In this document: in pieces, positions 1 through 64,000 of the stretch | How positions within the stretch are numbered: position 1 is the stretch's first letter | Layout: every line of letters begins with the position of its first letter | Assembly (NCBI GenBank): GCA_013822345.1 | Contig: PNKH01000032.1 | Span: 643 to 64,642, forward strand | Direction: 5' to 3' | DNA from: Isosphaera sp. | GTDB lineage: Bacteria > Planctomycetota > Planctomycetia > Gemmatales > Gemmataceae | DNA length: 64,000 nt | The notes under the pieces: model-generated | What the model was told of the DNA's origin: nothing | Seen by the model: the letters and a program-made list of their open reading frames with translations, nothing else | Database searches by the model: none | Program-made: the position numbers and the translations under genes

Positions 1-1
1 G

Positions 2-1351
2 GTGACCGGGTCGCGGCACCTGGTCCGGGCCGGCGGCCGGGCGGTGCTGCTCGATTGCGGGCTGTTCCAGGGGCCGAAGCCGCTCCGTGAGCGGAACCGG
101 GAGCACTTCCCGTTCGCCCCCCGCTCGCTCGACGCGGTGGTCCTCAGCCACGCCCACCTGGACCACTCCGGGGCGTTGCCACTATTGGTCAAGGCCGGGT
201 TTCGGGGGCCGGTGTTCTGTACCCCGGGGACGGCCGACCTGCTCGGCCCGCTCCTGCGGGACGCCGCGCACCTCCAGGAGGAGGAGGCCGCCCACGCCAA
301 CCGGCACGGGTACTCGAAGCACCGGCCGGCCCTGCCGCTGTTCACCGCCGCCGACGCCGAGGCCGTCTTCCCGCTCCTCCGCCGACAGCCTTACGGTGAA
401 TCGTTCCCGGTAGCCCCGGGGTTCGCAGCCACCCTCCGGCGGGCCGGACACATCCTCGGCTCGGCGTCGGTCGAACTGCGGGTCGATGGGACACACCCGG
501 TCACCCTGGCCTTCTCCGGCGACCTGGGCCGGCGGGGCCACCCGATCCTGCGGGCGGCGGACCCCGTGCCGGCGGCCGACGTGGTCTTGGTCGAATCGAC
601 CTACGGGGACCGCACCCACCCGCCCGACCCGTCCAGCGAAGTGGCGCGGGTGATCCGGGAGGCGGTCGAGCGAGGCGGCGCGGTGCTGGTGCCGGCGTTC
701 GCCGTCGGCCGGACCCAGGAACTGATCTGGATGCTCCGGAAGCTGGAGGACGCGGGGGCGATCCCGCCGGTCCCGGTCTACATCGACACCCCGATGGGGA
801 TCGACGTGACCGACCTGTTCTGCCGGCACCCGGAGGACCACACGCTGGACATGGCCGAACTGATGGACGCCGGCCGGTGCCCGCTCTGCTGCCGGCAGTA
901 CCACCTGACCCGGACCCCGGCCGAGTCGAAGGCGCTGAACGACCGGACCGGGCCGCTGGTGATCGTTGCCGGGAGCGGGATGGTGACGGGCGGGCGAATC
1001 CTCCACCACATGCGGCGGCGGCTTCCGGACCTGCGGACGACGGTGCTGCTGGTCGGGTATCAGGCCGAAGGAACGCGTGGGCGGGCCCTCCAGTACGGGG
1101 CCGACGCGGTAACAATCTTTGGGGAACGAGTTCCCGTCCGGGCGAAGGTGGAGACGGTCCACGGGCTGTCCGGGCACGCGGACCGGGACGACCTCCTCGC
1201 CTGGATGGGCGGGTTCTCGCGCCCCCCGCAGGTGGTCTGCGCGGTTCACGGGGAGCCCGGCCCGGCGCGCGGCCTGGCCGAGGCGGTGCGGACCCGATTC
1301 GGTTGGGACGTCCGGGTCGCGGCGGACGGGGAGACAGTGCCCCTGTCGTGA
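2..1351 (+). CDS. MBL-fold metallo-hydrolase, beta-CASP/RNA-specificity type (5' end probably outside window)
   Basis: LDCGLFQG, SHAHLDHSG, GHILGS, FSGDLG, ESTYGDR, PAFAVGRTQE, LSGHAD and VHGE motifs. Confidence 0.9.
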   Translation: MTGSRHLVRAGGRAVLLDCGLFQGPKPLRERNREHFPFAPRSLDAVVLSHAHLDHSGALPLLVKAGFRGPVFCTPGTADLLGPLLRDAAHLQEEEAAHANRHGYSKHRPALPLFTAADAEAVFPLLRRQPYGESFPVAPGFAATLRRAGHILGSASVELRVDGTHPVTLAFSGDLGRRGHPILRAADPVPAADVVLVESTYGDRTHPPDPSSEVARVIREAVERGGAVLVPAFAVGRTQELIWMLRKLEDAGAIPPVPVYIDTPMGIDVTDLFCRHPEDHTLDMAELMDAGRCPLCCRQYHLTRTPAESKALNDRTGPLVIVAGSGMVTGGRILHHMRRRLPDLRTTVLLVGYQAEGTRGRALQYGADAVTIFGERVPVRAKVETVHGLSGHADRDDLLAWMGGFSRPPQVVCAVHGEPGPARGLAEAVRTRFGWDVRVAADGETVPLS

Positions 1352-1439
1352 GGAACCCGTGGCGGGTGAGGCGGCACGCGGTTCGATACGCCCCCTCCCG
1401 AACGAACATCCGGGGCCGATACGGGCGGAGACGTTGACC

Positions 1440-3323
1440 ATGACGGCGATCACGAACGACCCGGTCTGCGGCATGCCGGTCCCCGGCGGCGGGGCCTTCT
1501 CCGCCGAGTACCTCGGGCGGCGGTTCGCGTTCTGCTCCGAGTTCTGCCGGGACGCCTTCCTCGCGACCCCCGAGGTCTACGCCGGGGCCGCGGCTCCCAC
1601 CGCCGGCCGGGCCGACGCCCCCCGACGGGTCGCGTACTTCTCGATGGAGGTGGCCGTCGATCCGGGCATGCCGACCTACAGCGGCGGCCTGGGGGTGCTG
1701 GCCGGGGACACCCTGAAGTCCGCGGCCGACCTCGGGCTGCCCGTCCTCGCCGTCTCGCTCCTGAACGCGAAGGGGTACTTCGAGCAGACCCTGGACCCAT
1801 CGGGCAACCAACAGGAGCGGCCGTCGGTCTGGAACCCCGCCAAGTTCATCCGCCCGCTCCCCGGCCAGGTGAAGGCCGACGCCGAGCGGCCGGTCAACCC
1901 CGAGGTGGGGGTGACCATCGAGGGGCGGACGGTCAGGGTTCGCGGCTGGCAGTACGACGTGGTTGGGGCTACGGGCTTCGTCGTCCCCCTGATCCTGCTC
2001 GACACCGACTTGCCCGGGAACGACCCCCGCGACCGGGAGTTGACCGCTCACTTGTACGGCGGGGACGACCGCTACCGGCTGGCACAGGAGGTCATCCTGG
2101 GCGTCGGCGGCGTTCGCATGCTTCGGGCGCTCGGGCACACCTCCATCAGCCGGTTCCACATGAATGAGGGGCACGCCGCGCTCCTCGTCCTGGAGTTGCT
2201 CGGGACCGTGCCGGTCGAGCCGGGGCCGGATTGGAACTTCCACGGGACCCGGGCGGAGTGCGTGTTCACCACCCACACGCCGGTCCCGGCCGGGCACGAC
2301 TCCTTTCCCTACGACCTCGTCGACCGCGTCCTGGGCGTACCGCTGCCCGAGCCGGTGGTCCGGATGCTCGGCGGTGCCGACCGGCTCGACATGACCCACC
2401 TGGGGATCAACATGAGCCGTTACGTCAACGGGGTCGCCAAGCGGCACGCCGAGGTGTCCCGCGAGATGTTCCCGGGCCAGCCGATCGGCGCGATCACCAA
2501 CGGGGTCCACTCCCGGACCTGGACCTGCGACGGCTTCAAGGAACTGTACGACCGGCACATCCCGGGGTGGGGGAACGATCCGGCCGCCCTCCGCTCGGCC
2601 GTGGGCATCCCGAAGCCGGAGGTTTGGGAGGCCCACGCCCGCGCCAAGGAACGGCTGATCGACGAGGTGCGGGGACGGACCGGTGTGACGCTGGCTCCGG
2701 ATGCGTTCACGATCGGGTTCGCCCGCAGGGCGACCGCGTACAAGCGGGCCGACCTGGTCTTCCGCGACCCCGAGCGGCTGGCCGCAATCGCCCGGGAGGT
2801 CGGCCCCATCCAGTTCGTCTTCGCGGGGAAGGCCCACCCAAGGGACGAGGGGGGGAAGGAGGAGATTCGCCGGGTCTTCGCGGCGGCGGACCGGCTCCGG
2901 GACCGGGTTCCGGTCGTGTACCTGGAGAACTACGACCTGGCGCTCGCCGGTCTGTTGACGGCGGGTGCGGACGTGTGGCTGAACACCCCGCGGCGGCCGC
3001 TGGAGGCGTCCGGCACGTCGGGGATGAAGGCGGCCCACAACGGGGTGCCGAGCCTGAGCACCCTCGACGGCTGGTGGGCCGAGGGGCACGTCGAGGGCGT
3101 GACCGGGTGGTCGATCGGCCCCGCGGGCACGGACCCGAACCGGGACGCCGACGCCCAGGACGCGGAGGACCTCTACCGAAAGCTCCGCGAGGTCGTCGTG
3201 CCGCTCTACCATCGTGACCGCGATGGGTGGATCGGGGTGATGCGGCACGCGATAGCGCTGAACGCCTCGTTCTTCAACACCCACCGGATGGTCCAGCAGT
3301 ACGCCGCCAACGCCTACGTGTAG
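1440..3323 (+). CDS. glgP: Alpha-glucan phosphorylase with N-terminal YHS domain
   Basis: N-terminal DPVCGM...FAFCSEFC (YHS), then YFSME, YSGGLGVLAGD, HMNEGH, FTTHTPVPAGHD, ITNGVH, GFARRATAYKR, EASGTSGMKA, DGWW. Start moved to ATG 1440. Confidence 0.9.
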   Translation: MTAITNDPVCGMPVPGGGAFSAEYLGRRFAFCSEFCRDAFLATPEVYAGAAAPTAGRADAPRRVAYFSMEVAVDPGMPTYSGGLGVLAGDTLKSAADLGLPVLAVSLLNAKGYFEQTLDPSGNQQERPSVWNPAKFIRPLPGQVKADAERPVNPEVGVTIEGRTVRVRGWQYDVVGATGFVVPLILLDTDLPGNDPRDRELTAHLYGGDDRYRLAQEVILGVGGVRMLRALGHTSISRFHMNEGHAALLVLELLGTVPVEPGPDWNFHGTRAECVFTTHTPVPAGHDSFPYDLVDRVLGVPLPEPVVRMLGGADRLDMTHLGINMSRYVNGVAKRHAEVSREMFPGQPIGAITNGVHSRTWTCDGFKELYDRHIPGWGNDPAALRSAVGIPKPEVWEAHARAKERLIDEVRGRTGVTLAPDAFTIGFARRATAYKRADLVFRDPERLAAIAREVGPIQFVFAGKAHPRDEGGKEEIRRVFAAADRLRDRVPVVYLENYDLALAGLLTAGADVWLNTPRRPLEASGTSGMKAAHNGVPSLSTLDGWWAEGHVEGVTGWSIGPAGTDPNRDADAQDAEDLYRKLREVVVPLYHRDRDGWIGVMRHAIALNASFFNTHRMVQQYAANAYV

Positions 3324-3378
3324 TTGGCCCGCGACGGTTGATCCGAGGGTAATCAGAACCCGCAACTAGGAGACGGAC

Positions 3379-3912
3379 ATGCGAACGACAGCCGTAGCCT
3401 TGCTCGTGTCGTCGGTATTGGTGGGCGGGTGCAAACAACCCGCGGCCACCGCGCCTTCGACTGGCCCCAACGGCGGGGACGTGGTGCCGATCAAGAACGG
3501 GACCGCCTACGCCGAACTCCTGGCTAACCCGACACCGGGGAGTTGATGGTCCACACCTGGGACAAGGACCTGAAGACCCCGCGGCCGGTCGAGAAGGAGC
3601 CGATCACCGTGGGCAGCGCCGACAACAGCGCCGAGGTGATGCCCCACCCGATCGCCTCGGACCCGGCCGGGACGTGCAGCCGGTTCTACGGCCACGCCGA
3701 CTGGCCCGCGGCGGAACCATCCGTCACGGCTGGATGGCAATGCGCGCCGACGGGGGGTCAGAGGCACTCGTTCGACTGGCAGGGGGTGCTGGCAGGGCGT
3801 CCGGACGCACGGGCGGATGTGGGAGGAGATGGGCGAACATCGCCGCACGGGGCCGGGGCACGGCCTCGGGCGGTCCGGGCGGAGACCGCTGACCCCTCAC
3901 GCCGGTGACTGA
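3379..3912 (+). pseudogene. Frameshifted GxHGG-type lipoprotein
   Basis: AGGAGA RBS, then MRTTAVALLVSSVLVGGC lipobox and GPNGG. The frame stops at 3546, but family-like text (DTGELMVHTWD...DPAGTCSRF) continues in another frame after a short C run at 3528-3530. Confidence 0.65.
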
Positions 3913-3942
3913 TTGATCCGTGTTGTCGAACGGGAGAACTCG

Positions 3943-5271
3943 ATGCGCCACCGCTCCTCTCACTCGTTGCTCGGCCACCTCGTGTGCCTGCTGCCGATCC
4001 TGCTGCTCCTGGCCCTCGCCGCCTTCGAGGTCCGGCTCCCCCTCCTGCTGCTGCCGGTCGTCATGCTCCTGTGCTGCCTGGCGATGGCCTACCTGATGGC
4101 CGACGCCTGCTCGCACAACCACCACCCGGCCCCGGACCGCGTCCCGGAGTCGCCCCCGGCCCCCGACGCTCCCGAGGCGATGACCGACGACGTCTTCCGG
4201 GTCGAGCGAGTTCGGCGGGCGGGCGCGGCCACCGTCCTGGAGGGGGAGTTGCTGGGCGAGCCGGGTGAGGTGTATGAAACGCTCAGGCGGCGCTACGAGG
4301 GCACCGGCACCGTACCGCTGCTCCAGGAGGGCGCGGACGGCCGACCGGTCGTGGTCCTCGTCCCGCGCGGGTCGGAGTCGGGTGACGCGCCCGCCCCGCG
4401 GCTGTGGGTCCACGCGCTGCTCCTCGTCGCCACGCTGGCGACCACCACCTGGGTGGGGGCGGCCCACGCCGGGGTGGACCTGCTCCGCGAGCCGGGCCGG
4501 TTCGCCGCCGGCCTGCCGTACGCGCTGGCGCTCTTGCTCATCCTCGGGGTCCACGAGTCCGGGCACTACCTGGCCGCCCGCGCGCACGGGATGCGGGTGA
4601 GCCCGCCGTACTTCATTCCGGCCCCGGTCGGCCTGGGGACGTTCGGGGCGTTCATCCAGCTCCGCTCGCCCGCGGAGAACCGCCGGGCGCTTTTCGACGT
4701 CGCGGCGGCCGGGCCGCTGGCGGGCCTCGCCGTCGCCGTCCCCGCACTCTGGATCGGGCTGCAATACTCGTCGGTCGTGCCCGCGCAGGGGTCGGGCGGG
4801 CACGCCGGGGGCGTGGACGCCGGCTCGTCGGTACTCCTGGCGGTGGTGGCGAAGCTGTCGCTGGGGGACGACCTGGCCCGGGGGCACGTCCTGGTGCTGC
4901 ACCCGCTGGCCTTCGCCGGCTGGCTGGGGCTCCTGATCACCGCCCTGAACCTGTTGCCCATCGGCCAGCTCGACGGCGGGCACGTCGCCGACGCCATGTT
5001 CGGCCGCCGGCGCGGCGCGGCCGTCGCCGCGGCGGCGCTCGTGGCGCTGTTCGGGCTGGGCCTGTTCGTCTGGAGCGGGCTGCTCGGCTGGGCGATCCTG
5101 GTCTACTTCATCGCCGGCGCGAAGGGGCTCCCGCCGCTCGACGACGTCTCCGGACCGGGAGCGGGGCGCCTTGCACTGGGGTGGCTCACGTTCGCCCTCT
5201 TGGTCCTCATTCTGGTGCCCGTGCCCCACCGGTTGTACGAATCACTCAACCTCGGCTGCCCGTACCTCTGA
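3943..5271 (+). CDS. Site-2 protease (peptidase M50) membrane metalloprotease
   Basis: HESGH, AAAGPLAG and NLLPIGQLDGGH motifs; many hydrophobic segments. Confidence 0.9.
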   Translation: MRHRSSHSLLGHLVCLLPILLLLALAAFEVRLPLLLLPVVMLLCCLAMAYLMADACSHNHHPAPDRVPESPPAPDAPEAMTDDVFRVERVRRAGAATVLEGELLGEPGEVYETLRRRYEGTGTVPLLQEGADGRPVVVLVPRGSESGDAPAPRLWVHALLLVATLATTTWVGAAHAGVDLLREPGRFAAGLPYALALLLILGVHESGHYLAARAHGMRVSPPYFIPAPVGLGTFGAFIQLRSPAENRRALFDVAAAGPLAGLAVAVPALWIGLQYSSVVPAQGSGGHAGGVDAGSSVLLAVVAKLSLGDDLARGHVLVLHPLAFAGWLGLLITALNLLPIGQLDGGHVADAMFGRRRGAAVAAAALVALFGLGLFVWSGLLGWAILVYFIAGAKGLPPLDDVSGPGAGRLALGWLTFALLVLILVPVPHRLYESLNLGCPYL

Positions 5272-5405
5272 CGGCGGCCGGTCGCAGGGTGGTGGCATTG
5301 CGAACCAGAGGCCGCGAGACGGAAACGGCGTCTGGAACCCGGCGCGGCCGTCGCAAGTGAACCCGCGGTCCCGTTGCCCGGACGGGCCGCACTCGGGAGG
5401 GCGTC

Positions 5406-5903
5406 ATGGACCTCTTCGCTCACAGCAACACGGGCTCGCCCTCCGGCGGACTGTTCCCGCCGTGGGAGGCACACCCGGCCACGGTCCACTTCCCGATCGC
5501 GTTCCTCGTCGGGGCGGTCGCGCTCGATCTGTACGCCTGGTGGCGGGGGCGGGCGGACCTCGCGCGGGTGGCGACCGGGCTCATGGCGGCGGGTGTGCTC
5601 ACCGGGGTCGTGGCGGCCGCGACCGGGGCGGTGGCGTTCTTCACCGTGCCCGCGCACACCCGCGAGGCCCACCGCCTCATGTACTGGCACCTCGGGCTGA
5701 TGGCCGGCGTTCTGACTCTGTTCACCGGGGTGGTTGTCGCCCGTCGGCGCGACGAGACGCCGGCTGTGTGGGTGCGCGTCGCCGGGCTGTTCGGGGTTGC
5801 GGTGCTGCTGGTCGGGGCCTACCTCGGCGGCAGCCTGGTCTACCGCGGCGGAGCCGGGGTCGATCCCGCGATCCTCGCCCCGGAGGTGCGGCACGGGCAT
5901 TAA
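5406..5903 (+). CDS. DUF2231-like membrane protein
   Basis: HPATVHFPIA motif, conserved His in MYWHLG, four hydrophobic segments, YLGGSLVY. Confidence 0.75.
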   Translation: MDLFAHSNTGSPSGGLFPPWEAHPATVHFPIAFLVGAVALDLYAWWRGRADLARVATGLMAAGVLTGVVAAATGAVAFFTVPAHTREAHRLMYWHLGLMAGVLTLFTGVVVARRRDETPAVWVRVAGLFGVAVLLVGAYLGGSLVYRGGAGVDPAILAPEVRHGH

Positions 5904-6083
5904 CACGCCGGCGGGGTCGGTTCATCCGATCACGGCCGGGTTGTACCGTCTCTCGGGCCGGGCGCTTCGCGGGGTGCGGGCCGAACCCCCAATCGGGCGG
6001 CACTGCCCGCCGTGGCGTCGGGTAGAATTCGGTGGTGCGGGGAACGGCTGGCGGGCGCGTGACCCTAACTGAAGAGGTGCCTC

Positions 6084-7664
6084 ATGAGTGCGGAATCCGA
6101 TCGTCGCAACTTCCTCCTCGGAGGCTCGGCCCTCGCCGGCGGGCTCCTCGCCGGGTCGGCCGGGGCGCAGGACAAGCCGCCCGCGAAGGACGATCACGCC
6201 GGGCACGACCGCGGCAAGCTGGTGGCCGGCCTGCGGAAGCCGGGCGACCCGCCCGTCCCGGTCGAGTGCCCCGACGTGCCGAAGCTGAAGTGGGAGATGA
6301 AGGACGGGGTGAAGGAATTCCACCTCCGCGCCCAGCACCTGAAGCGGGAGTTCCTCCCCGACCAGTGGTTCGACGTCTGGGGGTACAACGGCAGCATGCC
6401 CGGGCCGACGATCGAGGTCACCGAGGGGGACAAGGTCCGGATCGTCGTCCACAACGAGCTGCCCGAGCCGACCATTCTGCACTGGCACGGCCTGGAAGTC
6501 CCGGTCGCGATGGACGGCGTGGAGTTCGTGACCCAGGACCCGATCGAGCCCGGCAAATCGTTCGCCTACGAGTTCACCCTCCACCAGAACGGCACGTTCG
6601 CCTACCACACCCACGTGGCCATGCAGCAGGGCATGGGGATGGTGGGCCTGTTCATCGTCCACCCCAAGTCGGCCCACTCCCCGCCGGTGGACCGCGACTT
6701 CGGCCTCGTCATCCAGGAGTGGGCCATCCTGCCGGGGTCCACGATCCACAACACCATGTCGATGGAGTTCAACCTCTTCACGCTCAACGGCCGGGCGGCC
6801 CCGTACATCACGCCCCTGGTCATCAAGCAGGGCGAGCGGGTGCGCATCCGCTTCTTCAACTTCAGCGCCATCGACCACCACCCGATGCACCTGCACGGGC
6901 TGACCTTCTGGATCACCGGCACGGAGGCCGGGCGCATCCCGGACACCGCCTGGATCCCCAGCAACAACGTCCTGGTGGCGGTGGCCCAGGCCCGCGACAT
7001 CGAGTTCGTGGCCAACAACCCGGGTGACTGGGTGTTCCACTGCCACATGTTCCACCACATGATGAACTTCATGTCCTCGATGGCCGGCCCGATGGTGTCC
7101 CACATGAAGGGGCCGCCGGCCGGCACCGCGATGGGCACGAGCATGGGGATGCTCACCCGCGGGCCGGCCCTGAACCCGGAGTTCGGGGCCGCGCTCGGCC
7201 GGGGGACGGGGGAGAACACCGGGACCGACCGGGCGGTCGGGAACGGCCCCCAGCTCGGACAACCCGGAATGCCGGCCATGCCCGGGATGCCCGGCGGCCA
7301 GCCGAAGGGGGGCGGCCACGAGGGTCACGGCGGGCCGGCCAAGCTGGTGCCCGGCTTCCCGCAGAGCATGGGCGAGATGGTGATGTACACCCCGGCGCAG
7401 ATCAAGAAGCTCAACAAGCCCGAGACCCGCGGCATGCGGAACGGGTGGTTCGGGGGGGTCGAGGGGCTGATGACCGTGGTCCGGGTGCTGCCGCCGGACC
7501 TGTACGACAAGGTGGTCTCCGGGAAGGGCGAGGTGGCCCCGGGGGCCAGCGTCCCGGGAGCCACTCCCGGCAAGGTGGTCGGCGGGGGCCACGAGGGGCA
7601 CGACATGCCGAAGAAGGACTCACCGTCCAAGAAGGACGAACACGAGGGTCACAAGAAGGAGTGA
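6084..7664 (+). CDS. Tat-exported two-domain multicopper oxidase with Met/His/Gly-rich C-terminus
   Basis: RRNFL twin-arginine signal; HWHG, YHTH, HPMHLHG and HCHMFHH copper motifs. Confidence 0.9.
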   Translation: MSAESDRRNFLLGGSALAGGLLAGSAGAQDKPPAKDDHAGHDRGKLVAGLRKPGDPPVPVECPDVPKLKWEMKDGVKEFHLRAQHLKREFLPDQWFDVWGYNGSMPGPTIEVTEGDKVRIVVHNELPEPTILHWHGLEVPVAMDGVEFVTQDPIEPGKSFAYEFTLHQNGTFAYHTHVAMQQGMGMVGLFIVHPKSAHSPPVDRDFGLVIQEWAILPGSTIHNTMSMEFNLFTLNGRAAPYITPLVIKQGERVRIRFFNFSAIDHHPMHLHGLTFWITGTEAGRIPDTAWIPSNNVLVAVAQARDIEFVANNPGDWVFHCHMFHHMMNFMSSMAGPMVSHMKGPPAGTAMGTSMGMLTRGPALNPEFGAALGRGTGENTGTDRAVGNGPQLGQPGMPAMPGMPGGQPKGGGHEGHGGPAKLVPGFPQSMGEMVMYTPAQIKKLNKPETRGMRNGWFGGVEGLMTVVRVLPPDLYDKVVSGKGEVAPGASVPGATPGKVVGGGHEGHDMPKKDSPSKKDEHEGHKKE

Positions 7665-7808
7665 TCCGTCGATGTACCGGTCGATCCTGCCCACGACTCC
7701 TAAAACCTCCCAAAACCCCTGAAGGCGCGAATTCAGGGTTGATATTGCGGTGGAGTTCGGCTACGCCCCGTGCCGGCTGGCGGGGGGAACTTCACAGGGG
7801 GATGGAAC

Positions 7809-7952
7809 ATGTCCGCACGGAAGTGGGTCGTTCGGTTGGTGGTGCTGGCGGTGGTCTGTGCCGCCGTTCTCGGCGGGGTGACGGGCTGCGAATCGACCGG
7901 TGGTTCGGGCGGCTCGGTCGGGAGCGACGGGCACGTGGGGCACAGCCACTGA
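7809..7952 (+). CDS. 47-aa lipoprotein with His-rich tail
   Basis: MSARKWVVRLVVLAVVCAAVLGGVTG-C lipobox; ends DGHVGHSH. Confidence 0.55.
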   Translation: MSARKWVVRLVVLAVVCAAVLGGVTGCESTGGSGGSVGSDGHVGHSH

Positions 7953-8092
7953 CCCGGGCCGGGCTCCCGGTCGCGATTGCCCGCGCCGCCGCGACTTCGT
8001 AACCTGTCCGGCGGCGCGGGAACGACGAGTTGGTTCGGTTGCAAGTGGGGCACGAGTCCCGCGCCGGACCGATTCACACAGGGAGACGAGTG

Positions 8093-8626
8093 ATGACGAA
8101 GTTCGCCATGCTGACCGCCGCGGTTGGAATGCTGGCCTCGACGGCCCCGGCGGGGGCGGCGGAAACGAACGTCGAGCTGAAGAAGGTGCACATGTGCTGC
8201 GGGGGTTGCGCCAAGGAGGTGGCCAAGATCCTCGCGAAGGTCGAAGGCGTCACGGGCGTTACGGTCGATCAGAAGACCACGAAGGCGCGGTTCACCGCGG
8301 CGGATGCCAAGGCGGCCCAGCGGGCACTCGACGCCCTGGCCGAAGGAGGCTTCCACGGGGACACGGGCGGCGCGAAGGACTTCGCCTTCAAGGACGACAG
8401 CGGTGTCAAGCCTGGCAATGTCAAGTCGGTCACGGTGACGGGCTTCCACAACTCCTGCGGCGGCTGCGTCGATTCGTTCCGGGAGGCGATCAAGGACGTG
8501 AAGGGCGTGACCGGCGACAACGCCAAGGCGAAAGTCACCACCGCCGAAGTGACCGGCGACTTCGACGCGGCCGAACTGGTCCAGGCACTGAACAAGGCCG
8601 GCTTCCACGTCAAGGTCAAGCAATGA
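8093..8626 (+). CDS. Exported protein with two HMA (CxxC) domains
   Basis: Signal peptide; HMCCGGC and HNSCGGC motifs in two repeated ferredoxin-like units; GGGAGA RBS. Confidence 0.85.
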   Translation: MTKFAMLTAAVGMLASTAPAGAAETNVELKKVHMCCGGCAKEVAKILAKVEGVTGVTVDQKTTKARFTAADAKAAQRALDALAEGGFHGDTGGAKDFAFKDDSGVKPGNVKSVTVTGFHNSCGGCVDSFREAIKDVKGVTGDNAKAKVTTAEVTGDFDAAELVQALNKAGFHVKVKQ

Positions 8627-8734
8627 TTGGCCGGTCAACTGTATCGTGGGATCCCTGCTGAGGCAGTAGCAGCGGTCGAGCGAAAGACGACGGGCCGGAC
8701 GTGTCTCCGGCCCGTCGTGCGTTTGACCATCGCG

Positions 8735-10216
8735 TCACCGCGGCTTCGGGGTGGCGTTGATGTGGCCCGGCGGGACCGGCTCCCGCGGGGCGGTCAGACC
8801 GTCCACAAGGAGCAGCCCGCGAACCTCGACCTCGGCCCGGCGGAACTCAAGTAGGGACCGGTTGTAGTCCTCGTTGAGTTGGAACACGGTCCGCTGGGCG
8901 ACGAGCACCTGCGGGAACGCCGCCCGCCGGTTCTTGAACTGCTCTTCATACAACTCGGACGCCTTGCGGGCCTTCGGCAGGGCCTCGGTCCGGAAGTTCT
9001 CGACCTGGTCCCGTGCCGTCTGGTAGCGGGTGAAGGCGTCCGCCAGGCGCCGCCGGAGGTCGAGCTGGACCCGGGTCACCTCGGCCCGGGACCGGCCCAG
9101 GTCGGCCAGCGCCTGGCGGACCGTCCCCTGGTTCCGGTCGAACAACGGGAGCGGCAGGGTGAACGCGGCGTCGGCCGTGTTGTTCCGGGTCTCGAAGTTG
9201 TACCCGACGCCGCCGCGGACGGTGACGTTCGGGATCGGCTCCCGCCGCTCGCGCTCGACGATGATCTCGTCCTGACTCACCTTCGCCACCGCGAACAACA
9301 GCTCGGGGCTTTCCTGGTAGAGCCGGGCGAGCGCCTCGTCCCAGGTAAGCGGCGGGCCGTCCGGCTCCAGGCTGCCGACGAGGGGCTGCTGGGGCAGGTC
9401 CGGGACGCCGACGATGGTAACCAGGTGCGTCCAGTCCTGGCGGAGCCGGGCCTCGGCGGTCCGCAGCGCGACCCGGGCCTGGGACGCATCGACCTGGGCC
9501 TGGAGGAGGTCCTGCTGGTTCCCCTGGCCGACGTTGACGAGTTGCTCGGTGGTCTTGACCGCCGCCTCGGCGTTTTCCAGCAGCCGGCGCTCGTTCTCGA
9601 CCGTCCGCTGGGCCGCCAGGACGCCGAAGTAGGCGGACGTGATCCCGTTGACCACCCGCAGCCGCTGGGCGGACGCCTGGATCTCGGCCAGCTCGGCCTC
9701 CTTCTGGTACTTCAGCCGGCTGAGCCGGAGCTTGCCCCCGGTGACGATCTGCTGCTGGAGGGTGAACCACCGGGCCTCGCCGAAGGTGTTCCCGGCACCG
9801 ATCTGCTCGAACGTCTGCCCGACCGTCGGGTTGAACGGCAGCCCGGCCTGGGTGGCCTTCCCCCGCGCGGCGTCCACGAACGCCGCCGCCTGGACGAGCG
9901 TGGGGTTGTGAGCCAGGGCGAGTCGCTCCAGGTCGGCGACGGTGAGCGGGGCACCGGGCACCGCGACCGGAAACTCGCCCGGGGCGGTTCCCCCGGCCTG
10001 AGTCACCACTCCGGTCGGGCCGACCGCGCCTGGCGAGCCGACCGGAGCGACGGGCACGGCGGTATCTTGCTTGAGGGTCGGTGGGATCCCCCGCGGCAAG
10101 TCCGGGACGGGGTGCGCGGGTCGGGGGGACGGGTCGGGCGTCTGGCACCCCGCCAGCCCGGTCGCGGAGAGGGAAACGCCCAGCACGAACGTGCGGGCAC
10201 CGGAAAAGGCACGCAT
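8735..10216 (-). CDS. TolC-family outer-membrane efflux lipoprotein
   Basis: LAGC lipobox; LALAHNP, LPLFDRNQG and FPQVLVAQR OEP motifs. Start taken at ATG 10216. Confidence 0.85.
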   Translation of the reverse strand: MRAFSGARTFVLGVSLSATGLAGCQTPDPSPRPAHPVPDLPRGIPPTLKQDTAVPVAPVGSPGAVGPTGVVTQAGGTAPGEFPVAVPGAPLTVADLERLALAHNPTLVQAAAFVDAARGKATQAGLPFNPTVGQTFEQIGAGNTFGEARWFTLQQQIVTGGKLRLSRLKYQKEAELAEIQASAQRLRVVNGITSAYFGVLAAQRTVENERRLLENAEAAVKTTEQLVNVGQGNQQDLLQAQVDASQARVALRTAEARLRQDWTHLVTIVGVPDLPQQPLVGSLEPDGPPLTWDEALARLYQESPELLFAVAKVSQDEIIVERERREPIPNVTVRGGVGYNFETRNNTADAAFTLPLPLFDRNQGTVRQALADLGRSRAEVTRVQLDLRRRLADAFTRYQTARDQVENFRTEALPKARKASELYEEQFKNRRAAFPQVLVAQRTVFQLNEDYNRSLLEFRRAEVEVRGLLLVDGLTAPREPVPPGHINATPKPR

Positions 10217-10538
10217 GCGAGAACTCCCAAAGAACGGCTCCGAGGCCGGTGAGCGCCCGCCAGCACTTCCGGTCGTGACTCTGGATCGGCCTGGAGGGTT
10301 GCGGGGCTTGAGCACGTCTGGCGCGAATGCGCTGAAAAGATTGAAGGGGACGAGCGATCCCGTCGTGCGACGTGAGCCCGTCTGCATGGTTTGGGGGATC
10401 TGTGCGCGAAGAGTCCGGACGTCACGCTCCGCCGCGTTCCGCCGGGAACCCTGATTTCGGGTGGACTTGATCCTTAACCGCGCCGATACTATGACTACGC
10501 GTGTCACTCGGACACGCGGTTCTGGGGTTTGACCCACG

Positions 10539-11033
10539 ATGTTGCGCCGGGCGTTGATTTACCAACTGATTCTCGCCGTGGCGGTGGGGCCTCTGCTCTG
10601 CTGCTGCTCGGCCGGGAAGTTGTTGGCGAACTCGCCCCCGCTGTCTGGAACTCCGGCGTCCTCGCACTCCCACGGTCCCACCGAGCGGGTTTCTCACTCG
10701 TGCTGCTCGCACAAGCACCAACCCGCGAACCCCGGCCAGAACCCCGCACCCTCGAAGAAGTCGGACCCTTCGAAGCCCGGTCACCCGGCGGACAAGTGCC
10801 CGTGCAAGGATGGGGGTGGCGAGCCGCAGGCGACCCAGGCCGATTCCGCCCTGACCGGCGTCTCGACCTTTCTCCGGACGCTCACGCTGGACCCGGTCGC
10901 GCCGTTCATTTCCCCGACCATCGGTGAAACGGTCGCGTCGTGCGTCGGTGGGCGTGACGGCCGACGATGTCCTCCCCACCACTCTCTGACGACCGCCGAA
11001 CTCCTCTACGCGCACCACAACCTCCGCTGCTAA
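10539..11033 (+). CDS. Cys/His-rich leader-like ORF (DUF2946/CzcI-like)
   Basis: N-terminal hydrophobic stretch with CCC, then SCCSHKH, KCPCKD and C-terminal RCPPHH...HHNLRC; first ORF of the metal-efflux operon. Confidence 0.6.
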   Translation: MLRRALIYQLILAVAVGPLLCCCSAGKLLANSPPLSGTPASSHSHGPTERVSHSCCSHKHQPANPGQNPAPSKKSDPSKPGHPADKCPCKDGGGEPQATQADSALTGVSTFLRTLTLDPVAPFISPTIGETVASCVGGRDGRRCPPHHSLTTAELLYAHHNLRC

Positions 11034-11240
11034 CCCGTTCCCCGCGGTCGCGTCCCACTGCCCACGGGGCGTGACGTGTTCCGTCGTGACATTGTCGGCC
11101 GTTCCGGCCTGACCCCCGTCGCGCACGTTCCCCACGATCCACCTCCGACGCGGCCCGCCGCTGGACGGGGTGGGACAGATTCCGGTTTCAACCCAGCGGG
11201 TCCGGGTGCGTTCGTCCGGCCCGCACAACAGGAGACTCAC

Positions 11241-11834
11241 ATGGTCCGCAATCTCCTCGTTCTCGGCAGCCTCGGGGTCGCCCTCGTGGCGTTTACCCTC
11301 GTCGGGTGCAACAAGACGCAGCCCACGTCCGCCCCACCTCCCGGCGGCGAGCCGAAGCCCGGCGACCCGAAGAAGGACGGCCACGGCGACCACAAGCCGG
11401 GTGACGGCAAGAAGGACGACCACGGGGATCACAAGGCCGGTGACGGCAAGAAGGACGACCACGGCCACGCCCACAAGCCCGGCGCGCACGGCGGGACCAT
11501 CGTCTCGCTGGGCAAGGACAGCTACCACGCCGAGGCCGTGTTCGAGAAGGACGGGGCGATCCGACTGTACATGCTCGGCAAGGACGAGTCCAAGCCCCAG
11601 GAGATCGAGGTCCAGGAACTCGTCGCCCACGTGACCCCGGCCGGTTCGACGGACGCGGTGCAAGTGAAACTCACCGCCGATCCGCCGAAGGGGACCACCG
11701 CTGGGAAGACGACGGTGTTCGTGGGCAAGCTGCCGCACGAACTCCACGGGAAGAAGGTTCAGGTGACCATCAACAACATCCAGATCGGCACGGAGCGCTT
11801 CCGGATCACGTTCGCCAACGAGAAGGCGCACTAG
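11241..11834 (+). CDS. GxHGG-type His-rich lipoprotein
   Basis: AGGAGA RBS; LVG-C lipobox; His/Asp/Lys repeats; GAHGG...YHAEAVFE. Confidence 0.8.
   Translation: MVRNLLVLGSLGVALVAFTLVGCNKTQPTSAPPPGGEPKPGDPKKDGHGDHKPGDGKKDDHGDHKAGDGKKDDHGHAHKPGAHGGTIVSLGKDSYHAEAVFEKDGAIRLYMLGKDESKPQEIEVQELVAHVTPAGSTDAVQVKLTADPPKGTTAGKTTVFVGKLPHELHGKKVQVTINNIQIGTERFRITFANEKAH
11355..11483 (+). repeat. About 3 copies of a 39-bp in-frame repeat encoding KKD(G/D)HGDHK(P/A)GDG
   Basis: Units start at 11370, 11409 and 11448 (aagaaggacg...). Confidence 0.85.
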
Positions 11835-11950
11835 AGACCGCGATGCCGGCCGGGGTCGGCGGCGGTGAGAGGACCATTCCGTTTCAAGTGTCTACCATGC
11901 CGGCGGTCCCGGGTGCGATTGCCCGCGACGCGCCAGCACAGGAGGATTCC

Positions 11951-12793
11951 ATGCTGCGTAAGGCTGTTCTGTTCGGCGGCCTCGCTATCGCCGCCGCGAC
12001 CGTCGTGATCGTCGGGTGCGACAACAACCAGCCGCCGAGTGAGAAGGCTGCCGAGCCCAAAGCGCCGCCCGTGAAGCCGGACGAGGAGCACGGGCACAAG
12101 CCCGGTTCGCACGGCGGGATCATCGTCTCGCTCGGCAAGGACAGCTACCACGCCGAGGCGGTGTTTGAGAAAGGCCGGAAGGTCCGCCTCTACATGCTCG
12201 GCAAGGAGGAGACCCGGATCCAGGAGGTAGACGCCCAGGACTTGGCCGCGTTCGTCACGCCCGAGGGATCGACCGAGGCGGTCCCGGTCACGTTCAAGCC
12301 CGAGCCGCAGGCGGGCGACGCGAAGGGCAAGACCTCCCTGTTCGTGGCCACCCTGCCCGAGGAAATGTCCGGCAAAAAGGTGCAGGTGACCGTCAACAAC
12401 ATCCAGGTCGGGATCGAGCGGTTCCGGATCGCGTTCTCGAACGAGAAGGCGGCGCACGACGGCGACGGAATGCCCTCGAAGGTGGCCGACGAAGACGAGA
12501 AGAAGCTCTACCTGACGCCCGGCGGTATGTACACCGATGCCGACATCAAGGCCAATGGCGGCGTGGTCGCGTCGGTGAAGTTCAAGGGGCTGAAGGCCGA
12601 ACACGACCTGAAGCCCAAGACCGGCGTGAAGATCTGCCCGGTCACCCTCACTAAGGCCAGCCCGAAGTTTTCCTGGGTGATCGGCGGCAAGACCTACGAG
12701 TTCTGCTGCCCGCCGTGCGTGGACGAGTTCGTCGCGCTCGCCAAGGAGAATCCGGACAAGGTTCTCGACCCGTCGGCTTACATCAAGAAGTGA
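11951..12793 (+). CDS. GxHGG-type lipoprotein paralog with C-terminal YHS/TRASH-like domain
   Basis: IVG-C lipobox; GSHGGIIVSLGKDSYHAEAVFE nearly identical to the preceding gene; ICPVT...EFCCPPC. Confidence 0.8.
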   Translation: MLRKAVLFGGLAIAAATVVIVGCDNNQPPSEKAAEPKAPPVKPDEEHGHKPGSHGGIIVSLGKDSYHAEAVFEKGRKVRLYMLGKEETRIQEVDAQDLAAFVTPEGSTEAVPVTFKPEPQAGDAKGKTSLFVATLPEEMSGKKVQVTVNNIQVGIERFRIAFSNEKAAHDGDGMPSKVADEDEKKLYLTPGGMYTDADIKANGGVVASVKFKGLKAEHDLKPKTGVKICPVTLTKASPKFSWVIGGKTYEFCCPPCVDEFVALAKENPDKVLDPSAYIKK

Positions 12794-12893
12794 CGCGGCG
12801 GGTCGGCGGCAGGTGCGGGTTGGTCCCGCACCCCGTCGAACCCCTGACCGAAGCACGCCGGTCGAGTTCGGCCGGCATTTCCGGAGGCACATC

Positions 12894-13265
12894 ATGAGAA
12901 ACTCGAGCACGAGGTTCCCGCGTTTCGCGGTCATCGCGACCCTTGCCCTGATCTCCGTGGGGTGGGCGACGACCGACGTCCAGGCCGGTCCGTTGCGGTA
13001 TCGCGGTCCCCAGGACCGCTGGCACGGCTCCTACTACTCCGCTCCGGTCTACGGCGGCCACTACTCCGCCCCGGCCTACGGGGGCGTGTACTCCTATCCG
13101 GGCACCACGTACTCCGTCGCGCCGGTGGTGCCACAGTCGTACTACTACGCCCCGTCGTTCGCCCCCCGCGTTTACCCGGCCGGCGGGTACTACTACGGTT
13201 CCGGCTACGGCGGTTACTACGGTGGCGGCCACTACGTCCCGCACCACCACCATCCCCACCACTGA
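12894..13265 (+). CDS. Small secreted Tyr/Gly/Pro-rich protein with poly-His tail
   Basis: GGAGG RBS; signal peptide ending VQA; ends VPHHHHPHH. Confidence 0.65.
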   Translation: MRNSSTRFPRFAVIATLALISVGWATTDVQAGPLRYRGPQDRWHGSYYSAPVYGGHYSAPAYGGVYSYPGTTYSVAPVVPQSYYYAPSFAPRVYPAGGYYYGSGYGGYYGGGHYVPHHHHPHH

Positions 13266-13283
13266 ACCCAGACTGGGAGAACC

Positions 13284-13652
13284 ATGAACTTCAAGACGAT
13301 TGGGGTCGTGTTGCTGGCGGCCGCGATTGCGGCCGGGGGCGGTTACGCCGCCTGGAAATACTACGGCCACGGCTGCTGCCGGGCCGTCGCGGGTGCGGAC
13401 GAGCCGAAATCCGCTGGCACCACGCCGGAGCCGGACGACGCGGCGCTAATTGCGTCCCAGGGCTACTGCCCGGTTATGCCGGACACCAAGCTCGGCGAGA
13501 TGGGAGAGCCCATCAAACTGATGGTCAAGGGCAAGGACGGGAAGGAAGAGCCGGTGTTCATCTGCTGCAAGGGGTGCAAGCGGAAGGTTCTGGCCGACCC
13601 GGATATGGCGCTCGCCAAGGTGACCGAGCTGAGGGCCGCTGCCGGGAAGTGA
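13284..13652 (+). CDS. Membrane-anchored YHS/TRASH-like protein
   Basis: N-terminal TM; YCPVM...LGEMGEP...FICCKGC. Confidence 0.75.
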   Translation: MNFKTIGVVLLAAAIAAGGGYAAWKYYGHGCCRAVAGADEPKSAGTTPEPDDAALIASQGYCPVMPDTKLGEMGEPIKLMVKGKDGKEEPVFICCKGCKRKVLADPDMALAKVTELRAAAGK

Positions 13653-13728
13653 CGGATCGGCGCGGGCGCAGCGGACGCGCCTGCGATTCTCACGGCTCGA
13701 TGTTCGGGCCGATCAAGGAGGACTGAAG

Positions 13729-14127
13729 GTGATTAAGCAGTTGCTCGTGACCGTGCTGAGTGGGGTGACGGTGGCCCTGGTGGTGCCGCTCGTCACCGGG
13801 TGTTCGAGCCCCGGCGGGTGCCGGAGCTGCCGGAAGGAGTCGCCGGGGCCGCCCCCGGCCCCGACCCTACCGGCCGCCAACCCGAGTGTCGGGGCCGGCG
13901 GTCCGGCCCAGCCTTACGGGCCGGCGAGTGCCCCGACCACCGCCCTACCGTTCGGGGGGCAGAAGACGTGCCCGGTGACCGGCGAGGAACTCGGTTCGAT
14001 GGGCAAGCCCATTGCCGTGACCGTGAAGGGCCAGACCGTTTACGTGTGCTGCCGCGGGTGCGCCGCCAAGGCCCAGGCGGACCCCGACAAGACGCTCGCG
14101 GCCGTCGCGGCCGACCGGGCGCGGTAG
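13729..14127 (+). CDS. Lipoprotein with YHS/TRASH-like domain
   Basis: VTG-C lipobox; GCRSC; TCPVTGEELGSMGKP...YVCCRGC. Confidence 0.75.
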   Translation: MIKQLLVTVLSGVTVALVVPLVTGCSSPGGCRSCRKESPGPPPAPTLPAANPSVGAGGPAQPYGPASAPTTALPFGGQKTCPVTGEELGSMGKPIAVTVKGQTVYVCCRGCAAKAQADPDKTLAAVAADRAR

Positions 14128-14277
14128 CACCCCGACATCGGCCGCAAGGCCGGGGGCCTCGCGCCGTCCCGAGTTTCGGGCGTTCGTGCCCGCCAGCCGA
14201 CGTCCTGACCCGGGCGGCCGAGGTCCGATCCAGGTGACGGGGCGAACAGACCCTGCCCCGAACGAGGGAGACCGACC

Positions 14278-16638
14278 ATGACACCCGTTCGACGCCCTCG
14301 GGTCTTCACCCGCAGCCGTCGGCTGTCGCTCGTCGCGCTGGTCACCGTCGGGGTCGCGGCCCTGCTCGCGCACGAGGGGCACGCCCCCCTCCCGACCAAG
14401 GGGGCGCAGGTAGACGCCGTTGCGGGCACCCTCCTCCTCACGGCGGACGCCCGCTCCGGTATCGACGTGGAGACGGCGGCCGTCGAGGTGCGGCCGGTCG
14501 AGGAGCGGGTGCTCGCCTACGCCTCGGTCGCGGCCCCGTGGCGCAACCACGCCTTCGCCACCGCGAAGGTGGCGGGGAGGATCGTCCGCGTGTCCGTTAC
14601 GCCGGGCCAGGTCGTCAAGGCGGGGGACACGATCGCCGAGGTCGAGAGCATGGAACTCGACACCCTCCAACTCGACGTCCTCGCCGCCCGCAACGACATC
14701 GCCCTGTCCGAGAAACTGGTTGCCGCGCTGACGAAGTCCGCCGACCAGGGGACCGTGTCGGGGCAAGCGGTGATCGACGCCGAGGGCACCCTGGCCCGGC
14801 ACCGCAACGCCCTGGATCTGGCCCGGAGCAAGTGGCTTGGCCTCGGCTTGCCCGCAGCCCAGTTCGACGAACTGCTCCGCCGCGGCGAGCCGCTCCCCGG
14901 CCTCGCCCTGCCCGTTACCGCCCCCGTGTCCGGCACCGTCGTCCACGCCGAACTGACGACCGGGAAGGTGGTCGAACCGACCGAACACCTGGCCGAGGTG
15001 ATCGACCTCTCGACCGTCTGGGTCCGGGTCGAGGTTCTGGAGAAGGACCTGCGCCGGGTGGTCGTCGGCCAGCCGGTCGAGCTGCACTTGGTCGCGTACC
15101 CGGGCGAGGTATTCCGCACGACGGTGAAGGCGAAGAGCCAGTTCCTCGACCCGGCGACGAACGTGACCACCGCGTGGGCCGAACTGAGTAACCCGAGCGG
15201 CCCCGAACCACGGTTCCGCCCGGGCATGTCCGGGCAGGCGTATCTCGTCGCGGTCGAGGAGGTGCCCGTACCGCCCGCGCTCGCGGCGGTCACCGGCGGG
15301 ATGGGCGTGGCAGTCCCGCCGGTGACCCCCGGCAGACTCCGCCCGACGATCCCGGCCGACGCCGTCCTTCGTGAGGGGGTCGAGCGGTTCGTCCTGGTCG
15401 AGGATGCGAAGACGGCCGGGTCGTCCGAGTACCGCCGGGTGCCGGTCGTGGTCGGGCGCGAGGGCGGCGGGCGTGTCGAGATCCTCGCGGGCGACGTCTT
15501 CCCCGGCGACCGGGTGGTCACCCGCGGCGGGCACGAACTCGGCCCGTTCTTCACGCCCGGGGTGCTGAAACTCAGTCCCGAGGCCGAGCGGAACGTCGGG
15601 CTCAGGGGCGCGAGGGACACGTCCGGACGGGACGCTGCCCTCAAGGTCGAACCCGCCCGGATCGTCGCGATCGACGAGATCCTCGCCCTGGACGGCGCGG
15701 TCGATGTCCCGCCCGCCCGCCGCGGGTTCGCCGCGTCCCAACTGCCCGGCACCGTGCAGGCGATCCGGGTGGACCGCGGGCAGGCCGTGGCCGCGGGCGA
15801 GGTACTGGCGGAGGTGTTCAGCCCGGACCTCTTGACCATGCAGCAGGAGTTACTCCGGGTCCACCTGGAGGCCGCGCTCGCCGCCGACACGCTCGGCCGC
15901 TGGCGGAAGACCGGGGGCGGGGTCGCGGCCCAGCGGGTGTGGGAACTGGAGAGCCAGTTGAACGGCCTGAAGACCCAGTCGGACACCCTCCGGCGGAAGC
16001 TCGTGACCGCGGGACTGACACCGGCCCGGGTCGAGCAGGTTCTCGCCGACAAGCGGCCCGTCGGCGTCGCGCCGGTCCGCGCCCCGTTCGCCGGGGTGGT
16101 GGTGGACTTCGACAAGGTGCTGGGCCAGGCCGTGGCCGCGCACGAGTCGCTGTTCGAGGTCCGCGACGCGGCGGCCCGCGCGCCGGTCCGGGGGTTCGTG
16201 GCCGAACGGGACGTCGGCCGGATCAGGCCCGACCAGGAGGTTCGCGTCCGGCTCGTGGCCGACCCGGCCTTCGTGGGCACCGGCCGGGTGGCGCGGAGCG
16301 GGCGGACCTTCGGGGCGGAGAACCGCACCCAGTCCGTCTGGGTGGAACTCGACGGCGACCCGGAACGATCGCTCTTACACGGCCAACTCGCCAGGCTGAC
16401 GGTCGTCCTCGGCCGCCGGCCGGCGGCGCTTGCGGTTCCACGGTCGGCGGTGGCCGCCGAGGGCACTGCGTCGTTCGTGTTCGTGCGGAAGCCGGACGGG
16501 GTGTTCGACCGCCGTTCCGTCGAGACGGGTCCGGCGGACGACCGCTTCGTGACGGTCACCCGCGGCCTGACCGAGGGCGAGCCGGTCGCGGTGGCCGGGG
16601 TGAACGAGTTGATGACCGGGTTCGCCTCGCTCAGGTAA
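14278..16638 (+). CDS. RND periplasmic adaptor (CzcB/CusB-like) with two tandem MFP modules
   Basis: Two sets of lipoyl/hairpin motifs (GRIVRV..VTPGQVVKAGD...VTAPVSG and GTVQAIRVDRGQAVAAGE...VRAPFAG); 786 aa. Confidence 0.85.
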   Translation: MTPVRRPRVFTRSRRLSLVALVTVGVAALLAHEGHAPLPTKGAQVDAVAGTLLLTADARSGIDVETAAVEVRPVEERVLAYASVAAPWRNHAFATAKVAGRIVRVSVTPGQVVKAGDTIAEVESMELDTLQLDVLAARNDIALSEKLVAALTKSADQGTVSGQAVIDAEGTLARHRNALDLARSKWLGLGLPAAQFDELLRRGEPLPGLALPVTAPVSGTVVHAELTTGKVVEPTEHLAEVIDLSTVWVRVEVLEKDLRRVVVGQPVELHLVAYPGEVFRTTVKAKSQFLDPATNVTTAWAELSNPSGPEPRFRPGMSGQAYLVAVEEVPVPPALAAVTGGMGVAVPPVTPGRLRPTIPADAVLREGVERFVLVEDAKTAGSSEYRRVPVVVGREGGGRVEILAGDVFPGDRVVTRGGHELGPFFTPGVLKLSPEAERNVGLRGARDTSGRDAALKVEPARIVAIDEILALDGAVDVPPARRGFAASQLPGTVQAIRVDRGQAVAAGEVLAEVFSPDLLTMQQELLRVHLEAALAADTLGRWRKTGGGVAAQRVWELESQLNGLKTQSDTLRRKLVTAGLTPARVEQVLADKRPVGVAPVRAPFAGVVVDFDKVLGQAVAAHESLFEVRDAAARAPVRGFVAERDVGRIRPDQEVRVRLVADPAFVGTGRVARSGRTFGAENRTQSVWVELDGDPERSLLHGQLARLTVVLGRRPAALAVPRSAVAAEGTASFVFVRKPDGVFDRRSVETGPADDRFVTVTRGLTEGEPVAVAGVNELMTGFASLR

Positions 16639-16651
16639 TGGGGGTCCGACC

Positions 16652-19600
16652 GTGCTGAACCGCGTGATCGCGTTCTCGCTCCAGAACCGGGTGTTGGTGC
16701 TGATCGCCGCCCTCGTGGTCGCCGCCGCCGGCCTCTACCAACTCGTCCGCACGCCGGTAGACGTATTCCCGGACTTGAACCGCCCGACCGTCACCATCCT
16801 CACCGAGGCACCGGGCCTTGCACCCGAAGAGGTCGAGGCGCTCGTCAGCCGGCCGATCGAGTACCAGGTGAACGGGGCGACCGGGGTGAAGCGGGTCCGG
16901 TCCGCGTCGGGCATCGGGCTGTCGGTGGTGTGGGTCGAGTTCGACTGGGGCACGGACATCTACCGGGACCGGCAGATCGTCGCCGAGCGGCTCCAACTCG
17001 TGCGGGAGCGGCTGCCCCAGGACGTGAACCCGGTGATGGCCCCGATCTCGTCCATCATGGGCGAGGTCATGATCCTGGGCCTGCGCCCGGCCGAGTCGCC
17101 GAAGACCCCGGAGGAGGCCCTCCAGAAGGGAATGGACCTGCGGACGTTCGGCGAGTTCACCGTCCGGAACCGGCTCCTGGCGATCGACGGCGTGTCGCAG
17201 GTCACGGTGATGGGCGGCTACCTGAAGCAGTACCAGGTGGTGACCTCACCCGAGCGGCTGGCGGCCCAGAAGGTCACCCTCCAGCAGCTCACCGACGCCG
17301 CCGAGAAGTCCTACGTACTGGCCGGCGGCGGGGTGATGGAGCGGGGCACGCGCGAATCGCTCATCCGGATCAGCGCGCAGAGCCTGACGCCGCAACAAAT
17401 CGAGGAAACCCCGGTCGTCTGGCGGGGCGACCGGGCGGTCCGGATCAAGGATGTGGCCGACGTCCGGTTCGCCGGCCCGGTCCGCCGCGGGGACGGAAGC
17501 ACCCTGGTCCGGGAGGGCGACCGCGTCGCCGGCGGCCCGTCGGTCATCCTGGCAGTCCAGAAGCAGCCGGGGGCGAACACCCTGGACCTCACCCCCAAGC
17601 TGGACGCCGCCCTGGCCCAACTCCAGGCCGACGCCCCACCCGGCGTGGTCGTGGAGCGCCGCGTGTTCCGACAGGCCGACTTCATCGAGACGGCCATCGA
17701 CAACGTGATCGAAGCGATCCGCGACGGGACGGTCTGGGTGTTCGTCGTCCTGCTGCTGTTCCTGGCCAGCATACGGACGAGTGTCATTACCCTGACCGCC
17801 ATTCCGCTCTCGATCCTGACCACCGTGCTGGTGTTCAGCTACTTCGGGATCACCATCAACACGATGACCCTCGGCGGCATCGCGGTCGCGGTCGGCGAAC
17901 TGGTGGACGACGCCATCGTGGACGTGGAGAACATTTTCCGCCGGCTGCGCGAGAACCGGCTGAAGGCCAACCCCGACCCGGCGCTCAAGGTGATCTTCAA
18001 GGCGTCGAGCGAGGTGCGCAACTCGATCGTCTACGCCACCCTGATCGTCTGCCTCGTCGTGTTGCCGCTCTTCGCCCTGTCCGGACTCGAAGGCCGGATG
18101 TTCGCCCCGCTCGGCCTCGCGTACCTGGTCGCGCTCCTCGCGTCGCTGGCCGTGTCCCTGACCGTCACGCCGGTCCTGGCGTCGCTCCTGCTGGGGCGGG
18201 CGGGGGCCACGGCCCACCCCCGAGACCCGCTCCTGCTCCGCGGCCTCAAGTGGGTGGACACCCGAGTCCTCCGGTACACCCTCCGGCACCCGCGGCCGAT
18301 CCTGGTCGCATCGCTCCTGCTGTCGGCGGTCACCATGCTCGCGGTGTTCGGGATGGGGTCCGAGTTCCTCCCCCCGTTCAACGAGGGGACGGTCACGGTC
18401 AACCTCCAACTCCCGCCGGGCACGAGCCTTGCCGAGAGCGGAAGGGTCGCGGCGCGGGCCGAGCAATCCCTGTTGCAGATCCCCGAGGTGGTGTCGGTGT
18501 CCCGGCGGACCGGGCGGGCCGAGCAGGACGAGCACGCCGAGGGGGTGAACACGTCCGAAATCGAGGTGCGGTTGACCCCGCACGAGCGGCCGAAGCCGGG
18601 GGTGGGGTACGCCCTCCTGCGGGCTGTCCCCGGCCTCCACGGGTACGGGGTCGAGAAGTCCGGCCGGCCGCACGACCAGGTGCTGGCCGACATCCGCGAC
18701 CGGGTGAGCAGCATCCCGAACGTGAAGGCGAACGTGGGGCAACCGATCAGCCACCGGCTCGACCACGTCATGTCCGGGGTGCGCGCCCAGGTCGCGGTCA
18801 AGGTGTTCGGTTCGGACCTCCAGGAACTGCGGAACGCGGCCCAGGAGATCCAGGACGCGATGGCGAAGGTCCCCGGCGTGGTGGACTTGCAGGTCGAGCC
18901 GCAGGTGGAAATCTCGCAGGTCCGGCTCCGGGTGAAGGTGGATGAGGCGGCTCGGTACGGCCTCGCCCCCGGCGACGTGTCGAGGCTGCTCGAAACCGCC
19001 TACAAGGGCCGGGTCGTGGCGACCGTGCTGGACGCGGAGAAGTACTTCAGCCTGGTGGTGTGGTACGACGAGGCGTCGCGGAACTCGCCCGCGGTGATCG
19101 GCCAGACCATCCTCGACACCCCGTCCGGCAAACGGGTGTCGCTCGACCAGGTGGCCGAGGTGCTGGACACGACCGGGCCGAACACCCTGAATCACGAGAA
19201 CGTGGCCCGGCGGGTAGTGGTGTCGTGCAACGTCCAGGGCCGGAGCCTCGGGGACGTGGTCGCCGACATCAAGCGGGCCGTCCGCCCGGTCGAAGAGAAG
19301 CTCCGGGCCAAGGGCGGGGAGTACCGGATCGAGGACGACGGCCAGTACCGCGCGCAGCAGGAGGCGAACAGCCGGCTCCTGGTGTTCGGTACGGCCGCCG
19401 TGGTCGGGGTGTTCCTGCTGCTGTGCCAGTGCCTGGGGTCGTGGCGGGCGGCGCTGATGGTCCTCGGCGTGAACATCCCGCTCGCCGGCCTGGGAGCAGT
19501 GGCGGCAATGCTGATCATTAACCGACCCGACCCTGCGGCCTTGCACGCCGCCCCGTGGTGGAAGTGGCCGGCGGTGTGGGCGCAGGCGACGACGCTCTCG

Positions 19601-20176
19601 GTCGCCCACTGGGTCGGGTTCATCACGCTCATCGGGATCGTCAGCCGCAACGGGATCATGATGATCGCCCACTACATCCACCTGATGCGGGAAGAGGGTG
19701 AGCCGTTCGGGAAGGACATGATCGTCCGCGGGAGCCTGGAGCGGCTGGCCCCGGTGCTGATGACTGCCAGCGTCGCGGTGATCGGACTGGTGCCGCTGGC
19801 ACTCGGGGCCGGGCAGACGGGCAAGGAGATCCTCCACCCGCTGGCCGTGGTGGTGATCGGCGGGCTGGTCACCTCGACCCTGATGGACCAGGTCGTGACC
19901 CCGGCCGTGTTCCTCCTCTTCGGCCGGAAGGTGTACACCCCGGAGGCACCGGCCTCCGACGGCAGGCGTGCCGTCGGTTGGGACGATGCGTGGCTGGCCG
20001 AACGCCCGGAACCGTTACCGCGGTCCGGGATCGTCCCGCCGCCACCGCCGATCGCCCACGAACCGCCCGCGCCGGGAGCCAAGGGACACCCGGAGGCGAA
20101 CGGGCCGGGTGGTCCGCCGGCCTCCGAACCGGCGGCGATACCGGCATCACAGTCCGCGCCGGCCCCCGAGGGATAG
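16652..20176 (+). CDS. CusA/CzcA-family heavy-metal efflux RND permease
   Basis: PVDVFPDLNRP, SASGIGLSVVWVEFDW, GELVDDAIVDVEN, ERLAPVLMTA, PLAVVVIGGLVTST. Confidence 0.92.
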   Translation: MLNRVIAFSLQNRVLVLIAALVVAAAGLYQLVRTPVDVFPDLNRPTVTILTEAPGLAPEEVEALVSRPIEYQVNGATGVKRVRSASGIGLSVVWVEFDWGTDIYRDRQIVAERLQLVRERLPQDVNPVMAPISSIMGEVMILGLRPAESPKTPEEALQKGMDLRTFGEFTVRNRLLAIDGVSQVTVMGGYLKQYQVVTSPERLAAQKVTLQQLTDAAEKSYVLAGGGVMERGTRESLIRISAQSLTPQQIEETPVVWRGDRAVRIKDVADVRFAGPVRRGDGSTLVREGDRVAGGPSVILAVQKQPGANTLDLTPKLDAALAQLQADAPPGVVVERRVFRQADFIETAIDNVIEAIRDGTVWVFVVLLLFLASIRTSVITLTAIPLSILTTVLVFSYFGITINTMTLGGIAVAVGELVDDAIVDVENIFRRLRENRLKANPDPALKVIFKASSEVRNSIVYATLIVCLVVLPLFALSGLEGRMFAPLGLAYLVALLASLAVSLTVTPVLASLLLGRAGATAHPRDPLLLRGLKWVDTRVLRYTLRHPRPILVASLLLSAVTMLAVFGMGSEFLPPFNEGTVTVNLQLPPGTSLAESGRVAARAEQSLLQIPEVVSVSRRTGRAEQDEHAEGVNTSEIEVRLTPHERPKPGVGYALLRAVPGLHGYGVEKSGRPHDQVLADIRDRVSSIPNVKANVGQPISHRLDHVMSGVRAQVAVKVFGSDLQELRNAAQEIQDAMAKVPGVVDLQVEPQVEISQVRLRVKVDEAARYGLAPGDVSRLLETAYKGRVVATVLDAEKYFSLVVWYDEASRNSPAVIGQTILDTPSGKRVSLDQVAEVLDTTGPNTLNHENVARRVVVSCNVQGRSLGDVVADIKRAVRPVEEKLRAKGGEYRIEDDGQYRAQQEANSRLLVFGTAAVVGVFLLLCQCLGSWRAALMVLGVNIPLAGLGAVAAMLIINRPDPAALHAAPWWKWPAVWAQATTLSVAHWVGFITLIGIVSRNGIMMIAHYIHLMREEGEPFGKDMIVRGSLERLAPVLMTASVAVIGLVPLALGAGQTGKEILHPLAVVVIGGLVTSTLMDQVVTPAVFLLFGRKVYTPEAPASDGRRAVGWDDAWLAERPEPLPRSGIVPPPPPIAHEPPAPGAKGHPEANGPGGPPASEPAAIPASQSAPAPEG

Positions 20177-20286
20177 AGGCGCGGGCCGCCGTACACGCCG
20201 GGGCGGTGAGGATTGCGTGTTGCAACCCGTCCCTGGCCGTGTGGTAGGAGAGGCGGCTCGGTGCCGCCAAGGAGAGAGACCTTTCG

Positions 20287-20622
20287 ATGATGCGATTCGT
20301 GTACGCCCTGGCGGCCGCTGCGGCGCTGGGCACCGCCTGGACCGCGACCGCCGACGACAAGAAGGAAACCAAGCTGACCGGCACACTCGTGTGCGGGAAG
20401 TGCAGCCTCAAGGCGACGCCGAAGTGCAGCAACGTCCTCCAGGTGAAGGAGGGCGACAAGCTCGTCAACTACTTCCTCGACGACAAGGGGAACGGCGAGC
20501 CGTACCACGAGGGCGTCTGCGGCGGTGACAAGGTCGAGAATGTGGCCGTCACCGGCACCGTCACCGAGAAGGACGGCAAGAAGACGGTCAAGCCGACCAA
20601 GGTCGAGTTGCCCAAGAAGTGA
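20287..20622 (+). CDS. Small exported Cys-motif protein (DUF6370-like)
   Basis: Signal peptide; LVCGKCSLK..KC.NVLQV...H..VCG...VTGTVTEKDGKK. Confidence 0.7.
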   Translation: MMRFVYALAAAAALGTAWTATADDKKETKLTGTLVCGKCSLKATPKCSNVLQVKEGDKLVNYFLDDKGNGEPYHEGVCGGDKVENVAVTGTVTEKDGKKTVKPTKVELPKK

Positions 20623-20754
20623 CGTGGAGTCGGGGCCCGGTGTCGAACCCTTCGGGCGGCACCCGGCCCCGGCGGTCACCAGTGGCCCAACGAGGGTCCG
20701 GCGGGAAGCCCCGACCGCGGCCGGGGCCGGCACCCTCAGCGACACGAGGAACTG

Positions 20755-22140
20755 ATGCAGCCCCAAATCACGATCTCGTCGGCCCAGTTTACGGGCTCAC
20801 AAACACTTGAGACGGGCTGGCAATACCATCGGGCAGGGCAGCACGCCCAGGCCGAACAGGTCTGCCGCCAGTTGCTGCAGGCCAACCCCGAGGACGCGCA
20901 GGCCTTGCGACTCCTCGGCCTGACCTGCCAGGCACAGAACAAGCTCGCGGACGCCGAGGCTCATTACCGCCGGGCGTTGTCCCTCCAGCCCGACGACGCC
21001 GAGATTCACAACGACCTGGGGGTGGCCCTGGGCAGGCGAGGCGACCTCGTCCAGGCCGTGCCCTCGTTCGAGCAAGCGGTCCGGCTCATGCCGAACCACG
21101 TGATCGCCCACAACAACCTGGCACAAGTCTTCCTCCAGCTCGGCCAGCCGAACAGAGCAGCCTTCCACTCATCTGAGGTCGTGCGTCTCCAGCCCGGCAG
21201 TGCCGACGCCCACAACCAGATGGGGGTGATCCTCGCCCAGCAAGGTCAATTCGACCCGGCCATGAACTCGTTCGAGCAGGCCCTCCGGATCAAGCCGGAC
21301 CACCCGGTCGCCGGCATGAATCTGGACAAGGTCCGATTTCTACAGCAGACCCAATTGCAGAACGCGACGAACCAGTTACTGGGAGCCATCTATTACAACC
21401 AGTTCCTGTCGATGGATCGCTACGCGGACCCGAAGAGGCTGTTGAAGTACGGCTACAAGGTCTACTCGCAGGGGTACGGGGACGGAATGATCCAGGAGAT
21501 TTTCTCCAGGGTCGGCATAACGAACAAGAGGTTCATCGAGTTCGGGGTGGAGACGCAAGAAAACAACACGTTGTTTTTGCTGCTGTCCGGCTGGTCAGGA
21601 CTCTGGCTCGACGCCCGGGCGTTGGACCTCGGGCCTGTAGCAAACCACATCAAGAACGGGACGCTCAAGTTCGCGCAGGTTGTCGTCACCGCCGAGAACA
21701 TCAACGGTGCGATCCGCGAGCACTACGGGGTGGGGGAAATCGACCTGTTGAGCATCGACATCAGCGGTAACGATTATTGGGTGTGGAAGGCACTCGACGC
21801 CGTTCGCCCCCGCGTGGTGGTGGTCGAGTACAACTCGTCCTTCTCCCCCCTCGGCAGCATGACCGTCAAGTACATGGCCGACGACCAGGTCAAGCTGGCG
21901 GCGCGCCTCAACGACTTCGGCGCCAGTCTGAAGGCGTACGAGAAACTGGGGGTGGAGAAAGGCTACCGGCTGGTCGGGTGCGATCTGCGAGGGGTGGATG
22001 CGTTCTTCGTCCGCGAGGACCTGGTCGGCGATCGCTTCTGCGAACCATTCACCTCGGAAAACCATTACGAGCCGCCACGATTCTTTCCACCACGATTACC
22101 TCACAACATGTTCGCACAAGGGGAATTCAAAGAAATCTAA
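20755..22140 (+). CDS. TPR-repeat protein fused to FkbM-like methyltransferase-fold domain
   Basis: About 5-6 TPRs (e.g. AEIHNDLGVAL, ADAHNQMGVIL), then YSQ..DG.IQEIF, FIEFG, SIDISGNDYW, VVVEYN, GASL, DAFFVR; visibly more A/T-ending codons than its neighbours. Confidence 0.75.
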   Translation: MQPQITISSAQFTGSQTLETGWQYHRAGQHAQAEQVCRQLLQANPEDAQALRLLGLTCQAQNKLADAEAHYRRALSLQPDDAEIHNDLGVALGRRGDLVQAVPSFEQAVRLMPNHVIAHNNLAQVFLQLGQPNRAAFHSSEVVRLQPGSADAHNQMGVILAQQGQFDPAMNSFEQALRIKPDHPVAGMNLDKVRFLQQTQLQNATNQLLGAIYYNQFLSMDRYADPKRLLKYGYKVYSQGYGDGMIQEIFSRVGITNKRFIEFGVETQENNTLFLLLSGWSGLWLDARALDLGPVANHIKNGTLKFAQVVVTAENINGAIREHYGVGEIDLLSIDISGNDYWVWKALDAVRPRVVVVEYNSSFSPLGSMTVKYMADDQVKLAARLNDFGASLKAYEKLGVEKGYRLVGCDLRGVDAFFVREDLVGDRFCEPFTSENHYEPPRFFPPRLPHNMFAQGEFKEI

Positions 22141-22200
22141 AGTGTGAAGAAAGCACGGCGGCGGTAGCCGCAACGCGACAGGGGGCCGGCGCACAGGCCG

Positions 22201-22314
22201 CCGCCCGGGTTCCTGGCGACGCACTACGGCATCGGCACGCCGCTCGCGGTGCTGGTCGCCCACGTGGCGTTCGGCACCATCCTCGGAGCCTTCTGTGACA
22301 TCGACCTTCGCTGA
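22201..22314 (+). repeat. Orphan copy of the last 114 bp of the membrane-protein gene (26707-26820)
   Basis: Encodes PPGFLATHYGIGTPLAVLVAHVAFGTILGAFCDIDLR*; 22247-22314 is identical to 26753-26820 (68 bp). Confidence 0.92.
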
Positions 22315-22357
22315 TCGTCAGCATGCCTCGACATTCTTCACGTGCCGAGGGCTGCGG

Positions 22358-22428
22358 CCGGCAGCGTCACCGAGAAGGACGGCAAGAAGACGGTCAAGCC
22401 GACCAAAGTCGAGCTACCCAAGAAATGA
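22358..22428 (+). repeat. Orphan copy of the last 71 bp of the DUF6370-like gene (20552-20622)
   Basis: 66 of 71 nt match, including the stop codon; differences are mostly synonymous. Confidence 0.92.
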
Positions 22429-22676
22429 TCGAGCGGAGTTACCCGAACGGGGCCGGACCGAATGCCGCCGCGGCGCTATTCGCGGACGGGCACCCAGCCG
22501 CCCGTCCGGGGCAGCTACCGCGGGGCGATGACACTCCACCACGGCGGAAGGCGGTAGTGTTCCGCCGCGAAGTATGGCCAGCCGAGCGGCGGTGGCTCCC
22601 CCGGGCCCCTCGAACCTGAATCCGGGCCGTGGGCCACTCGACTCGGATGTTGTTTCCCCCTCTCCGGAGATTGACG

Positions 22677-23114
22677 ATGCGACACCTCGTTCCCCCAAGC
22701 CTGTGCCTCGTGGCCGTGGTCGTCGTCGCGGGGGCCCTCACGACGGGTTCCACCACACCAAGCCCGGCCGCCCAGCCGCAGAACGATCCCGTGAAGACGC
22801 TCCAGAAGGAGCGTCTGACGGCCCTCCAGAAGATTCACGACGAGTCGCTCCGGGCCTACAAGGGCGGTCAACTGCCTCTCGACCAGGTGCTGTCCGCCCA
22901 CCTCGCGCTGCTCAACGGCAAACTCGACCTGTGCGAGACGAACGCCGAGCGGGTTAAGATTCACGAGGAGATGGTCCGGGTGGCCGAGGAGTTCTTGAAG
23001 AGCGTCCGGAAGCTGGCGGAAGCCAAGCAGGTCAGCAGCCTCGACGTGCTCAAGGCCGAGGTCCAACTTCTGGACGCCCGGATCGGGCTGGAAAAGGCCA
23101 AGGCCGCCAAGTGA
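22677..23114 (+). CDS. Small secreted all-helical protein resembling one TolC/OEP helical repeat
   Basis: GGAGA RBS; signal peptide; VSSLDVLKAEVQLLDARIGLEK. Confidence 0.65.
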   Translation: MRHLVPPSLCLVAVVVVAGALTTGSTTPSPAAQPQNDPVKTLQKERLTALQKIHDESLRAYKGGQLPLDQVLSAHLALLNGKLDLCETNAERVKIHEEMVRVAEEFLKSVRKLAEAKQVSSLDVLKAEVQLLDARIGLEKAKAAK

Positions 23115-23338
23115 CGGGGTATTGCCAGGACGGGTGCCAACACCGGCACGCACAGGGCATCCACAGGATCGGCTGCATCGGCAGAGGGCTTGTCGTCACG
23201 ACGGACGAGTAGAACAGCAATCGCTTGATGTACAGCCGGGCCGTAAGGCTGTGGACACCGACCCGCATCGTTGCCCTTCGGCTCGCCAAATCTCATAACC
23301 GAGTGAAGTGATATCCCAACAGGCGACAGGCCAATGCG

Positions 23339-25192
23339 ATGACAGGAGCGACGCCGAAAATCCAGGACTATGCCGTCATCGGTGACGGGCGGGCGGGCGC
23401 GCTGGTGTCCCGGGACGGCTCCATCGACTGGCTGTGCTGGCCCCGGTTCGATAGCCCGTCGCTGTTCGGGGCGCTCTTGGACCGGCGGGTCGGAGGTGCC
23501 TGGAGCGTCACGCCCGCCCTGCCGGCCGAAGTCGAACGCCGCTACATCGACGAAACGAACGTGCTACAGACCCGGTTCCGCACGGCCACGGGGGCGATGA
23601 CCCTCACCGACTTCATGGTGGCATTCTCCGAGGAGGACAAGCGGCGGCGGCTCATGCCGGAGCACGAGTTGGTGAGGCGGGTGGAGTGCGAGCACGGGGA
23701 AGTGGAAATCCTCGCCCACTTCGACCCGCGCCCCGACTACGGCCGGGCCGAGTTCCGCATCCGCGACGCCGGGGCGCTCGGCCTCCGTATTGACATGGGG
23801 TCGTGGCTGGTCGCGCTCCACGGCGGCGTGAAGTTCGCCCCGGCCGCGGAAGGCGGGGCGTCGGCGCGCGTCACGCTGAGAGCCGGGGAGTCTACCACCT
23901 TCTCACTCACGTACTCGGCCGAGGGGCCGGCCGTGGTCCCGCACCTCGGCGAGGGCGCCGCGGAGAAGCTCGCGCTCACCGTCGGGTGGTGGCAGCGCTG
24001 GGCGGCCCGTGCCCGTTACGACGGCCCGTACCGCGACGCCGTCGTCCGCAGCGCGCTCGTACTCAAGCTGCTGTCCTATGCCCCGTCGGGGGCCATCGTC
24101 GCGGCACCGACCACGTCCCTGCCAGAGCGGCTCGGCGGCGACCTGAACTGGGACTACCGCTTCTGCTGGCTGCGCGACGCCGCGTTCACGGCCCGCGCCC
24201 TCTTCGGCCTCGGCTACGAGGAGGAAGCCGAAGCGTTTTGCAGTTGGATGCTGCACGCGACGCGGCTCACCCGCCCGGAGCTGCGGGTCCTCTACGACGT
24301 GTTCGGCGAAACCCTCCCGAAGGAGACGGACCTGCCACACCTCGAAGGGTACGCCGGGTCGCGCCCGGTCCGCGTCGGGAACGCGACGCGGGACCAGCTC
24401 CAGCTCGACGTGTACGGCGAGGTCGTCGAGGCGTGTACATACTTCGCCGGGCGCGGCGGCGCGCTCGACCGCGACACGCAGCAGATGCTCCGCCACTTCG
24501 GCGAGTACGTCTGCCGCCACTGGCAGGAGCCGGACAACGGCATCTGGGAGCCGCGCGGGGTGCGGCAGCACTTCACCCACTCGCGGCTCCTGTGCTGGGT
24601 GGCCCTGGACCGCCTCCTCGCACTGCACCGGGCGGGTCGCATCCGCGGCATCCCGGCAGACCGGTTCGCGGCAAATCGGGAGCGCATCCGGCGCGACATC
24701 GAGGAGCGGGGCTGGAACCCGACGCTGGAAAGTTACACCGCGGTCCTGGGCGGGGAGACCCTCGACACGACCGTCCTCCAGATGGCGTTCCTGGGGTTTG
24801 CCGAGGCGTCTTCGGAGCGGATGCGGCAGACCTGCCGGAGGCTCCGGGAGCGCCTGGGCGCGGGGCCGGGGCTGATCTACCGCTACGAGCAGAGTTTCGA
24901 GGGCCGCGAGGGCGCGTTCGCCATGTGCTGTTTCTGGGTCGCCGATTTCCTCGCCCGGGGCGGCGGCAGCCTGGGCGAGGCGCACGACTCCTTCGCCCGG
25001 ACGCTCGCGTACGCCAACGACCTGGGGCTGTTCGCCGAGGAGATCGACCCGCGGACCGGGGACGCGCTGGGCAACTTCCCGCAGGCGTTCACCCACGTCG
25101 GCCTCATCAACGCCGCCCTCTCGCTGGCGGAACGGGAGGAGCGGGACCGCCGCCAGGAAGGAGCCGCTGCCCGCGGCCGTCCCTTTCGGTAA
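23339..25192 (+). CDS. Glycoside hydrolase family 15 (trehalase/glucoamylase-like)
   Basis: IQDYAVIGD, SIDWLCWPRFDS, AAPTTSLPE..GG..NWDYRFCWLRDA, QLDVYGE, GNFPQAFTHVGLI. Confidence 0.9.
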   Translation: MTGATPKIQDYAVIGDGRAGALVSRDGSIDWLCWPRFDSPSLFGALLDRRVGGAWSVTPALPAEVERRYIDETNVLQTRFRTATGAMTLTDFMVAFSEEDKRRRLMPEHELVRRVECEHGEVEILAHFDPRPDYGRAEFRIRDAGALGLRIDMGSWLVALHGGVKFAPAAEGGASARVTLRAGESTTFSLTYSAEGPAVVPHLGEGAAEKLALTVGWWQRWAARARYDGPYRDAVVRSALVLKLLSYAPSGAIVAAPTTSLPERLGGDLNWDYRFCWLRDAAFTARALFGLGYEEEAEAFCSWMLHATRLTRPELRVLYDVFGETLPKETDLPHLEGYAGSRPVRVGNATRDQLQLDVYGEVVEACTYFAGRGGALDRDTQQMLRHFGEYVCRHWQEPDNGIWEPRGVRQHFTHSRLLCWVALDRLLALHRAGRIRGIPADRFAANRERIRRDIEERGWNPTLESYTAVLGGETLDTTVLQMAFLGFAEASSERMRQTCRRLRERLGAGPGLIYRYEQSFEGREGAFAMCCFWVADFLARGGGSLGEAHDSFARTLAYANDLGLFAEEIDPRTGDALGNFPQAFTHVGLINAALSLAEREERDRRQEGAAARGRPFR

Positions 25193-26308
25193 CATCACAA
25201 CAGACGTACAAGTTTGGCGGGCTCAGAACAAAGGGAGGACGCTGTGAAGTGGAGATTATTTCTGTTGCTCGGGACCGCTTTGCTCCCGACTGCCGCGATA
25301 GGGGCGGAGGAAGGGAAGCAGCCCGTGAAGTGTGTGGGACACGAGGCGATCGTCACCGCAGTCGCCCTCTCCCCCGATGGCAAGGTGGCCGTTTCCAACA
25401 GCGACGATCGCACGCTGCGCTTTTGGAACACGGCCGACGGCAAAGAGATCCGGAAGGTGGAAGCCGGTTTCTGGATCGGCGGCGTCCGCTTCTCGCCCGA
25501 TGGCAAGTACTTGGCCACCACGGCGACGGATTCGGTGCGCTTCTGGGATCCCGCGACTGGCAAAGAAGTCGGAAAAGACATCAAGGAACACTTGACCGTA
25601 AAGGAGCCCGGGTACGGTCTGGCGTTCTCGGCGGACGGCTCCAAACTGGTCGTTGCCTGCGGTACTGGGGCGGAGGTCTGGGACGCGAGGCTCGGCCGGA
25701 AGCTGCGGGATTTCCGGCCGAAGGACAAAGGCTTCGGCAATGCCCGGCAGGTGGCAATTTCGCCGGACGGCTCGCTCGTGGCCGCCGCCTTGCTCGGCGA
25801 GGGCGGCAGAGATACGGAGGAGGGGTTTCCCGCGGTGCGCGTTTGGGAGGCGAAAAGCGGGGAGGAAATGTTCAAAACGTGGGCTGGAACAAGCGCAGAC
25901 GCCGTCGCGTTCTCGCCCAGCGGGAAGCAACTGGCGATTGGCGGGATGCTTCCTGACGGGGCAGACCACAACGGGGTGCTCGAAATCTGGGATCTCGACC
26001 CGAACGGGAGCAGGCTCCTTTCGCGGGTACGGGCCGACAAGCACGGCCTGTTCTGCCTGGCCTTCAGCCCGGACGGCAAGACCATCGCCACGGGCGGGAC
26101 CGAGCCGGCGGTCAAGCTGTGGAACGCAACCACCGGCGAGTTGATCGGGAAGCTGGAAGGGCACTCCGACCAAGTTCACGCCCTCGCCTTCTCCGCAGAC
26201 GGGAGGAGCCTCGCTTCGGCGGGAAGGGATAAGCTCGTCTTGATCTGGCCGATGGGAGGTGGCCGGAGGTAAACCGCCTCACGCCAAGAAGCAGCCGCAG
26301 CCCGCGGC
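25151..26308 (+). repeat. 27-bp imperfect direct repeat (25151-25177 and 26282-26308) bracketing the WD40 gene
   Basis: cgccaggaaggagccgctgcccgcggc vs cgccaagaagcagccgcagcccgcggc (24/27). Confidence 0.8.
25244..26272 (+). CDS. Secreted WD40-repeat protein
   Basis: GGAGG RBS and GTG start; signal peptide; repeated GH...V..VA.SPDG...LRFWN/VKLWN units. Confidence 0.88.
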   Translation: MKWRLFLLLGTALLPTAAIGAEEGKQPVKCVGHEAIVTAVALSPDGKVAVSNSDDRTLRFWNTADGKEIRKVEAGFWIGGVRFSPDGKYLATTATDSVRFWDPATGKEVGKDIKEHLTVKEPGYGLAFSADGSKLVVACGTGAEVWDARLGRKLRDFRPKDKGFGNARQVAISPDGSLVAAALLGEGGRDTEEGFPAVRVWEAKSGEEMFKTWAGTSADAVAFSPSGKQLAIGGMLPDGADHNGVLEIWDLDPNGSRLLSRVRADKHGLFCLAFSPDGKTIATGGTEPAVKLWNATTGELIGKLEGHSDQVHALAFSADGRSLASAGRDKLVLIWPMGGGRR

Positions 26309-26337
26309 GACCGTGAACAGGCTCCGGAGGCGCGTCG

Positions 26338-26820
26338 ATGAACTTCGGTAGCTGGCTGCTGTGGGGCTTCGTGGGCACGGTCGTGCTGAGCGTCATCGTC
26401 GCCGCGAGCCAGGGGTTGGGCCTGACGCGGATGAACATGCCGTACCTGCTCGGCACCGTCTTCACGCCGGACCGGGACCGGGCGAAGCTGATCGGCGTCG
26501 CGTGCCACTTCGCCAGCGGCTGGCTTTTCGCCCTCGTCTACTTCGCCGCCTTCCACGCCCTGGGCACGGCGACGTGGTGGCTCGGGGCACTGGCGGGGCT
26601 GGTCCACGGCTCCTTCGTCCTGACGGTCGGCATGCCCCTGCTGCCCGCCCTGCACCCCCGCATGGCCAACGAGCAGTACGGGCCGACCGTGGTCCGGCAG
26701 TTGGAGCCGCCGGGGTTCCTGGGGTTGCATTACGGCATCGGTACGCCGGTTTCGGTGCTGGTCGCCCACGTGGCGTTCGGCACCATCCTCGGAGCCTTCT
26801 GTGACATCGACCTTCGCTGA
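26338..26820 (+). CDS. Conserved membrane protein
   Basis: Four hydrophobic segments; GLTRMNMPYLLGT, HPRMA, PPGFLG. Confidence 0.75.
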   Translation: MNFGSWLLWGFVGTVVLSVIVAASQGLGLTRMNMPYLLGTVFTPDRDRAKLIGVACHFASGWLFALVYFAAFHALGTATWWLGALAGLVHGSFVLTVGMPLLPALHPRMANEQYGPTVVRQLEPPGFLGLHYGIGTPVSVLVAHVAFGTILGAFCDIDLR

Positions 26821-26862
26821 CAGTCGGCACGCCCGACCTCATGCACGGCCCGAGGGCTGGGG

Positions 26863-26895
26863 CCGGCACCGGCCCGAGGAGGACGGCAGGAAGAC
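26863..26895 (+). repeat. Degenerate further copy of the DUF6370-like 3' segment
   Basis: ccggcaccggcccgaggaggacggcaggaagac vs ccggcaccgtcaccgagaaggacggcaagaagac; preceded by the same spacer as the 22358 copy. Confidence 0.7.
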
Positions 26896-26956
26896 CGCCG
26901 GAGGAGAGTGCGCCGGCATCGATTCGGCACCACGAATTCGTGAAGAGGGGATTGAG

Positions 26957-27427
26957 ATGGCCGGGTGTTGCGGGTCGAACGAGCGGTCGCGGGCGAGGAA
27001 GTTGCTCGGGCCGGTGGTCTGGCTGCTGATCGGGGTCTTCGTGGTCGGACTCGCAATCTGGGAGCGGCAGCCGCACCACCACGCTGACGTCGGGCCGCAC
27101 GGCGGCCCGCTGGCCGACTGGGACGACGGGGCGATCCACTTGGAGATCGACATCGGCCGGGACGAGGAGACGGCGACCATCTACGCCCTCGACCGGTGGG
27201 CCAAGAGGCCGAAGCCGATCGACGCCAAGCCGCTCACCCTCACCCTGAAGACCGACCCGGAGAGGGTGGTGATTTTCGACCCGGACCCAGACGCGGGCGA
27301 CCCGCCCGGCCGGTCCAGCCGGTTCACCGCGCGTCACCACGTCTTCTGGCCGCAGGCCAAGGTGCGCGGGACCGTATCCGGGACGGCCGAGGGCAAGCCG
27401 TACTCCGGCGACGTTAGCGAAAAGTAG
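26957..27427 (+). CDS. GxHGG-type membrane-anchored protein
   Basis: N-terminal GCCG and TM; HHHADVGPHGG...HLEI...DAGDPPGRSSRF. Confidence 0.7.
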   Translation: MAGCCGSNERSRARKLLGPVVWLLIGVFVVGLAIWERQPHHHADVGPHGGPLADWDDGAIHLEIDIGRDEETATIYALDRWAKRPKPIDAKPLTLTLKTDPERVVIFDPDPDAGDPPGRSSRFTARHHVFWPQAKVRGTVSGTAEGKPYSGDVSEK

Positions 27428-27530
27428 TCCGCCGCGCAACTCGCGGGCGGGGGGTCGTTCCACTGCCGGGCGGTGCGGGCGGCGGGTCGTTCGACTCCCC
27501 CGCCACCCGCCCCACCAGAGGAGTTCAGCC

Positions 27531-27872
27531 ATGCGAGCGTTCGTTACCGCGTGCCTGGCGGCGGTGGCCGTCGCTTTCTCCGCCGGCGTCGCGTCAGCCC
27601 AGCACGGTGGGGGCCACGGCGGCGGTCACGTCGTCGTTCCGGCCCACGCCGGGGGTCACGCCCCGGTCTACCACCCGCCGGCGCACTACGCCCACGGCGG
27701 GTACGCCGTCCCCTCCGGCGGGTTCGGCATCGGGGTGTACGCGGGGCCGACCTACGGGCCGCCGGTCGGCGCCTACCCCGGCCCTGCGGTGGTTCCCGCC
27801 CCGTACTACCCCGGGTACGGCTCCGGCTACAGCTACGGCCACCACCGACCTCACCGCCTGTTCCACCATTGA
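27531..27872 (+). CDS. Small secreted Gly/His/Tyr/Pro-rich protein
   Basis: GAGGAG RBS; signal peptide ending ASA; QHGGGHGGGH...HHRPHRLFHH. Confidence 0.65.
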   Translation: MRAFVTACLAAVAVAFSAGVASAQHGGGHGGGHVVVPAHAGGHAPVYHPPAHYAHGGYAVPSGGFGIGVYAGPTYGPPVGAYPGPAVVPAPYYPGYGSGYSYGHHRPHRLFHH

Positions 27873-27975
27873 TCCCGACTCGGGATCGCGCGGCTGCCAG
27901 GGCGGGTCCGGGGCCGATGGGGCTGCGGCCCGCCGGGCCGCCTGGTGGACGCGCTCTTCTGGAGACCGACGAACG

Positions 27976-29439
27976 ATGCATGGCGACCCTTCGGCCCCAC
28001 CGGCCATCCCCCGCCGTGGCATCGGATTCCACACGGCTGTTGCGGTGAACGTCGTGCTGCTCGCCGGCGTCGCCGGGTTCCTGGTGTTCGATGCCGCCCG
28101 GGAGACCCGACAGCGGGAGCGGGAGAAGGTAACCGCGCTGGACGAGGAGGCGATGACCCTGCACCAGGCCGTCGCCCACCTCACCCACCACTCGGCGGAC
28201 GAGATCCAGGCGTTCGTGGACGGGGTGTGCGGGCGGATGACCGACGCGGCCTCGCCGGGTCATCATATCGTGGCCGAGGCGGGCGGGCGGGTGTACCAGG
28301 CCCGCGCCCACGGGCGGGACTCGGACGACACCGTCCGGACAGTCCGCGCGGCCGCACAGGCCCCCGACCGCCGGGGCGCGATCCAGGGGGAAGTTGTCGT
28401 CGTCGGGACGCACGACGAGGGCGGCGTCCGCGTCTTCGTGGCCGAGCGGCTGGACACCATCCGCCGCGAGGTCCGCACCCAGGTCGCCCTCCGGGCCGCG
28501 GGGGTGCTGGCGTTCGGCCTGGTGCTGGCGGCGGCCGTCAACCTCACCGTCTACCGGCTGGTGACCCGCCCGCTGCGGCGACTGGCGCGAACCCTCGGGG
28601 CGATCCGGGCCGGTGAGCTGGGGGCCCGGGCGGGCGCGTACAAAAGCCGGGAACTCGCCGTCCTGGCCGCCGCCGTGAACGACATGAGCCGGGCGCTGGC
28701 CGCGGACGAGGCCCGCCGCCGGGCGGCCATCGCGCACGCCCGGCGGGTGCAGGAGAACCTGCTGCCGAAGCCCGCCCGGGCGGTCCCCGGGGTCACGATC
28801 GCCGCCGTCCACCACCCGGCCGACGGGGTGGCCGGGGACTACTACGACGCCCTCCCGCTCCCCGACGGGTCGGTGCTGGTGTGCGTGGCCGACGTGGTCG
28901 GGCACGGGGTGCCGGCGGCGATGGTGGCGGCCGTCCTCAAGGTGCTGGTGCTGGACGCGGCCGAGGCCGACCCGGACCCCGGGCGGGTGGTGCGGCGGGT
29001 GAACGCCCGGTTCACCGCCCTCGGCATCCCGGACGGGTTCGCGTCGCTCCTGGTCGCCCGCTGGTGCCCCGCGCGGCAGACTCTGTGGTACGCCAGCGCC
29101 GGGCACGAGCCGGGGTTGTTGGCGGCCGGCTCGGACCCGCCGGTCCCCCTCGACGCGACCGGCACGCTGCTCGGCGTTGTGGAGGACGGGGAGTGGGCAA
29201 GCCTCGCCGTTCCGGCCGGTTCGGGGGCCACGCTGCTGTTGCTGACCGACGGGGTCACGGAAGCGATGGACGCGGACGGCGTCCAGTTCGGACGGTCCCG
29301 GCTGCGCGAGGTCGTTGCCGGGGTCGGGAGCGGGGATCCCGAGCGCGTGGTCGGGGCGGTGGACGCGGGCGTGCGGGAGCACCTGGCCGGCCACCCGCCG
29401 GCGGACGACTACACCCTAGTGGTTGTCCGGTTCGGGTGA
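27976..29439 (+). CDS. Membrane SpoIIE/RsbU-type PP2C phosphatase with HAMP domain
   Basis: Two TMs, HAMP (RPLRRLA...RELAVLAAAVNDM), VAGDYYD, VADVVGHG, SAGHEP, LLTDGVTEA, DDYTLV. Confidence 0.88.
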   Translation: MHGDPSAPPAIPRRGIGFHTAVAVNVVLLAGVAGFLVFDAARETRQREREKVTALDEEAMTLHQAVAHLTHHSADEIQAFVDGVCGRMTDAASPGHHIVAEAGGRVYQARAHGRDSDDTVRTVRAAAQAPDRRGAIQGEVVVVGTHDEGGVRVFVAERLDTIRREVRTQVALRAAGVLAFGLVLAAAVNLTVYRLVTRPLRRLARTLGAIRAGELGARAGAYKSRELAVLAAAVNDMSRALAADEARRRAAIAHARRVQENLLPKPARAVPGVTIAAVHHPADGVAGDYYDALPLPDGSVLVCVADVVGHGVPAAMVAAVLKVLVLDAAEADPDPGRVVRRVNARFTALGIPDGFASLLVARWCPARQTLWYASAGHEPGLLAAGSDPPVPLDATGTLLGVVEDGEWASLAVPAGSGATLLLLTDGVTEAMDADGVQFGRSRLREVVAGVGSGDPERVVGAVDAGVREHLAGHPPADDYTLVVVRFG

Positions 29440-30794
29440 CCCGTCCGGCCGCGACCCGAGCCGGTTGAGCAGCTTGGGTTGGCGTCACGCTTGCCAAAAT
29501 CCCAACGTTCGGCAGCCAATCGCCCGCCAGCCGGGTCGCCGTCCGGCCGCAACAGGATCCCAGCTTCGGCGGCAATGTCCTTCAGGATCTTGGTGAGCAG
29601 CCCGCCCGGATTCCGGACCGGGGACGACCGGGCGGTCTCCCGGAGTTGGCCCAGGGCGCGGTCGATCGGCCCCGGCCCGAGCCGCCGGACGCAGTGCGTC
29701 CACCACGCCCGGTCGTCTCCCCCGACCGCCTCGACGATACGCTCGACCTGGGCGGCCAGTGGTCCCGGCACCTGAGCCGCCCCATTACCGCACCGCCGCG
29801 GAATGCGGGGGGCGGCCGTCCCCCGGCGGAACACGGCCCACCAGTCACCGTCCGCCCCGGCCTCGCAGCTGAAGTCGGCCAGCAGTCCCGCCCAGTCGGC
29901 CTCCAACCGCCGGGCCGACCTGGCGAGCACCTTGCGGGCGTCGGCCGCGCTGGCCGCCTCGGTCGGCAACGCCCGGGCCAGGTCCGCCACCCGACGGCGG
30001 TGGACCGTCTGGTACGTGAACACCTTGGCCAGGTACACCGCCAGCCGCCCGGCCAGCGGCGGCAGCCGGTGGAAGACGGCCGCATCGAACCCGAGTCGGA
30101 ACAGCCCGCGGCTGAGTAGTGCGGCCCGGAACGTCGGGCTGAGTTCGATGAACCCGTGCGGCTGCTCGTCCGCGTCGCCCGGCCCGGCTTTGAAGTAGTA
30201 CACCGCCCCGAACAGCCGCCAGTCCATGTCCGCGTACGCCCGCCGGGCCGGGTCCCAGTAGGCGTTCTTGCAGCTGAAGTCGTACCCGCGGAGGACGGCG
30301 AAGTCCCGCCGCAGCCGGTCGTAGTCCTTCTTCGACGGGTTCCGCTCGCCGCGGCGGAGGAACAGCGACCGGAGGGTACCGAAATGGATGCGGGAGCCGC
30401 GGCCTCCCTGCTCGGCGTACAGTTGCAAGAGGTCGAACAGGAGGGCGTGGGCGGTCGGCCCCCCGACCCCGAGCCGGCCGGGGTAGGCGGTCCAGGAGCG
30501 GGTGACCGGCCGCCCGTCCTTGCCGCGGATCCTGTCGGAGTAGGTCATCGGGGCGAACGGGTCGCGGGGCGGTCGCTTGCCGAACGAGAACAGCGGGAAC
30601 TCGGCCAGGTCGAAGTCGTAGCAGGCCGGGCCGCCCCACCGCCCAGTGACCGGCGCGTCGGCACCCGCCCCCGCCTCCGAGCTGGCCGACCCGGCGGGCG
30701 GCTCTGTAGTGGGCTGGACCTTGGCCATCAGCCGGGCGAGGACGGCCGCCAGCGGTTCCGGCCCTTCCCGTTTAATGCATTGATCTTTCTTCAT
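29409..30794 (-). CDS. Plasmid-type replication initiator (RepA/TrfA-like)
   Basis: DLAEFPLFS motif, ALLFDLLQLY...YDRLRRDF.VL winged-helix-like region, C-terminal RNPGGLL; AGGAGA RBS; upstream repeats. Confidence 0.7.
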   Translation of the reverse strand: MKKDQCIKREGPEPLAAVLARLMAKVQPTTEPPAGSASSEAGAGADAPVTGRWGGPACYDFDLAEFPLFSFGKRPPRDPFAPMTYSDRIRGKDGRPVTRSWTAYPGRLGVGGPTAHALLFDLLQLYAEQGGRGSRIHFGTLRSLFLRRGERNPSKKDYDRLRRDFAVLRGYDFSCKNAYWDPARRAYADMDWRLFGAVYYFKAGPGDADEQPHGFIELSPTFRAALLSRGLFRLGFDAAVFHRLPPLAGRLAVYLAKVFTYQTVHRRRVADLARALPTEAASAADARKVLARSARRLEADWAGLLADFSCEAGADGDWWAVFRRGTAAPRIPRRCGNGAAQVPGPLAAQVERIVEAVGGDDRAWWTHCVRRLGPGPIDRALGQLRETARSSPVRNPGGLLTKILKDIAAEAGILLRPDGDPAGGRLAAERWDFGKRDANPSCSTGSGRGRTGHPNRTTTRV

Positions 30795-30848
30795 TCTCCT
30801 CTTTCCGTGCCCGGTTCGATTGAGATGCCGGAGCGTTACCCTTCGGTT

Positions 30849-30930
30849 CGGGACTGTCGGCACGAACCCGGTCCCGCGCCCCGGGACCGAAAGCACGAGC
30901 CCCGACGGGCGGCCGGGACCGAAAGCACGA
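30849..30930. promoter_or_regulatory. Three iteron-like 17-bp direct repeats upstream of rep
   Basis: cgggactgtcggcacga (30849), cgggaccgaaagcacga (30882 and 30914); spacing 33 and 32 bp. Confidence 0.65.
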
Positions 30931-30948
30931 ACGTGACCGCACCTCCGG

Positions 30949-31266
30949 TCAGCCAGTCCGGTATCGGGCGACCAGCCCGTCCAGGTCCGGGGCCGACCGC
31001 AGGTGGTCGAGGGCCAGCCGGACCAGCTCCTCGATGGTCAGCTTGGGGGCGCGGGGGTGCCGCCGGTGGTACGTCCGGGCCTGGTCCTGGAGCCAGGCGA
31101 TCTGGTCGGCCCGGACACGGGTCGTCAGCTTGCACGTCCCGGTGCCCGGCTCGGCAGCCGCGGCCGGGGGACGGGCTTCGATCAGGGCGGCCGCCCGGTC
31201 GCCGGCGTCGGCCCGTCGGGGGGCGGCGAGCGGGACGGCCGCCCGGAGCTGTTCGCGGCTACTCAT
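30949..31266 (-). CDS. Small ParA partner, possible ParG/RHH-type DNA-binding protein
   Basis: Overlaps the parA stop; KLTTRVRADQIAWL...LTIEELVRLALDHL fits a strand-helix-helix pattern. Confidence 0.55.
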   Translation of the reverse strand: MSSREQLRAAVPLAAPRRADAGDRAAALIEARPPAAAAEPGTGTCKLTTRVRADQIAWLQDQARTYHRRHPRAPKLTIEELVRLALDHLRSAPDLDGLVARYRTG

Positions 31267-32035
31267 CCCCCAGCACCTCCGCGGTCAGGGCCCCCATCTC
31301 GCGGGCCGCCCGGGGAGCGGTCCCGGCCGGGTGCCGGGCGGCGTAGTCGTACACCGTCTCCCCGTTCGCCCGGGCCTTCGGGAACGCCTCCGAGCGGTGG
31401 ACGCGGGTCTCGTACACGGCCGCCCCGAGCGGGGCCAGGTGGTCGTCCAGCCAGTCGTTGAGCACCTTCCGGCGGGCGTCCACCTGCGTCACGACCACCC
31501 GGCAGAAGCCGGCCGGGTCCAGTTCCGGGCGGTGGGTGAGGTAGGTCTGCACGGTGCGGAACGTCCGCCCCAAGCTGCGGACCGACTCGGCGTCGGCGTC
31601 GCACGGCAGGATCGCCCGGTCGGCCGCCATGACGGCGTTGAGCGTCACCAGGTCGAGCGTCGGCGGGGTGTCGATAACCACGGCGTCGAACCGGCCGCGG
31701 AGGTCACCGAGTGCCAGCCGGAGGGCCGTCGCACGGTTCGGGAGGGCGGCGAACGACTCCGGCTCCAGCCCCGGGTCGCCGGGGGCGACGAACAGGTTCG
31801 GGGTCGGGGCGGGGACGATCACGTCGGCCAGCACCCGGGCGGCGATGGCGTCGGCCAGCGGGATGAGCCCGTCCGGTGGTTGCACGCCGGCCCCCGGGGC
31901 GGCCGGGGCCTGGGGGTCGAGGTCGAGGAGCAGCGTGCGGCGGCCGGCGCGGGCCAGGCCGGCGGCGAGGTGGATCGCGGTGGTCGTCTTGGCGACCCCG
32001 CCCTTCTGTTGGGTGACGGCGATGGTGACGGTCAT
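31259..32035 (-). CDS. parA: ParA-family partition ATPase
   Basis: QQKGGVAKTTT, LLDLDPQ, VIDTPP; no N-terminal HTH (type Ib-like). Confidence 0.88.
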   Translation of the reverse strand: MTVTIAVTQQKGGVAKTTTAIHLAAGLARAGRRTLLLDLDPQAPAAPGAGVQPPDGLIPLADAIAARVLADVIVPAPTPNLFVAPGDPGLEPESFAALPNRATALRLALGDLRGRFDAVVIDTPPTLDLVTLNAVMAADRAILPCDADAESVRSLGRTFRTVQTYLTHRPELDPAGFCRVVVTQVDARRKVLNDWLDDHLAPLGAAVYETRVHRSEAFPKARANGETVYDYAARHPAGTAPRAAREMGALTAEVLGDE

Positions 32036-32188
32036 GGTTCTCCGTGAGGGTGGTTGCCGGCCGGGGTCCGCCCGGCCGTCACCCGGCAGCCTGCCACGGG
32101 CCGGGCCGTCGTGGCAAGTCCCTGCCGGGGGGTTACGGTTTCGCGGCCGGGATACGGCCGGTTCGCGGCCGGCATCCGCCCGGCGGCA

Positions 32189-32204
32189 GGCCGGTTGAGT
32201 AGGC
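32189..32204. promoter_or_regulatory. 16-bp motif ggccggttgagtaggc, identical copy at 42390-42405
   Basis: Exact match in two intergenic regions (upstream of parA and upstream of mobC). Confidence 0.5.
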
Positions 32205-32471
32205 TTGCGAGTGGCGCTACGCTGGAGCGGCCCGGTGAAACGGAGACTGGCTCTGCGGGGACGCAACCACGTCGAGGGATAGCCGGGCCGACGGTGCGTC
32301 GATGGACGCCGTTCGAGCGCCCCGGCGGGAGCTTCATCTCTCCCGCCGGGGCCGTTTTCGCTCAGGTTCTCGGGCTTCGGCCGGGTGTGCCCCGAACCAA
32401 ACACCCGCAACCCCTGGTGTGAGGAATGTGGCGGACCACCGCAACTTGCAACGGGGCGGGGCGCTTGACAG

Positions 32472-33644
32472 TCAGCGGCCGTCGTCGGGCGGGCGCGCGG
32501 CCAGGGCGTTGCGGGTCCGCTCGACTTCCTGCCGCAGTTCCTCGGCCGGCGGCAGGGCGGTCTGGTAGCGGGACGCGAACACCTGGGCGTTGATCCCGGC
32601 CGTCGCGTACCGCACCACGGTGTCGCTCTTCTCGGAGCACAGGATGATGCCGATCGGGTCGGCCTCCCCCGGCTCGGTCAGGTGTTCCTTGGCGTAATTC
32701 AGGTACAGGTTGATCTGGCCGGCGTCGGCGTGGGAGAACTTCCCCACCTTCAGGTCGATCACCACCAGGCACCGCAGCCGCCGGTGGAACAGCACCAGGT
32801 CCATCTTGTACCAGACGGTGTCGATCAGGATGCGCTTCTGCCGGGCGACGAACGTGAACCCGTTGCCGAGTTCCAGCAGGAACTGCTCCAGGTGCTTGAC
32901 GAGGGCGTCCTCCAGGTCGGTCTCGGCGTACTCGTCCGTCAGGTCCAGGAACTCCAGGAGGTACGGGTCGCGGACCATGTCGGTCACGGCGACGGCGTCC
33001 TCGGGCTTCGGCTCCTGACCGCGGCGGAGCATCTTCGCCCTGTCCTTCGAGTGGGCCAGCCGCTCGTAAAACTGGGTGGCGATCTGGCGGTCGAGTTGGC
33101 GGACCGACCACCCGCCGCGGACGGCTTCCTCCTCGTAGAACGCCCGCGGCGTGTCGTCCGGGACGCTCATCAGCCGGACGTAGTGGGACCACGGGAGCGG
33201 GAAGGCGTCGGCGAGGGCGGCCACCGCGGGCGGGGCCGCCGGCCCGGTTACACCCGATCCGCCGCCGGAAACCGGGAGCCGGACGCGGGCGCTCAATTTG
33301 GCCGACGGTGTCGGCCAAATCTCCCACCCCTGGTAGAACGCCCGCATCTTCCGCAGCCCGCGCGCGGAGAACCCGCGGCCGAACGCCTTCGACAGGTCGG
33401 CACCCAACCGGGCCAGGAGTTCCTCGCCGTACCCGGCCCGGGCGTGGCCGCCCTGCTCGTGCTCGACGATCCGCCGGCCGACCTCCCAGTACGTCGCCGT
33501 CAGCACGCCGTTGACCGCCCGGGCGGCCGCCCGGCGGGCCTGGTCGAGCAACTCGGCGATGCCGGCCCGGAAGGCGTCGTACCCGGCGTCGGCCGGGGCG
33601 AGGGAGCGGTTCGGGGCGGCTGGTTTCTTCCGCGGTCGGGTCAC
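32472..33644 (-). CDS. YhcG/DUF1016-family PD-(D/E)XK nuclease-domain protein
   Basis: YWEVGRRIVE, RGFSARGL, LPWSHY, GGWSVRQL, RDPYLLEFL, ELGNGFTFVARQ, DLKVGKF, GQINLY. Confidence 0.9.
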   Translation of the reverse strand: MTRPRKKPAAPNRSLAPADAGYDAFRAGIAELLDQARRAAARAVNGVLTATYWEVGRRIVEHEQGGHARAGYGEELLARLGADLSKAFGRGFSARGLRKMRAFYQGWEIWPTPSAKLSARVRLPVSGGGSGVTGPAAPPAVAALADAFPLPWSHYVRLMSVPDDTPRAFYEEEAVRGGWSVRQLDRQIATQFYERLAHSKDRAKMLRRGQEPKPEDAVAVTDMVRDPYLLEFLDLTDEYAETDLEDALVKHLEQFLLELGNGFTFVARQKRILIDTVWYKMDLVLFHRRLRCLVVIDLKVGKFSHADAGQINLYLNYAKEHLTEPGEADPIGIILCSEKSDTVVRYATAGINAQVFASRYQTALPPAEELRQEVERTRNALAARPPDDGR

Positions 33645-33838
33645 GGTCGCCTCCGGATCGCCAGCCAGAGCCGAGCCGCCCGGCCCCGCGCAGTCGCGGC
33701 CCGGCGGGGCCGTCTCGTGGGGACGGGCGGGAGCGTCACGTCCGACCAGTCGGCCGCGTCGGGGTCAGGGTTCGAGGCCGGCGGCTCGGGCGGCCGCGGC
33801 GGTTCGGTCTTCGGCTTCTTCCTGCGGATCAGCAACAT
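33641..33838 (-). CDS. Small hypothetical protein
   Basis: GGAGG RBS; stop overlaps the yhcG-like start. Confidence 0.4.
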   Translation of the reverse strand: MLLIRRKKPKTEPPRPPEPPASNPDPDAADWSDVTLPPVPTRRPRRAATARGRAARLWLAIRRRP

Positions 33839-34027
33839 CGGTCCTCCGTCGGGTCATTGTGGGCGGCCCGGCCCCATCGAACACCGGAGCCATGCCTCGG
33901 AAAATCCCGGGGGCGCGGGGGCAGAGCCCCCGCAACCACCGGGCGGGAGAGGGGTGAGGGGAGCGGGGTGCGATAAGAACCTTGGGAAGAACCGGCCCGG
34001 GCGTCCGTGCCTGGGCCGTGGGGCGGG

Positions 34028-34384
34028 TCAGAACGGGATGTCGTCACCGGACGGGGGCGGCGGGGTGCCGTCCGGTCCAGGGCCCGACGGGTGTTGCTGC
34101 TGGCGGAAGATCCACAGGGCGGCCTCCTCGCACACCTTGGCGGCGGGCAGGAGGTCGTCCCGGTTCAGGCCCGGTGACGCCTTCCACCCGTCGTCGGTCT
34201 TGTACAGCCGGGTCAGCTTGACGCTGTACCACGGCCCCGTGTCCGACTCGTTCCGCCAGATCGAGCCCCGCACCCGCCCGAGCCGAACCTCGTGAACGGG
34301 ACGATCACCCGCGTGGGCCGGTTCGGACGTGGGGGCCGGCGGGGTCTCGGCCGGTCGTGGTTGGGTTGCTTTCGTCTTCGCCAT
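34028..34384 (-). CDS. Putative ssDNA-binding protein (PC4-like pattern) with SSB-type DDIPF tail
   Basis: PVHEVRLGRVRGSIWRN...YSVKLTRLYK...GW...RDDL; C-terminus GDDIPF. Confidence 0.55.
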   Translation of the reverse strand: MAKTKATQPRPAETPPAPTSEPAHAGDRPVHEVRLGRVRGSIWRNESDTGPWYSVKLTRLYKTDDGWKASPGLNRDDLLPAAKVCEEAALWIFRQQQHPSGPGPDGTPPPPSGDDIPF

Positions 34385-34469
34385 CGTCTGGTCCTCCGTT
34401 GGGAACGGGGCCGGGCGCGTCCACCGGACGGCCCGGCCTTGGGAAAGGGGAGTGGGTGACCGCTCACGA

Positions 34470-35588
34470 TCAAGCCGCCAGGACCGGCTCGGCCGGACCC
34501 GACGCCGCGGCCCGACCGCCGGCGTCCGACCCGCGAACCCGTACGGCGAGTTGCGGGGCCGCGAGCCGGAGCAGTCCGGACACCTTCGCGTCCGCCGCCG
34601 CCCGGTCCCCGGCGTACGGGATGTCCCGGGTCAGTGACGTTAGGGCGTCCACCAGCGCGAAGATCGTGAAGCGCTGGCCGCGGCCGGCGACCAACTCCAC
34701 CGCCTTCTTGCCGAGCGCCTGCGGGACGTTCTCGCCGGCCAAGAGCTTGAGCGCCTCCTCGGCGTCCGCCCCGGCCGACTCGGCCATCGCCTTCTTGATG
34801 ACCGCGGCGAACGTGTCGCGGCGTTCGTCCCGGCGGCGGACGAGGGCGTCGAGCATCCGCCGGATCTGGTTCAGGGCGTCGCCGACCTGGGCGGTGTGTT
34901 TCCAGGTCGCCTCGGCCACGTCCACCGCGTCCCACACGATGTGGTTGCGGCAGACCTGCTGGAACCAGAACGTCTGCACGCCCAGGGTGCGGCGGCCGAC
35001 CTCCGAGTTCCACACGAAGAACCCGGGGGCGAACGCCTCGCCGTCGATCTCGACCCAGCCGGCCGGGTCGATCAGGAACGCGAACAGGTCCTGCTCACCG
35101 GCGTACAGCCCGGTCCCGCCGGTGCAGCCGGCCGGGGGCGGGGAGAAGTCCACCGCGAACTCGCGGACCGCGGCCAGCAGTTCCGCGTCCCACAGCCGGG
35201 TGTAGGCCGTCCCGTGCAGACTCCGCACGCGGCCGTCCTCGGTCAGCGCCTGGACCGGCTTGCCGCCGGTCGGCAGCGTCTCGTCGAACGCCCGGGCCGC
35301 GGTCTCCGGGGTGAGCCGGTTGACGGTGTCCTTGGCGACCCCGGCCATCCGGCACAGGCTGCCGAAGCTCCAGTCGTTCAGCTCGAACGCCCCGTCGGTA
35401 CCGAGGGCGAGCCTCAGCCGGCCGCCGTCGGCGACGGCCCGGACCGAGCCGGGCAGTTGCCAGCGGTCGGTCCCGCGGGCCTTGCGGTCGCGGCAGTGGG
35501 CCTCCAGGGCGGCGAGGTCGGGGAACGCCTCGTCCGGCGTCCGCCGGAACAGCTCCCGGCTCGCCCGCGTCAGGTTCGTCTTGGTCAT
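34470..35588 (-). CDS. DUF932-family protein
   Basis: ELFRRTPDE, LNDWSFGSLC, YTRLWD, PGFFVWNSEVG, FQQVCRNHIVW. Confidence 0.75.
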   Translation of the reverse strand: MTKTNLTRASRELFRRTPDEAFPDLAALEAHCRDRKARGTDRWQLPGSVRAVADGGRLRLALGTDGAFELNDWSFGSLCRMAGVAKDTVNRLTPETAARAFDETLPTGGKPVQALTEDGRVRSLHGTAYTRLWDAELLAAVREFAVDFSPPPAGCTGGTGLYAGEQDLFAFLIDPAGWVEIDGEAFAPGFFVWNSEVGRRTLGVQTFWFQQVCRNHIVWDAVDVAEATWKHTAQVGDALNQIRRMLDALVRRRDERRDTFAAVIKKAMAESAGADAEEALKLLAGENVPQALGKKAVELVAGRGQRFTIFALVDALTSLTRDIPYAGDRAAADAKVSGLLRLAAPQLAVRVRGSDAGGRAAASGPAEPVLAA

Positions 35589-36655
35589 CGTCCGTCCTCC
35601 GTCGGTGGGAAAAGGGAGCGGCCCGGTCCACAGTGGACCGGGCCGCCGAAGGGTCGGGCGGCGAACTGGTGTAATCAAAACCGTGTCGCACCACGCCCCT
35701 CGACGGCCGGCCGCGGGCGGCGGGCGGTCGAGGGGCGGTCAGTGAGCTTCGTCTACCCGGGCGGGTCGGCTGGGGCCGGTCCCTCAGAAGTGGTGAACGG
35801 GATTTCAGCACGACCCAGGCGGCTAGTCAAACGCCGTGTCCGCGGCCGCCTGTAAACGCCCGAACGTCCGGCACCGTCGGGAGTTCCGGGCAACGGGCCG
35901 GCCGCCCGTTCACAGAGTGTAAACGCGGGGAACTGCCTGTCCCGATTGGAGTTGTCGCCGAACCCTGCCGCCCGCCGTCGGCAGCACACCCGGGTGCATC
36001 GGGTGTGGTCCTCAAAATGTGCTTTCCCGGCGGCCGTCACAAGAATTGTGATTTGCGAAGGGGGCGTGCCACTGACCGGGCGGTGGGGGCCGGTGCCGAT
36101 GGCGGTTTAGTGGCTGAAGCGGCCGATCCGTACGGTGTCGATAGCGGATTCTGTGGAGTGACGCCGACGGGTCAAGCTCGGGTGAGCAGTGGCCAGACGG
36201 TGGGTAGGACCTGCGCGATCAGGCTTCTCCGCCTGCCCGTCTGTCGCGCGACGATGTTGCCGGCTGCTGCCGGTACCTCCAGTTATCGTCATCGTGTTCG
36301 CTCGGCGGTTTGCGGCTCTCGGACACGGCGGGTAAGCTGCCGTAGCGAGCAGGCTGCCCGCCGCCGGCAAGCACCGACCGGGGGCGCGGGGCAGAAATGC
36401 GACTGCCGGGCGGGGACGCCAGCAGGTGCTGGGCGTTGTGCCGACGGTCGAGACTATCGGCCCCAGCGGGCGGGCGCTGTTGGTGCCGCCGGCGGGCGGT
36501 GAGGTTCGCGCGGGTGGGACAGATGATCGGTTGTCGGGCCACGGCCGCGACGTTTCCGCTTGGCGAAATCTGGTCGCTCTGGCCGGCCTGGGATGGCGGG
36601 TGACCGCCGGCCGTGAGCGACTGGGCGCGGCGAACCGCGCCCCGCTGAAGCCGGA

Positions 36656-36991
36656 TCACTCGACCGCGTCGAGCACCTCGTCTTCGGTGATCTCCTCCAG
36701 GTAAGACGCGGCGATCTCGTCCCAATCGACTTCGCCCAGGGCAGCGTTTAGCAGATCGGTGTACAGCCCGGCGTCCGGACATGGAATCCCTTCTTCCAGT
36801 TCGTCCTTGAGCCGTTCGGCCAAGGAGAAGCGGGCCTCCTCGATCCGCGTGAACTGGGATGTCGGTTCCGCGCCCGCGAGCACTTCCCGGGCCGCGTCGC
36901 GCCAGTATTCGGACGTCCCCGCGTCGTTGTCGAGCCACAGGCTCACCGCCCAGGTCTCGTAGTTCTTCCAGCCGTTGTATCTACAGGTCAT
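36656..36991 (-). CDS. Small highly acidic protein (YNGW.NYETW family)
   Basis: YNGWKNYETWAVSLWLDND; about 27 Asp/Glu vs 8 Lys/Arg in 111 aa; GAGGA RBS. Confidence 0.75.
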   Translation of the reverse strand: MTCRYNGWKNYETWAVSLWLDNDAGTSEYWRDAAREVLAGAEPTSQFTRIEEARFSLAERLKDELEEGIPCPDAGLYTDLLNAALGEVDWDEIAASYLEEITEDEVLDAVE

Positions 36992-37281
36992 ATGTCCTCT
37001 CGTTGTCGTTAGTCGGGTTTGCGGCGTCACGCCGATGGCGTGCTGCTGCAAACCCTTACCGACTCGGTCCCGGCGGGGGTGAGCGGTCAAGGTGGAGGCC
37101 GGGGGAGGGGGATCACCCGGGCTACACAAGCGCAGCGCGGAAGCCCGGGGATACCCCCGGCTCGACCTGGACGGCGAGGGGGCCGCAGGTCCCCTCCTCA
37201 AAGAGGTGAGTACCGCCGTGGAGCGGGGACGGCCGGCGGCGAGTGAGAGAAGGCGGTCGTCAGGCGGGGCGAGTTCTGGAG

Positions 37282-38229
37282 TCACCTCGGCGACGACGGG
37301 ACGGCCGTCACCGTCGGGAAGGTGCGGGACGTGCTGACCGCCTCCGGGCTCCCGATACCTAGGGTCCGCAGCCGGAAGCTGCCGGCGGTCTTCTTCAGGT
37401 TGACCACGCTCAGCCGGACCGGCCGGCCGTCGTAGTGCAGGACGAGGCCGGCGGCGTCGAGGAAGGCGTTCACGCGGGCGGTCACGTCCCGGGCCTGGCT
37501 GGCCTGGGCGGCGGACTTCCCGGCCAGGGCGTCCAAGATCGGCTGGAGTCGGGCCGCGGCCTCGGCGGGTGTCCCGCCCACGACCCGCAGGGCAGCCAGG
37601 TCGGTGACGGCTTCGGCCGAAAACAACTCGTGTGCCTTCGGCTTGCGGCCGGCCGGGGCGGTCGCGGACCGGGCCGGGGTGGTGGTCGTCGCGAACTCGA
37701 CCCGCACCCAGCCGCCGCCCCCGGGGTGATAGACCACCGTCCGTCCCGGTTGGGCGACCTTCGGCCCGCGGAGTCCGCTCAGGTAGGCCGCCAGTACGGC
37801 GGTGAAGTCCGGGCCGAAGGTCACGCCGGTGCCGGCCGCCTGGCCGGTGAAGTGCAGGTACCGACCGCGGCCGGCGATCGCCAGGTCGGCCGCGGTCATC
37901 TCGGCCGTCCGCACCGCCTCCTCGAACGCCACCTTGAACACCCAACCGCGGGTCGCGTCCGTCCCGGCGAGCAGTTGCCGGGGGAGCGGCCCGAGGCCGG
38001 GTTCTGCGTCCCAGGTCCGCCACTCGTTCCCGGCCAGGTCGAGATAGACGGCGAACGGTTTCGGTTCGGGCGGGGCCGGCGCGCGCGGCCCCGTGCCCGT
38101 CGGTACGGGTTCCCGGCCGCCGCCGCGGGGTTCCCGCCCGAGGTCGAGCGGGCGGGACGCCGGGTCCGTGCCCGGCTGCTGCCGGCCGCGACCCCGGCCG
38201 CCTCCCGAATCGCCCGTCTTGTCCGCCAT
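37282..38229 (-). CDS. Hypothetical protein
   Basis: Long ORF with GC-rich third positions, divergent from parB; start uncertain (38229 or 38253). Confidence 0.6.
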   Translation of the reverse strand: MADKTGDSGGGRGRGRQQPGTDPASRPLDLGREPRGGGREPVPTGTGPRAPAPPEPKPFAVYLDLAGNEWRTWDAEPGLGPLPRQLLAGTDATRGWVFKVAFEEAVRTAEMTAADLAIAGRGRYLHFTGQAAGTGVTFGPDFTAVLAAYLSGLRGPKVAQPGRTVVYHPGGGGWVRVEFATTTTPARSATAPAGRKPKAHELFSAEAVTDLAALRVVGGTPAEAAARLQPILDALAGKSAAQASQARDVTARVNAFLDAAGLVLHYDGRPVRLSVVNLKKTAGSFRLRTLGIGSPEAVSTSRTFPTVTAVPSSPR

Positions 38230-38339
38230 CTTATTCCCCTCGGTCCCGGCCATTATCCGCGTTCGCACACCCGTTTTCGACCCTTCTCTGCCGGCAGCGG
38301 TTGGTGCGGGCATTTCGTGAGCAGGGGGCTTGGCGCTGT

Positions 38340-38362
38340 TTGGATTACAATATAGAATCCAA
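38340..38362. promoter_or_regulatory. AT-rich 7-9-7 inverted repeat in a divergent promoter
   Basis: ttggatt-acaatatag-aatccaa. Confidence 0.55.
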
Positions 38363-38422
38363 TTAGCACCCGCCACCCCAACTCGCTCACAAGTCGTTCG
38401 CCTGCCTCCCACGGAGAATCCG

Positions 38423-39304
38423 ATGACCGCCCCGCCGCAACCCACACCGGCTGCCACCCCGCCGCCGGCCGGGCCGATCCGTGACATCCCACTCGACCAG
38501 ATCCACACCGCCAAGCAGCCCCGCGAGGGGTTCGACGAGGCCCGGATGGCCGAGCTGGTGGCCAGCTTCAAAGCCGTCGGCCAGCTCGCGCCGGTCCGCG
38601 TCCGGCCCCGCCCGGCCGGCGGGTTCGACCTGGTCTTTGGCGAGCGCCGCTATCGCGCCGCCAAGCAAATCGGCTGGACATCAATCCGGGCCGAGGTGGC
38701 GGCCGGCGACCCGTCCCCGGCCGACGTGCTCCACGAGCAACTGGCCGAGAACTTGTTCCGCGACGCCTTCAAGCCGGTCGAGCGGGCCCGCGGGTTCCGC
38801 GACCTCATGCAACTGAAGGGGTGGACCGCCAAGCAACTGGCGGCGGCACTCGCCCTGTCCGAGGCGACCGTCAGCCAGGCTCTGCGGCTCCTCGACCTGC
38901 ACCCGGACCTACAAGCCGCGATCGACGCCGGCCGGGTGACGGCCGCCGCCGGGTACGAGTTGGCGAAGCGCCCGGTTGCCGAGCAGCAGGAGGCGGCCCG
39001 GCAGGCCCGCCAGGGGCGTCCGGCCCGCGCGGGGGCCAAGGCGAAGGCCGCCAAGCGGCCGCCCCTGACCCTCTCCCTGCCCGGCAACCACTTCGACTTC
39101 GAGGTGGTCGGCAACCGGGTGACGGTCAAGGGCAAGGAGATCGACTCCGTCCGCCTGCTGAACGACGTGCTGCTCGAACTCGTCGCCGCCGTCCGCGCCC
39201 ACCTCCGCTCGACCGAGCTTCCGAACGCGAACACGAAGTCGAAATCTCAACCGCTCGCCCCTCACCCCAAGCCGTCCGACCCGGACGGCCGTGCGTCCGC
39301 GTGA
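38423..39304 (+). CDS. parB: ParB/RepB/Spo0J-family protein
   Basis: IPLDQI...QPRE.FD, GQLAPVRV, LVFGERRYRAA, QLAENL.R, HTH (WTAKQLAAALALSEATVSQAL). Confidence 0.85.
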   Translation: MTAPPQPTPAATPPPAGPIRDIPLDQIHTAKQPREGFDEARMAELVASFKAVGQLAPVRVRPRPAGGFDLVFGERRYRAAKQIGWTSIRAEVAAGDPSPADVLHEQLAENLFRDAFKPVERARGFRDLMQLKGWTAKQLAAALALSEATVSQALRLLDLHPDLQAAIDAGRVTAAAGYELAKRPVAEQQEAARQARQGRPARAGAKAKAAKRPPLTLSLPGNHFDFEVVGNRVTVKGKEIDSVRLLNDVLLELVAAVRAHLRSTELPNANTKSKSQPLAPHPKPSDPDGRASA

Positions 39305-39321
39305 CGCGAAGGAGGACTGCC

Positions 39322-40035
39322 GTGTCCCAGTTAGCCGTGTCCAAGTGGCTCCCGCCGGCCTTGGTGCCGCTCGCCCGGCGGAAGCCCGCGCCCCCGTCGG
39401 CCAGCCCCAACCCGCGGGTACCGTGCGTCGTGGTCCTCGACTGCTCGACCTCGATGGCCGGCGACCCAATCACCCAGGTGAACGCCGGGACGGCCGAGTT
39501 CGCCCGGTTCCTCAAGGCCGATCGCCTGACCGCGGCCGACGTCGAGGTCGCCGTGGTGACGGTCGGCGGCGAGGCGAAGGTCGCCCACCCGTTCACCCCC
39601 GCGGCGGAGTTCGACCCGCCGGTCCTGACTGCCGGCGGCGGCACCCCGCTCGGCCGCGGGCTGGCCACCGGCCTGCAACTCCTCCACGAGCGGCAACAGG
39701 TGTACCGGGACCTCGACCTGGACGCCCACAAGCCGTGCCTGCTGCTCCTGACCGACGGGGCGGAGACCGCCTCCCCGGACGAGTTCCGCCGGGCCGGGGA
39801 AGCGACCCGCGCCCTCCAGCAGCGGGGCCTGATCCGCTTCTACCCCGTCGGCGTGGACGGGGCCGACATGGCGGCCCTGGCCACCCTCACGGTGGACGAG
39901 CCGTACCGGCTCCGCGGGCTGAACTTCCAGGCCCTGTTCGCCTGGCTCGGCCGATCCCTCCGGTCGGTCAGCCGCAGCCGACCCGGAGACGACTTCGAGC
40001 CGGACGACCCCCGCGACTGTGGGATCGCCGAGTGA
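39322..40035 (+). CDS. TerY/YegL-like vWA domain protein
   Basis: MIDAS VLDCSTSM, GGTPLG, LLLTDG, F.WLGRSLRSVSRS; GGAGG RBS and GTG start. Confidence 0.85.
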   Translation: MSQLAVSKWLPPALVPLARRKPAPPSASPNPRVPCVVVLDCSTSMAGDPITQVNAGTAEFARFLKADRLTAADVEVAVVTVGGEAKVAHPFTPAAEFDPPVLTAGGGTPLGRGLATGLQLLHERQQVYRDLDLDAHKPCLLLLTDGAETASPDEFRRAGEATRALQQRGLIRFYPVGVDGADMAALATLTVDEPYRLRGLNFQALFAWLGRSLRSVSRSRPGDDFEPDDPRDCGIAE

Positions 40036-40048
40036 GGGGGAAGTAATC

Positions 40049-41209
40049 GTGAAGCTGCGGTGCCACAAGTCCGGCGACGTGCTCACGCCCGCCGACCCAC
40101 TCGGGGTCGGCGGGCAGGCGTCCGTGTACGGCGTCGCGGGCCGACCGGACTTGGCGGTCAAGGTGTACGACACCCCGCCGACCGACCTCGGGGACCGGCT
40201 GGCCGCCATGCTCGCCCGCCCTCCGGCCGGGCTGCTGGACGTGACCGCCCCCGCAGCCGTCGCCTGGCCGCTCGACTCCGTGATCGGGGCGAACGGGCGG
40301 TGCGTCGGTTTGGTGCTCCCGCGGGTGACCGGACGGACCAGCTTCGGTGAGGTGGTCAACCCGGCCGCCCGCCCCGTCGGCGTCGGGTTCGGCGTGCTGG
40401 TGCGGGCTGCCCGGAACCTGGCGGCGGCGGTTGCGGGACTGCACGCGGCCGGCGTGCAGCCCGGCGACCTGAACCCGAACAACGCCCTGGTCGGGCCGAA
40501 CGGGGAGGTCGTTCTGATCGACACCGACTCCGCCCAAGTCCCGGCGCCAAACGGACTGTTCCGGTGCCCGGTCGGGGTGCCCGAGTGGCGGCCGCCGGAA
40601 CTGCAAGGGCTTCCGATCGGGTCGGTTGACCTCCGCCCGTGCCACGACTTGTTCGCCCTCGGGGCGTTGGTGTTCACGGCCTTGATGGACGGGAATCACC
40701 CGTTCGCCGGTGCCCCGGTCCGGGGAACTGCCGTCCCGGTGCCCGAGCGGATCAAACAAGGCTGGTGGCCGTACGCCCGGCGGTCGCCGTACCGCCCGCG
40801 CCGCCAGTCCCCGCCGTTCGCCGGGCTGCCCGGCGAAGTCCAAGCCCTGTTCCGGCAGTGTTTCGAGGCCGGGCACGCCGCGCCACTGGCCCGACCGTCG
40901 GCGACCACCTGGGTGGACGTGCTCGACCGTGTCCTGACCGGCCCGGTCGTCCCGCCCGCCGCGGCCACCCCGACCGTCACCGTCCCGGCTTCAACGATCT
41001 GGCCGGACTGGGTCCGCATCCGGGAGTGGGCCGCCCGCCGGTGGGGGCCGGTCCGGCGACGGCCTCGAACGGCGGCGGCCGTTGCGCTGCTGACCGCCGC
41101 CGGCGTCGCGGCGGGCGTGTGGGTGCAGAAACCGAAACAACCACCCGGCCCGGGCGGGAAACCGACCCCGGCCCTGTGGCAGGAACTCCGCCGCGAACCA
41201 CGGCGGTGA
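40049..41209 (+). CDS. YegI-like Ser/Thr kinase with C-terminal TM segment
   Basis: LGVGGQASVY, LAVKVY, VAWP, GDLNPNN, LIDTDS, PPELQG, DLFALG, GNHPF. Confidence 0.8.
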   Translation: MKLRCHKSGDVLTPADPLGVGGQASVYGVAGRPDLAVKVYDTPPTDLGDRLAAMLARPPAGLLDVTAPAAVAWPLDSVIGANGRCVGLVLPRVTGRTSFGEVVNPAARPVGVGFGVLVRAARNLAAAVAGLHAAGVQPGDLNPNNALVGPNGEVVLIDTDSAQVPAPNGLFRCPVGVPEWRPPELQGLPIGSVDLRPCHDLFALGALVFTALMDGNHPFAGAPVRGTAVPVPERIKQGWWPYARRSPYRPRRQSPPFAGLPGEVQALFRQCFEAGHAAPLARPSATTWVDVLDRVLTGPVVPPAAATPTVTVPASTIWPDWVRIREWAARRWGPVRRRPRTAAAVALLTAAGVAAGVWVQKPKQPPGPGGKPTPALWQELRREPRR

Positions 41210-41294
41210 CGTTTTCGCAGCCCTACTGGTTGCCCGGCGCTCGCCGGGCGGGGCGGCGAAGACGGATTGATGGTTCGAGTTCGGGAGACTTCCC

Positions 41295-42332
41295 ATGAAG
41301 AACGCAGTGTTCTTCGCGGCGGCCGTAACGGCCGCCACCCTGGCGGCCGCGGCCGCCAACGCGGCCGGGCCGGACGCGGCCCCGCCCGACCCGAAGGTGC
41401 GGATGGCCCAGATCGCCAAGGAGGAGGTCGAGTACGCCGAGAAGGCGCTCGCCAAGACCGAGGCGGACATCCTCAAGGAGGTGGACGAGGCCGTCGCCGG
41501 CATGGCCCTGGACAAGCCGGGGGCCGAGAAGCTGGCGGTCGACGGCATGCGTCGGGTGGCGGCCCGCGGTCGCGCCCTGGCCAAGAAGCTGGTCGAGGGG
41601 CACGCCGCCTACGCGGCCAGCGCCAAGGCGCTCAAGGGCGTCTACGCCCGCAGCCCGGCCGTGTTCCGGGACGCGGCCAAGACGTTCCGCGGGTACGCCG
41701 CCGAGGAGGAGTTCGAGGACATCCGCAAGGACTACCTCACCTGCGCCGAGACCTGGGAGTCGCTGGCCAAGGTGATGGAGAAGCGGGTCGAGGCGATCGC
41801 GGAGGAGGAGAAGGCGATCGCCGAGACGATGCGGATGGTCGAGCGGACCGGGGTGTTCCTGGAGCGGTTCGAGGCGCACCTGGCGAGCTATCCGGACCTG
41901 TCGGCCGGGGAGGACCGGCAGAAGTTCCTCGACCAGCTCCGGCGGTACGTGCAGACGTACGAGGGGCTGCGCGGGAGCCTGGGCAAGTTCAACGAGCAGC
42001 TCAAGAAGCAGGCCCTGGCCCCGGACCTCCGGCCCAAGGCCGGGGACGCGGCCGTCGCCAGCGGCCGGCCGGACGCAGCCCGGCAGCCGGCCGTCAACCC
42101 GGCGGTGAAGCCCGCGACCCCGGCCGAGCCGGCGGCCCCCGTCAATCACACCCCGGTGACGCCGGCGACAACCGCCGTCGCGGGGCAGGCTGACGGCACC
42201 GTGAGGATCCCGGTCGGCGAGTTCGTGGTTATCGAGAACGGCCGGGCCTACTTGGTCCGGATGTCGGTCCTCGCCCGCCCGGTGCCCGCCGCCGGGACTG
42301 GGAGCACCAGCCTGGCCATGACAGGCCGTTAG
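41295..42332 (+). CDS. Secreted coiled-coil protein
   Basis: Ala-rich signal peptide; long Lys/Glu/Ala helical region; Pro/Ala linker; short C-terminal beta domain. Confidence 0.7.
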   Translation: MKNAVFFAAAVTAATLAAAAANAAGPDAAPPDPKVRMAQIAKEEVEYAEKALAKTEADILKEVDEAVAGMALDKPGAEKLAVDGMRRVAARGRALAKKLVEGHAAYAASAKALKGVYARSPAVFRDAAKTFRGYAAEEEFEDIRKDYLTCAETWESLAKVMEKRVEAIAEEEKAIAETMRMVERTGVFLERFEAHLASYPDLSAGEDRQKFLDQLRRYVQTYEGLRGSLGKFNEQLKKQALAPDLRPKAGDAAVASGRPDAARQPAVNPAVKPATPAEPAAPVNHTPVTPATTAVAGQADGTVRIPVGEFVVIENGRAYLVRMSVLARPVPAAGTGSTSLAMTGR

Positions 42333-42341
42333 CCGTCTCTC

Positions 42342-42371
42342 GCCGGCCCGGGTATCGAACCCCGGGCCGGC
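42342..42371. terminator. 11-bp perfect hairpin after the kinase operon (terminator-like or oriT-associated)
   Basis: gccggcccggg-tatcgaac-cccgggccggc; no clear U-tract. Confidence 0.4.
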
Positions 42372-42466
42372 TCCCCTCCCGCCCGCGCGGGCCGGTTGAG
42401 TAGGCCCGCGGGGCGTGGTAGGGATCGCCCTCGAACCGCAATCAAACCCCGTTTTTCCGTGGTGCC

Positions 42467-42763
42467 ATGTCCACCCGTTCCAAACCGGTCGGCTTCCGCC
42501 TGTCCACCCCCGCCGCCAAGCGGCTTGCGGCCGCGGCCGCCCGGCACGGGCTGTCCCCGGGCACCTATGCCCGCCGGCTGGTGCTGGCGGGCCTGGACGA
42601 CGACGCCGGCCGGCAGGCGCTGGACGAACTGGCCGCCGTCCGGGAGCAGTTGGCCCGGCTTCGGGCCGACCTGGTCCGGGTCGCCGTGGCCCTCTTGACC
42701 GACGCCGGCAAGGCCGAACTGGACGATGCCGAGGCGTGGGCCCGCGATCACCTTCGGGGATGA
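42467..42763 (+). CDS. MobC-like relaxosome accessory protein
   Basis: KPVGFRL...KRLAAAAARHGLSPGTYARRLV RHH pattern followed by a coiled coil; directly upstream of the relaxase. Confidence 0.65.
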   Translation: MSTRSKPVGFRLSTPAAKRLAAAAARHGLSPGTYARRLVLAGLDDDAGRQALDELAAVREQLARLRADLVRVAVALLTDAGKAELDDAEAWARDHLRG

Positions 42764-42787
42764 CCTGTCATGTTGTGGGTGTTCGTC

Positions 42788-45298
42788 ATGCTGTCGATCT
42801 CCGCGATGGCCAACGGCCAGGAGAACTACTACCTGTCGCTCGCCCGGGAGGACTACTACCTCGCCGGCGGCGAGCCGCCCGGCCAGTGGGCCGGCGGCGG
42901 GGCCGCCCTCCTGCGGCTGGCGGGTGACGTCCGCCCCGACCAACTGCGGCCACTGTTCGCGGGGTTCGCCCCGCCCGGCCTCACGCCGGCCGTAGTCGGG
43001 TCGGACCGCACCAAGCTGGTGGCCAACGCCGGCGCGGACGACCGTCAAGCCGGGTGGGACCTGACGTTCTCCGCCCCGAAGAGCGTGAGCGTCTACTGGG
43101 CCCAGGCCGACGCGGACAGGCGGGTCGCCGTCCAAGCCGCGCAGGCGGCCGCGGTCCGGGCCGCCCTCCGCTACCTGGACGAGGAGTGTGCCTGGACCCG
43201 CCGGGGCAAGGGCGGGGTCGAGGTCGAGCGGTGCGGGCTGGTGACAGCCCTGTTCGAGCACGGCACGTCCCGCGCGCAGGACCCCAACCTGCACACCCAC
43301 GTCCTGGTCCTCAACGTCGGCGTCCGGGCCGACGGCACCACCGGCACCGTGCTGTCCCGGCCGTTCTACGAGGCCAAGATGGCGGCCGGGGCCGTCTACC
43401 GGGCGGAACTCGCCCACCAACTTCAACTCCGGCTCGGGCTTGAGTGCCGGGCGGAGAAGACGTGGTTCGAGCTGGCGAACGTCCCCCAGGCCGCCCTCGA
43501 CGCCTTCTCCACCCGCCGGGCGGAGATCGAGGCGTCGTTGAACGGGTCCGGCCGGTCCGGGCCGCGGGCCGCCGAGTACGCCGCCCTCGACACCCGAACG
43601 GCCAAGGAGTGCCGCCCCCGTGCCGACCTGTTCCACGACTGGCTGGCCGCCGGCCGGAACGTCGGGTTCGGTCCCGACCAGGCCCGCGACCTCGAAGGCC
43701 GTGTCCGCCCGGATGCCGACCCGGTGGCCCGGCTCCGGGCCGTCCTCGCCGAATCGGCCGTGGCACTGGCGGATAGCCTCGGCCATTTCACCGAGCGGGC
43801 GTTGTTGCGGCGGACGGCCGAGGCCGTCCAGACCGCCGGGGTGCCCGTCGCGGCCGTCCGGGCGGCGGTCAAGGATTACCTGCACCACTCCCCGGACCTG
43901 GTCCGGCTCGGCGACAAGGACCGGACGCCCCACTACACCACGGCCGACGTGTACGCCGTCGAGCAGGGTCTGCTCAAGCTCGCCCAGGCCGGGCACGGCA
44001 ACCGCCACCACGACCTCCCGAGCCGGACCGTCGAGGAAACGCGGGCCGCGTTCCCGCGGCTGAACGCCGAGCAGACGGGTGCCCTGCTGCACCTCGCCCG
44101 GGGCGGGGGCACGATCCGGGTCGTCGGCGGGCTGGCCGGAACCGGCAAGACGACACTTTTGGACGCGGCCCGCGACGCCTGGGAGCGGGACGGCCGCACG
44201 GTCGTCGGCGCGGCCCTGGCCGGCAAGGCCGCTCAAGGACTCCAGGACGGGGCGAAGATCGCCAGTGAGACGATTCACCGCCAACTGATGGACTTGGATT
44301 CCGGACGGCTGACGCTCGACGCCAAGTCCGTACTGGTGGTGGACGAGGCGGGGATGGTCGGCACCCGGCTGCTCGCCCGGCTGGCCGAACACGCCCGTAA
44401 GGCCGACGCCCTGCTGGTCCTGGTCGGCGACCACCGACAACTTCAGAGCATCGACGCCGGCGGGGCGTTCAAGGCCCTCGGCGACCGGCTCGGCCGGGCC
44501 GAGTTGACCCAGATCACCCGCCAGACGGAGCGGTGGGCGAGGGACGCCGTCCGCCAGGTGGCCGAGGGGGATGCGGCGGCGGCCCTCCGGAAGTTCGCCG
44601 ACCGCGGGCTACTGACGGTTTGTGACGACCGGTTTGCCGCAGCCCGGCAGATCGCCGCCGACTGGGGGCGGGCCGGGGCGGTGGCACCGGAGCGTCACCT
44701 GGTCTTCACGGGCGAGAACCGGGACGCCGCTCTCCTCAACCGGCTGTGTCAGGCCGAGCGGGCGGCTCGGGGGTTTCTTCACGGCCCCGGAGTCGATGTC
44801 GGTGGCGACCATTATCGGGCCGGCGACCGGGTGCTGTTCACCCGCAACTCGAAGCTGGTCGGCGTGAAGAACGGCAGCCTCGGCACCGTGACCGGGGTCA
44901 ACCCGGCGACCCAGGCCCTCCGCGTCCGACTGGATGGCGGGGCGACCGTCCACGTCCCACTCTCCGAGTACGCCCACCTGCGGCTCGGCTACGCGGTGAC
45001 CACGCACAAGGGCCAGGGGGTGACGGTGGACCACGCCTACGTGCTGGCCGGCGGGGCCATGACCGACCGCGAACTGTCTTACGTCCAACTCTCCCGGGCC
45101 CGCCACACCACCCGCGTCTACGTGGACCGAGCCGAGGCCGGGACGGACCTCGCCGACCTGGCCCGGGCCATGACCAAGTCGCGGCAGCACACCCTCGCCC
45201 ACGATGCCGTCCCAACCCAGGCTCCCCAGCCGAAGGCGGCCCCGACTCCCGATCCCGATCCGAAACCCGCCCCCCTTCGCCCGGAGGTATCCCGATGA
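42788..45298 (+). CDS. mobF: MOBF (TrwC-type) relaxase fused to RecD-like helicase
   Basis: NYYLSLAREDYY, DLTFSAPKSVS, HGTSRAQDPNLHTH; GLAGTGKT, VDEAGM, GDHRQL, GYAVTTHKGQG. Confidence 0.93.
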   Translation: MLSISAMANGQENYYLSLAREDYYLAGGEPPGQWAGGGAALLRLAGDVRPDQLRPLFAGFAPPGLTPAVVGSDRTKLVANAGADDRQAGWDLTFSAPKSVSVYWAQADADRRVAVQAAQAAAVRAALRYLDEECAWTRRGKGGVEVERCGLVTALFEHGTSRAQDPNLHTHVLVLNVGVRADGTTGTVLSRPFYEAKMAAGAVYRAELAHQLQLRLGLECRAEKTWFELANVPQAALDAFSTRRAEIEASLNGSGRSGPRAAEYAALDTRTAKECRPRADLFHDWLAAGRNVGFGPDQARDLEGRVRPDADPVARLRAVLAESAVALADSLGHFTERALLRRTAEAVQTAGVPVAAVRAAVKDYLHHSPDLVRLGDKDRTPHYTTADVYAVEQGLLKLAQAGHGNRHHDLPSRTVEETRAAFPRLNAEQTGALLHLARGGGTIRVVGGLAGTGKTTLLDAARDAWERDGRTVVGAALAGKAAQGLQDGAKIASETIHRQLMDLDSGRLTLDAKSVLVVDEAGMVGTRLLARLAEHARKADALLVLVGDHRQLQSIDAGGAFKALGDRLGRAELTQITRQTERWARDAVRQVAEGDAAAALRKFADRGLLTVCDDRFAAARQIAADWGRAGAVAPERHLVFTGENRDAALLNRLCQAERAARGFLHGPGVDVGGDHYRAGDRVLFTRNSKLVGVKNGSLGTVTGVNPATQALRVRLDGGATVHVPLSEYAHLRLGYAVTTHKGQGVTVDHAYVLAGGAMTDRELSYVQLSRARHTTRVYVDRAEAGTDLADLARAMTKSRQHTLAHDAVPTQAPQPKAAPTPDPDPKPAPLRPEVSR

Positions 45299-47277
45299 CA
45301 TCCCGCTGGACCCCGGTCCTCGCCCCGCCCGCGCTGCTCCTGATCGCCGCCGCCTGCGGGCTGGCCGGCTACCGGCTGACCGCCGCCATCGACTACCCGA
45401 TCTGGGCGATGGTTGTAGCCGGGGCGATCGCCGGGTACGCCGCCTGGACGGTCGGCGACGGCCGCTACTCCGACCTCCGCCAGCGGCAGCGGCAGGGCGG
45501 CCCGCCGTCGCTCGACGCCCTGGCCGGGCTGCTCGCCCGACTCGAACTGCTGTTCGCCTTGCAACTGCTGACGGCGGCCGCCGTGTACCGGCTCGCGGCC
45601 GGCGCCTGGCCGGACGGCCCGCTGGCCGCCTTCTTCCCGGACGGGCGGCCGGACCGCGGCACCGAACTGGCCGACCGGCTGGTCCGGGAGATGGGTCGGC
45701 TGGTTCCCGCCCTGCTCGCGGTCGGGGCGGTACAGCACGTGGCAAGCCGGTTGCTGTTCCCCGACCACCCGTTCGAGCCGTTCGCCCGCGGCCGCCAACT
45801 GTCCACCGCCGGGGCGGCCCGCCGGAAGGCCGACCGCGCCCGGCCGCCCGACGACCCCGGGCTGCCGTGGGGGGCGTGCCGGCTGCCGTCCGCGGCCGCC
45901 GTCCTGCACTGGCTGGTGGTCGGCACCACCGGGTCGGGCAAGACGCTCACCCTGCGGCTGCTCATGCAGGACGCCCTGCGGCTCATCACCCCCGGCTCGG
46001 ACGCCCGGGCTCTGGTGTACGACGCCAAGCGGGACGCCCTCCCGCTCCTGGCCGGGATGGGGCTGTCCTGCCCGGTCAAGACCCTCAACCCGCTGGACGA
46101 GCGGGGGGTGGCCTGGGCGATCGCCCGGGACTGCACCGCCCCGGCCACCGCCGTCCAGCTCGCCGAGGTGTTCGTCCCGGACCAGGACCGGGGCGACAAC
46201 GGCTTCTTCGCCAAGGCCGTCCGCGACCTCTTGTCCGGGGTGTTCACCGCCCTCGACCTGACGGCCCCGCGGGCCTGGACCCTGCGCGACGTGGTCCTGG
46301 CCATGACCTCGCCCCGGCTCCGGGAGCTGCTGGACCGGTTCGACGAAACCCGCGACCGGCTCCGGTACTTCGCCGACGACCGGACCCTGGCCAACATCAT
46401 GGCCACCGTCAGCACCGAACTGGCCCCATACCGGGCCGTCGCCGCCGCCTGGGACCGTGCCCCGAACGCCATCAGCCTGGCAGACTGGGTGCGGGGCGAG
46501 TTCGTCCTGGTCCTCGGCAACGACGAGTCCGTCCGGGCCCCGCTCGACGCCATCAACCGGGCGATCGTCCAGCGGGCCACCGAACTCCTCCTCAACCTGC
46601 CGGAGTCCTCGACCCGCCGGGTCTGGCTGTTCCTCGACGAGGTCCGGGAGGCCGGTCGGCTGGACGGCCTGCGGTCGCTGCTCAACAAGGGGCGGTCGAA
46701 GGGGGCGTGCGTGGTCCTCGGGTGCCAAGCCATTGAGGGGCTGTGGGCCGAGTACGGCAGGGACGAGGCGAACGAGATCGCTGGGGAGTGCAACCACGCC
46801 GCCTTCCTGCGGGTCGAGAGCCCGGAGACGGCCCGGTGGATGGCCGACCGGGTGGGCGAGTTCGAGCGGCGGGAGGTGAAGCCGGGCCAGGCCGGCGGGG
46901 CCGGCCAGACCTCGCTTAGTGAGGACACGGCCCGGCGGCCGGTGGTGCTGCCGTCGGAGTTCCAGGACCTGCCGGTGACCGACCGGGCCAACGGGCTGAC
47001 CGGCTACTACCTGAGCCCGGTCACCGGGGTCTACCGGCACACCACGCCGTCCGCCGACCTGACCGCCCGGTTGCTGCCGCCGGACGCCAACACGCCCGAC
47101 CACGTCCCGCGGCCGGCCGACGCCCAGTACCTGCGACCGTGGGACGCCGACGACCTACGCCGGCTCGGCTTCGCGGCGGAGCCGCCGCCGGTCCCGCCGC
47201 CCCCCGCCCCGACGCCCCAGCCCGACCCGAAACCGCGGCTGAAGGTCGTCAAGCGACAGACCACGGACCGGACGTAA
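45295..47277 (+). CDS. Type IV coupling protein (TrwB/TraD-like)
   Basis: N-terminal TMs; GTTGSGKT, VYDAK, NPLDERG..W, LFLDE, KGRSKG.CVVLG.Q; ATGA overlap with the relaxase stop. Confidence 0.9.
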   Translation: MTSRWTPVLAPPALLLIAAACGLAGYRLTAAIDYPIWAMVVAGAIAGYAAWTVGDGRYSDLRQRQRQGGPPSLDALAGLLARLELLFALQLLTAAAVYRLAAGAWPDGPLAAFFPDGRPDRGTELADRLVREMGRLVPALLAVGAVQHVASRLLFPDHPFEPFARGRQLSTAGAARRKADRARPPDDPGLPWGACRLPSAAAVLHWLVVGTTGSGKTLTLRLLMQDALRLITPGSDARALVYDAKRDALPLLAGMGLSCPVKTLNPLDERGVAWAIARDCTAPATAVQLAEVFVPDQDRGDNGFFAKAVRDLLSGVFTALDLTAPRAWTLRDVVLAMTSPRLRELLDRFDETRDRLRYFADDRTLANIMATVSTELAPYRAVAAAWDRAPNAISLADWVRGEFVLVLGNDESVRAPLDAINRAIVQRATELLLNLPESSTRRVWLFLDEVREAGRLDGLRSLLNKGRSKGACVVLGCQAIEGLWAEYGRDEANEIAGECNHAAFLRVESPETARWMADRVGEFERREVKPGQAGGAGQTSLSEDTARRPVVLPSEFQDLPVTDRANGLTGYYLSPVTGVYRHTTPSADLTARLLPPDANTPDHVPRPADAQYLRPWDADDLRRLGFAAEPPPVPPPPAPTPQPDPKPRLKVVKRQTTDRT

Positions 47278-47375
47278 TCGACCCCGCCCGTTAGACCGGG
47301 CAAGTGGTCCGGCCGACGAATGCCCACAGTTCGGCGACTGGCGGCCCCGGTCGTGACCTTCGACGAGGACCGACG

Positions 47376-48161
47376 ATGTCGAGAAAAACCAGCCTCCCGC
47401 CCGTAGCGCGACGGCTGACGGCGACCTGTGAGACGATGACCTTCGTCCTCGGGGGGGTGCGGGTGACGGTGACCGCCAGCCGCCGCTCGGATCCCGCCGT
47501 CATCGTTCGGTCGTTTCGAGCGATCACCGAATTCGTGGACCCCGACCAGCCGCGGTTCGGGAACGGCCGTGACGTCCGTTTCGACAGCCTTCCTCATTCC
47601 GGGCTGACGATCCAGCGGCGCGAGGGTCCATACCTGAGCGGCCGTGACATCCTTCGCGCCCTGAACGCGGCCGCCGACCGGGTGGAAACCGAGAGGTTTC
47701 CCGAACCGCCGCGTCCGCGGACGTTCCCACCCGCCGTGCAAACCGACCCCATCCGGTTCGGCGCGGAAACGTTGCACTGGCGGGAGTTCGAGCAGCGGGT
47801 GGTGGCGCAAAGTGACGTGTCCCTCGCTTGGGACGACGCGCTGGCCGACGGCTTCAACCGCTACTTCTGCGACCGGGTGGCGGGGTGCCCGCCCAAGCCG
47901 ATTGTCTTCGACTTCCGCCCGGGCACCCGGTCGCTCCTCGGCGTCCACTGCCGCGACCGCATCCGGCTGCGGGCCGACATCCCCGACGACGAAAAGTGGC
48001 GGACGCTGTTCCACGAACTCGCCCACTACCGCGTGCGGCATCACCGCCGCACCTTCGTCCGCGAACTCGCACTCGTGTACCGCACCTGGATCGCCTTCCG
48101 ATCCGCCCCCGAGGCCGAGTCCTCCCCGAAGCACCCGACCGACAACCCCACACCACGGTGA
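47376..48161 (+). CDS. HExxH zinc-metallopeptidase-like protein (YgjP/SprT-like C-terminus)
   Basis: TLFHELAHYRVRHHRRTF. Confidence 0.55.
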   Translation: MSRKTSLPPVARRLTATCETMTFVLGGVRVTVTASRRSDPAVIVRSFRAITEFVDPDQPRFGNGRDVRFDSLPHSGLTIQRREGPYLSGRDILRALNAAADRVETERFPEPPRPRTFPPAVQTDPIRFGAETLHWREFEQRVVAQSDVSLAWDDALADGFNRYFCDRVAGCPPKPIVFDFRPGTRSLLGVHCRDRIRLRADIPDDEKWRTLFHELAHYRVRHHRRTFVRELALVYRTWIAFRSAPEAESSPKHPTDNPTPR

Positions 48162-48164
48162 CCG

Positions 48165-48605
48165 ATGGAGATCATTCACCAACGCCCGGCGGGGTGGCCG
48201 ACCGTGGTCGGAGGCGGTGGCAACGCCCTCCCGTGCGGCACGCGGGCGGTGCCGGCACGGCCGCCTGCCGCCCCCTTGAGTGCCGCCGTCCGACCCAGGC
48301 CGAACAAAGCGAGCGCGGCGGCCCCGCCACAAACCGGTGACTGTTTCGTGGTCGTCAACTGCCGCGGGCAATGCTGGGACGGGGCGACGTGGGTTGACCG
48401 CTGGGACAAGGCGCTCCAGTTCCGCCGCCCGTCTTCTGCTTACGAGCTGTGCGACAGCGCCGCCCGCGAGGCGGAGCGGATGACCGGCGTGGCCGGCATG
48501 GTGAGCTACATCCCGCCCGGCACGCCGCCGGTGTCCCTGGCCCCCTTCCCCGACCTATCTCAAGTCGACTTGCGGGACTTCGCCCTCAAGCCCGAGGTGT
48601 GCTGA
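48165..48605 (+). CDS. Hypothetical protein convergent on the integrase
   Basis: The C-terminal half (CFVVVNCRGQCWDG...) reads as coding; start uncertain. Confidence 0.45.
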   Translation: MEIIHQRPAGWPTVVGGGGNALPCGTRAVPARPPAAPLSAAVRPRPNKASAAAPPQTGDCFVVVNCRGQCWDGATWVDRWDKALQFRRPSSAYELCDSAAREAERMTGVAGMVSYIPPGTPPVSLAPFPDLSQVDLRDFALKPEVC

Positions 48606-50173
48606 ATCGCCAGCTTCTTGATCGTCCCGTTCCGGAGGTGAATCTGAACCTGGGCGACGCGGCTCATGTGGGTCACGCGGGTGATGTGGACCCAGATTTC
48701 GCTGACCACGCTACGGACCTTCGCCTTCAGCTTCCGCCGCACCTCTTTCAGTTCGTCGCCCCTCACCGATCCGAGCAAGCCGAGTAACGACTGCACTTCG
48801 CCGAGGTTGACCGCCTTGCAACTCGCGGCGTCGGCCTTCAACTCCTCCAGGCGGCGGACCGTCTCCCGCTTGGTCTTGTGCAACGTCTTGAGCAGCCCGA
48901 CGTAGACTTCCGGTGTTTCTTCTTCCGGGTCCGACGCCTTCTGCTCGGCGTCCTGGATGCGGTGGTCGAGCACGACCAACTTGCCGGTGAGGTCGGCGAT
49001 CTCTGCCTCACGCTCGTCACCCTCCTCTTCTCCTCCGAGGACATCGGCGGCTGTCAGTTCGGAGAGGGCCTGGAGGACGGCCTGCTCGAATGGCGGGTAG
49101 GGGAACGACAACCCTTTTCCCCGGCGCGTCGATCCGTTTGCCGTCGCCCCGGAAGTGAGGTAGCGGTACGGCCGCGTTTCCCCGCCGGCGGTGGTCGCCT
49201 GCCGGAACGTGTGGACCGACATCGTGGTCCGGTCCTCGGCGTGGAAGACGATCCCGGTGAACAGGTTCGTCTCGAACTCGCCCGGCCTTCCCATCACGCG
49301 GAACCTCGCCTTCATCCCGGCCTGGACCTGGAAGAACAGTTCCTCACTGATGACCGGCGGGAAATAGTTCTTGATCGGCTGGCCACAATCGACCCGCTTG
49401 TTCCCCTCTTCCCGCATCTGGGGTTGGAACTCTCCGAACGTCGCCCGGTTGGACAGGATCTGGAGGACGTAGGAATCACGCCACCGCCCGGAATCGCCGA
49501 ACGGCGGGTGCTTCTTCGGGTTGGCGACCAAGTAGTTCAGGATGCGTTGTACCCCCATGCCCTCGGCACTCAACCGGAAGATTTCGCGGACGGTCGCCGC
49601 CCGGTCGGGGATGAGCTTGTAGCCCTTCTCGGTCAGTTCCAACCAGCGAGGGGCCATCCTGGTCATCGGCAGCCCTTGTGTCGCCGCCCGCTCCTTCTTC
49701 TTGGCCCAGGCGTCTTTCAACCGGAACGACTTCGTGGCCGACTCCTCGTGGGCACGGCTCATGTAGATGAGCGGTTCCAGAAGGGCGGCGATGTCGTTGA
49801 TCGAGTCCTGCGTGTACGTCCGCCGCGGTTCGCGGGTGACTATCGAGACCCCGCTGTTTAGGATGGAAATGAAGAGCTGGAGCGCCGCGCCGACCTTGTT
49901 CCGCGAGAGCCGGTCGATGCTCTCAATGATCAGGACCGATCCCCTCAGCACCCGTCCGGTGCGGATCGCCTCCAGGAACTCGGCGAGGGCACCGACCTTG
50001 GCGTTGTTGCCCCGAAAGGCCGAGACGCCGAGATCGTTCAGTGTCAAGGTCTCGTCGAGCACCCAACCGTTCTCGCGGCAGACTTCGACGGCGAACTCGG
50101 CCTGGCGGCGGAACGATTCGCCCCTCTGCTGCTTTTTGGACGAGAATCGGATGTAGGAGAACGCTCGTGACAT
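48560..50173 (-). CDS. Large serine recombinase (integrase)
   Basis: YIRFSS catalytic motif, GESFRRQ, GVSAF, IESIDRLSR, recombinase domain, long coiled coil. Confidence 0.93.
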   Translation of the reverse strand: MSRAFSYIRFSSKKQQRGESFRRQAEFAVEVCRENGWVLDETLTLNDLGVSAFRGNNAKVGALAEFLEAIRTGRVLRGSVLIIESIDRLSRNKVGAALQLFISILNSGVSIVTREPRRTYTQDSINDIAALLEPLIYMSRAHEESATKSFRLKDAWAKKKERAATQGLPMTRMAPRWLELTEKGYKLIPDRAATVREIFRLSAEGMGVQRILNYLVANPKKHPPFGDSGRWRDSYVLQILSNRATFGEFQPQMREEGNKRVDCGQPIKNYFPPVISEELFFQVQAGMKARFRVMGRPGEFETNLFTGIVFHAEDRTTMSVHTFRQATTAGGETRPYRYLTSGATANGSTRRGKGLSFPYPPFEQAVLQALSELTAADVLGGEEEGDEREAEIADLTGKLVVLDHRIQDAEQKASDPEEETPEVYVGLLKTLHKTKRETVRRLEELKADAASCKAVNLGEVQSLLGLLGSVRGDELKEVRRKLKAKVRSVVSEIWVHITRVTHMSRVAQVQIHLRNGTIKKLAIQHTSGLRAKSRKST

Positions 50174-50238
50174 GGGAGCTTCCGTGCTTTTGCGGCGAAC
50201 GACCATGACGGCACCTCGACCCGTGGGAAGTTTATGGT

Positions 50239-50275
50239 ATTATATGCAAAGTGGCCAGCCGTTCGACATCGCGAC
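50239..50275. other. Putative att junction of the island
   Basis: AT-rich element sequence switches at about 50259 into ccgttcgacatcgcgacgtgc (PFDIATC of YgiQ). Confidence 0.65.
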
Positions 50276-50642
50276 GTGCATGTACTACACCGGGATCGAC
50301 CCGTTCACGAACAAGCCGGTGAAGACGGCGAAGAACCTCGGCGACCGGAAGCTGCAGCGGGCGCTGATGCAGTTCTTCAAGCCGGAGAACTACTTCGCGG
50401 TGCGGGAGGCGCTGGTGAAGGCCGGCCGGGGCGACCTGATCGGCGGGTGCGACGGGCTGATCCCGTCCGACCCGCCGAAGGACGCGATCGAGGCCCGCCG
50501 GCGGTCGGCGAACAGCCCCGACCACTACCACGCCGTCCCGAAGACGGCCGCGAAGACTGGTTACCGCCCGAACCGCCCGACGCAGACCCGCCGAACGAAG
50601 CCGGGCCGCGGCCCGAACCCGTCCCCCCCGACCGGAGGCTAA
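50259..50642 (+). pseudogene. ygiQ: 3' remnant of a YgiQ-family radical SAM gene (DUF3362-like C-terminal domain)
   Basis: PFDIATCMYYTGIDP...RKLQRALMQFFKPENY..VREAL.KAGR.DLIG; the whole radical SAM core is missing. Confidence 0.8.
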
Positions 50643-50644
50643 CG

Positions 50645-51133
50645 ATGGCCGACGACAACCCGCTGACGGTGTTCGTGGCCGAGAACGCGCAGGTCGCGGA
50701 CGCGGTCATCGGCCTGCTGGCCGGGGCCGGGATCCCGGCGGACGCGGTCGTCCCCCCGGCGGAAGCGTCGTCCGACCCGCTCACCGGGGCGTCGGAGGTG
50801 GTGTGGCGGCGGAACGAGTTCGAGGTCCGGGTCCGGGACGGGGCGCAGGCCGGGGCGGCGAAGGAGTTGCTCGACGGGGCACTGGCGGCGGCGGCGGTGC
50901 GGGCGGTGCGGGAGCGGCGGGCCGGGCGGACCGGGACGGTGGCGGCGGTGTGCGAGGAGTGCGGGGCGGCGTCGGAGTGGGCGGCGGCCGAGATGGGGAC
51001 GACGCAGGACTGCCCGCACTGCGGGGCGTACATGGACATCCCGGACCCGGACGACGACTGGTCAGGCGTGGACACCGGGGCGGACGACGAGGAAGATGGT
51101 GACGGCCCGGAACCGGAGGAGGGGAAGACGTGA
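50645..51133 (+). CDS. Hypothetical protein with C-terminal zinc ribbon
   Basis: GGAGG RBS; CEECG...CPHCG; acidic tail. Confidence 0.75.
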   Translation: MADDNPLTVFVAENAQVADAVIGLLAGAGIPADAVVPPAEASSDPLTGASEVVWRRNEFEVRVRDGAQAGAAKELLDGALAAAAVRAVRERRAGRTGTVAAVCEECGAASEWAAAEMGTTQDCPHCGAYMDIPDPDDDWSGVDTGADDEEDGDGPEPEEGKT

Positions 51134-51555
51134 CTGCGACCGCGACCACCCGGGTGGAGATCGACGACGCGATCCGCGCGAACCCGGGCATGCTCCGGGC
51201 GGCGGACGAGGCGACGGCGCACGTCCTCAAGCTGGTCGGGAATCTCACCCCGATCGGGGTGATCCGGTGGCGGGTCGCGCCGCACGACCCGGAGTTCATC
51301 GAGCTGAGGATGATCGAGACCCCAGAACTCGGCGGGGCCGTCGCCACCCACACCTTCCCCGCCCGATACTTGAACGACCCGGTCAGCCGCGACACCGCGG
51401 CCCGCCGCCCGTTCGGCGATCTACTCGAGAAGCGGTCGGCGGCGAACATGGCCCGGATCGACCAGCTCATCCGGGGCATGGATTTCGAAGCCCTCCAGGC
51501 CGCTTACGACGCGATCCGGAACCGGGCCCAGACCGGCACCACCCCGCAGGAGTAG
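51130..51555 (+). CDS. Hypothetical protein
   Basis: GTGA overlap with the previous gene; coding-like codon usage. Confidence 0.6.
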   Translation: MTATATTRVEIDDAIRANPGMLRAADEATAHVLKLVGNLTPIGVIRWRVAPHDPEFIELRMIETPELGGAVATHTFPARYLNDPVSRDTAARRPFGDLLEKRSAANMARIDQLIRGMDFEALQAAYDAIRNRAQTGTTPQE

Positions 51556-51557
51556 CA

Positions 51558-51893
51558 ATGGCAGGCAAGACGCCCACCGAACTCAACGACCTCATCGCCG
51601 GGCTGCGGACCGAGTTGGAGGTGCTGGCCGGGGAGGTCCGGGGCCTCCGGGCGGACTTCGACCGGAACGACCTGAACCAGCTCCGCGAGCGCCTGGTCAA
51701 GCTCGAAGCCGTCCTCCAGGCGGTCAACGTTCCGGCCCTACTCTTGCAACTCGGGGTGCTCCAGGAGCAGATCGCAGAACTACGGAAGTGGCGGGAGGAG
51801 GCCGACCGGCGGCGGTGGCAGGTGCTCATGCTGTTCGCCGGGTCGCTCCTCACCCTCCTCGTCCAGGTCGCCCTGCTCGCGGTCAAGAAGTAG
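51558..51893 (+). CDS. Coiled-coil protein with C-terminal TM
   Basis: AGGAG RBS; heptad-rich sequence, then WQVLMLFAGSLLTLLVQVALL. Confidence 0.65.
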   Translation: MAGKTPTELNDLIAGLRTELEVLAGEVRGLRADFDRNDLNQLRERLVKLEAVLQAVNVPALLLQLGVLQEQIAELRKWREEADRRRWQVLMLFAGSLLTLLVQVALLAVKK

Positions 51894-51895
51894 CC

Positions 51896-52870
51896 ATGCC
51901 CGCCGCCCTCCCCCCGTTCGCCGTCTCCCCCCAAGAGGCCGGCCACACCCTCGCCAAGGTCCTCCGCTCGCGCCTCGGTGGGCCGTCCTGGGCCGACGTC
52001 CGGAAGCTGATCGCCGCCCGCCGGGTCAAGGTCGGCGACGCCGTCTGCTCGGACGACGCCCGCCGGCTCAAGGAGGGCGAGGTCGTCGTCCTCCTCGAGC
52101 ACCCCAAGCCGCTCCCGAAGGCCGCCCACCCCGACCGCCTCCCCGTCCGCCACCTCGACGAACACGTCGTCGTGGTCGAGAAGCCGGCCGGGGTGAACAC
52201 CGTCCGCCACCCGGCCGAGCTGGAGTGGTCCGAGCAGCGGCGCGAGCTCGACCCCACCCTCGAAGACCTCACCCAGTGGGTCGTCGCGAAGCAACTCGGC
52301 CGGCCGGCCCGCGACCTCCCGCGCCTCCGCATCGTCCACCGCCTCGACAAGGAGACGAGCGGGCTGGTCGTGTTCGCCCGGTCGGTCCTCGCCGAGCGCG
52401 AACTCGGCCTCCAGTTCCGCAAGCACACCGTCGTCCGCCGCTACCTGGCCGTCGTCCCGGGCTACCTCTCGCCGCGGACGATCCGGTCCCGCCTCGTCCC
52501 GGACCGCGGCGACGGGCGGCGCGGCAGCACCCCGCACCCGACCCAGGGGAAGGAGGCCGTCACCCACGTCGCGGTGGAGGAGCGGTTGCCGGGGTACACG
52601 GTGTTGTCGTGCCGGCTGGAGACCGGGCGGACGCACCAGATCCGCATCCACCTCGCGGAGGCCGGGCACCCGGTGTGCGGCGACAAGGTGTACGTCAAGA
52701 AGCGCGACGGCACGATGTTCGACGACGCGAGCGGGGCGCCGCGGCTCGCCCTGCACGCGACCGAGCTGGGGTTCGCCCACCCGGCGTCCGGGGCGGGCCT
52801 CCACTGGGCGATGCCGCTGCCCGGCGACCTGGCGAGGTTCGTGGACGGGTTGCGGAACCGCCCCGCGTAG
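51896..52870 (+). CDS. RluA-family pseudouridine synthase
   Basis: S4-like N-terminus; VEKPAG, IVHRLDKETSG, GRTHQIR, LALHA. Confidence 0.92.
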   Translation: MPAALPPFAVSPQEAGHTLAKVLRSRLGGPSWADVRKLIAARRVKVGDAVCSDDARRLKEGEVVVLLEHPKPLPKAAHPDRLPVRHLDEHVVVVEKPAGVNTVRHPAELEWSEQRRELDPTLEDLTQWVVAKQLGRPARDLPRLRIVHRLDKETSGLVVFARSVLAERELGLQFRKHTVVRRYLAVVPGYLSPRTIRSRLVPDRGDGRRGSTPHPTQGKEAVTHVAVEERLPGYTVLSCRLETGRTHQIRIHLAEAGHPVCGDKVYVKKRDGTMFDDASGAPRLALHATELGFAHPASGAGLHWAMPLPGDLARFVDGLRNRPA

Positions 52871-52890
52871 CCGCGACGCGGGTGCCGGGG

Positions 52891-54843
52891 TCACTTCTTC
52901 AGCTCGTACTTCTCGATCTTCCGGTCCAGCGTGGACCGCTCGATCCCGAGGATCGCGGCCGCCTTCGACTTGTTCCAGTCGGTGTGCTTGAGCGTCTCCA
53001 GGATGTGCCGCTTCTCCACCTCGTCGAGCAGCTCCGGGCGGTACGCCGCCGGGCACGGGCCGGCCGCCGCCGGCCCCCCGCCGTCCAGTCCGTAGATCAG
53101 GATGTCGGCCGCGTCGAGGACCGGCCCGGTCCCGAGCGCCACCGCCCCCTCGACCGCGTTCCGCAGCTCCCGCACGTTCCCCGGCCACCGGTGCGCCCCG
53201 AGCTTCTCCAGCGCCGCCGCGGTGAACCCCTTCAGCTTCCGCCCCGTCTCCCGGACGAACTTCTTCAGGAAGTGCTCGGCCAACAGCGGGATGTCGGACT
53301 GCCGGTCCCGCAGCGGCGGGACGGTGAGCTGGACCACCTGCAGGCGGTAGAACAGGTCGAGCCGGAACGTCCCGGCCCGGACCGCCTCCTCCAGCGCCCG
53401 GTTGGTCGCCGCCACCACCCGCACGTCCGCCTTGATCGGGGTGTTCCCGCCGACCCGCTCGAACGGGTGGCCCTCCAGCACCCGCAGGAACTTCGTCTGG
53501 GTGGACAGGGCCATCTCCCCGATCTCGTCCAGGAAGATCGTCCCGCCGTCGGCCGCCTCGAACTTCCCGGCCATCCGCTCGGTCGCCCCGGTGAACGCCC
53601 CCTTCTCGTGCCCGAACAGCTCGCTCTCCAGGAGCGTCTCGGTCAGGGCGGCGCAGTTCAGGCAGACGAACGGCCCGTCCCGCCGCGGGCTGCCGGCGTG
53701 GATCGCCCGGGCCACCAGCTCCTTCCCGCTCCCGCTCTCCCCGCGGATCAGCACCGTCGCCTTCGTCTCCGCCACCTTCCGCGCCTGCTCGACGACCGCG
53801 TTCAGGGCCGGGCTCTCGCCGACGATCTGCGACTCGACCTTGAGCTGGTCCCGGAGGCTCTTCACCTCGACCGTCAGGGTGGCCGCCCGGCGGAGCCGGT
53901 GCCACACCGCCCCGAGCTGGCGGGCCACCGCCAGGGTGAACTCCAGGTCGTCCGGGTTGAGCGGCAGGTGCGGGGTCGCCCGGTACAGGTGCAGCAGCCC
54001 GAGCACCTGGTTGTCGAACACGATCGGGGCGCAGATCAGGCTCGCCACCTTCAGCTCGGTGATGCTGTCCCGGTTCTTCAGGGCGGCGTCCGCGGCCACG
54101 TTCTCGGCCAGGATCGCCTGCCGGGACGACAGCACCTCGTGGCTGACGTAGTTCGACACCTTGTGGTACGTCCGGGCGACCGGCCCGCGGGTCCGGTGGA
54201 CGACCGGGGCCGGCTCCTTCCCGTCCTTCAGGGACAGGACCGCGGCCACGTCCGCCGGGGTCGCCCGGAACACCGCGTCGACGACCAGGTCGCACAGGGC
54301 CGGGACGTCGGCCGCCCCGGCCATGTCCAGGGCCAGCCGGTACAGGACGGCCACCGCCTGGGCCGGGGTGGCCCGCGGCTCGCTCCGGGTGTCCTCCTCC
54401 CCGGCCGGGGCCGGCGGGTGGTACCGGGTCTGCCCGAGCCGCTTGCGGATCTCGAGCCCCTCGGCCCGCTCCGCCGCCGGGGCCGGGGCCGGCTGCATCC
54501 CGACGGCCGACCGCGGGGCCTCCGGCAGCTGCCCCATCTCGTCCACGTAGACCAGCCGGGTCCGCCCGACCCGCAGCTCGTCCAGCGGGCGGAGCGACCG
54601 CTCCCCCTTCACCGCCTCCCCGTTGACGTGCGTCCCGTTCAGGCTCCCGAGGTCGCGGACGAGCCACGCCCCGGCGTCCGGGAACACCTCGGCGTGCTCC
54701 CGGCTGCACAGGTCGTCCCGGACGATCACCTTGCTGGTCGGGGCCCGGCCGAGGGTGTACCGGTTCCCCGGGTGAAGGGGGGTGATGTCGCCGAACCCGT
54801 CCGGCCGGCGCGCGACCAGGAAGCCTGTCGGGGGCGGGGGCAT
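52891..54843 (-). CDS. FHA-GAF sigma-54-dependent transcriptional activator
   Basis: FHA (LGR...SREHA...DLGSLNGT), GAF, GESGSGKE, ESELFGHEKGAFTGA, WPGNVREL, Fis HTH. Confidence 0.92.
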   Translation of the reverse strand: MPPPPTGFLVARRPDGFGDITPLHPGNRYTLGRAPTSKVIVRDDLCSREHAEVFPDAGAWLVRDLGSLNGTHVNGEAVKGERSLRPLDELRVGRTRLVYVDEMGQLPEAPRSAVGMQPAPAPAAERAEGLEIRKRLGQTRYHPPAPAGEEDTRSEPRATPAQAVAVLYRLALDMAGAADVPALCDLVVDAVFRATPADVAAVLSLKDGKEPAPVVHRTRGPVARTYHKVSNYVSHEVLSSRQAILAENVAADAALKNRDSITELKVASLICAPIVFDNQVLGLLHLYRATPHLPLNPDDLEFTLAVARQLGAVWHRLRRAATLTVEVKSLRDQLKVESQIVGESPALNAVVEQARKVAETKATVLIRGESGSGKELVARAIHAGSPRRDGPFVCLNCAALTETLLESELFGHEKGAFTGATERMAGKFEAADGGTIFLDEIGEMALSTQTKFLRVLEGHPFERVGGNTPIKADVRVVAATNRALEEAVRAGTFRLDLFYRLQVVQLTVPPLRDRQSDIPLLAEHFLKKFVRETGRKLKGFTAAALEKLGAHRWPGNVRELRNAVEGAVALGTGPVLDAADILIYGLDGGGPAAAGPCPAAYRPELLDEVEKRHILETLKHTDWNKSKAAAILGIERSTLDRKIEKYELKK

Positions 54844-54970
54844 GGGGGCGCGAGGTTGGACGCGGGGCGAGCCACACCCCACCATACGGGGCGGCCGGGG
54901 TCCGGGGCAACCCGGAACGGCCGCCGCCGGCGGGTTTCCCGGCCGGTGTCACCCGGGACCCGGGACAACG

Positions 54971-55052
54971 GCCGGGCGAACCGCGACCGTCAGGGAGCGG
55001 GTGCCGCCCCGCGGACGGACACCCGCTCCCTGACGGTCGCGGTTCGCCCGGC
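54971..55052. repeat. REP-like hairpin, 33-bp perfect arms
   Basis: gccgggcgaaccgcgaccgtcagggagcgggtg at 54971-55003; exact reverse complement at 55020-55052. Confidence 0.85.
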
Positions 55053-55068
55053 TAACGGCAGATGCGGG

Positions 55069-56502
<1,434 letters not shown>

Positions 56503-56852
56503 TCAAGAAGGAAGCCGACCGGCCCCGGCGTGGTGTGCGTCGTGGAGGGCGGCCCGCGGGCGTCATGCCCGACGGGTTCGCCCGGGGTACGTCTGCCGGG
56601 GCCGGCCGGTCGGGGCCGCGGGAAGGTCCGGGACCGGGCGGCGTCGGGGGCCGCGCGCCCGCTCGACCGGACCCGGTCGGGGAGGGGGGTCGACGGCAAC
56701 AGAGGCTGCCGGACCGCACCCGCCCGACCTCTTCCCGCGATCCTGTCTCGCCGCCAGTGGTTGGGTGCCACCCGCGGCTCGACGCCCCTATTGATCGGCG
56801 GCGCCCGATCCGGGCTTGACGCGCTTCTTCACAAAACCCCAACCGCGGCCCG

Positions 56853-57731
56853 TCACCCCGCCCGCGCGACCGGCGCGTCGGCGAGGAACCCCTGGAGGAC
56901 GGCGAGGTTCACCGGGTCCATCGCCTCGCCGGCGGGGCCCTCCTTCGGCGTCTCCAGAACCATCGGCAGGTGGGCGAACCGCGTGTCGGTGACCAGCCGG
57001 CGGAACGGCTCCGGCCCGATCATCCCGAGGCCGATCCCGGCGTGCCGGTCGACCCGGCTGCCACGCCCCTTCACGCTGTCGTTCAGGTGGAACAGCTCCA
57101 GCCGCGACAGGCCGACCACCCGGTCGAACTCGTCGACCGTCGCCGCGTACTCGTCGGCGGTGGCCAGCCCGTACCCGGCGGCGAAGACGTGGCAGGTGTC
57201 GAGGCACACCCCGAGCCAGTCGGCGTCCGTCACGTGGTCGAGGATGGTGCGGAGGTGCTCGAACCGGTGCCCGAGGCACGTCCCCTGCCCGGCGGTCGTC
57301 TCCAGCAACACCTTCACCTTGACCCCGGGGCACCGGCCGCGGACCTCGTCCAGCCCCGCCGCGACGCGGGCCAGGCCGGCGTCCTCCCCGCTGCCGGTGT
57401 GCGCCCCGGGGTGGGTGACGAGGTAGCTGAGGCCGAGCGCCTCGGCCCGCTCGACCTCGACCGCTAACGCCGCCACCGACTTCCGGAACGCCGCGTCGTC
57501 CGGGGCGGCGAGGTTGATGAGGTACGAGTCGTGGGCGGTCGGGAACCGCAGCCCGGCGGCCGCGACCGCAGCCCGGAAGGCGCGGACGTCCGCGTCGGCG
57601 AGCGGCTTCGCCTCCCAGGCGTTCGGGCTCTTGGTGAAGATCTGGACCGTGCCGCACCCGAGGGCGGCCGCGGCCTCCGCGGCCTTGCGCAGGCCGCCCG
57701 CGACCGACAGGTGGGCGCCGAGGACGGGCAT
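56853..57731 (-). CDS. nfo: Endonuclease IV
   Basis: LGAHLS, HDSYLINL, HPG, LETTAGQG, CLDTCH, HLNDS, DRHA, LETP. Confidence 0.95.
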   Translation of the reverse strand: MPVLGAHLSVAGGLRKAAEAAAALGCGTVQIFTKSPNAWEAKPLADADVRAFRAAVAAAGLRFPTAHDSYLINLAAPDDAAFRKSVAALAVEVERAEALGLSYLVTHPGAHTGSGEDAGLARVAAGLDEVRGRCPGVKVKVLLETTAGQGTCLGHRFEHLRTILDHVTDADWLGVCLDTCHVFAAGYGLATADEYAATVDEFDRVVGLSRLELFHLNDSVKGRGSRVDRHAGIGLGMIGPEPFRRLVTDTRFAHLPMVLETPKEGPAGEAMDPVNLAVLQGFLADAPVARAG

Positions 57732-57747
57732 CGCGAAACTCCGTGAC

Positions 57748-57775
57748 TGGACAACCCTCCTCCCCGGTGTATGAT
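57748..57775 (+). promoter_or_regulatory. Sigma-70-like promoter upstream of the cimA leader
   Basis: TGGACA-16 bp-TATGAT. Confidence 0.45.
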
Positions 57776-57806
57776 TCCCCCGACCCCAGGTCCGTGGGAA
57801 ACCCCC

Positions 57807-57887
57807 GTGAACCCGTCCGCCCCGAGCACCCCGATCACGATTACCGCCGCGCAGGGAGTGCGCGCCATCGTCGTCACGGTCGGGTGA
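57807..57887 (+). CDS. Attenuator leader peptide MNPSAPSTPITITAAQGVRAIVVTVG
   Basis: GTG start; ITIT and IVVTV codon clusters; followed by alternative hairpins and a terminator. Confidence 0.7.
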   Translation: MNPSAPSTPITITAAQGVRAIVVTVG

Positions 57888-57914
57888 GCGGGGTCGTCGG
57901 AACCGAACCAGCCG

Positions 57915-57943
57915 ACCCCGGAGCAGACGCTTCGGGGTTTTTT
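57915..57943 (+). terminator. Attenuator intrinsic terminator
   Basis: accccggagc-agac-gcttcggggt stem followed by a T run; ggggtcg (57890-57896) can pair with cgacccc (57913-57919) as antiterminator. Confidence 0.8.
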
Positions 57944-57976
57944 GTTTCCCGCGCCGCACACACGGGGTCGCACGCC

Positions 57977-59557
57977 ATGAGCCGGGTCTTCGTCTACGAC
58001 ACCACCCTCCGCGACGGCAGCCAGGGCGAGGGGGTGAACTTCTCGCTCCAGGACAAGCTCCTCCTGACGCGCCGGCTCGACGAGATCGGCGTGGATTACG
58101 TCGAGGGCGGGTACCCGCTGTCGAACCCGAAGGACGCGGAGTACTTCCGGGCGGTGCGCGAGCTGCCGCTGCGGCACGCGAAGGTGTGCGCGTTCGGGAT
58201 GACCCGGCGGAAGAACAGCCCGCCCGAGACCGACACGTGCCTGAAGGCGCTGCTCGACGCGGAGACGCCGGTGGTCACCATCGTCGGGAAGACGTGGGAC
58301 TTCCACGTCACCGACGTGCTCGGGACGACGCTCGACGAGAACCTGCGGATGATCGCCGACTCGGTCGCGTTCTGCCGGGCCGCCGGCCGCGAGGTGTTCT
58401 ACGACGCGGAGCACTTCTTCGACGGATACCGGGCGAACCCGGGGTACGCCCTGCGGACGCTCGCGGCGGCCGCCGGCGGGGGCGCGTCGGTCGTGATCCT
58501 CTGCGACACGAACGGCGGGACGATGCCGGAGCGGGTGGCCGAGGTGGTGGCGGTTGTGCGGCGGGAACTGGGCTGCGCGGTCGGCATCCACTGCCACAAC
58601 GACTGCGACCTGGCGGTGGCGAACACGCTGGCCGCGGTGCGGGCCGGGGCGACGCAGGTGCAGGGGACCGTGAACGGGATCGGCGAGCGGTGCGGGAACG
58701 TCGACCTGGTGAGCGTGGTGGCGAACCTCGCCCTGAAGTACGGGTACGAGGTGCTCGCCCCGGACAGCCTGTCCCGGCTGACCGAGACCTCGCGGTACGT
58801 CTACGAGCTGGCGAACATGAACTTCCGGCCGGGCCAGCCGTTCGTCGGGCAGAGCGCGTTCGCCCACAAGGGCGGGATGCACACCCACGCGGTGGCGAAG
58901 GACCCGACGACCTACGAGCACGTCCGCCCGGAGGCGGTCGGGAACGAGCGGCGGATCCTGGTGTCGGAGCTGTCGGGCCACTCCACCATCCTGGCGAAGA
59001 CGACGAAGTACCAGGTGACGCACGACAAGGCGCTGATGACGAAGATCCTGACGCGGGTGCAGGACCTGGAGAACGAGGGGTACGAGTTCGAGGCGGCGGA
59101 GGCGTCGTTCGACCTGCTGGTGAAGCGGCAGGCCGGGCTGTACCGGCCGTGGTTCTCGCGGGTCGCGTACCGGGTGGACATCGACGCCGGGTGGGACGGG
59201 GTGGTGACGACCGAGGCGACGGTGAAGGTGCAGGTGGACGGGAAGGCGGAGCACACGGTGAGCGACGGGGACGGGCCGGTGAACGCGCTGGACGGGGCGT
59301 TGCGGAAGGCGCTGCTCCCGCACTTCCCGCGGCTGGCGGAGATGCAGCTGGTGGACTACAAGGTGCGGGTGGTGAACGCCCGGGCGGGGACGGCGGCCCG
59401 GGTGCGGGTGGTGATCGAGAGCCGGGACGGGGCGGACGTGTGGGGGACGGTCGGGGTGAGCGAGAACGTGGTGGAGGCGAGCTGGCTCGCGTTGTCCGAC
59501 AGCTTCGAGTACAAACTGTTCAAGGACGCGGAGGCCCCGACCGGAGGTGAGGCATGA
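57977..59557 (+). CDS. cimA: Citramalate synthase
   Basis: YDTTLRDGSQGEG, EGGYPLSNPKD, GKTWDFHV, YDAEHFFDG, LCDTNGG, HCHND, FAHKGGMH, FEAAEASF. Confidence 0.92.
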   Translation: MSRVFVYDTTLRDGSQGEGVNFSLQDKLLLTRRLDEIGVDYVEGGYPLSNPKDAEYFRAVRELPLRHAKVCAFGMTRRKNSPPETDTCLKALLDAETPVVTIVGKTWDFHVTDVLGTTLDENLRMIADSVAFCRAAGREVFYDAEHFFDGYRANPGYALRTLAAAAGGGASVVILCDTNGGTMPERVAEVVAVVRRELGCAVGIHCHNDCDLAVANTLAAVRAGATQVQGTVNGIGERCGNVDLVSVVANLALKYGYEVLAPDSLSRLTETSRYVYELANMNFRPGQPFVGQSAFAHKGGMHTHAVAKDPTTYEHVRPEAVGNERRILVSELSGHSTILAKTTKYQVTHDKALMTKILTRVQDLENEGYEFEAAEASFDLLVKRQAGLYRPWFSRVAYRVDIDAGWDGVVTTEATVKVQVDGKAEHTVSDGDGPVNALDGALRKALLPHFPRLAEMQLVDYKVRVVNARAGTAARVRVVIESRDGADVWGTVGVSENVVEASWLALSDSFEYKLFKDAEAPTGGEA

Positions 59558-60378
59558 CGCCCGACCTGGAGATGGCGGTCCCGGAGCCGGTGCCGACGCC
59601 GGACGACCCGTTCGCCCTCGGGTGGAGGCACACCCCCGACGGGTCGGCCGACTGGCGGGTGCCGCTGACGGAGGACGACCTCCTCTACCCACAGGAGGGG
59701 GATTTCGTCGTGAACAACGCCGCCCACGACGACGACCGCCGTTACCTGGTAACGGTGTTCCGGGAGCGGGTCGCCGGCCGGGAGGGCTTGCGGGTCTTCG
59801 GCGACCACCTGATCGACTTCGGGGTGCCGGGGCTGCCCAACCTCGGCCCGGACGTGATCCTGCTGAACAGCGAGCCGCGGGAGTGGGACCGGCACCGGGC
59901 CGTCTTCCCGGTGACGGACATGGCCGCCCGGCCACTGGTCGTAGTCGAACTGACCTCGCCGACCACGCGGAAGAAGGACCTGACGGAGAAGCCGGGACTG
60001 TTCTACCGGGCCGGGGTGCCACTACTCGTCCTGATCGACCTGCGGTACGGGGGCGGGAAGCGGCCGGGCGGGATCGCCGCGTTCCAGGCCGGCCCGTCCG
60101 GGTACGAGGTCCTACCTACGGAACCGGACGGGCGGGTCTGGGTCGAGGTGGTGGACGTGTTCCTCGCCGCGGAGAACGACCAGGTCGTGTGCTACGACCC
60201 GGACGGGAACCGGATCGAGAATTACCACGGGCTCCGCGCCCAACGGGACGAGGAGCGGCGGCGGGCCGAAGCCGAGAAGGCCCGGGCCGACGCAGAGAAG
60301 CAACGGGCGGATGAGACCGCCAGGAAAATCGCGGACCTCGAGGCCGAGCTGAAGCGCCTCCGCGGCGACGCGAACTGA
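59554..60378 (+). CDS. Uma2-family endonuclease-like protein with C-terminal coiled coil
   Basis: LTEDDLLYPQEGD, GPDV, VVELTSPTTRKKD, YRAGVP; RAEAEKARADAEKQRAD. Confidence 0.8.
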   Translation: MTPDLEMAVPEPVPTPDDPFALGWRHTPDGSADWRVPLTEDDLLYPQEGDFVVNNAAHDDDRRYLVTVFRERVAGREGLRVFGDHLIDFGVPGLPNLGPDVILLNSEPREWDRHRAVFPVTDMAARPLVVVELTSPTTRKKDLTEKPGLFYRAGVPLLVLIDLRYGGGKRPGGIAAFQAGPSGYEVLPTEPDGRVWVEVVDVFLAAENDQVVCYDPDGNRIENYHGLRAQRDEERRRAEAEKARADAEKQRADETARKIADLEAELKRLRGDAN

Positions 60379-60399
60379 ACCCCGAACACCCCGGACCAC

Positions 60400-63384
60400 A
60401 TGGCGACCGAACTGGCGAAGGCGTACGACCCGAAGGCGGCCCAGGAGCGGTTCCTCCGCGAGTGGGAGGACAAGGGGTACTTCCGCTCCGACCCGGACGG
60501 GCGGAAGCCGTTCACCATCGTCATCCCGCCGCCGAACGTGACCGGCGCCCTCCACATGGGCCACGCCCTGAACAACACCCTGCAGGACGTGCTGATCCGG
60601 TGGCGGCGGGCGCAGGGGTACAACGCCCTGTGGATGCCCGGCACCGACCACGCCGGGATCGCCACCCAGGCGGTGGTGGAGCGGCTCGTGTTCGCCCAGG
60701 AGAAGAAGACCCGGCACGACCTCGGCCGGGACGAGCTGGTGCGCCGCATCTGGGACTGGAAGGGCCGGTACGAGGCCCGCATCCTCGGCCAACTGCGGCA
60801 GATGGGGGCGAGCTGCGACTGGCGGCGGACGCGGTTCACGCTCGACGACACCTGCGCCCGGGCGGTGCGCGAAACCTTCTTCCGCATGTTCCGCGACGGG
60901 TACATCTACCGCGGCAAGCGACTCGTGAACTGGGACGCCCACCTGCAGACATCGGTGGCCGACGACGAGACGTACACGGAGGACACCAAGGGCGGGTTCT
61001 GGACGTTCAAGTATCCCGTGAACGGGGTGACGGACACCTACATCCGGTTCAGCACGACGCGGCCCGAGACGATGCTCGGCGACACCGCCGTGTGCGTGCA
61101 CCCCAACGACGAGAGATACAAGTCCCTCATCGGCAAGACGGTGACGATCCCGCTCAACGGCCGCACCATCCCGATCATCGCCGACGGCCAGCTCGCGGAC
61201 CCGGAACTCGGCACCGGGTGCGTGAAGGTGACGCCGGCCCACGACCCGAACGACTACGCCTGCTGGCAGCGGCACCCTGAGATCGGGATCATCAACATCC
61301 TCAACCCGGACGGCACCCTCAACGACGCCGGGGGCGAGTTCAAAGGGATGGATCGGTACAAGGCCCGCGACGCCGTGGCGAAGAAGATGGAGGAGCTCGG
61401 TTTCTTCGAGGGGAAGGAAGACCGGGTAGTGCCGCTGAAGTATAGCGACCGGTCGAAGACGCCGATCGAGCCGCTGCTGTCGGACCAGTGGTTCGTGCGG
61501 ATGGGGGACCGCGACGACGGCAAGCCGAGTCTGGCGCAGATGGCGATGGACGCGGTGACGAGTGGGCGGGTGAAGTTCTTCCCGGAGCGGTACAAGGACG
61601 GCTACCTGGCGTGGCTCGGCGAGAAGCGCGACTGGTGCATCAGCCGGCAGCTCTGGTGGGGCCACCGCATCCCGGTGTGGGTGCTGCAAAGGACTTGGCA
61701 GACGGACGACGAATACAAATGGCACCCGGAACTCGTCGAGAAGATCGCGAAGTGGAAGCAGGAAGGGCGGCTCGACAGCAAAGACACCGAGGATGACGTG
61801 ATGGTGGACCGCATGCTCGTATGCGTGCGGGATGAGGGCGACACGGAAGTGACGGAGGCGCTGGAGAAGTTCGGGTTCTTCCGGCGTGACCCCGACGTGC
61901 TCGACACCTGGTTCTCGTCCGCCCTGTGGCCGCACAGCACCCTCGGGTGGCCGGAGCCGACGCCGGAGGTGAAGTACTACTACCCGACCTCCGTGCTCTG
62001 TACGAGCCGCGACATCATCACCCTGTGGGTGGCCCGGATGGTGCTCACCGGGCTGTACAACCTCAACGACATCCCGTTCCATCACGTGTACATCCACGCC
62101 CAACTGCAGGACGCGTTCGGCGAGCGGATGAGCAAGACTACGGGGAACGGCATCGACCCGCTCGACATCATCGAGCGGTACGGGGCCGACGCCCTCCGCT
62201 TCCAGATGGTGGCCCTCGCCGGCGACACCCAGGACAGCCGGGTGGCGGTGTCGAACGTGTGCCCGCACTGCGACACCCTGGTGCCCATCAAGCAAGAGCA
62301 CCTGAAGGGGCGGACCAAGAAGCTCGCCTGCCCGAACTGCAAGAAGCCGTTCCGGCCCGGCGGTCCGTGGACCAGCGACGACCCGGAGCTAATGACCGCG
62401 AAGCAGGCGTCGGAGCGGTTCGACCAGGGCCGGAACTTCGCGAACAAGATGTGGAACGCGACCCGGTTCCTCCTCCTCAATCTCGATGGGTACACCCCCG
62501 GCCCGGTCGACGTGGCGGCGCTGCCGACCGAAGACCGCTGGCTCCTGTCGCGACTCGCCACCACCACGAAGGAGGTGACCGCCGCGCTGGAGGCGTACAA
62601 GTTCAGCGAGGTGGCCCGGCTCGTGTACGACTTCGTGTGGTCCGAGTTCTGCGACTGGTACATCGAGATGTCGAAGGGCCGGCTCAAGGACCCGGCCGCC
62701 CGGGAACCCGCGCAGCGGGTTCTCGCCGGCGCCCTCGACGGCATCCTCCGCCTCGTGCAGCCGGTGATGCCGTTCGTGGCCGAGTCGCTGTGGCAGGCGC
62801 TCAACGAGGCCGCCCCCGAGCGCGGGCTGCCCGCCCCCGCGAAGGCCGAGGAGAGCGTGTGCATCGCGAGGTGGCCGGCATACCCCGATGCCTGGATCGA
62901 CGCCGGCGTGGAGACGCGGTTCGCCCGGATGCAGGAGCTGGTGCGCGGGGTGCGCGAGGTGCGGAACCGCTACCAGGTGGACGACAAGACCCGCCTCGAC
63001 GTGGCGGTGAAGTGTGCGGACGCGGTGGCCGCCGATTTCAACGTGCTGGCCGCGTTCATCGGCCCGCTCGCCGGGATCGCGAACCTGACCGCCGGGCCGA
63101 ACACCGCGAAGCCGAAGCAGGCCGGCGGGATCGTGCGGCCGGAGTTCGAGGCGTACGTGCCGCTCGCCGGGCTGATCGACCCGGCGGCCGAGGCGAAGCG
63201 GCTGGAGAAGCAGATCGCCGACAAGCGGAAGGCGCTCGACGCGATCCGGGCGAAGCTGGCGAACGAGAAGTTCGTGAGCGGCGCCCCGCCCGAGGTGGTG
63301 CAGCAGCAGCGCGAGTCGGCGGCCGACCTCGAGAAGCAAGTCGCCGCACTGGAGGAGAACCTGAAGGACATGCAGGCGGCGTGA
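60400..63384 (+). CDS. valS: Valine--tRNA ligase
   Basis: PPPNVTGALHMGHA (HIGH-like), RDWCISRQLWWGHRIP, DVLDTWFSS, RMSKT (KMSKS-like), C-terminal coiled coil. Confidence 0.98.
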   Translation: MATELAKAYDPKAAQERFLREWEDKGYFRSDPDGRKPFTIVIPPPNVTGALHMGHALNNTLQDVLIRWRRAQGYNALWMPGTDHAGIATQAVVERLVFAQEKKTRHDLGRDELVRRIWDWKGRYEARILGQLRQMGASCDWRRTRFTLDDTCARAVRETFFRMFRDGYIYRGKRLVNWDAHLQTSVADDETYTEDTKGGFWTFKYPVNGVTDTYIRFSTTRPETMLGDTAVCVHPNDERYKSLIGKTVTIPLNGRTIPIIADGQLADPELGTGCVKVTPAHDPNDYACWQRHPEIGIINILNPDGTLNDAGGEFKGMDRYKARDAVAKKMEELGFFEGKEDRVVPLKYSDRSKTPIEPLLSDQWFVRMGDRDDGKPSLAQMAMDAVTSGRVKFFPERYKDGYLAWLGEKRDWCISRQLWWGHRIPVWVLQRTWQTDDEYKWHPELVEKIAKWKQEGRLDSKDTEDDVMVDRMLVCVRDEGDTEVTEALEKFGFFRRDPDVLDTWFSSALWPHSTLGWPEPTPEVKYYYPTSVLCTSRDIITLWVARMVLTGLYNLNDIPFHHVYIHAQLQDAFGERMSKTTGNGIDPLDIIERYGADALRFQMVALAGDTQDSRVAVSNVCPHCDTLVPIKQEHLKGRTKKLACPNCKKPFRPGGPWTSDDPELMTAKQASERFDQGRNFANKMWNATRFLLLNLDGYTPGPVDVAALPTEDRWLLSRLATTTKEVTAALEAYKFSEVARLVYDFVWSEFCDWYIEMSKGRLKDPAAREPAQRVLAGALDGILRLVQPVMPFVAESLWQALNEAAPERGLPAPAKAEESVCIARWPAYPDAWIDAGVETRFARMQELVRGVREVRNRYQVDDKTRLDVAVKCADAVAADFNVLAAFIGPLAGIANLTAGPNTAKPKQAGGIVRPEFEAYVPLAGLIDPAAEAKRLEKQIADKRKALDAIRAKLANEKFVSGAPPEVVQQQRESAADLEKQVAALEENLKDMQAA

Positions 63385-63387
63385 CCC

Positions 63388-63452
63388 CCGGCGAGCCGGG
63401 AGCGTGAGCGACCGGAGGCGCCCTCCGGTCGCTCACGCTCCCGGCTCGCCGG
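63388..63452. repeat. REP-like hairpin, 31-bp perfect arms, between convergent valS and truB
   Basis: ccggcgagccgggagcgtgagcgaccggagg-cgc-reverse complement. Confidence 0.85.
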
Positions 63453-64000
63453 CCCGACCCGGGACCATGACCACCGGCTTGACCGTCCCGCCCCCGTGCG
63501 GCACGACCGTCCCGACGAACCCGCCGTCCGAGTCGAACGCCGCGACGTGCTGCCTCGGGTTCCCGAGCGGGTACGGGAGTTGGCACCGCACCAACTGTCC
63601 GTTCCGCAGCCGCGGGACGACTTCCGCGCCCAACGTGACCCGCGGCAGGCCCGACACCGCCTCCGACATCGGCCGGAGCGCGACCGACGCCGGCGCCGCA
63701 TCCACCCCGACCCCCTGCTCCGCCGTGAACGGCCCGACCCGCGTCCGGCGCAGCGTCTGCACCAAGCCGCCACAGCCGAGCACGTCGCCCACGTCCCGCG
63801 CGATCGAGCGGATGTACGTCCCCTTCCCGCAGTCCACCTCCACGTCCGCGAACGGCCACTCGTACCCCACCAGCCGCACCGCGTCGATGCGGACGGGCCG
63901 CGCCGCCAGCCGCACGTCCTTCCCCGCCCGGGCCAGGTCGTGCGCCCGCTCCCCGGACACCTTCAACGCCGAGAACGCCGGCGGCACCTGCTCGACGGTT
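63433..64000 (-). CDS. truB: tRNA pseudouridine(55) synthase (5' part outside window)
   Basis: QVPPAFSALKVSGERAHDLAR, VDCGKGTYIRSIARD, LRRTRVGPF. Confidence 0.93.
   Translation of the reverse strand, partial: TVEQVPPAFSALKVSGERAHDLARAGKDVRLAARPVRIDAVRLVGYEWPFADVEVDCGKGTYIRSIARDVGDVLGCGGLVQTLRRTRVGPFTAEQGVGVDAAPASVALRPMSEAVSGLPRVTLGAEVVPRLRNGQLVRCQLPYPLGNPRQHVAAFDSDGGFVGTVVPHGGGTVKPVVMVPGRAGEPGA

Follow-up and report, generated by a model that had tools for sequence, protein, structure and literature searches.

Actinomycete AICEs such as pSAM2, and ICEs of the SXT/R391 or ICEclc type, combine an integrase with Rep and/or Par functions that stabilize the excised form, and they encode their own transfer machinery, either an FtsK-like TraB or a full T4SS. 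IMEs with a relaxase and a type IV coupling protein (T4CP) have been described in streptococci (PMC5357655); they carry their own integrase, a relaxase, an oriT and sometimes a coupling protein, and are inserted inside a gene by a serine recombinase, but they have no mating pore and therefore depend on a helper conjugative element. In Planctomycetes, chromosomal MOBF relaxases and T4CP without a mating pore are already known from a 2024 preprint, 'Specificities and commonalities of the Planctomycetes plasmidome' (bioRxiv 10.1101/2024.01.22.576637), which reports MOBF relaxases in 21 of 83 chromosomes (29 in all), some MPF proteins in 38 chromosomes and a complete MPF in none.

The window analyzed here is a 64,000-nt stretch of a contig from Isosphaera sp., and its positions 1-50258 are what can be seen of an integrated element that extends leftward past window position 1. 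This copper/heavy-metal element of more than 50 kb interrupts ygiQ of a Gemmataceae-type planctomycete. Like an IME, it has in its visible 50 kb its own integration module and a relaxase with a candidate oriT, and no MPF. We consider it probable that the element is integrative, mobilizable and plasmid-like, and that positions 1-50258 are its right-hand 50 kb. It belongs to a family that is widespread and barely described so far. A previous sequence-only reading had proposed a plasmid/IME hybrid, and the MOBF relaxase, the T4CP, the candidate oriT and the rep/repeat/par module described below agree with that proposal, although its wording of a "full plasmid replicon" went too far. That reading also stressed that planctomycete conjugative elements are poorly described; the novelty is lower than it implied, because the preprint had already reported chromosomal MOBF and T4CP loci without a complete MPF. 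Neither tRNA genes nor Rfam RNA families were found in the window.

The right end of the element could be placed exactly. Homology to YgiQ starts at position 50259, corresponding to codon 550 of an intact YgiQ of about 685 aa, and 10 intact ygiQ genes part from the window precisely there, confirming the proposed boundary at 50258. The displaced 3′ end of ygiQ (50259-50642, + strand; residues 550 to the end, DUF3362) is host DNA outside the element, and the 5′ half of the gene is absent from the window. A genome scan with the N-terminal 549 aa of YgiQ gave 80 matches, all 80 of which were intact ygiQ genes; these provided attB, and no attL was present among them. When metagenomes were scanned with the first gene of the window, matches did not exceed 63% identity. 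The junction MQSxx/PFD is common to at least 39 independent protein clusters, and a literature search gave no earlier report of integration into ygiQ. The many short DUF3362 proteins could have meant that ygiQ is naturally split in this clade, but we rejected this reading: Gemmataceae, Limnoglobus roseus among them, commonly have an intact gene, and each short protein either shows the MQS junction contributed by the element or is truncated by the end of its contig.

The integrase that had been noticed at one end of the island is a large serine recombinase of 537 aa (48560-50173, − strand) that abuts the break at 50258/50259, the position expected of an ICE integrase. Its N-terminus is MSRAFSYIRFSSKKQ, and it has the Resolvase (PF00239) and Recombinase (PF07508) domains of this class. 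The ATG at 50173 is conserved as the start, with an alternative at 50206. An identical arrangement of integrase and ygiQ was observed in L001, L002 and L171, and the integrases of L001, L002 and L085/86 share 94% identity with it, compared with 60-70% for the host flanks; the recurrence of this junction and integrase in other hosts bears out a serine-integrase element in ygiQ. A relative with a 59%-identical integrase occupies the same ygiQ codon. The attR site (50207-50290, + strand) was mapped to within a few nt. Its element arm has ATGCAAAGT at the end, followed by six variable nt (50244-50258), and its host arm starts with CCGTTCGAC at 50259. We considered the in-frame ATG of ATGCAAAGT as evidence for expression of the C-terminal fragment, but this argument was weakened because the 59% integrase relative carries CAGCAAAGT; judged from the sequence, the motif may more simply be an integrase-binding arm. 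On the inner side of the integrase lie a variable ORF of 285 aa (47304-48161, + strand) and a small ORF (48165-48605, + strand) that stands beside the integrase in every case and is a candidate for the recombination directionality factor. Its counterparts at the integrases of L001, L002 and L085-87 share 64-74% identity with it, that of L171 shares 47%, and family searches with it returned no match.

The DNA transfer and processing operon occupies 42467-47277 (+ strand). Its first gene (42467-42763, + strand), called mobC-like in the sequence-only reading, is indeed an accessory gene, but its product is better described as a NikA-like RHH protein of 98 aa, an identification for which the PF21983 match is weak (E = 1.8e-4, below the cut-off); the gene holds the same position in all relatives. 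It is followed by a MOBF relaxase-helicase of the TrwC type (42770-45298, + strand; E = 5e-76), as predicted, which matches PF08751 and AAA_30 and whose nearest plasmid matches are annotated as MobF. The relaxase motifs YY...YY and HTSRAQDPNLHTH are present, as are NYYLSLAREDYY, HGTSRAQDPNLHTH and the Walker A motif GLAGTGKTT. The anticipated coupling protein is of the TrwB type (45295-47277, + strand; TrwB_AAD_bind, E = 5.5e-56); it has a Walker A motif and, at its N-terminus, two TM helices. Catalytic motifs are intact in the relaxase, the T4CP and the integrase, and thus the relaxase and coupling protein expected of an ICE are both there. Alignment of five elements revealed a candidate oriT (42343-42427, + strand), which begins with a GC-rich inverted repeat (42343-42370) and continues with conserved GTTGAGTAG, a short palindrome and GTGGTAGGGATCG (42395-42427). 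The letters GTTG..GTG.TA.GGATCG of this block are invariant among the five elements, whose relaxases are 56-82% identical.

A mating pore is missing from the visible 50 kb, where the complete MPF with a VirB4-family ATPase that defines an ICE was not found. No called gene of the window matched a T4SS Pfam family, no ORF without assignment in the window is large enough for a VirB4-size ATPase, and the backbone contains neither such an ATPase nor a polytopic membrane protein, in agreement with the earlier statement that VirB4/VirB6-like genes do not occur in the 50 kb. VirB4 and polytopic pore genes were likewise absent from 10-kb views around four relatives. We know of no helper T4SS in these planctomycete hosts.

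The backbone at 29.4-50.2 kb (21 kb) is also conserved on five or more further planctomycete contigs, with synteny in L083/L088, L084, L085, L089 and L172, and all of its ORFs are intact. At its left side a candidate replication initiator, "rep", of 461 aa (29409-30794, − strand) is predicted to have a dual winged-helix RepE/RctB-like fold. No Pfam, NCBIfam, PHROG or PDB sequence family matched it (the PDB profile search was empty); RPA (PF10134) and Rep3 (PF01051) are among the families it does not match, and Rep3_N reached just E = 0.04 in 2 of 35 homologues. The AF2 model (mean pLDDT 76.6) was matched by Foldseek to domains 2-3 of RctB (E = 6.5e-9, probability 1.0, TM 0.60 on the target) and to RepE54 (RepE; E = 4e-3), so that it is by predicted structure that the protein appears as a tandem winged-helix initiator. 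The 197 homologues all lack names and are located on planctomycete contigs. Directly upstream of rep there are three iteron-like 19-mers (30850-30932; 32-33 nt spacing) with the consensus GTTCGTGCTTTCGGTCCCG, and the same three are found at the same place in L088, L089 and L090.

The 19-mers and the adjacent genes form a putative partition operon with repeats (30850-32035, − strand). ParA (31259-32035, − strand; NF041546, E = 7e-34) is followed by a gene for a putative centromere-binding partner of 105 aa (30949-31266, − strand), in line with the parA operon of the sequence-only reading; the partner is conserved in position and has no family match, and the 19-mers lie downstream of it. The trio of ParA, a 102-aa gene and rep is kept in relatives. 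Alternatively, the 19-mers could be a partition centromere or an operator instead of iterons. The upstream repeats claimed for rep are thus real and conserved, whereas rep itself belongs to no sequence family and is recognized by its predicted fold. "Full plasmid replicon" was overstated because the initiator is backed by this fold and the repeats, and tblastn against 72,556 catalogued plasmids (PLSDB) gave no match for it. The evidence supports the element carrying a plasmid-like rep/par module with putative iterons.

Between the partition operon and the transfer operon, a block of conserved genes (32472-35678, − strand), whose proteins are 84-89% identical in L083 and L084, encodes a YhcG/DUF1016 PDDEXK nuclease (32472-33644, −), a 118-aa protein (34028-34384, −) and a DUF932-like protein (34470-35678, −). 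A small ORF is also present in this block. Upstream of the DUF932-like gene a conserved, strongly structured non-coding region (35603-36020) contains hairpins at 35618-35646 and 35694-35737 and has a DNA fold z-score of −4.85. Compared with L083 and L084, its nucleotide identity is 71-72% overall and far higher in the first ~260 columns, and no coding signal was detected in it. It is possibly a single-strand promoter, a single-strand initiation site or a regulatory leader. Iterons were also sought upstream of the DUF932-like gene (35.7-36.6 kb), where there are hairpins and no repeat family. The block at 36656-38271 contains genes for a DUF7249 protein (about 36656-37120, −) and a conserved protein of ~300 aa (37282 to about 38170, −). 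The ParB that had been reported is present at 38330-39304 (+), and is followed by a vWA protein with a DxSxS motif (39340-40035, +), a membrane-anchored Ser/Thr-kinase-like protein (40019-41209, +) and a coiled-coil protein with a signal peptide (41295-42332, +). This block of ParB, vWA, kinase and secreted protein is linked to TrwC and T4CP in L083, L084, L085 and L172.

Variable cargo occupies 1-29408, and after rep the relatives carry other cargo. Pfam and NCBIfam matches identified a beta-CASP RNase, a YHS-fused alpha-glucan phosphorylase, an M50 peptidase, DUF2231, a multicopper oxidase, a CopZ/MerP-like protein with two HMA domains, a TolC-like OEP, His-rich proteins, an RND adaptor, CusA/CzcA, a TPR-methyltransferase, GH15, WD40 and a HAMP-PP2C phosphatase. 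The metal set among them consists of CusA/CzcA, the RND adaptor, the TolC-like protein, the multicopper oxidase, the CopZ/MerP-like HMA protein and the YHS domain. Positions 1-50396 were found entire at ~99% identity in two biofilter metagenomes (runs X2 and X4), the pieces being linked by even depth and not by long contigs. Identity was 99.8% in the backbone, 98.8-99.4% in the cargo, with 98.8-99.8% as the range for positions 1-29408, and ~90% in the ygiQ piece, and the chromosomal flank was absent from both runs at ≥90% identity. Therefore the unit moves together with its metal cargo, as had been suggested, and its left end is beyond the window; the whole visible unit, metal cargo included, is shown to be nearly identical in another host background. 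Neither an excised (attP) nor an empty-site (attB) form at 50258 was seen in the Logan contigs of four runs, which drop rare variants, so that rare excised forms are invisible there. In the source run the depth of the island contig equals that of the flank (about 10x). This ratio of 1 gives no sign of free replication, and the multicopy free form that a comparison of read depths was meant to reveal is not indicated in this run.

These features suggest the following course of events. The large serine recombinase has inserted the element at codon 550 of ygiQ; the 5′ part of the gene is expected to end ...GACTTCATCCCCGCG, joined to an arm that would resemble ATGCAAAGT in reverse complement. Excision of a circle would be the work of the integrase together with the small ORF beside it (48165-48605), which would act as directionality factor. 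The RepE/RctB-like initiator would bind the three 19-bp repeats and, with ParA and the 105-aa partner, allow the circle to replicate and segregate until re-integration or transfer. For transfer, the NikA-like protein and TrwC may nick the conserved site upstream of nikA, and the T4CP may pass the relaxase-bound single strand to a pore for which the element has no gene, whether a helper T4SS or some other apparatus. Once in the recipient, the element would be placed into ygiQ by its integrase.

Other readings have to be weighed against this one. The element could be a complete ICE with its MPF genes to the left of window position 1, as it exceeds 50 kb, its left end is out of view and the 67,397-bp source contig holds only ~3.4 kb more than the window; the MPF proteins that the preprint gives for 38 chromosomes point the same way. 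We regard this as unlikely, since in relatives the backbone stops at rep and the cargo that follows is unrelated and free of T4SS families within 10 kb, VirB4 is again absent from a more distant relative in which TrwC and the T4CP are packed together with the vWA and kinase genes, and the preprint counts no complete MPF in planctomycete chromosomes. At least two elements in tandem at ygiQ, in which a 21-kb IME mobilizes a metal island or remnant in cis, would account for quite different cargo beside the same backbone in relatives, the drops in GC content over 10-13 kb and 20-23 kb, the truncated OEP fragment (22620-23114) and the lower identity of cargo (98.8%) than of backbone (99.8%) in X2/X4. 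However, the window contains neither a second integrase nor a second relaxase, and no att-like remnant of ygiQ lies inside the element; in X2/X4, moreover, all 50 kb are present jointly with even depth. Such a composite is therefore quite unlikely.

Another view concerns the pore itself. That the family is self-transmissible without a classical T4SS, its T4CP docking on a non-canonical or host envelope apparatus and the always linked vWA, membrane-anchored kinase and secreted coiled-coil proteins joining or controlling the route, seems rather improbable to us; if true, it would explain how MOBF and T4CP spread in a phylum without a complete chromosomal MPF. In a related form of this view, these proteins or a host envelope machine would themselves replace the classical T4SS, which we judge very unlikely. 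The vWA-kinase block does stay with TrwC and T4CP down to 50% relaxase identity, lying even between them in L172, and the family clearly spreads while the phylum's chromosomes show no MPF as far as the preprint's counts go; but we know of no precedent, the proteins have one TM helix or a signal peptide only and no pore-like features, and a helper on an unsampled plasmid is simpler. As for an immobile, decaying remnant of an integrated plasmid, the lack of an excision product in the Logan contigs and the depth ratio of 1 would fit, yet the backbone ORFs are all intact, catalytic motifs are kept and near-identical copies occur in a different flank, leaving this reading hardly credible.

The locus represents a concrete and widespread family whose target has been mapped to codon 550 of ygiQ, with at least 39 independent junction clusters, and it provides natural evidence that a metal-resistance unit of more than 50 kb moves between hosts. 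To our knowledge, no planctomycete has yet been shown to conjugate with another. The phylum has few genetic tools, and the serine integrase with attB, the rep-iteron-par module and the oriT/relaxase/T4CP set are candidate phylum-native parts for them. The question becomes a sharp one, as the DNA-processing half is encoded and the pore is not, and the identity of the pore is now directly testable. For drinking-water and biofilter communities, the copper/heavy-metal cargo has applied interest as well.

Compared with known systems, the transfer module resembles the Dtr region of R388/IncW (TrwA-TrwB-TrwC, oriT) in its RHH accessory protein, its TrwC relaxase-helicase with double Tyr and three His, its TrwB-type T4CP and a candidate oriT that lies upstream of the accessory gene and has a hairpin ahead of the putative nic region. 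In contrast to R388, the genes are ordered nikA-trwC-T4CP, a Trw MPF operon is lacking and integration is by a serine recombinase; the relaxase is only ~35% identical to the nearest plasmid relaxases. The replication module is similar to RepE of the F plasmid, RctB of Vibrio chromosome 2 and the RPA Rep of planctomycete plasmids in its predicted tandem winged-helix structure, the direct repeats immediately upstream and the adjacent genes of a putative type I partition system, and differs from them in having no sequence-family membership, only three repeats and no catalogued-plasmid relative. Whereas AICEs, SXT and ICEclc bring their own transfer apparatus, the present element shows only relaxase and T4CP. 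It is set apart from the streptococcal IMEs (PMC5357655) by its size (more than 50 kb versus typically less than 20 kb), by its MOBF TrwC relaxase-helicase, putative plasmid-type initiator/iteron/ParA module and ParB-vWA-kinase block, and by a host phylum without a known helper. The planctomycete chromosomal MOBF and T4CP loci without a complete MPF (bioRxiv 10.1101/2024.01.22.576637) most likely belong to the same class; the accessible text of that study gives counts only, without boundaries, integrase, target site, backbone, replicon or cargo, which for the present element are described here.

To the right of 50.26 kb lie ordinary chromosomal genes, for a sigma-54 activator, enolase, LeuA and ValRS, and neither tRNAs nor Rfam families were found in the window. 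The ORF at 50172-50642 contains DUF3362 alone, the domain found at the C terminus of YgiQ, a radical-SAM protein. An intact 685-aa YgiQ homologue (P0126) aligned to the window from residue 550 onward only, and residues 1-549 had no coding match anywhere in the 64 kb. Comparison with ten intact planctomycete ygiQ sequences (...GACTTCATCCCCGCG|CCGTTCGACATCGC, against ...ATGCAAAGTGGCCAG|CCGTTCGACATCGC in the window) placed the break of homology exactly at 50258/50259, the right-hand end proposed by the sequence-only reading. Between this break and the start of the integrase gene on its left are 34-85 nt, according to which start codon is taken. LeuA and ValRS lie downstream of ygiQ in the window (57743-63384) and inverted and upstream of it in a related MAG (L005 2105-6642), probably a rearrangement. 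Several MAG contigs among L003-L082 with Gemmataceae-like ygiQ and flanks are titled Alcaligenaceae, Kuenenia, Elusimicrobia or Pseudomonadota, titles that suggest mistakes of binning or labelling in public MAGs.

The nearest database relatives of the YgiQ fragment were nearly all short. Among those covering the junction, 39 clusters (and a few variants) open with an element-derived 'MQSxx' before PFD(I/V)ATCMYY, and the remaining 56 have an intact QDFIPA and are merely truncated at contig ends. The element arm ATGCAAAGT (50244-50258) provides an in-frame ATG, so that gene callers predict many 'MQSxxPFD...' mini-YgiQ proteins (P0003-P0203), annotated as DUF3362 or YgiQ family. This ATG could be read as a selected start codon, but the distant relative L171, an IMG/VR contig, carries CAGCAAAGT at this place, which disfavors that reading; this motif is probably an arm that the integrase binds.

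Two contigs, one of 51 kb from an ENA metagenome (L001) and one of 2.3 Mb from assembly GCA_901538445.1 (L002), have a divergent serine recombinase ahead of the YgiQ fragment, with 94% identity to the recombinase of the window. The YgiQ fragments are only 60-69% identical to that of the window and the flanking sigma-54 activator 70%, and an integrase so nearly identical in hosts so diverged shows recent horizontal spread. L171 has a 59%-identical integrase at the same ygiQ codon, with the arm CAGCAAAGT-N6-CCGTTCGAC, and, with integrases of 94% and 59% identity using one site, ygiQ codon 550 serves a broad integrase clade as attB. A small ORF (48165-48605) lies beside the integrase in every case, with 47-74% identity, and is by position only a candidate directionality factor.

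The extent of the element was examined in metagenomes. The sequence-only reading had the element excising and replicating; when read depth was compared in the source run (X1, a drinking-water metagenome), island and flank were equal at ~8-12x, with nothing to indicate a free form in multiple copies. In two biofilter metagenomes (X2 and X4), the backbone at 28.2-48.0 kb was 99.8% identical (35 differences in ~15.6 kb), the cargo at 19.9-28.2 kb ~98.8% and the region 0.27-9.7 kb ~99.4%, with cover at >=97% identity throughout 1-20 kb. The junction-crossing contig is ~10% divergent from ~50224 on and stops at 50396, and 50.45-64 kb had no cover at >=90% identity, only scraps of housekeeping genes at 85-88%. 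It is at the att site that identity falls away. As the island is near-identical and the flank absent at this threshold, the 50-kb unit including its cargo occurs in organisms with a different chromosome; linkage of the pieces is inferred from their even depth (~11x). The left end of the element must lie beyond position 1 of the window. Within 49100-50240, differences from X2 and X4 concentrate in the 5′ half of the integrase and the att arm (~2% divergence, the element otherwise being 99.8% identical), and 50224-50237 is very variable; this cluster points to a patch of recombination or to an arm that evolves fast.

Related contigs were reached through homologues of the relaxase and of the 'rep' ORF. 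Their common order runs, on the left, rep, a 102-aa gene, ParA, (YhcG), two small genes and a DUF932-like gene, all leftward, and, on the right, a ~310-aa gene on the minus strand, ParB, vWA, kinase, a ~345-aa secreted protein, NikA-like, TrwC, T4CP and integrase. The genes listed by the sequence-only reading were all found at 29.4-50.2 kb, and its anatomy of the element was correct. The integrase of L085 is the same serine enzyme as that of the window (48560-50173), whereas L083 (15393-16448) and L084 (15637-16692) have a tyrosine recombinase and, beside it, an HTH_17 protein; homologous backbones end in either enzyme, the integration module having been swapped. Past rep, the cargo differs in every element, with restriction-modification and HNH genes in L088 and an AAA/radical-SAM-like set in L089.

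Genes of the window were called from third-position GC and frame plots, the G+C content of the window being ~70%, and annotated with Pfam, NCBIfam and PHROGs. In the cargo (1-29.4 kb), a beta-CASP RNase gene truncated by the window start is followed by an alpha-glucan phosphorylase (1119-3323; TIGR02094, E 3e-166) whose N-terminal YHS metal-binding domain is an unusual fusion within metal-resistance cargo, and then by an M50 peptidase and a DUF2231 protein. The cargo also encodes a copper-resistance type multicopper oxidase, a CopZ/MerP-like protein with two HMA domains, a TolC-like outer-membrane protein, an RND adaptor and a CusA/CzcA pump. Amid the efflux genes, two His/Asp/Lys-rich proteins (11034-11834, with a tandem repeat at 11355-11482, and 12962-13726) are made of 39-nt tandem repeats (KPGDGKKDDHGDH) and are probably periplasmic metal binders; frame signals were confusing at 11.8-13.3 kb. 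One contig each in X2 and X4 connects 27122 back to 12683 with a 32-nt overlap side, which could reflect a His-codon repeat in common or a cargo rearrangement in those organisms. The right part holds a mixed set: DUF6370, a TPR-methyltransferase, an OEP fragment, GH15, WD40 and a HAMP-PP2C phosphatase. The isolated OEP fragment (22620-23114) matches outer-membrane efflux proteins in their C-terminal part only and looks like a gene remnant, beside a GC dip at 20-23 kb. In Limnoglobus roseus, a GH15 gene (L058 8128-9924) with 41% identity to that of the cargo (23339-25192) lies directly upstream of intact ygiQ, probably by coincidence.

The relaxase carries the MOBF signatures NYYLSLAREDYY and HGTSRAQDPNLHTH and a RecD-like helicase with Walker A, and its best plasmid matches were Methylobacterium MobF proteins (~35% identity). 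In the T4CP, two TM helices lie at the N terminus, and both Walker motifs (A and B) are present. Five elements have in common, upstream of the NikA-like gene, a GC-rich inverted repeat with an invariant GTTG..GTG.TA.GGATCG behind it (window 42395-42427), a layout like that of a MOBF oriT, where a hairpin lies a few nt before nic, and we propose this conserved block (42343-42427) as a candidate oriT. Three genes always stay linked to TrwC and T4CP (window 39340-42332; L083, L084, L085 and L172), those for a vWA protein, a kinase-like protein anchored in the membrane and a coiled-coil protein with a signal peptide. In L172, whose relaxase is 50% identical, DUF932, NikA-like, TrwC, vWA, kinase, two unknowns and T4CP form one block, the three lying between TrwC and T4CP. 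This constant linkage points to a functional tie to transfer, and the set belongs to no described Dtr or MPF set. The non-coding ~410 nt upstream of the DUF932-like gene (35603-36020; L083 2478-2891, L084 2250-2637, L089 ~5690-6100) are more conserved than the adjacent genes and, as single-stranded DNA, form long hairpins (z -4.85) with stems constant and loops variable among elements; this stretch may serve a leading region as its single-strand promoter or initiation site, or may encode a regulatory RNA.

No T4SS families were found in any view of the relatives L083-L085, L088, L089 and L172, and the absence of a visible mating pore was borne out for the visible 50 kb. On that stretch, the element is an integrative mobilizable element that carries plasmid-like maintenance genes, not an ICE by the MPF criterion, the part left of the window being the main caveat. 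The finding is real, and the missing pore is the point that could add weight to it. The mechanism of the sequence-only reading is plausible, though evidenced only in part, with the 50-kb unit and its metal cargo present in another chromosomal background in its favor.

The 'rep' ORF (29409-30794, minus strand) had no sequence-family match and none among catalogued plasmids. Its AlphaFold model, from a 35-sequence alignment, has a confident core (pLDDT 76.6, pTM 0.62), and the significant PDB matches were replication initiators only, namely RctB domains 2-3 (E 6.5e-9 to 8.9e-8) and RepE54 (E ~4e-3). Between a 105-aa gene and rep, a 19-mer occurs in two perfect copies and one degenerate copy at 32-33 nt spacing, and L088 and L089/L090, with initiators that are only 66-70% identical, have three copies of this 19-mer in the corresponding position. 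The predicted fold and the repeats conserved in place support an initiator with putative iterons or operator, beside an operon of ParA and a small partner. The 19-mers may instead be the partition centromere.

In the literature, we found no description of the element family, the ygiQ target or the exchange of serine and tyrosine integrases, nor of an initiator recognized by its fold beside conserved repeats, the constant linkage of vWA and kinase, or natural movement of an element with metal-resistance cargo. The bare observation of MOBF and T4CP without MPF is not new, since 29 MOBF relaxases were counted in 21 of 83 planctomycete chromosomes, often with T4CP alongside and with complete MPF in none (bioRxiv 10.1101/2024.01.22.576637). 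The same study describes planctomycete plasmids with RPA-type Rep, iterons and type I partition, a set that the rep, repeat and ParA module of the element resembles.

Follow-up and report, generated by a model that had tools for sequence, protein, structure and literature searches.

Repeated DUF6370 gene tails in a Gemmataceae metal-resistance island are probably scars of recombination and duplication

Downstream of a heavy-metal efflux operon, in a 64-kb stretch of DNA that we refer to as the window, the 3′ end of a DUF6370 gene recurs behind the intact gene. This raises the question of whether blocks of genes were integrated one after another at a fixed site in this gene, or whether the copies were left behind by general recombination. 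The preliminary description favored the former, and if this integron-like reading were true, the locus would reveal a new route by which bacteria accumulate genes downstream of a resistance operon. The observation on which it was built is confirmed: the final 71 nt of the gene align without gaps to the downstream segment that we designate tail A (66 of 71 positions identical, stop codon included; Table 1), and the K/K, L/L, K/K, and T/S pairs reported before are among the five differences. A search for a 22-nt tail core, with up to 3 mismatches allowed, gave 3 occurrences in the window and none in 100 shuffles. The third copy, tail B, had been described as decayed. It corresponds to the initial 34 nt of the tail, with 3 mismatches and 1 gap, and is truncated at 26895 rather than merely decayed; its similarity to the tail ends approximately where homology to the sequence upstream of gene X in loci L004 and L006 starts (26885–26896). 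A fourth, weak copy proposed at 20727–20746 (about 20718–20746 in our search) is at chance level, with matches of equal quality at 38178 and 54480 in the window; the site overlaps a tandem GGCCGG and carries a 6-nt deletion in a sister strain.

Table 1. Features of the locus, in coordinates of the window.
Feature	Position	Strand	Basis or remark
DUF6370 gene, intact	20287–20622	+	111 aa, secreted, Cys-containing; Pfam PF19897, E 1.2e-10
Tail, reference copy	20552–20622	+	DUF6370 codons 89–111 plus stop
Native downstream hairpin of the DUF6370 gene	20623–20673	+	Ortholog homology ends here; left edge of the accreted region
TPR + FkbM-like methyltransferase gene	20755–22140	+	Low-GC single-gene block; Pfam
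DR1, left copy of the composite repeat	22200–22391	+	DUF6789 3′ fragment 22200–22316, spacer 22317–22357, first 34 nt of tail A
Orphan tail A	22358–22428	+	DUF6370 remnant, 5′-truncated, stop kept; 66/71 vs gene
Small secreted protein	22677–23114	+	Similarity to OEP/TolC helical segment; Pfam PF02321, E 4e-8
GH15 glycoside hydrolase (trehalase/glucoamylase-like)	23339–25192	+	Pfam
WD40-repeat gene block inside the GH15 3′ end	25178–26281	+	GC 0.60–0.66
Displaced original GH15 3′ end	26282–26337	+	Joined to DUF6789 start by ATGA overlap, as in homologs
DUF6789/YagU-like membrane protein gene, intact	26338–26820	+	Weak Pfam hits
DR2, right copy of the composite repeat	26706–26895	+	DUF6789 3′ end, spacer 26821–26862, truncated tail B
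Tail B, truncated	26863–26895	+	Inside DR2; similarity to tail ends at 26895
Gene X, His-rich	26957–27427	+	64–66% to L004/L006, ~58–71% to L009
Large serine recombinase, right end of island	48560–50206	−	Pfam Resolvase + Recombinase

The intact DUF6370 gene is the final gene of an HlyD/CusB–RND (CusA-like) heavy-metal efflux operon. Its product is 88–92% identical to the orthologs in L212, L214, and L215 and, over aligned residues, 87–89% identical to those in L004, L006, and L009, all of which likewise follow an RND gene. The identity profile of these orthologs is flat across 20552, with equal values for the tail and for the gene's 5′ part. Homology continues beyond the stop codon into a segment that folds as a hairpin and is 71–80% identical to L212, L214, L028, L004, L006, and L009 and 57% identical to L215, against a background of 56–62% (shuffle test with L028, p 0.007); the BLAST alignment to L212/L213 ends at 20673. 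As identity does not break at 20552 and collinearity extends 51 nt past the stop codon, the foreign DNA starts near 20674 and not in the gene. The right edge of the accreted region is formed by gene X plus its upstream region, from about 26896, and gene X is the conserved partner downstream of DUF6370 in the L004, L006, and L009 operons. PDB and NCBIfam searches with DUF6370, DUF6789, and gene X were empty, and exact-protein look-ups of the DUF6370 and DUF6789 proteins returned no record.

Both orphan tails belong to a longer composite repeat, in which the final 117 nt of a DUF6789-family gene are followed by a 42-nt spacer and then by the DUF6370 tail. DR1 and DR2 form one 192-nt alignment (E 8e-54) with a period of 4506 nt and bracket a 4.5-kb block, the whole region from 22200 to 26895 amounting to 1.04 unit lengths. 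The g(g/c)ggc sequence noticed earlier in front of the orphan copies is indeed related, and is merely the end of the flank of about 160 nt that both tails share within this alignment. This extended common flank shows that the orphan tails go back to one shared junction and are not independent copies. Their identical start base thus results from a single ancestral junction carried in both copies of the composite repeat and does not support the successive integrations at one fixed base that had been read from it.

The identity between DR1 and DR2 is mosaic: (i) the first 50 nt are 78% identical; (ii) the next 68 nt are identical at 68 of 68 positions; (iii) the spacers are 74% identical; and (iv) the tails match at 31 of 34 positions. 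In the first 50 nt, copy A has states of the L207/L029 type and copy B has states of the L203 type; therefore, A is not a decayed copy of B. These different DUF6789 alleles indicate that units carrying the junction once existed in at least 2 diverged versions, an outcome that would equally be expected of a mobile-unit family. The 68-nt tract appears in the assembly graphs as a unitig of its own common to A and B, which is deeper than the flanking contigs in 3 of the 4 runs. Two features expected of scars left by homologous recombination, namely shared extended flanks and a tract of perfect identity inside diverged repeats, are thus present. A contig joining 22246 to 26753 (X9) was considered as a deletion variant and rejected: both alternative branches have zero depth in X9, and the joint coincides with coverage gaps and is probably a low-coverage assembly path.

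The three tail copies differ by 7–12%, compared with 26% for the spacer, a contrast that calls for either gene conversion or some coding constraint in the past. Four of the 5 changes between the gene and tail A are synonymous, which has a p of ~0.012 under equal likelihood of all substitutions, but of ~0.13 once a GC-to-AT bias is allowed for; three of the changes are G-to-A and give AAA or CTA codons, which are rare here. The past coding selection that had been claimed for tail A is at most faintly suggested by these values. The sequence 3′ of tail A is not homologous to the hairpin or other sequence downstream of the intact gene, though the tails differ by only 7%. A CGAGGGC match that seemed to extend the tail homology upstream into the spacer contains an indel and lacks significance (p 0.05–0.4).

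The remaining blocks have separate affinities. The TPR-FkbM gene has a GC content of 0.57–0.62, compared with 0.70 in its neighbors, and its homologs (77% and 72% identity) occur in unrelated contexts as the gene alone, with homology confined to the gene. The GH15 gene is 76–85% identical to GH15 genes located directly 5′ of DUF6789 genes in L029 and L201–L208, in which GH15 and DUF6789 form a conserved overlapping pair and homology stops at the DUF6789 stop codon. The best 120 of 5559 DUF6789 homologs are 72–87% identical to the protein encoded here. Copies of an imperfect 27-nt direct repeat (25151–25177 and 26282–26308, 24 of 27 identical) lie on either side of the WD40 block, whose insertion has given the GH15 gene new last codons, while homology to L203 spans 26282 through 26820. 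A similar duplication-flanked insertion, with its own 27-nt duplication, therefore lies at the tail of a different gene, which speaks against a fixed integration site in DUF6370.

The slot between DUF6370 and gene X is variable, containing a small response-regulator gene in L004/L006, 5 kb with EF-hand, HEAT-repeat, and methyltransferase genes in L009, and 6.2 kb in the window; in L212, a methyltransferase is inserted 5′ of DUF6370. The term gene-accretion hotspot used in the preliminary description is thus apt for the slot as such, and not for the fixed-site integration that it was meant to convey. The same tails would have been expected to bound different cargo in homologous islands, and no tail copies were found in the slot cargo of L009, L004, and L006. 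Orphan tails were likewise absent from 79 genome loci, 36 listed metagenome loci, and 5 further contigs (L212–L216), with the exceptions of the same species and L029. The latter has its own, independent remnant of DUF6370, which breaks at codon 52 and not at codon 89 as here, so the breakpoint is not fixed between genomes; such variable remnant breakpoints in related islands are again what scars of homologous recombination should show. The metagenomes were scanned with the 21-mer CGAGAAGGACGGCAAGAAGAC, which encodes EKDGKK, a peptide common to many proteins and hence unspecific, and the matches listed included at least 36 intact DUF6370 genes and 0 orphan copies. No relatives were found in the plasmid collection.

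The only recombinase within the window is the large serine recombinase, 22 kb from the repeats, which adjoins a truncated DUF3362 (YgiQ C-terminal) gene and has a TrwC relaxase, a T4CP, ParA, and ParB nearby. Large serine recombinases exchange at a 2-bp core and leave no long repeats. Pfam scans of ~58 ORFs across the 64-kb window revealed no tyrosine recombinase or phage-integrase-family domain, and the window had no tRNA or Rfam match. No attC-like hairpin was present at the three repeat junctions, folds of single-stranded DNA for both strands of junctions A and B gave z-scores of −0.3 to −1.0, and no inverted-repeat core or hairpin was found in the fold of the tail junction. The proposed integron-like array is thus not supported. 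Candidate terminal inverted repeats at 22185 and 26908 form a perfect 10-mer that is within noise, and the right arm is native upstream sequence of gene X, conserved in L006, so that the pair does not mark an element end.

Since these genomes have several copies of DUF6370, with at least 5 contigs carrying it in one MAG, and since short-read graphs break at the repeats, an erroneous joining of paralogous DUF6370 or DUF6789 loci could be suspected. We compared the junctions with Logan contigs from several independent runs plus a MAG. The junction between the gene and TPR-FkbM is crossed by X2, L002, and L200, junction A by X7, X2, X12, and L078, and junction B by X1 and X16. With every junction crossed by contigs of independent runs and by the MAG, and with even depth over the units in X1, an assembly chimera, which had been named as a possible refutation, is hardly credible. 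None of the Nanopore runs contained the region.

Taken together, the repeated tails are probably rearrangement scars that arose by homologous recombination and duplication in the cargo of a mobilizable metal-resistance island of Gemmataceae (Frigoriglobus-like), and not parts of a working system. The native operon would have had the order HlyD–RND–DUF6370–hairpin … X–SpoIIE, and ~6.2 kb of foreign blocks (20674–26895) would have built up between the hairpin and gene X. One of these blocks may derive from another metal-resistance module, in which a second DUF6370 copy, already 5′-truncated at codon 89, came to lie behind a GH15–DUF6789 pair. That event would have generated the single junction of DUF6789 end, 42-nt spacer, and tail, which would now be doubled as a 190-nt direct repeat around the 4.5-kb unit. 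General homologous recombination would be expected to yield such a doubled junction and may have proceeded either through Campbell-style insertion of a related circle or segment via the conserved DUF6789 3′ end or through unequal crossing-over with a later deletion; exchange or conversion may have left the 68-nt tract of perfect identity as its mark. Later, low-GC single genes (TPR-FkbM, and WD40 in the GH15 tail) would have been inserted, and a deletion would have cut tail B down to 34 nt. This order of events and a RecA-type mechanism are inferred. The model does not explain mechanistically how the first junction arose or how WD40 acquired its 27-nt duplication. As in direct-repeat-flanked segments that arise when paralogous resistance modules undergo homologous recombination (Campbell-type insertion, unequal crossing-over, and loop-out), one long imperfect repeat pair surrounds the unit and has a perfect tract inside, relatives carry gene remnants whose breakpoints vary, and the whole lies in the mosaic cargo of a mobile island; nothing in the data speaks against this likeness.

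A purely local origin, in which the resident tail and its downstream block were duplicated or triplicated in tandem, followed by decay, loss of the greater part of copies 1 and 3, and replacement with TPR-FkbM, would agree with a region little longer than one period and with the fact that the closest match to tail A is the tail of the adjacent resident gene. Such an origin is rather unlikely, since tail A is followed by sequence unlike the resident hairpin, the DUF6789 fragments of A and B share their states with different relatives, and at least 4 separate events would be needed. Still less probable is site-specific tandem accretion, in which non-autonomous elements of the CIME type would have entered the DUF6370 3′ end serially with a recombinase acting in trans. 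CIMEs are ICE/IME remnants accreted in tandem at a target gene's 3′ end, such as those related to ICESt1/ICESt3 in fda of Streptococcus thermophilus, and it is well established that decayed elements accrete at such 3′ ends (PMC5704250). The circle would carry an attP of the form DUF6789 end–spacer/tail, and each integration would restore the gene and leave a displaced tail. The locus resembles CIMEs in that blocks without recombination genes lie serially behind a gene, with direct repeats (20552, 22358, and 26863) between them that hold its 3′ end exactly up to the stop codon. The two units with the same right end yet different DUF6789 alleles, the tails less diverged than the spacer, and the mostly synonymous changes in tail A would also fit. 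However, both units and the 64-kb window lack a matching integrase, the sole recombinase being of the large serine type, and the orphan copies have one junction and 160 nt of extra flank. Synteny with the empty sites (L212, L214, L028, and L004) should break at an att core, but it breaks 51 nt beyond the gene, outside the repeat. Furthermore, the junction does not recur among the ~120 other DUF6370 loci listed, L009 has cargo without repeats in the same slot, the L029 breakpoint differs, the junction has no hairpin or inverted-repeat core, and the only candidate deletion joint, that of X9, sits in the DUF6789 tract and not in the tail.

With integrons, the locus shares mostly promoter-less, unrelated genes in the same orientation downstream of a fixed point, but it has no intI, attI, or attC hairpin, its repeat is a gene fragment, and its blocks are multi-gene and mosaic. 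An attC-free form of cassette accretion in Gemmataceae, in which gene 3′ ends (DUF6370 and GH15) would capture integrase-less blocks through a recombinase in trans, with 27–71 nt of tail duplicated per capture, is very improbable. IMEs and ICEs with large serine recombinases resemble the island in its end, with the recombinase beside a truncated target gene, and in its TrwC relaxase, T4CP, and ParA/ParB; this likeness describes the island as a whole and leaves the internal tail repeats unaccounted for.

The evidence thus favors the ordinary growth of mosaic resistance islands, in which modules are exchanged by general recombination and gene fragments are left behind. For annotation, 22200–22428 and 26863–26895 can be treated as pseudogene fragments, 26282–26337 as the original GH15 gene end, now displaced, and TPR-FkbM and WD40 as late low-GC insertions in a conserved metal-resistance backbone. 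Elsewhere in the window, the repeat at 7628 and 11408 consists only of low-complexity Lys/His-rich coding sequence.

The last 71 nt of the DUF6370 gene recur downstream, as stated in the preliminary description: one orphan copy (tail A) matches the gene at 66 of 71 positions, stop codon included, and a third copy (tail B) matches the first 34 nt. A 22-nt core of the tail, with up to 3 mismatches, occurred 3 times in the window and 0 times in 100 shuffles. The fourth, weak copy proposed near 20727 found no support; its junction motif is matched equally well at 38178 and 54480, and it overlaps a tandem GGCCGG tract in which the sister strain has a 6-nt deletion. The kinship reported between the sequences preceding the orphan copies was confirmed; they belong to a long composite repeat rather than to a short motif. 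Because copies A and B of this repeat align over 192 columns (E 8e-54), each orphan tail is the end of a composite repeat, made up of the final 117 nt of a gene for a DUF6789-family membrane protein, a spacer of ~42 nt and the tail. The orphan copies indeed start at the same base, but they have a single junction in common, so this shared start reflects one event and not several independent ones. The region 22200–26895 comprises 1.04 copies of a 4506-nt unit, with tail A inside the unit and tail B the mere end of the right-hand repeat. Divergence within the composite repeat is mosaic; in the assembly graphs from four runs, its 68-nt identical tract behaves as one unitig that copies A and B share. 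Exchange or gene conversion through the conserved DUF6789 gene end, involving two units that are related but not the same, would fit this mosaic.

Features of the efflux operon, the repeat region and the mobile island (L-numbers, compared genome loci)
Feature	Position	Remark
HlyD/CusB	14278–16638	efflux operon
RND	16652–20176	efflux operon
DUF6370 gene	20287–20622	efflux operon; tail, 20552–20622
Composite repeat copy A	22200–22391	
Tail A	22358–22428	
WD40 bracketing repeat	25151–25177 / 26282–26308	imperfect, direct, 27 nt
Displaced GH15 end	26282–26337	
Intact DUF6789-family gene	26338–26820	
Composite repeat copy B	26706–26895	
Tail B	26863–26895	
Gene X	26957–27427	
Repeat, first ~50 nt		A vs B 78% identical; A with L207/L029-type states, B with L203-type states
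Repeat, next 68 nt		A vs B 100% identical
Repeat, spacer		A vs B 74% identical
Repeat, tail		A vs B 31/34
TrwC relaxase	42770–45298	island
Type IV coupling protein	44746–47277	island
ParA and ParB		island
Large serine recombinase	48560–50206	minus strand; adjoins truncated DUF3362 gene

The HlyD-RND-DUF6370 order is kept in the orthologous operons of L212, L004, L006, L009 and L214, with RND protein identities to the window of 91% (L212) and 87–88% (L004, L006, and L009). Insertion had been placed inside the DUF6370 gene; the resident gene gave no sign of a swapped tail, its identity to orthologs being equal in the 5′ part and the tail (e.g., 88/86%, 86/90%, and 92/92%). The 51 nt past the gene, including a hairpin, retain 71–80% identity in most orthologs (shuffle test against locus L028, p 0.007) before identity drops to background, and the BLAST alignment to L212/L213 ends at 20673. 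Therefore, the accreted DNA begins near 20674, behind the hairpin. At the right edge, homology to the L004/L006 sequence upstream of gene X resumes at ~26885–26896, which roughly coincides with the end of tail B. The sequence from 22429 onward, after tail A, has no relationship to the resident hairpin (p 0.24); thus, tail A did not arise by local duplication of the resident gene and its surroundings. Its source was another DUF6370 copy. Past coding selection on tail A, as previously suggested, was not borne out. Four of the 5 differences from the gene are synonymous, with p about 0.012 under equally likely substitutions and about 0.13 under a GC-to-AT bias, under which this is not unusual because 55% of such transitions in the Lys-rich tail are synonymous. 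Three of the changes produce codons, AAA or CTA, that are seldom used in this genome (92% GC3), and the differences look more like neutral decay than coding constraint.

In L029 and L201–L208, likewise in metal-resistance contexts, the GH15 gene is followed by the DUF6789-family gene in a conserved pair, the stop codon of the first overlapping the start codon of the second (ATGA). Homology to these loci extends no further than the end of the DUF6789 gene, which makes the spacer lineage-specific. In the window, the pair is interrupted in the last GH15 codons by a low-GC WD40-repeat gene, bracketed by the imperfect direct repeat; the displaced original GH15 end persists before the DUF6789 gene and is still fused to its start, the arrangement seen in all homologs. 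Low GC likewise marks the TPR-FkbM gene, whose closest homologs (77% and 72%) occur in unrelated surroundings, with homology limited to the gene itself.

Among 79 genome loci with DUF6370 relatives, an orphan tail was found only in the conspecific MAG, so the proposed fixed-site insertion does not recur elsewhere in this set; the DUF6370 matches listed from an unspecific metagenome scan were intact genes (36/36). Locus L029 carries an independent orphan DUF6370 3′ fragment (10001–10184; codons 52–111; 87.5% identical to the window gene), which begins where an unrelated FAD-oxidoreductase gene ends, with GH15-DUF6789 6 kb downstream. Since this remnant begins at codon 52, breakpoints are variable. 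The slot between the DUF6370 gene and gene X does hold different cargo, a small response-regulator gene in L004/L006 and 5 kb with EF-hand, HEAT-repeat and methyltransferase genes in L009, yet in each case without tail copies. In L212, the closest non-conspecific ortholog (88% nucleotide identity over HlyD-RND), a methyltransferase gene (9197–9907) is inserted between the RND and DUF6370 genes; thus, both sides of DUF6370 accept insertions.

Among named processes, the one closest to successive integration at the DUF6370 gene tail is the accretion of decayed elements by site-specific recombination (CIMEs; PMC5704250). CIMEs would be expected to show an insertion point within the repeat, a cognate integrase and recurrence in other genomes, whereas in the window synteny runs past the tail, no such integrase was found in 64 kb and no recurrence was seen among the loci compared. 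The scanned ORFs of the window include no tyrosine recombinase, the window has neither a tRNA gene nor an Rfam match, and folding of the two junctions as single strands gave nothing remarkable (z-scores −0.3 to −1.0). The large serine recombinase of the island is 22 kb distant from the tail repeats. Large serine recombinases exchange at a 2-bp core and leave no long repeats.

The tail repeats are best explained by ordinary recombination within a resistance island of mosaic make-up. In this account, what was left of a second DUF6370 copy would have come in along with the GH15-DUF6789 module, the junction would have been doubled by homologous recombination or unequal crossing-over, single low-GC genes would have been inserted later, and tail B would have been trimmed by deletion. 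Some uncertainty attaches to this account, in that divergence is lower in the tails than in the spacer and the junction is present in two allelic versions.

Every junction is spanned by contigs of independent origin (MAG, L002 and L078; Logan, sequencing runs X1, X2, X7, X12, and X16), so an assembly chimera does not account for the structure. Within the population data (contigs from runs X1–X16, which include drinking-water and biofilter samples), the array is present at even depth in X1, and a variant ~98–99% identical occurs in most of X2–X16. In X9, one 860-nt contig links 22246 with 26753 by way of the 68-nt identical tract, skipping 4506 nt. Depth in X9 is zero at both alternative branches, so this joint is probably a low-coverage assembly path rather than a genuine homologous deletion variant; if real, the deletion would be located in the DUF6789 tract and not at the tail. 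Between the window strain (22464–23589) and L078, the small OEP-like gene differs far more (86% amino acid and 95.6% nucleotide identity, with indels) than do its neighbours (99–100% identical). Run X17 (2016; single-organism label, possibly RNA) gave short, 100% identical contigs within 21679–27191 that match portions of four genes (TPR-FkbM, GH15, WD40, and X), which suggests an isolate as the source and low-level transcription of these genes.

The repeated-tail region sits immediately 3′ of the HlyD/CusB-RND-DUF6370 operon, in a mobile island spanning 1 to ~50.2 kb of the window, with its left end outside. The window has 71% GC, and its closest relatives are Gemmataceae assemblies (Frigoriglobus and Gemmata). 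Besides the operon, the metal-resistance cargo includes a multicopper oxidase, HMA and YHS proteins, and OEP. A tandem paralogous gene pair (11076–12793; 357 nt, 75% identity) encodes secreted His/Lys/Asp-rich proteins, the second with a C-terminal YHS/TRASH-like metal-binding motif. The right end (42467–50642) encodes a NikA-like protein, the relaxase, the coupling protein, and the serine recombinase. The DUF3362 remnant beside the recombinase is the C-terminal part (156 aa) of a YgiQ-type radical SAM gene, which is probably the integration target of the island. Long palindromes (29–82 nt, 86–97% complementarity) occur at 35618–35737, 54971–55052, 56406–56456, and 63388–63452. Those at 35.6–35.7 kb lie before an ORF-poor stretch (~35.7–37.3 kb) between DUF932-like and ParB genes; this stretch could contain the origin of transfer or replication of the island.

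Follow-up and report, generated by a model that had tools for sequence, protein, structure and literature searches.

The 64,000-nucleotide stretch of DNA analysed here (the window) carries the 3′ end of a membrane-protein gene twice, about 4.5 kb apart. This raises the questions of how the second copy arose, and whether the block of genes between the two copies can move as a unit.

A composite direct repeat

A preliminary description of the window had reported that the tail of the membrane-protein gene (here M) occurs twice, with a sharp step in identity. Repeat search and self-BLAST aligned positions 22200-22391 with 26706-26895 (192 nt, 86.5% identity, offset 4506), and global alignment extended the repeat to 22197-22391 and 26703-26895, giving 195 columns with 28 differences (86% identity). 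The copies, A upstream and B downstream, are direct repeats on the same strand, 4.5 kb apart within a planctomycete metal-resistance island. The longest exact run is 68 nt (22247-22314 and 26753-26820), and ends on the TGA of M. Differences number 11 in the 50 positions to the left of this core, none in its 68 positions and 17 in the 77 to its right. Both the reported step and the renewed drop in similarity past the stop codon were therefore confirmed, and the peptide readings FLATHYGIGTPLAV and FLGLHYGIGTPVSV proved correct. Divergence before the core had been called codon-conservative, and this did not hold: 8 base changes in 15 codons include 5 non-synonymous ones, which produce 4 amino-acid changes. 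The parts of the repeat and the genes from which it is built are as follows.

20287..20622, + strand: D1, intact DUF6370 gene (Pfam PF19897, E 1.2e-10)
20552-20622, + strand: last 71 nt of D1, the source-type tail of the repeated 'D tail'
22197..22314, + strand: copy A, last 39 codons and stop of a second M gene (dead 3′ fragment)
22247..22314, + strand: 68-nt exact core, copy A
22315..22357, + strand: spacer, copy A (~78% identical to 26821-26862)
22358..22437, + strand: D2, last 71 nt of DUF6370 and ~9 nt of native 3′ flank (93% identical to 20552-20622)
26338..26820, + strand: intact M gene, 160 aa, YagU/DUF1440/DUF6789-like membrane protein, whose last 118 nt are copy B
26753..26820, + strand: 68-nt exact core, copy B
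26821..26862, + strand: spacer, copy B
26863..26895, + strand: D3, remnant of the DUF6370 tail, its first 33 nt in decayed form (88% identity to the D tails of L046 and other loci)

In each copy the repeat is thus a composite junction (J), running from the M 3′ end through a spacer of ~45 nt into the tail of the DUF6370 gene (D), and the junction between spacer and D tail is identical in kind in A and B. A DUF6370 tail does follow the spacer, as claimed: 22358-22428 matches 20552-20622 at 93% identity, and 26863-26895 is a shorter, more decayed copy. D2 differs from D1 at 1 position over the shared 34 nt and from D3 at 5-6. D2 and D3 begin at the same base, which reflects descent of the whole junction rather than independent events. 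The spacer was also compared with DUF6370 coding sequence, as a possible decayed remnant of it, and resembles neither that sequence nor the M 3′ flank of any relative.

Copy A lacks a start codon and is preceded by an in-frame TAG at 22165-22167; by tblastn it matches M residues 108-160 in the sister strain. The two copies had been described as alleles of the same junction. They are indeed diverged versions of one composite junction, but the left one is a fragment of a second M gene. M itself has 5548 homologues at E <= 1e-20, many of them named YagU-like, and an exact-product look-up of M gave no match. Its Pfam scores lie below the gathering thresholds (22.0 bits against PF20587, cut-off 27.1; 21.4 bits against PF07274, cut-off 34.7), so that M is a relative, not a scored member, of the DUF1440/YagU-like or DUF6789 family; many close homologues carry a precomputed PF07274 match. 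The C-terminal CDIDLR, whose ancestry had been left as a question, is ancestral among the closest Gemmataceae homologues, which end in FCDIDLR, FCDLDLR or FCDLDFP, whereas the wider family (158 aa) ends in AFY...

Both copies are present in two strains

Since a metagenome assembly is the probable source of the window, 99% of whose words are found in run X1, and De Bruijn contigs break at the core, we considered a collapsed or chimeric repeat. Both copies recur in an independent second assembly, a Frigoriglobus MAG, with one contig spanning each. The contigs are 98-99% identical to the window and cover 21779-23589 (L036) and 26107-28159 (L001); each contains one copy, arranged as in the window and anchored in unique sequence to its left and right. 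Contigs from many runs break at the same points. The repeat is therefore not an assembly artefact, an explanation that we find barely credible.

The repeat lies in a lineage-specific filling

The surroundings of the repeat contain the following genes.

16652-20176: RND (CusA-like) efflux gene, in the operon closed by D1
20755..22140, + strand: intact gene for a TPR and FkbM-like methyltransferase protein, between D1 and copy A (Pfam TPR families, Methyltransf_21)
22677..23114 (alternative start 22629), + strand: small helical protein, first gene of the 4.5-kb block (partial match to the outer-membrane efflux protein family, OEP, PF02321, E 4.3e-8)
23339..25192, + strand: GH15 glycoside hydrolase with trehalase-like N domain (PF00723, E 7.5e-62; PF19291)
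25244..26272, + strand: WD40 gene between GH15 and M
26957..27427, + strand: 'down1' gene (tblastn and blastn matches to L046, L048 and L051)

The RND-DUF6370 pair is conserved across many Gemmataceae loci. GH15 ends less than 100 nt from the M start in 33 of 34 related loci, across phyla; M is single-copy in all relatives compared, and its 3′ flank is different in each (L127, L121 and L002). In the orthologous islands of L046 and L048, where the D tail is single-copy, CusA and D are followed after 570 nt by down1, and in L051 by 5 kb of other genes and then down1, down2 and PP2C, so that the space behind D varies between genomes. The native 3′ flank of D1 is common to the window and L070 up to ~20667, and the match of D2 to the D 3′ flank of L046 and L037 reaches 22436-22437. 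Upstream of down1, homology to L046 and L048 resumes at ~26896, right after D3. D3 is thus joined directly to ancestral sequence, ~60 nt upstream of down1, and down1, which follows DUF6370 in the orthologous islands, marks the right edge of the added DNA. Positions 20623-26895 are absent from these islands. As M is single-copy behind GH15 in relatives, and the RND-DUF6370 pair is there followed by the gene found here at 26957, this segment is a lineage-specific filling. The genomes compared contain no exact empty site for the M repeat.

Within the filling, the WD40 gene separates GH15 from M in this species only, and is bracketed by a duplicated 27-nt GH15 tail (25151-25177 and 26282-26308, 89%). 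Full-length homologues of the TPR-FkbM protein have 461 and 460 aa, and homology stops at the stop codon of the gene. There is no paralogy outside J after D1, D2 or D3, after TPR-FkbM or upstream of M, and the sequences that follow D1, D2 and D3 show no similarity to one another above shuffled controls (z -0.5 to 0.4). A scan for the spacer/D-tail junction in genomes of 185,579 species returned only the sister strain and chance GC-rich matches in unrelated phyla, confining J to this Frigoriglobus-like species; two scans of JGI metagenome contigs gave no match for the J pattern and none for the M end. D-tail-only fragments were not found elsewhere: in L002 the D gene is truncated differently, and L120, taken at one point for such a fragment, encodes a 390-aa fusion protein with an internal motif.

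The 68-nt island of identity

Both flanks of the core are ~22% diverged, and given that many differences a run of at least 68 identical positions has P = 5e-5 (1e6 permutations). The segment is therefore significantly longer than flank divergence predicts, and is bounded on both sides. Of the 68 core positions, 6 differ in the orthologue L127, 10 in L121 and 10 in L002; coding constraint consequently does not account for the lack of differences. Selection on a function of the 68 nt itself, as a mini-ORF or a regulatory or RNA element in both copies, would have a candidate in a predicted hydrophobic mini-ORF of 21 codons (GTG at 22249 to TGA at 22314), and the island does start 2 nt before this in-frame GTG and end exactly at the stop codon. 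However, a sequence resembling a ribosome-binding site is absent before the GTG, Rfam families gave no match, no promoter-like site was found, a scan for terminators or promoters showed no excess, and the M orthologues vary at 6-10 of the same positions. We regard this explanation as highly improbable.

The most likely source of the island, as we infer it, is a short gene-conversion patch or the repair of heteroduplex left by a crossover. The earlier proposal of recent recombination or gene conversion is upheld in this form. Its 'recent' can only be relative: two strains ~2% apart both carry the identical core. In a test for donor and direction, sites that distinguish L121 from L127 were interspersed over the full length of M, and those of the tract did not stand out. 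Over the 46 nt before the core, a short sample, copy A is nearer L127 and L002 and copy B nearer L121. These mixed affinities could mean that A and B came from different donors instead of by duplication in situ.

A proposed history of the locus

Past DNA rearrangements most likely left the repeat behind as an ordinary scar. The history that we consider probable is that J formed once, was duplicated with a larger segment, lost most of its upstream unit and later received a 68-nt conversion patch; the order and kind of the events, duplication and deletions, are a reconstruction. In a Frigoriglobus-like lineage, the widely conserved GH15-M operon would have landed at the end of a CusCBA-type metal-efflux operon, behind its last gene, DUF6370. 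J would have arisen there once, the DUF6370 tail being duplicated in the process, and would have comprised the last 39 codons of M, ~45 nt of M 3′ flank and the last 71 nt of DUF6370. A later segmental duplication, probably in tandem, would have supplied the second J. GH15 and ~121 codons from the start of M may then have disappeared from the upstream unit, leaving copy A non-coding beside the TPR-FkbM gene. In the downstream unit GH15-M would have survived, with WD40 arriving later and the DUF6370 tail losing its end. The copies would have drifted to ~22% divergence before short-patch conversion or crossover heteroduplex repair equalised 68 nt, prior to the split of the two known strains.

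Several points count against this history. It needs one junction formation, one duplication, at least two deletions and one conversion, and no intermediate state is present in any genome compared. D2 is closer to D1 than to D3, so that a simple duplication of J needs an extra conversion; and as paralogy does not extend beyond J, a larger duplicated unit is unproven.

Alternatively, J could be the reusable end of incoming units. Three nested brackets of duplicated 3′ ends lie within 6.3 kb (D, 71 nt, three times; M and spacer, 195 nt, twice; GH15, 27 nt, twice), D2 and D3 share their start base, and the space behind D is variable between genomes. The inner ORFs scanned include no mobility gene, as in published insertions with long target duplications (PMC2853133). 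However, the common start of D2 and D3 comes from shared descent of J, the dissimilar sequences after D1, D2 and D3 leave no common right arm, and the M fragment lies upstream of the intact gene, opposite to a target duplication. Moreover, J is in no other species, and tail-only fragments of D are not found elsewhere. A reusable end therefore seems unlikely to us.

No sign of an active mobile unit

The preliminary description suggested that the block between the copies could loop out or amplify as a unit. We found no evidence of this: the ratio of block to flank contig depth is ~1 in the higher-coverage metagenome runs X2, X3, X5 and X6, and no recombinase gene was identified. Integrase and transposase families were absent from the 8 ORFs in 20287-27872 and from ten more in 1119-33644, outside 10539-14277. 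An integron-type cassette was rejected, since J contains no inverted repeat (repeat search) and the scanned ORFs no integrase. No sign of an active mobile unit was therefore found.

One contig deserves separate mention. In the low-coverage run X9, an 860-nt contig joins 22246 to 26753, which is a deletion joint and counts against the proposed history. The Logan contigs were built with k=31, shorter than the 68-nt repeat, and high-coverage contigs break inside the core; such contigs cannot test deletion or circle joints. As both alternative arms in X9 fall in coverage gaps (22328-22463 and 26534-26705), the assembler would walk through the repeat. We judge that assembler behaviour explains this contig, which is thus uninformative.

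The same contig is the exact empty-site or deletion joint predicted by a Campbell-type insertion and excision. Here a 4.5-kb circle (spacer, D tail, helical gene, GH15, WD40 and M) would have integrated into a resident J by homologous crossover in the longest identical stretch, so that the core marks the crossover, and the block would still be able to loop out or amplify. The polarity agrees with this, in that the intact gene lies downstream of the fragment. The outer flanks count as the 'resident' sides: to the left, copy A is contiguous with CusA-D-TPR, and to the right, copy B with down1. The first 40 nt of the core are identical in L127 too, which makes a pre-existing identical stretch plausible. 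However, J must pre-exist in both partners, leaving its origin unexplained. The block is not missing from X9, where its depth is similar (3.6-7.6 versus 7.4), and the joint there is open to the assembler explanation given above. A contig of run X14 traverses copy B in the parental arrangement, the depth ratio in higher-coverage runs is ~1, and the two strains have an unchanged arrangement. We therefore hold integration of a circle to be rather unlikely. Through the 68-nt identity, RecA could on rare occasions delete the 4.5-kb block; there is no indication of a frequent, regulated or selected process.

Discussion

The locus is mainly a worked example of the patchwork of accessory islands. An otherwise invariant GH15-M pair has been relocated to the variable region downstream of a metal-efflux operon, gene 3′ ends remain as datable scars, and a dead fragment was apparently still able to exchange sequence with the live gene. 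Its sole notable aspect is the recurrence of gene-tail duplications (27, 71 and 195 nt) within 6.3 kb. We consider it quite doubtful that the region represents lineage-specific gene addition without a recombinase in cis, as three nested insertions each bracketed by such a duplicated 3′ end. If it does, 'insertion with long target duplication' would apply not only to restriction-modification genes but also to the everyday cargo carried by metal-resistance islands of planctomycetes; the repeats would be handles for later loss or amplification, and the joint in X9 a genuine deletion allele. If the tail duplications were mechanistic rather than accidental, they would bear on the unsolved mechanism of long-target-duplication insertions.

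In published insertions of that type the insert has no mobility gene, and amplification via the repeats was proposed (Nobusato et al. 2000; Furuta et al. 2010, PMC2853133). The present locus shares direct repeats of more than 30 bp that bracket a small insert and overlap gene 3′ ends: a 195-nt repeat surrounds ~4.3 kb (<20 kb) without mobility genes, the Pfam content being OEP-like, GH15, WD40 and membrane protein only. The D-tail and GH15-tail duplications fit the layout, with targets that are single-copy in relatives, and have the intact copy upstream and the spare downstream. The M repeat does not: its truncated copy lies upstream of the intact gene, an order that target duplication does not give. 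The locus also differs in that the inserted genes are not restriction-modification genes, that its copies are 22% diverged rather than nearly identical, and that no exact empty site is known.

Tandem accretion at gene 3′ ends is a second point of comparison. There att sites are repeated, and conjugative elements stand with mobilised non-autonomous elements (ICE/CIME). As in that system, every added block is followed by another copy of a gene 3′ end, and the gene itself stays intact through the first copy. However, the ORFs scanned in 1-33 kb include no integrase or other recombinase, the right arms of the repeats are dissimilar, with no related arms beside the copies, the blocks are only 1.8 and 4.5 kb, and the repeats are diverged.

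General bacterial recombination includes short-tract gene conversion, in which the partners are dispersed direct repeats or a gene and its pseudogene fragment. The present tract differs in that its end falls exactly on a stop codon, perhaps by chance. It otherwise resembles such events, with a perfect 68-nt island, ~22% divergence on each side, and an intact gene and a dead fragment as partners.

A duplicated junction behind the efflux operon

The repeated junction behind the RND efflux operon is most likely a scar left by rearrangement and later patched by conversion. Upstream of the operon come multicopper oxidase, HMA and OEP genes; beyond it the 3′ end of its last gene is found three times in series, intact at 20552–20622, as a full tail at 22358–22437 and decayed at 26863–26895. 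The features concerned are:

14278–16638, CusB-like gene of the RND efflux operon
16652–20176, CusA-like gene of the RND efflux operon
20287–20622, D1, intact DUF6370 gene (Pfam PF19897, E 1.2e-10), closing the operon
22358–22437, D2, DUF6370 tail after repeat copy A, running through the stop codon plus about 9 nt of native 3′ flank, 93% identical to 20552–20622
26338–26820, M, intact gene for a 160-aa membrane protein, with its 3′ end in repeat copy B
26863–26895, D3, decayed DUF6370 tail after copy B, with the first 33 nt of the tail left

The preliminary description had reported that the tail of M is duplicated 4.5 kb upstream of the intact gene, with a sharp step in identity, and the repeat is present as described. 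A repeat search of the window returned the direct repeat pair 22200–22327 and 26706–26833, and window self-BLAST aligned 22200–22391 with 26706–26895 (192 nt, 86.5% identity). Global alignment carried the homology out to 22197–22391 (copy A) and 26703–26895 (copy B), with 28 differences in 195 columns.

In both copies of this repeat, J, the final 39 codons of M lead into a spacer of about 45 nt, which is followed by the terminal part of a DUF6370 gene. The joint between spacer and DUF6370 tail is identical in position in the two copies, indicating that they have one origin and did not arise by independent truncations. Copy A lacks a start codon, and is separated from the TPR-FkbM gene (20755–22140, same frame) by the TAA of that gene and a further in-frame TAG. 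To judge from its sequence, copy A is evidently a dead fragment of a second M gene.

Self-BLAST also detected two repeats in the upstream efflux operon, a 363-nt direct repeat (11466–11828 and 12089–12451, 76% identical) and an 81-nt tandem-like repeat (11345–11425 and 11384–11464).

An identity island within the repeat

The longest exact run shared by the copies is a 68-nt core (22247–22314 and 26753–26820), whose last bases are the TGA of M. Differences between the copies fall in 11 of 50 columns before the core, none of 68 within it and 17 of 77 after it; with 28 randomly placed differences, a clean run of at least 68 would occur with P = 5e-5. Orthologues of M differ from the window at 6 (L127), 10 (L121) and 10 (L002) of the 68 core positions. 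Coding constraint therefore cannot account for the identity of the core between flanks that are 22% apart. As the island is bounded on both sides, short-patch gene conversion, or heteroduplex repair at a crossover, is a better explanation than a single crossover. The earlier proposal of gene conversion is thus supported. The divergence ahead of the core had also been called codon-conservative; it is not especially so, since five of the eight base changes there alter an amino acid. CD[IL]DLR, the form of the terminal CDIDLR motif of M, is common to the closest Gemmataceae homologues and so is ancestral among them.

Distribution of the junction

A scan for the spacer/DUF6370-tail joint in one genome per species (185,579 species) returned contigs of a Frigoriglobus MAG, a sister strain of the window, together with chance matches in unrelated phyla; J was thus found in this species only. 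Two JGI metagenome scans, one for the J pattern and one for the M end, gave no match. The sister strain is 98–99% identical to the window over contigs covering 19633–21281 (L043), 21779–23589 (L036) and 26107–28159 (L001). It carries both copies of J, each spanned by a single contig, and the 68-nt core is the same. The homogenising event is therefore older than the approximately 2% divergence of the two strains.

Within 22464–23589, which contains the helical OEP-like gene (22677–23114), the strains are 95.7% identical in DNA and 86.9% in protein, with several small indels, between flanks at 98–99%. This segment appears to be either a hot spot where divergence is concentrated or an import by recombination.

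Genes filling the site

The pairing of the RND genes with the DUF6370 gene is conserved across many Gemmataceae. In two orthologous islands (L046 and L048, CusA 84% identical in amino acids) the DUF6370 gene is followed by about 570 nt and then by the counterpart of the window gene at 26957–27427; in a third relative (L051) 5 kb of unrelated genes separate the two. Homology of the window to L046 and L048 restarts at about 26896, directly after D3. These layouts indicate that 20623–26895 is a lineage-specific filling of a variable site behind the DUF6370 gene. It comprises TPR-FkbM, copy A, the helical OEP-like gene, GH15, WD40, M and copy B. The TPR-FkbM gene is complete (homologues of 461 and 460 aa), homology ends at its stop codon, and its homologues elsewhere lie between HMA-domain genes. 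The L046 spacer (10272–10839) holds an apparently decayed response-regulator receiver gene (LVVDDNTLR...), which is intact in L051 (13908–14915) and absent from the window.

The family of M is very large (5548 proteins at E ≤ 1e-20, with YagU-like as a frequent label), and the Pfam matches of M itself are below cut-off. GH15 ends less than 100 nt from the start of M in 33 of 34 related loci, drawn from Planctomycetota, Verrucomicrobiota, Gemmatimonadota, Myxococcota, Acidobacteriota and others; the one exception is the sister strain. This species alone has a WD40 gene (25244–26272) between GH15 and M. A duplicated 27-nt GH15 tail (25151–25177 and 26282–26308, 89% identical) flanks the WD40 gene on its two sides, and ahead of M the original end of GH15 persists as a fossil, together with the ATGA stop/start overlap. 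The sequence 3′ of the M stop codon is different in each relative compared (L127, L121, L002).

In L121 (GCA_900696445.1, CAADGC010000111, 1–20483) GH15–M lies inside a second copper-type island with OEP, multicopper oxidase, a 111-aa ORF, DUF305, HMBD-SPW-VKOR and M50 peptidase genes. In Gemmataceae this sugar hydrolase/membrane protein pair seems to move together with metal-resistance genes. Several families of the L121 island are also present in window 1–10 kb. A Gemmataceae MAG of a different genus (L002/L071, JAIEQO010000550) has a 5′-truncated DUF6370 gene at about 2049–2231 (residues 52–111 only) that abuts the end of an FAD-oxidoreductase-like ORF; GH15–M follows 6 kb downstream.

Looping out or amplification of the block

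The core is longer than RecA recombination usually requires, and looping out or amplification of the 4.5-kb block between the copies, as suggested earlier, is possible in principle. Metagenome runs containing window DNA, among them biofilter and drinking-water runs, were examined as Logan contigs (k = 31, shorter than the 68-nt repeat). In the runs of higher coverage (X1–X7) contigs end within the core (22276/22285 and 26782/26791), whatever the true linkage. Contig depths of block and flanks were alike in X2 (block 26.5 and 17.5; flanks 23.5, 12.4 and 22), X5 (block 16 and 19.1; flanks 16.1, 14.2 and 25.3), X3 and X6, giving no evidence for either event. In one 860-nt contig from the low-coverage run X9, 22246 continues directly into 26753, the exact deletion joint. 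This joint was set aside: the block is still present in X9 at 3.6–7.6×, and the two alternative arms (22328–22463 and 26534–26705) are both coverage gaps, so that the assembler would run straight through the repeat. A contig from X14 spans copy B with its parental flanks, and copy A is uncovered in that run.

No integrase or transposase families were detected among 18 ORFs scanned (1.1–33.6 kb), Rfam gave no match, and promoter-like and terminator-like sites were not in excess.

A different joint recurs in X4, X6, X7, X14 and X15, where a short match that reaches 27119, within gene 26957–27427, continues through TCAACAACT to 20552, where the DUF6370 tail begins. Its depths, up to 19.8, are above those of the window strain, and it is probably another organism's gene with a DUF6370-like tail.

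Origin of the arrangement

Sequence comparison makes the following history the most likely. A GH15–M operon would have been placed behind the DUF6370 gene with duplication of the DUF6370 tail, forming J once. A segment containing J would then have been duplicated; in the upstream unit GH15 and most of M would have been deleted, with copy A as the remnant, and the downstream unit would have lost the distal DUF6370 tail and the old spacer before gene 26957–27427. WD40 would have entered between GH15 and M, and the copies would have drifted until a conversion patch made 68 nt identical again. Against this history, many events are required and D2 is nearer D1 than D3; no intermediates are known, and no paralogy is left outside J. 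One main rival, Campbell-type integration of a 4.5-kb circle through J, fits the polarity of the arrangement but presupposes J in both partners.

The other main rival is a dedicated accretion process. Three nested gene-tail duplications (of the DUF6370 gene, M and GH15) within 6.3 kb speak for it, yet the right arms after D1, D2 and D3 are unrelated. Such duplications resemble insertion with long target duplication, as described for restriction-modification genes (PMC2853133). Here, however, the intact M comes second, downstream of its fragment, an order that counts against accretion and is not an outcome of that mode of insertion.

What the first reader, a model, noticed from the sequence alone, without database searches (positions are those of the whole stretch)
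25151..26341. WD40 gene inserted as a bare cassette into the GH15 3' end, leaving a fossil of the original stop/start coupling
Seen: a 27-bp repeat (24/27; two of the three differences synonymous) brackets only RBS+WD40 ORF, and the second copy starts 9 bp after the WD40 stop. Read in the GH15 frame, the second copy continues RQEAAAARGDREQAPEARR-TGA. That TGA (26339-26341) overlaps the ATG (26338) of the membrane gene, a classic ATGA coupling. The live GH15 now ends RQEGAAARGRPFR. No transposase or terminal inverted repeats are present. Inference: precise single-gene insertion with replacement of the target tail, the same signature as at the other two genes here.
Basis: partly seen in the sequence, partly recalled or inferred. 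Interest (0 to 1): 0.75.

Follow-up and report, generated by a model that had tools for sequence, protein, structure and literature searches.

The report
WD40 gene wedged between coupled genes
A foreign WD40-repeat gene was added between two genes that normally overlap by four bases (ATGA). The original end of the upstream gene survives as a readable fossil, which makes this a clean but fairly ordinary case of gene gain by recombination inside a mobile copper-resistance island.

Summary
R1 (25151-25177) and R2 (26282-26308) match 24/27. Ten Markov-2 simulated copies of the window contained no pair that good at 100-3000 bp. R2 read in the GH15 frame runs to a TGA that overlaps the membrane gene's ATG.

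In 19 of 19 same-strand GH15/membrane-gene pairs from many phyla, and in the closest Gemmataceae relatives, the two genes overlap (ATGA or GTGA in 18 of the 19, a 1-nt or TTGA overlap in L067). None has the WD40 gene. Removing the insert and one repeat restores a 623-aa GH15, the same length as in relative L081.

The insert is 1104 bp: a 15-bp new tail, a 51-bp leader with its own ribosome-binding site, a 342-aa secreted WD40 gene, and 9 bp. Its GC3 is 0.80 against 0.91-0.94 in the flanks. It has no terminal inverted repeats, attC site or recombinase.

The locus is copper-resistance cargo of a conjugative element. Two more gene-tail fossils lie within 7 kb. An Acidobacteriota locus shows the same signature, and one relative has a MITE in the same GH15 tail.

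The mechanism is inferred, not shown. I favour recombination between diverged island copies plus one illegitimate joint. A true 27-bp target duplication is the main rival. Interest is moderate.

The parts
23339..25192 (+). Live GH15 gene (617 aa; TREH_N + Glyco_hydro_15). It now ends ...RQEGAAARGRPFR*.
   Evidence: Pfam PF00723 E=7.5e-62 and PF19291 E=3e-19. 84.6% aa identity to the GH15 of L088.
25151..25177 (+). R1, the left copy of the 27-bp direct repeat, inside the live GH15 tail.
   Evidence: Its first 15 nt are identical to the homologous stretch of relative L081.
25178..25192 (+). New 4-codon tail plus stop (CGTCCCTTTCGGTAA = RPFR*). These are the first bases of the insert.
   Evidence: Sequence. 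It has no counterpart in any relative's tail.
25193..25243 (+). AT-richer leader of the WD40 gene, with a Shine-Dalgarno sequence GGAGG at 25234-25238, 5 nt before the GTG start.
   Evidence: Sequence. No promoter-like site was found. It has no similarity to the leader of the WD40 orthologue L093.
25244..26272 (+). WD40 beta-propeller gene, 342 aa, with an N-terminal signal-peptide-like segment. It is compositionally foreign.
   Evidence: PF00400 E=5e-39. GC3 is 0.80 against 0.91 (GH15) and 0.94 (membrane gene). The closest homologues are 71-77% identical and sit in unrelated contexts.
26273..26281 (+). 9-bp right end of the insert (ACCGCCTCA).
   Evidence: Sequence.
26282..26308 (+). R2, the right copy of the repeat and the start of the fossil GH15 tail.
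   Evidence: The alignment to L081 resumes exactly here.
26309..26341 (+). Rest of the fossil tail (DREQAPEARR*). It contains the membrane gene's Shine-Dalgarno sequence GGAGG (26326-26330) and the fossil stop TGA, which overlaps the ATG.
   Evidence: The reconstructed GH15 is 623 aa, equal to the L081 GH15. Relatives end ...EVR[RPVS]*, and the same bases encode the ribosome-binding site.
26338..26820 (+). YagU/DUF1440-like membrane gene (160 aa), normally translationally coupled to GH15.
   Evidence: 5559 homologues, the best 120 at 72-87% identity, many named YagU by JGI. It lies directly downstream of GH15 in 22 loci.

Best explanation
The ancestral unit was GH15 followed by a YagU-like membrane gene. 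The two overlapped as ATGA, with the membrane gene's ribosome-binding site encoded in the last codons of GH15. In the lineage of this window, 1104 bp of foreign DNA came to lie 27 bp into the variable C-terminal linker of GH15. That DNA is a promoterless, secreted WD40 gene with its own ribosome-binding site. GH15 now stops after four new codons. WD40 is presumably translated from its own Shine-Dalgarno sequence on the operon transcript. The old GH15 tail survives as non-coding DNA, probably because it still carries the membrane gene's ribosome-binding site and start. This polarity, WD40 as the newcomer, is shown; I put it at about 0.97. How it got there is inferred. I think the most likely route is recombination between diverged copies of this conjugative copper-resistance island: one homologous or homeologous exchange in or near the GH15 tail, plus one illegitimate joint just after the WD40 stop. 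That could be a single crossover of a recircularised incoming fragment, a one-sided homology-facilitated event, or a deletion in a transient two-copy state. Under this reading R1 and R2 are two alleles of the same tail segment, not a transposase-made duplication. No dedicated mobility enzyme is involved.
For: Polarity: 19 of 19 overlapping pairs in other phyla, 4 empty sites in the closest relatives, no WD40 anywhere else, and a 15-bp overlap of the two alignment blocks on L081. The reconstruction gives 623 aa, matching L081. The insert has GC 63.9% and GC3 0.80, against 0.91-0.94 in the flanks. WD40 orthologues sit in other contexts in roughly 58% GC DNA. Recombinational route: the locus is cargo of an ICE-like element carrying ParA, ParB, a TrwC relaxase, a coupling protein and a large serine recombinase. 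Two more tail fossils lie within 7 kb, of 71 bp and 192 bp, so the repeat length is not fixed. The fossil of the membrane-gene tail has 9 differences in its first 47 bp and none in the next 68 bp. It is nearer the L088 allele (102/115), while the live tail is nearer L081 (100/115). In L017 (Acidobacteriota) a FAD-oxidase tail is duplicated around a 1.5-kb insert. It has a 90-bp perfect core and diverged ends, the live tail is a homologue of the fossil tail, and the fossil keeps the ATGA overlap with GH15. That pattern fits two alleles, not decay in place. Strain variants differ by 17 changes clustered in 116 bp of GH15, which shows ongoing homeologous exchange here. In E. coli conjugation experiments, most integrants of DNA sharing one segment with the chromosome were single crossovers of recircularised molecules. 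These duplicated 109-950 bp of that segment (PMC3240628).
Against: No donor with a GH15-like tail next to WD40 was found; the nearest WD40 homologues follow YfhO, an esterase or an AlkD-like gene. Similarity between R1 and R2 is only 27 bp with a longest perfect run of 9 bp, which is short for RecA-type exchange. R1 matches the outgroup L081 15/15 while R2 carries derived G>A and G>C changes. The neighbouring X-tail fossil carries 4 derived changes, 3 of them G>A, against 1 in the live copy. That fits equally well a duplication made in place followed by AT-biased decay of the non-coding copy. GH15 shows no drop in GC or in identity to L088 just upstream of R1, so any donor-derived GH15 tract must be very short or from a close relative. 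Across the three repeats, 9 of 17 differences fall at codon position 3, which is only suggestive.
Confidence: 0.5

Rival explanations
1. True target duplication. A foreign fragment was captured at a staggered break, or by replication template switching, in the GH15 tail. 27 bp of the target were copied on both sides, and the non-coding copy R2 has since decayed.
For: R1 equals L081 over the alignable 15 nt while R2 has derived G>A and G>C changes. The X-tail fossil shows the same AT-biased decay, at about 5.6%. The insert has minimal flanks of 66 bp and 9 bp and no internal homology to GH15. A small GC hairpin (GCCGC N5 GCGGC) ends exactly at the left junction.
Against: I know of no bacterial process that makes 27-bp or 71-bp staggered duplications. 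The fold of the hairpin is not better than shuffles (z = -0.4). The L017 case and the membrane-gene-tail fossil cannot be decay in place, because each has a perfect core with diverged ends.
Confidence: 0.3
2. A dedicated cassette system. Single promoterless genes excise as circles by recombination between their flanking tail repeats and re-insert at other gene tails. They would carry fossil tails of former hosts as homology 'addresses', possibly helped by a recombinase supplied in trans.
For: There are three tail duplications within 7 kb. The TPR-methyltransferase gene sits in the X tail yet carries a fossil of the membrane-gene tail, as if it had lived there before. L017 shows the same signature. 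A large serine recombinase gene lies at 48560-50206.
Against: Contigs of 8 runs showed no circle junction or precise-excision joint within this organism's population; the one contig skipping 25146-26324 (run X17) comes from a relative at lower identity. There is no conserved sequence at the cassette ends. Repeat lengths and sequences differ in every case. Serine recombinases use 2-bp crossovers and make no such repeats. WD40 and TPR-methyltransferase orthologues elsewhere show no flanking repeats.
Confidence: 0.08
3. Tandem duplication followed by replacement. A segment starting in the GH15 tail was duplicated in tandem, and most of the first copy was then replaced by WD40.
For: This model fits the neighbouring structure well. 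The joint 'membrane-gene tail + spacer + X-tail' occurs twice, at 22200-22391 and 26706-26895. Tandem duplication is common under selection for dosage.
Against: For WD40 it needs two precise events where one is enough. No second copy of any part of the unit other than the 27 bp remains.
Confidence: 0.07
4. WD40 is ancestral and was lost elsewhere, or the repeat is chance or a mis-assembly.
For: None beyond formal possibility.
Against: All 19 same-strand pairs in other phyla and 4 close relatives lack WD40 and have overlapping genes. The composition is foreign. Null simulations gave 0 such repeats. Independent assemblies agree.
Confidence: 0.02

Closest known systems
Integrase-mediated insertion into the 3' end of a protein gene with an element-borne replacement tail (e14 / phage 21 in E. 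coli icd)
   Same: The inserted DNA supplies a new 3' end for the target gene. The original 3' end is displaced to the far side as a duplicated pseudo-tail (163 bp icd' for e14; PMC6379469). The two copies are imperfect, with mainly silent differences.
   Different: Here the insert is 1.1 kb with one cargo gene and no integrase or excisionase. The shared segment is only 27 bp, and the new tail (RPFR*) is not a homologue of the displaced one. The L017 case is closer to the icd picture, but it also lacks an integrase.
Campbell-type single crossover of a recircularised fragment, and homology-facilitated illegitimate recombination
   Same: Foreign DNA ends up flanked by a direct duplication of whatever segment it shared with the chromosome. 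The duplication has variable length (109-950 bp in E. coli conjugation) and needs no dedicated enzyme (PMC3240628). The conjugative-element context fits.
   Different: The shared segment here is far shorter (27 bp, 89% identical). The donor is unknown. Classic HFIR usually pairs insertion with deletion rather than duplication.
MITE / IS insertion (as seen in relative L099 in the same GH15 tail)
   Same: Same target region: an independent insertion about 24 bp upstream of the WD40 site. The fossil tail there also still reads through to the ATGA.
   Different: The L099 element is 132 bp with perfect 20-bp terminal inverted repeats and a 7-bp target duplication (GGAGCGC). The WD40 insert has neither, and its repeat is 27 bp.
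Integron gene cassette
   Same: A single promoterless ORF inserted into an expressed array.
   Different: There is no attC: only 9 bp separate the stop from R2. There is no attI and no IntI-type integrase in the window.

Membership tests
Translationally coupled GH15 / YagU-like gene pair | The membrane gene lies immediately downstream on the same strand, with stop and start overlapping. | tested here: met
   19 of 19 same-strand pairs overlap: ATGA x14, GTGA x4, and one 1-nt or TTGA overlap. Relatives L081-89 and a JGI contig have a 4-bp overlap. In the window the overlap survives only in the fossil frame.
Transposon / IS / MITE insertion | Terminal inverted repeats at the ends of the insert. 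| tested here: not met
   No inverted repeat pairs the ends 25178.. and ..26281. For contrast, L099 has 20-bp perfect inverted repeats.
Transposon / IS / MITE insertion | Short target duplication of fixed length (2-14 bp) and a transposase, either in the element or as a family elsewhere. | tested here: not met
   The repeat is 27 bp and imperfect. The only ORF in the insert is WD40. No transposase family appeared among the window ORFs scanned.
Integron cassette | An attC recombination site downstream of the ORF, and an IntI integrase with attI nearby. | tested here: not met
   Only 9 bp lie between the stop and R2, and there is no significant fold. No tyrosine-integrase domain was found in the window.
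Site-specific integrative element in a gene 3' end (icd-type) | Direct repeats (attL/attR) derived from the target tail, with the live gene completed by element DNA. | tested here: met
   R1 and R2 match 24/27, and the live tail RPFR* comes from the insert.
Site-specific integrative element in a gene 3' end (icd-type) | An integrase encoded within or beside the element. | tested here: not met
   None lies within 25178-26281. The only recombinase in the window is a large serine recombinase 22 kb away.
Homology-assisted additive integration (single crossover / HFIR) | The duplicated segment is the stretch shared by donor and recipient, and the two copies are alleles. | tested here: inconclusive
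   Outgroup polarisation fits decay in place as well as it fits allelic origin. The block-structured identity that supports alleles is seen in L017 and in the membrane-gene-tail fossil, not in the 27 bp itself.
Homology-assisted additive integration (single crossover / HFIR) | A donor molecule carrying both the cargo and the shared segment. | not testable with these tools
   No sequence closer than 77% aa to WD40 exists outside this organism in the collections searched.
Integrative conjugative element (context of the locus) | Relaxase, coupling protein, partition genes and a recombinase next to cargo. | tested here: met
   TrwC E=5e-76, TrwB/TraG E=5e-56, ParA, ParB and a Resolvase+Recombinase protein. 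The ends of the element and a mating-pore apparatus were not identified.

The most novel reading that the evidence does not exclude
Gene tails that carry the next gene's ribosome-binding site may act as landing pads for a recombinase-free cassette traffic among metal-resistance islands. Single promoterless genes would leave as circles by recombination between their flanking tail repeats and re-enter wherever a fossil tail they carry finds a match, so each cassette would record its former addresses. The TPR-methyltransferase gene, sitting in the X tail while carrying a membrane-gene tail, would be an example.
Probability: 0.1. Interest if true: 0.7.

Novelty: new member of a known kind. Interest (0 to 1): 0.38.

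Why it matters
This is an unusually legible record of how an operon gains a gene. The pre-insertion state can be rebuilt base by base, and empty sites exist in relatives. The displaced tail shows what selection had to keep, namely the downstream gene's ribosome-binding site and start.

Four such tail fossils turned up: three here and one in an Acidobacteriota locus. That suggests a testable rule. Additions to translationally coupled pairs may survive mainly when the junction is duplicated. If so, 'fossil tails that read into the next start codon' would be a simple genome-wide marker for recent gene gain in operons and in conjugative-element cargo.

The finding does not reveal a new enzyme or a new class of mobile element.

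Tried and rejected
- Chance similarity: rejected by the null counts.
- Mis-assembly or chimaera: rejected, because independent contigs from other samples span both junctions.
- Empty-site or circular forms in the population: contigs of 8 runs showed none. One soil contig skipping 25146-26324 is simply a relative without WD40. Contigs cannot exclude rare forms.
- A conserved cassette boundary: similarity to the WD40 orthologue L093 begins at the start codon, and similarity to the TPR-methyltransferase orthologues begins 45 bp inside the ORF. Nothing is shared in the flanks.
- A donor-derived tract in GH15 upstream of R1: no break in GC or in identity to L088 was seen.
- Hairpins, terminators and promoters at the junctions: nothing exceeded shuffles.
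- Plasmid collection search: it returned only distant GH15 genes.
- A third repeat around the 156-aa gene 26957-27427 or around the OEP fragment: none was found.
- RNA evidence for WD40 expression: only one run of uncertain type, with short low-depth contigs, so it is not usable.
- Codon-position bias of the repeat differences: 9 of 17 fall at position 3, which is not significant.
Full report
**The observation**

The window is 70.9% GC. GH15 runs 23339-25192 on the + strand. A WD40 gene runs 25244-26272 and a 160-aa membrane gene runs 26338-26820.

The 27-bp repeat is real. R1 is 25151-25177 and R2 is 26282-26308, matching 24/27 at a spacing of 1131 bp. R1 starts on a GH15 codon boundary. The live protein ends RQEGAAARGRPFR*. 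R2 in the same frame reads RQEAAAARGDREQAPEARR*, and its TGA (26339-26341) overlaps the membrane gene's ATG at 26338. Two of the three differences are synonymous. R2 starts 9 bp after the WD40 stop.

Chance does not explain this. None of 400 random 27-mers exceeded 21/27 in the next 1.5 kb. The whole window has 7 clusters of >=24/27 direct pairs at 100-3000 bp, of which 4 belong to one paralogue pair. Ten Markov-2 simulations had none.

**Comparative test of insertion**

A genome scan with the GH15 protein fetched 80 loci. In 22 of them the membrane gene lies next to GH15, 19 times on the same strand. In all 19 the GH15 stop overlaps the membrane gene's start: ATGA in 14, GTGA in 4, and a 1-nt or TTGA overlap in one. 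These loci come from Verrucomicrobiota, Myxococcota, Acidobacteriota, Gemmatimonadota, Chloroflexota and others. None contains a WD40 relative.

The membrane protein's nearest relatives are 83-87% identical and are Gemmataceae or Planctomycetia. Their contigs show GH15 of 603-624 aa overlapping the membrane gene by 4 bp, with no WD40.

blastn against L081 splits the window into two blocks, 23348-25165 and 26282-26820. The two blocks overlap by 15 bp on L081, which is what an empty site looks like. L081's tail (...RDLRQEGATTGSGGEAALTEVRR*) lines up with the rebuilt tail (...RDRRQEGAAARGDREQAPEARR*). Removing the insert plus one repeat gives 623 aa, exactly the length of L081's GH15. The shared ...E(V/A)R.* ending encodes the membrane gene's GGAGG ribosome-binding site (26326-26330).

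**What was inserted**

The insert is 25178-26281, 1104 bp. It consists of 15 bp giving RPFR*, a 51-bp AT-richer leader with GGAGG 5 nt before GTG 25244, the 342-aa ORF, and 9 bp. The protein has WD40 repeats (PF00400, E=5e-39). Its N-terminus (KWRLFLLLGTALLPTAAIGAEE) looks like a secretion signal, which is my reading of the sequence.

GC is 63.9% and GC3 is 0.80, against 0.91 for GH15 and 0.94 for the membrane gene.

The closest homologues outside this organism are 71-77% identical. They follow a YfhO gene, an esterase gene or an AlkD-like gene, and the one with DNA available is about 58% GC. Nucleotide similarity begins at the start codon, so no common cassette flank exists.

The insert has no terminal inverted repeats, no attC-like fold, no second ORF, and no promoter- or terminator-like site above background.

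**Population data**

Logan contigs from other samples (L090-L092) carry GH15-WD40-membrane gene. Sixteen drinking-water and biofilter runs hold the sequence in two strains about 99.2% alike. R1, R2 and the fossil are identical in both strains.

The strains differ by 17 changes clustered in 24938-25053. This is a recombination tract inside GH15.

No empty-site or circular form appeared in the contigs, though contigs would miss rare forms.

**Context**

The window is an ICE-like element.
- Cargo: YHS, M50 protease, DUF2231, multicopper oxidase, HMA, OEP, CusB- and CusA-type efflux genes, and a DUF6370 gene that I call X (20287-20622).
- Backbone: ParA (31259-32410, - strand), ParB, a TrwC relaxase, a coupling protein, and a large serine recombinase (48560-50206, - strand). 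Housekeeping genes follow.

The finding therefore lies in cargo that is expected to meet diverged copies of itself.

**More tail fossils**

(a) The last 71 bp of X (20552-20622, including the stop) recur at 22358-22428, matching 66/71. They lie on the far side of a low-GC TPR + FkbM-methyltransferase gene (20755-22140).

(b) Between that gene and the X fossil lies a copy of the membrane gene's last 115 bp plus about 75 bp downstream: 22200-22391 against 26706-26895, 86% identical.
- Its 9 coding differences all fall in the first 47 bp, followed by 68 identical bases.
- It is closer to the L088 allele (102/115), whereas the live tail is closer to L081 (100/115).

(c) The stretch after the live membrane gene (26863-26895) itself resembles the start of the X tail.

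(d) In L017 (Acidobacteriota) a FAD-oxidase gene's tail (4097-4266) recurs at 5793-5962, around a 1535-bp insert.
- The copies share a 90-bp perfect core with diverged ends.
- The live tail (...MVLRKFAKKNRKPNDD*) is a homologue of the fossil (...MAARRFAKWNRKREQR*).
- The fossil's TGA overlaps the GH15 ATG.

(e) In relative L099 a 132-bp MITE sits in the same GH15 tail, about 24 bp upstream of the WD40 site. It has 20-bp perfect inverted repeats and a 7-bp target duplication. Its fossil tail also reads on to the ATGA.

The linker is therefore a permissive place, hit at least twice independently.

**Mechanism**

The repeats are 27, 71, about 170 and 192 bp long, which rules out a fixed-stagger transposase. 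Cases (b) and (d) cannot be duplicates that decayed in place, because a perfect core flanked by 20-30% divergence is not what uniform decay produces. They look like two alleles joined by recombination.

That is also the commonest experimental outcome when DNA sharing one segment with the chromosome enters by conjugation. It recircularises and integrates by a single crossover, duplicating 109-950 bp of the shared segment (PMC3240628).

For the 27 bp itself the data do not decide.
- R1 equals L081 over 15/15 nt, while R2 carries derived G>A and G>C changes.
- The X fossil carries 4 derived changes, 3 of them G>A, against 1 in the live copy.
- These observations fit AT-biased decay of a non-coding copy as well as they fit an allelic origin.

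I therefore commit, at about 0.5, to recombination between diverged island copies plus one illegitimate joint. A true target duplication stands at about 0.3. A tandem-duplication route and a dedicated cassette system are each below 0.1. The polarity of the event is close to certain.

**Comparison with known systems**

The picture most resembles integration into a gene's 3' end with a replacement tail, as in e14 or phage 21 in icd, where a 163-bp pseudo-tail is displaced (PMC6379469). Here, however, there is no integrase and the new tail is unrelated to the displaced one. It is not a transposon, MITE or integron cassette: those defining features were tested and not met. It behaves like homology-assisted additive integration, but membership cannot be shown without the donor.

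**Verdict**

The event is a well-documented instance of operon gene gain in conjugative-element cargo. It is a new member of a known kind and of moderate interest. Its main value is the reconstructable before-and-after state, together with the suggestion that fossil tails reading into the next start codon mark such events more widely.

Noticed in passing
window 20552-20622 and 22358-22428: A 71-bp direct repeat (66/71), both copies ending in TGA. It is the tail of the DUF6370 gene X, duplicated around a low-GC TPR + FkbM-methyltransferase gene (20755-22140). The fossil copy carries 4 derived changes (3 G>A) relative to L085, against 1 in the live copy.
   Followed up: partly
window 22200-22391 and 26706-26895: A 192-bp repeat (86%) made of the last 115 bp of the membrane gene plus about 75 bp downstream. 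The fossil sits 4.5 kb upstream of the live gene, right after the TPR-methyltransferase gene. It has a 68-bp perfect block after 9 clustered differences. The fossil is L088-like and the live copy is L081-like. Logan contigs break at 26782 and 22276 inside this repeat.
   Followed up: partly
window 26863-26895: A third, partial X-tail-like stretch (about 29/34) directly after the membrane gene's spacer. It is in frame with the ORF that contains the 156-aa gene 26957-27427. It makes the joint 'membrane-gene tail + spacer + X tail' occur twice, which suggests an older tandem duplication or an unequal crossover.
   Followed up: partly
window 29409-50642: The backbone of an integrative conjugative element: ParA (31259-32410, -), a YhcG/DUF1016 nuclease (32472-33644, -), ParB (38330-39304), a TrwC relaxase (42770-45298), a TrwB/TraG coupling protein (44746-47277) and a large serine recombinase (48560-50206, -). 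It abuts a 156-aa DUF3362 fragment (50172-50642), a possible integration target. Housekeeping genes follow.
   Followed up: partly
window 1-20176: Copper and metal resistance cargo: a YHS-domain protein, M50 protease, DUF2231, multicopper oxidase, HMA protein, OEP, and CusB- and CusA-type efflux genes. A tandem paralogue pair lies at 11076-11834 and 11843-12793 (76% over 365 bp) with no Pfam match.
   Followed up: no
window 22629-23114: A 161-aa ORF that matches only the last repeat of the outer-membrane efflux protein family (PF02321, residues 104-159). It is probably a truncated gene left by rearrangement between the X-tail fossil and GH15.
   Followed up: no
window 24938-25053: The two strains of this organism in public runs differ by 17 substitutions within 116 bp of GH15 and by only 5 over the other 2.5 kb. 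This is a short imported recombination tract about 100 bp upstream of R1.
   Followed up: partly
window 44650-44676 and 45342-45368: Another 24/27 direct pair, 692 bp apart, near the end of the relaxase ORF, where the relaxase and coupling-protein ORFs appear to overlap by about 550 bp. Its meaning is unknown.
   Followed up: no
L099 987-1118: A 132-bp MITE with perfect 20-bp terminal inverted repeats (GCAGGGCAAACGCATGAAAT) and a 7-bp target duplication (GGAGCGC). It is inserted in the GH15 tail of a relative, and the fossil tail still reads ERDDRDRGPQAAAGGSGHEHTHPETRT* into the ATGA.
   Followed up: yes
L017 4097-5962: An Acidobacteriota locus in which the tail of a 1047-aa FAD-oxidase/Fe-S protein is duplicated around a 1535-bp insert. 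The copies share a 90-bp perfect core. The insert holds a 31-aa Cys-rich, metallothionein-like ORF (5552-5647). The fossil tail keeps the ATGA overlap with GH15.
   Followed up: partly
window 27119 joined to 20552 (contigs of runs X2 and X7): Contigs from a more abundant organism join sequence like the 156-aa gene (up to 27119) to sequence like the X tail (from 20552), with 9 extra bases between. This suggests a related protein family that shares the X-type tail.
   Followed up: no
window 26821-27877 versus L088 5277-7853: Between the membrane gene and the HAMP-SpoIIE gene, relative L088 has a 152-aa gene and a PMT_2 glycosyltransferase. The window instead has the unrelated 156-aa gene 26957-27427. 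This is a replacement with no repeat at its edges.
   Followed up: partly
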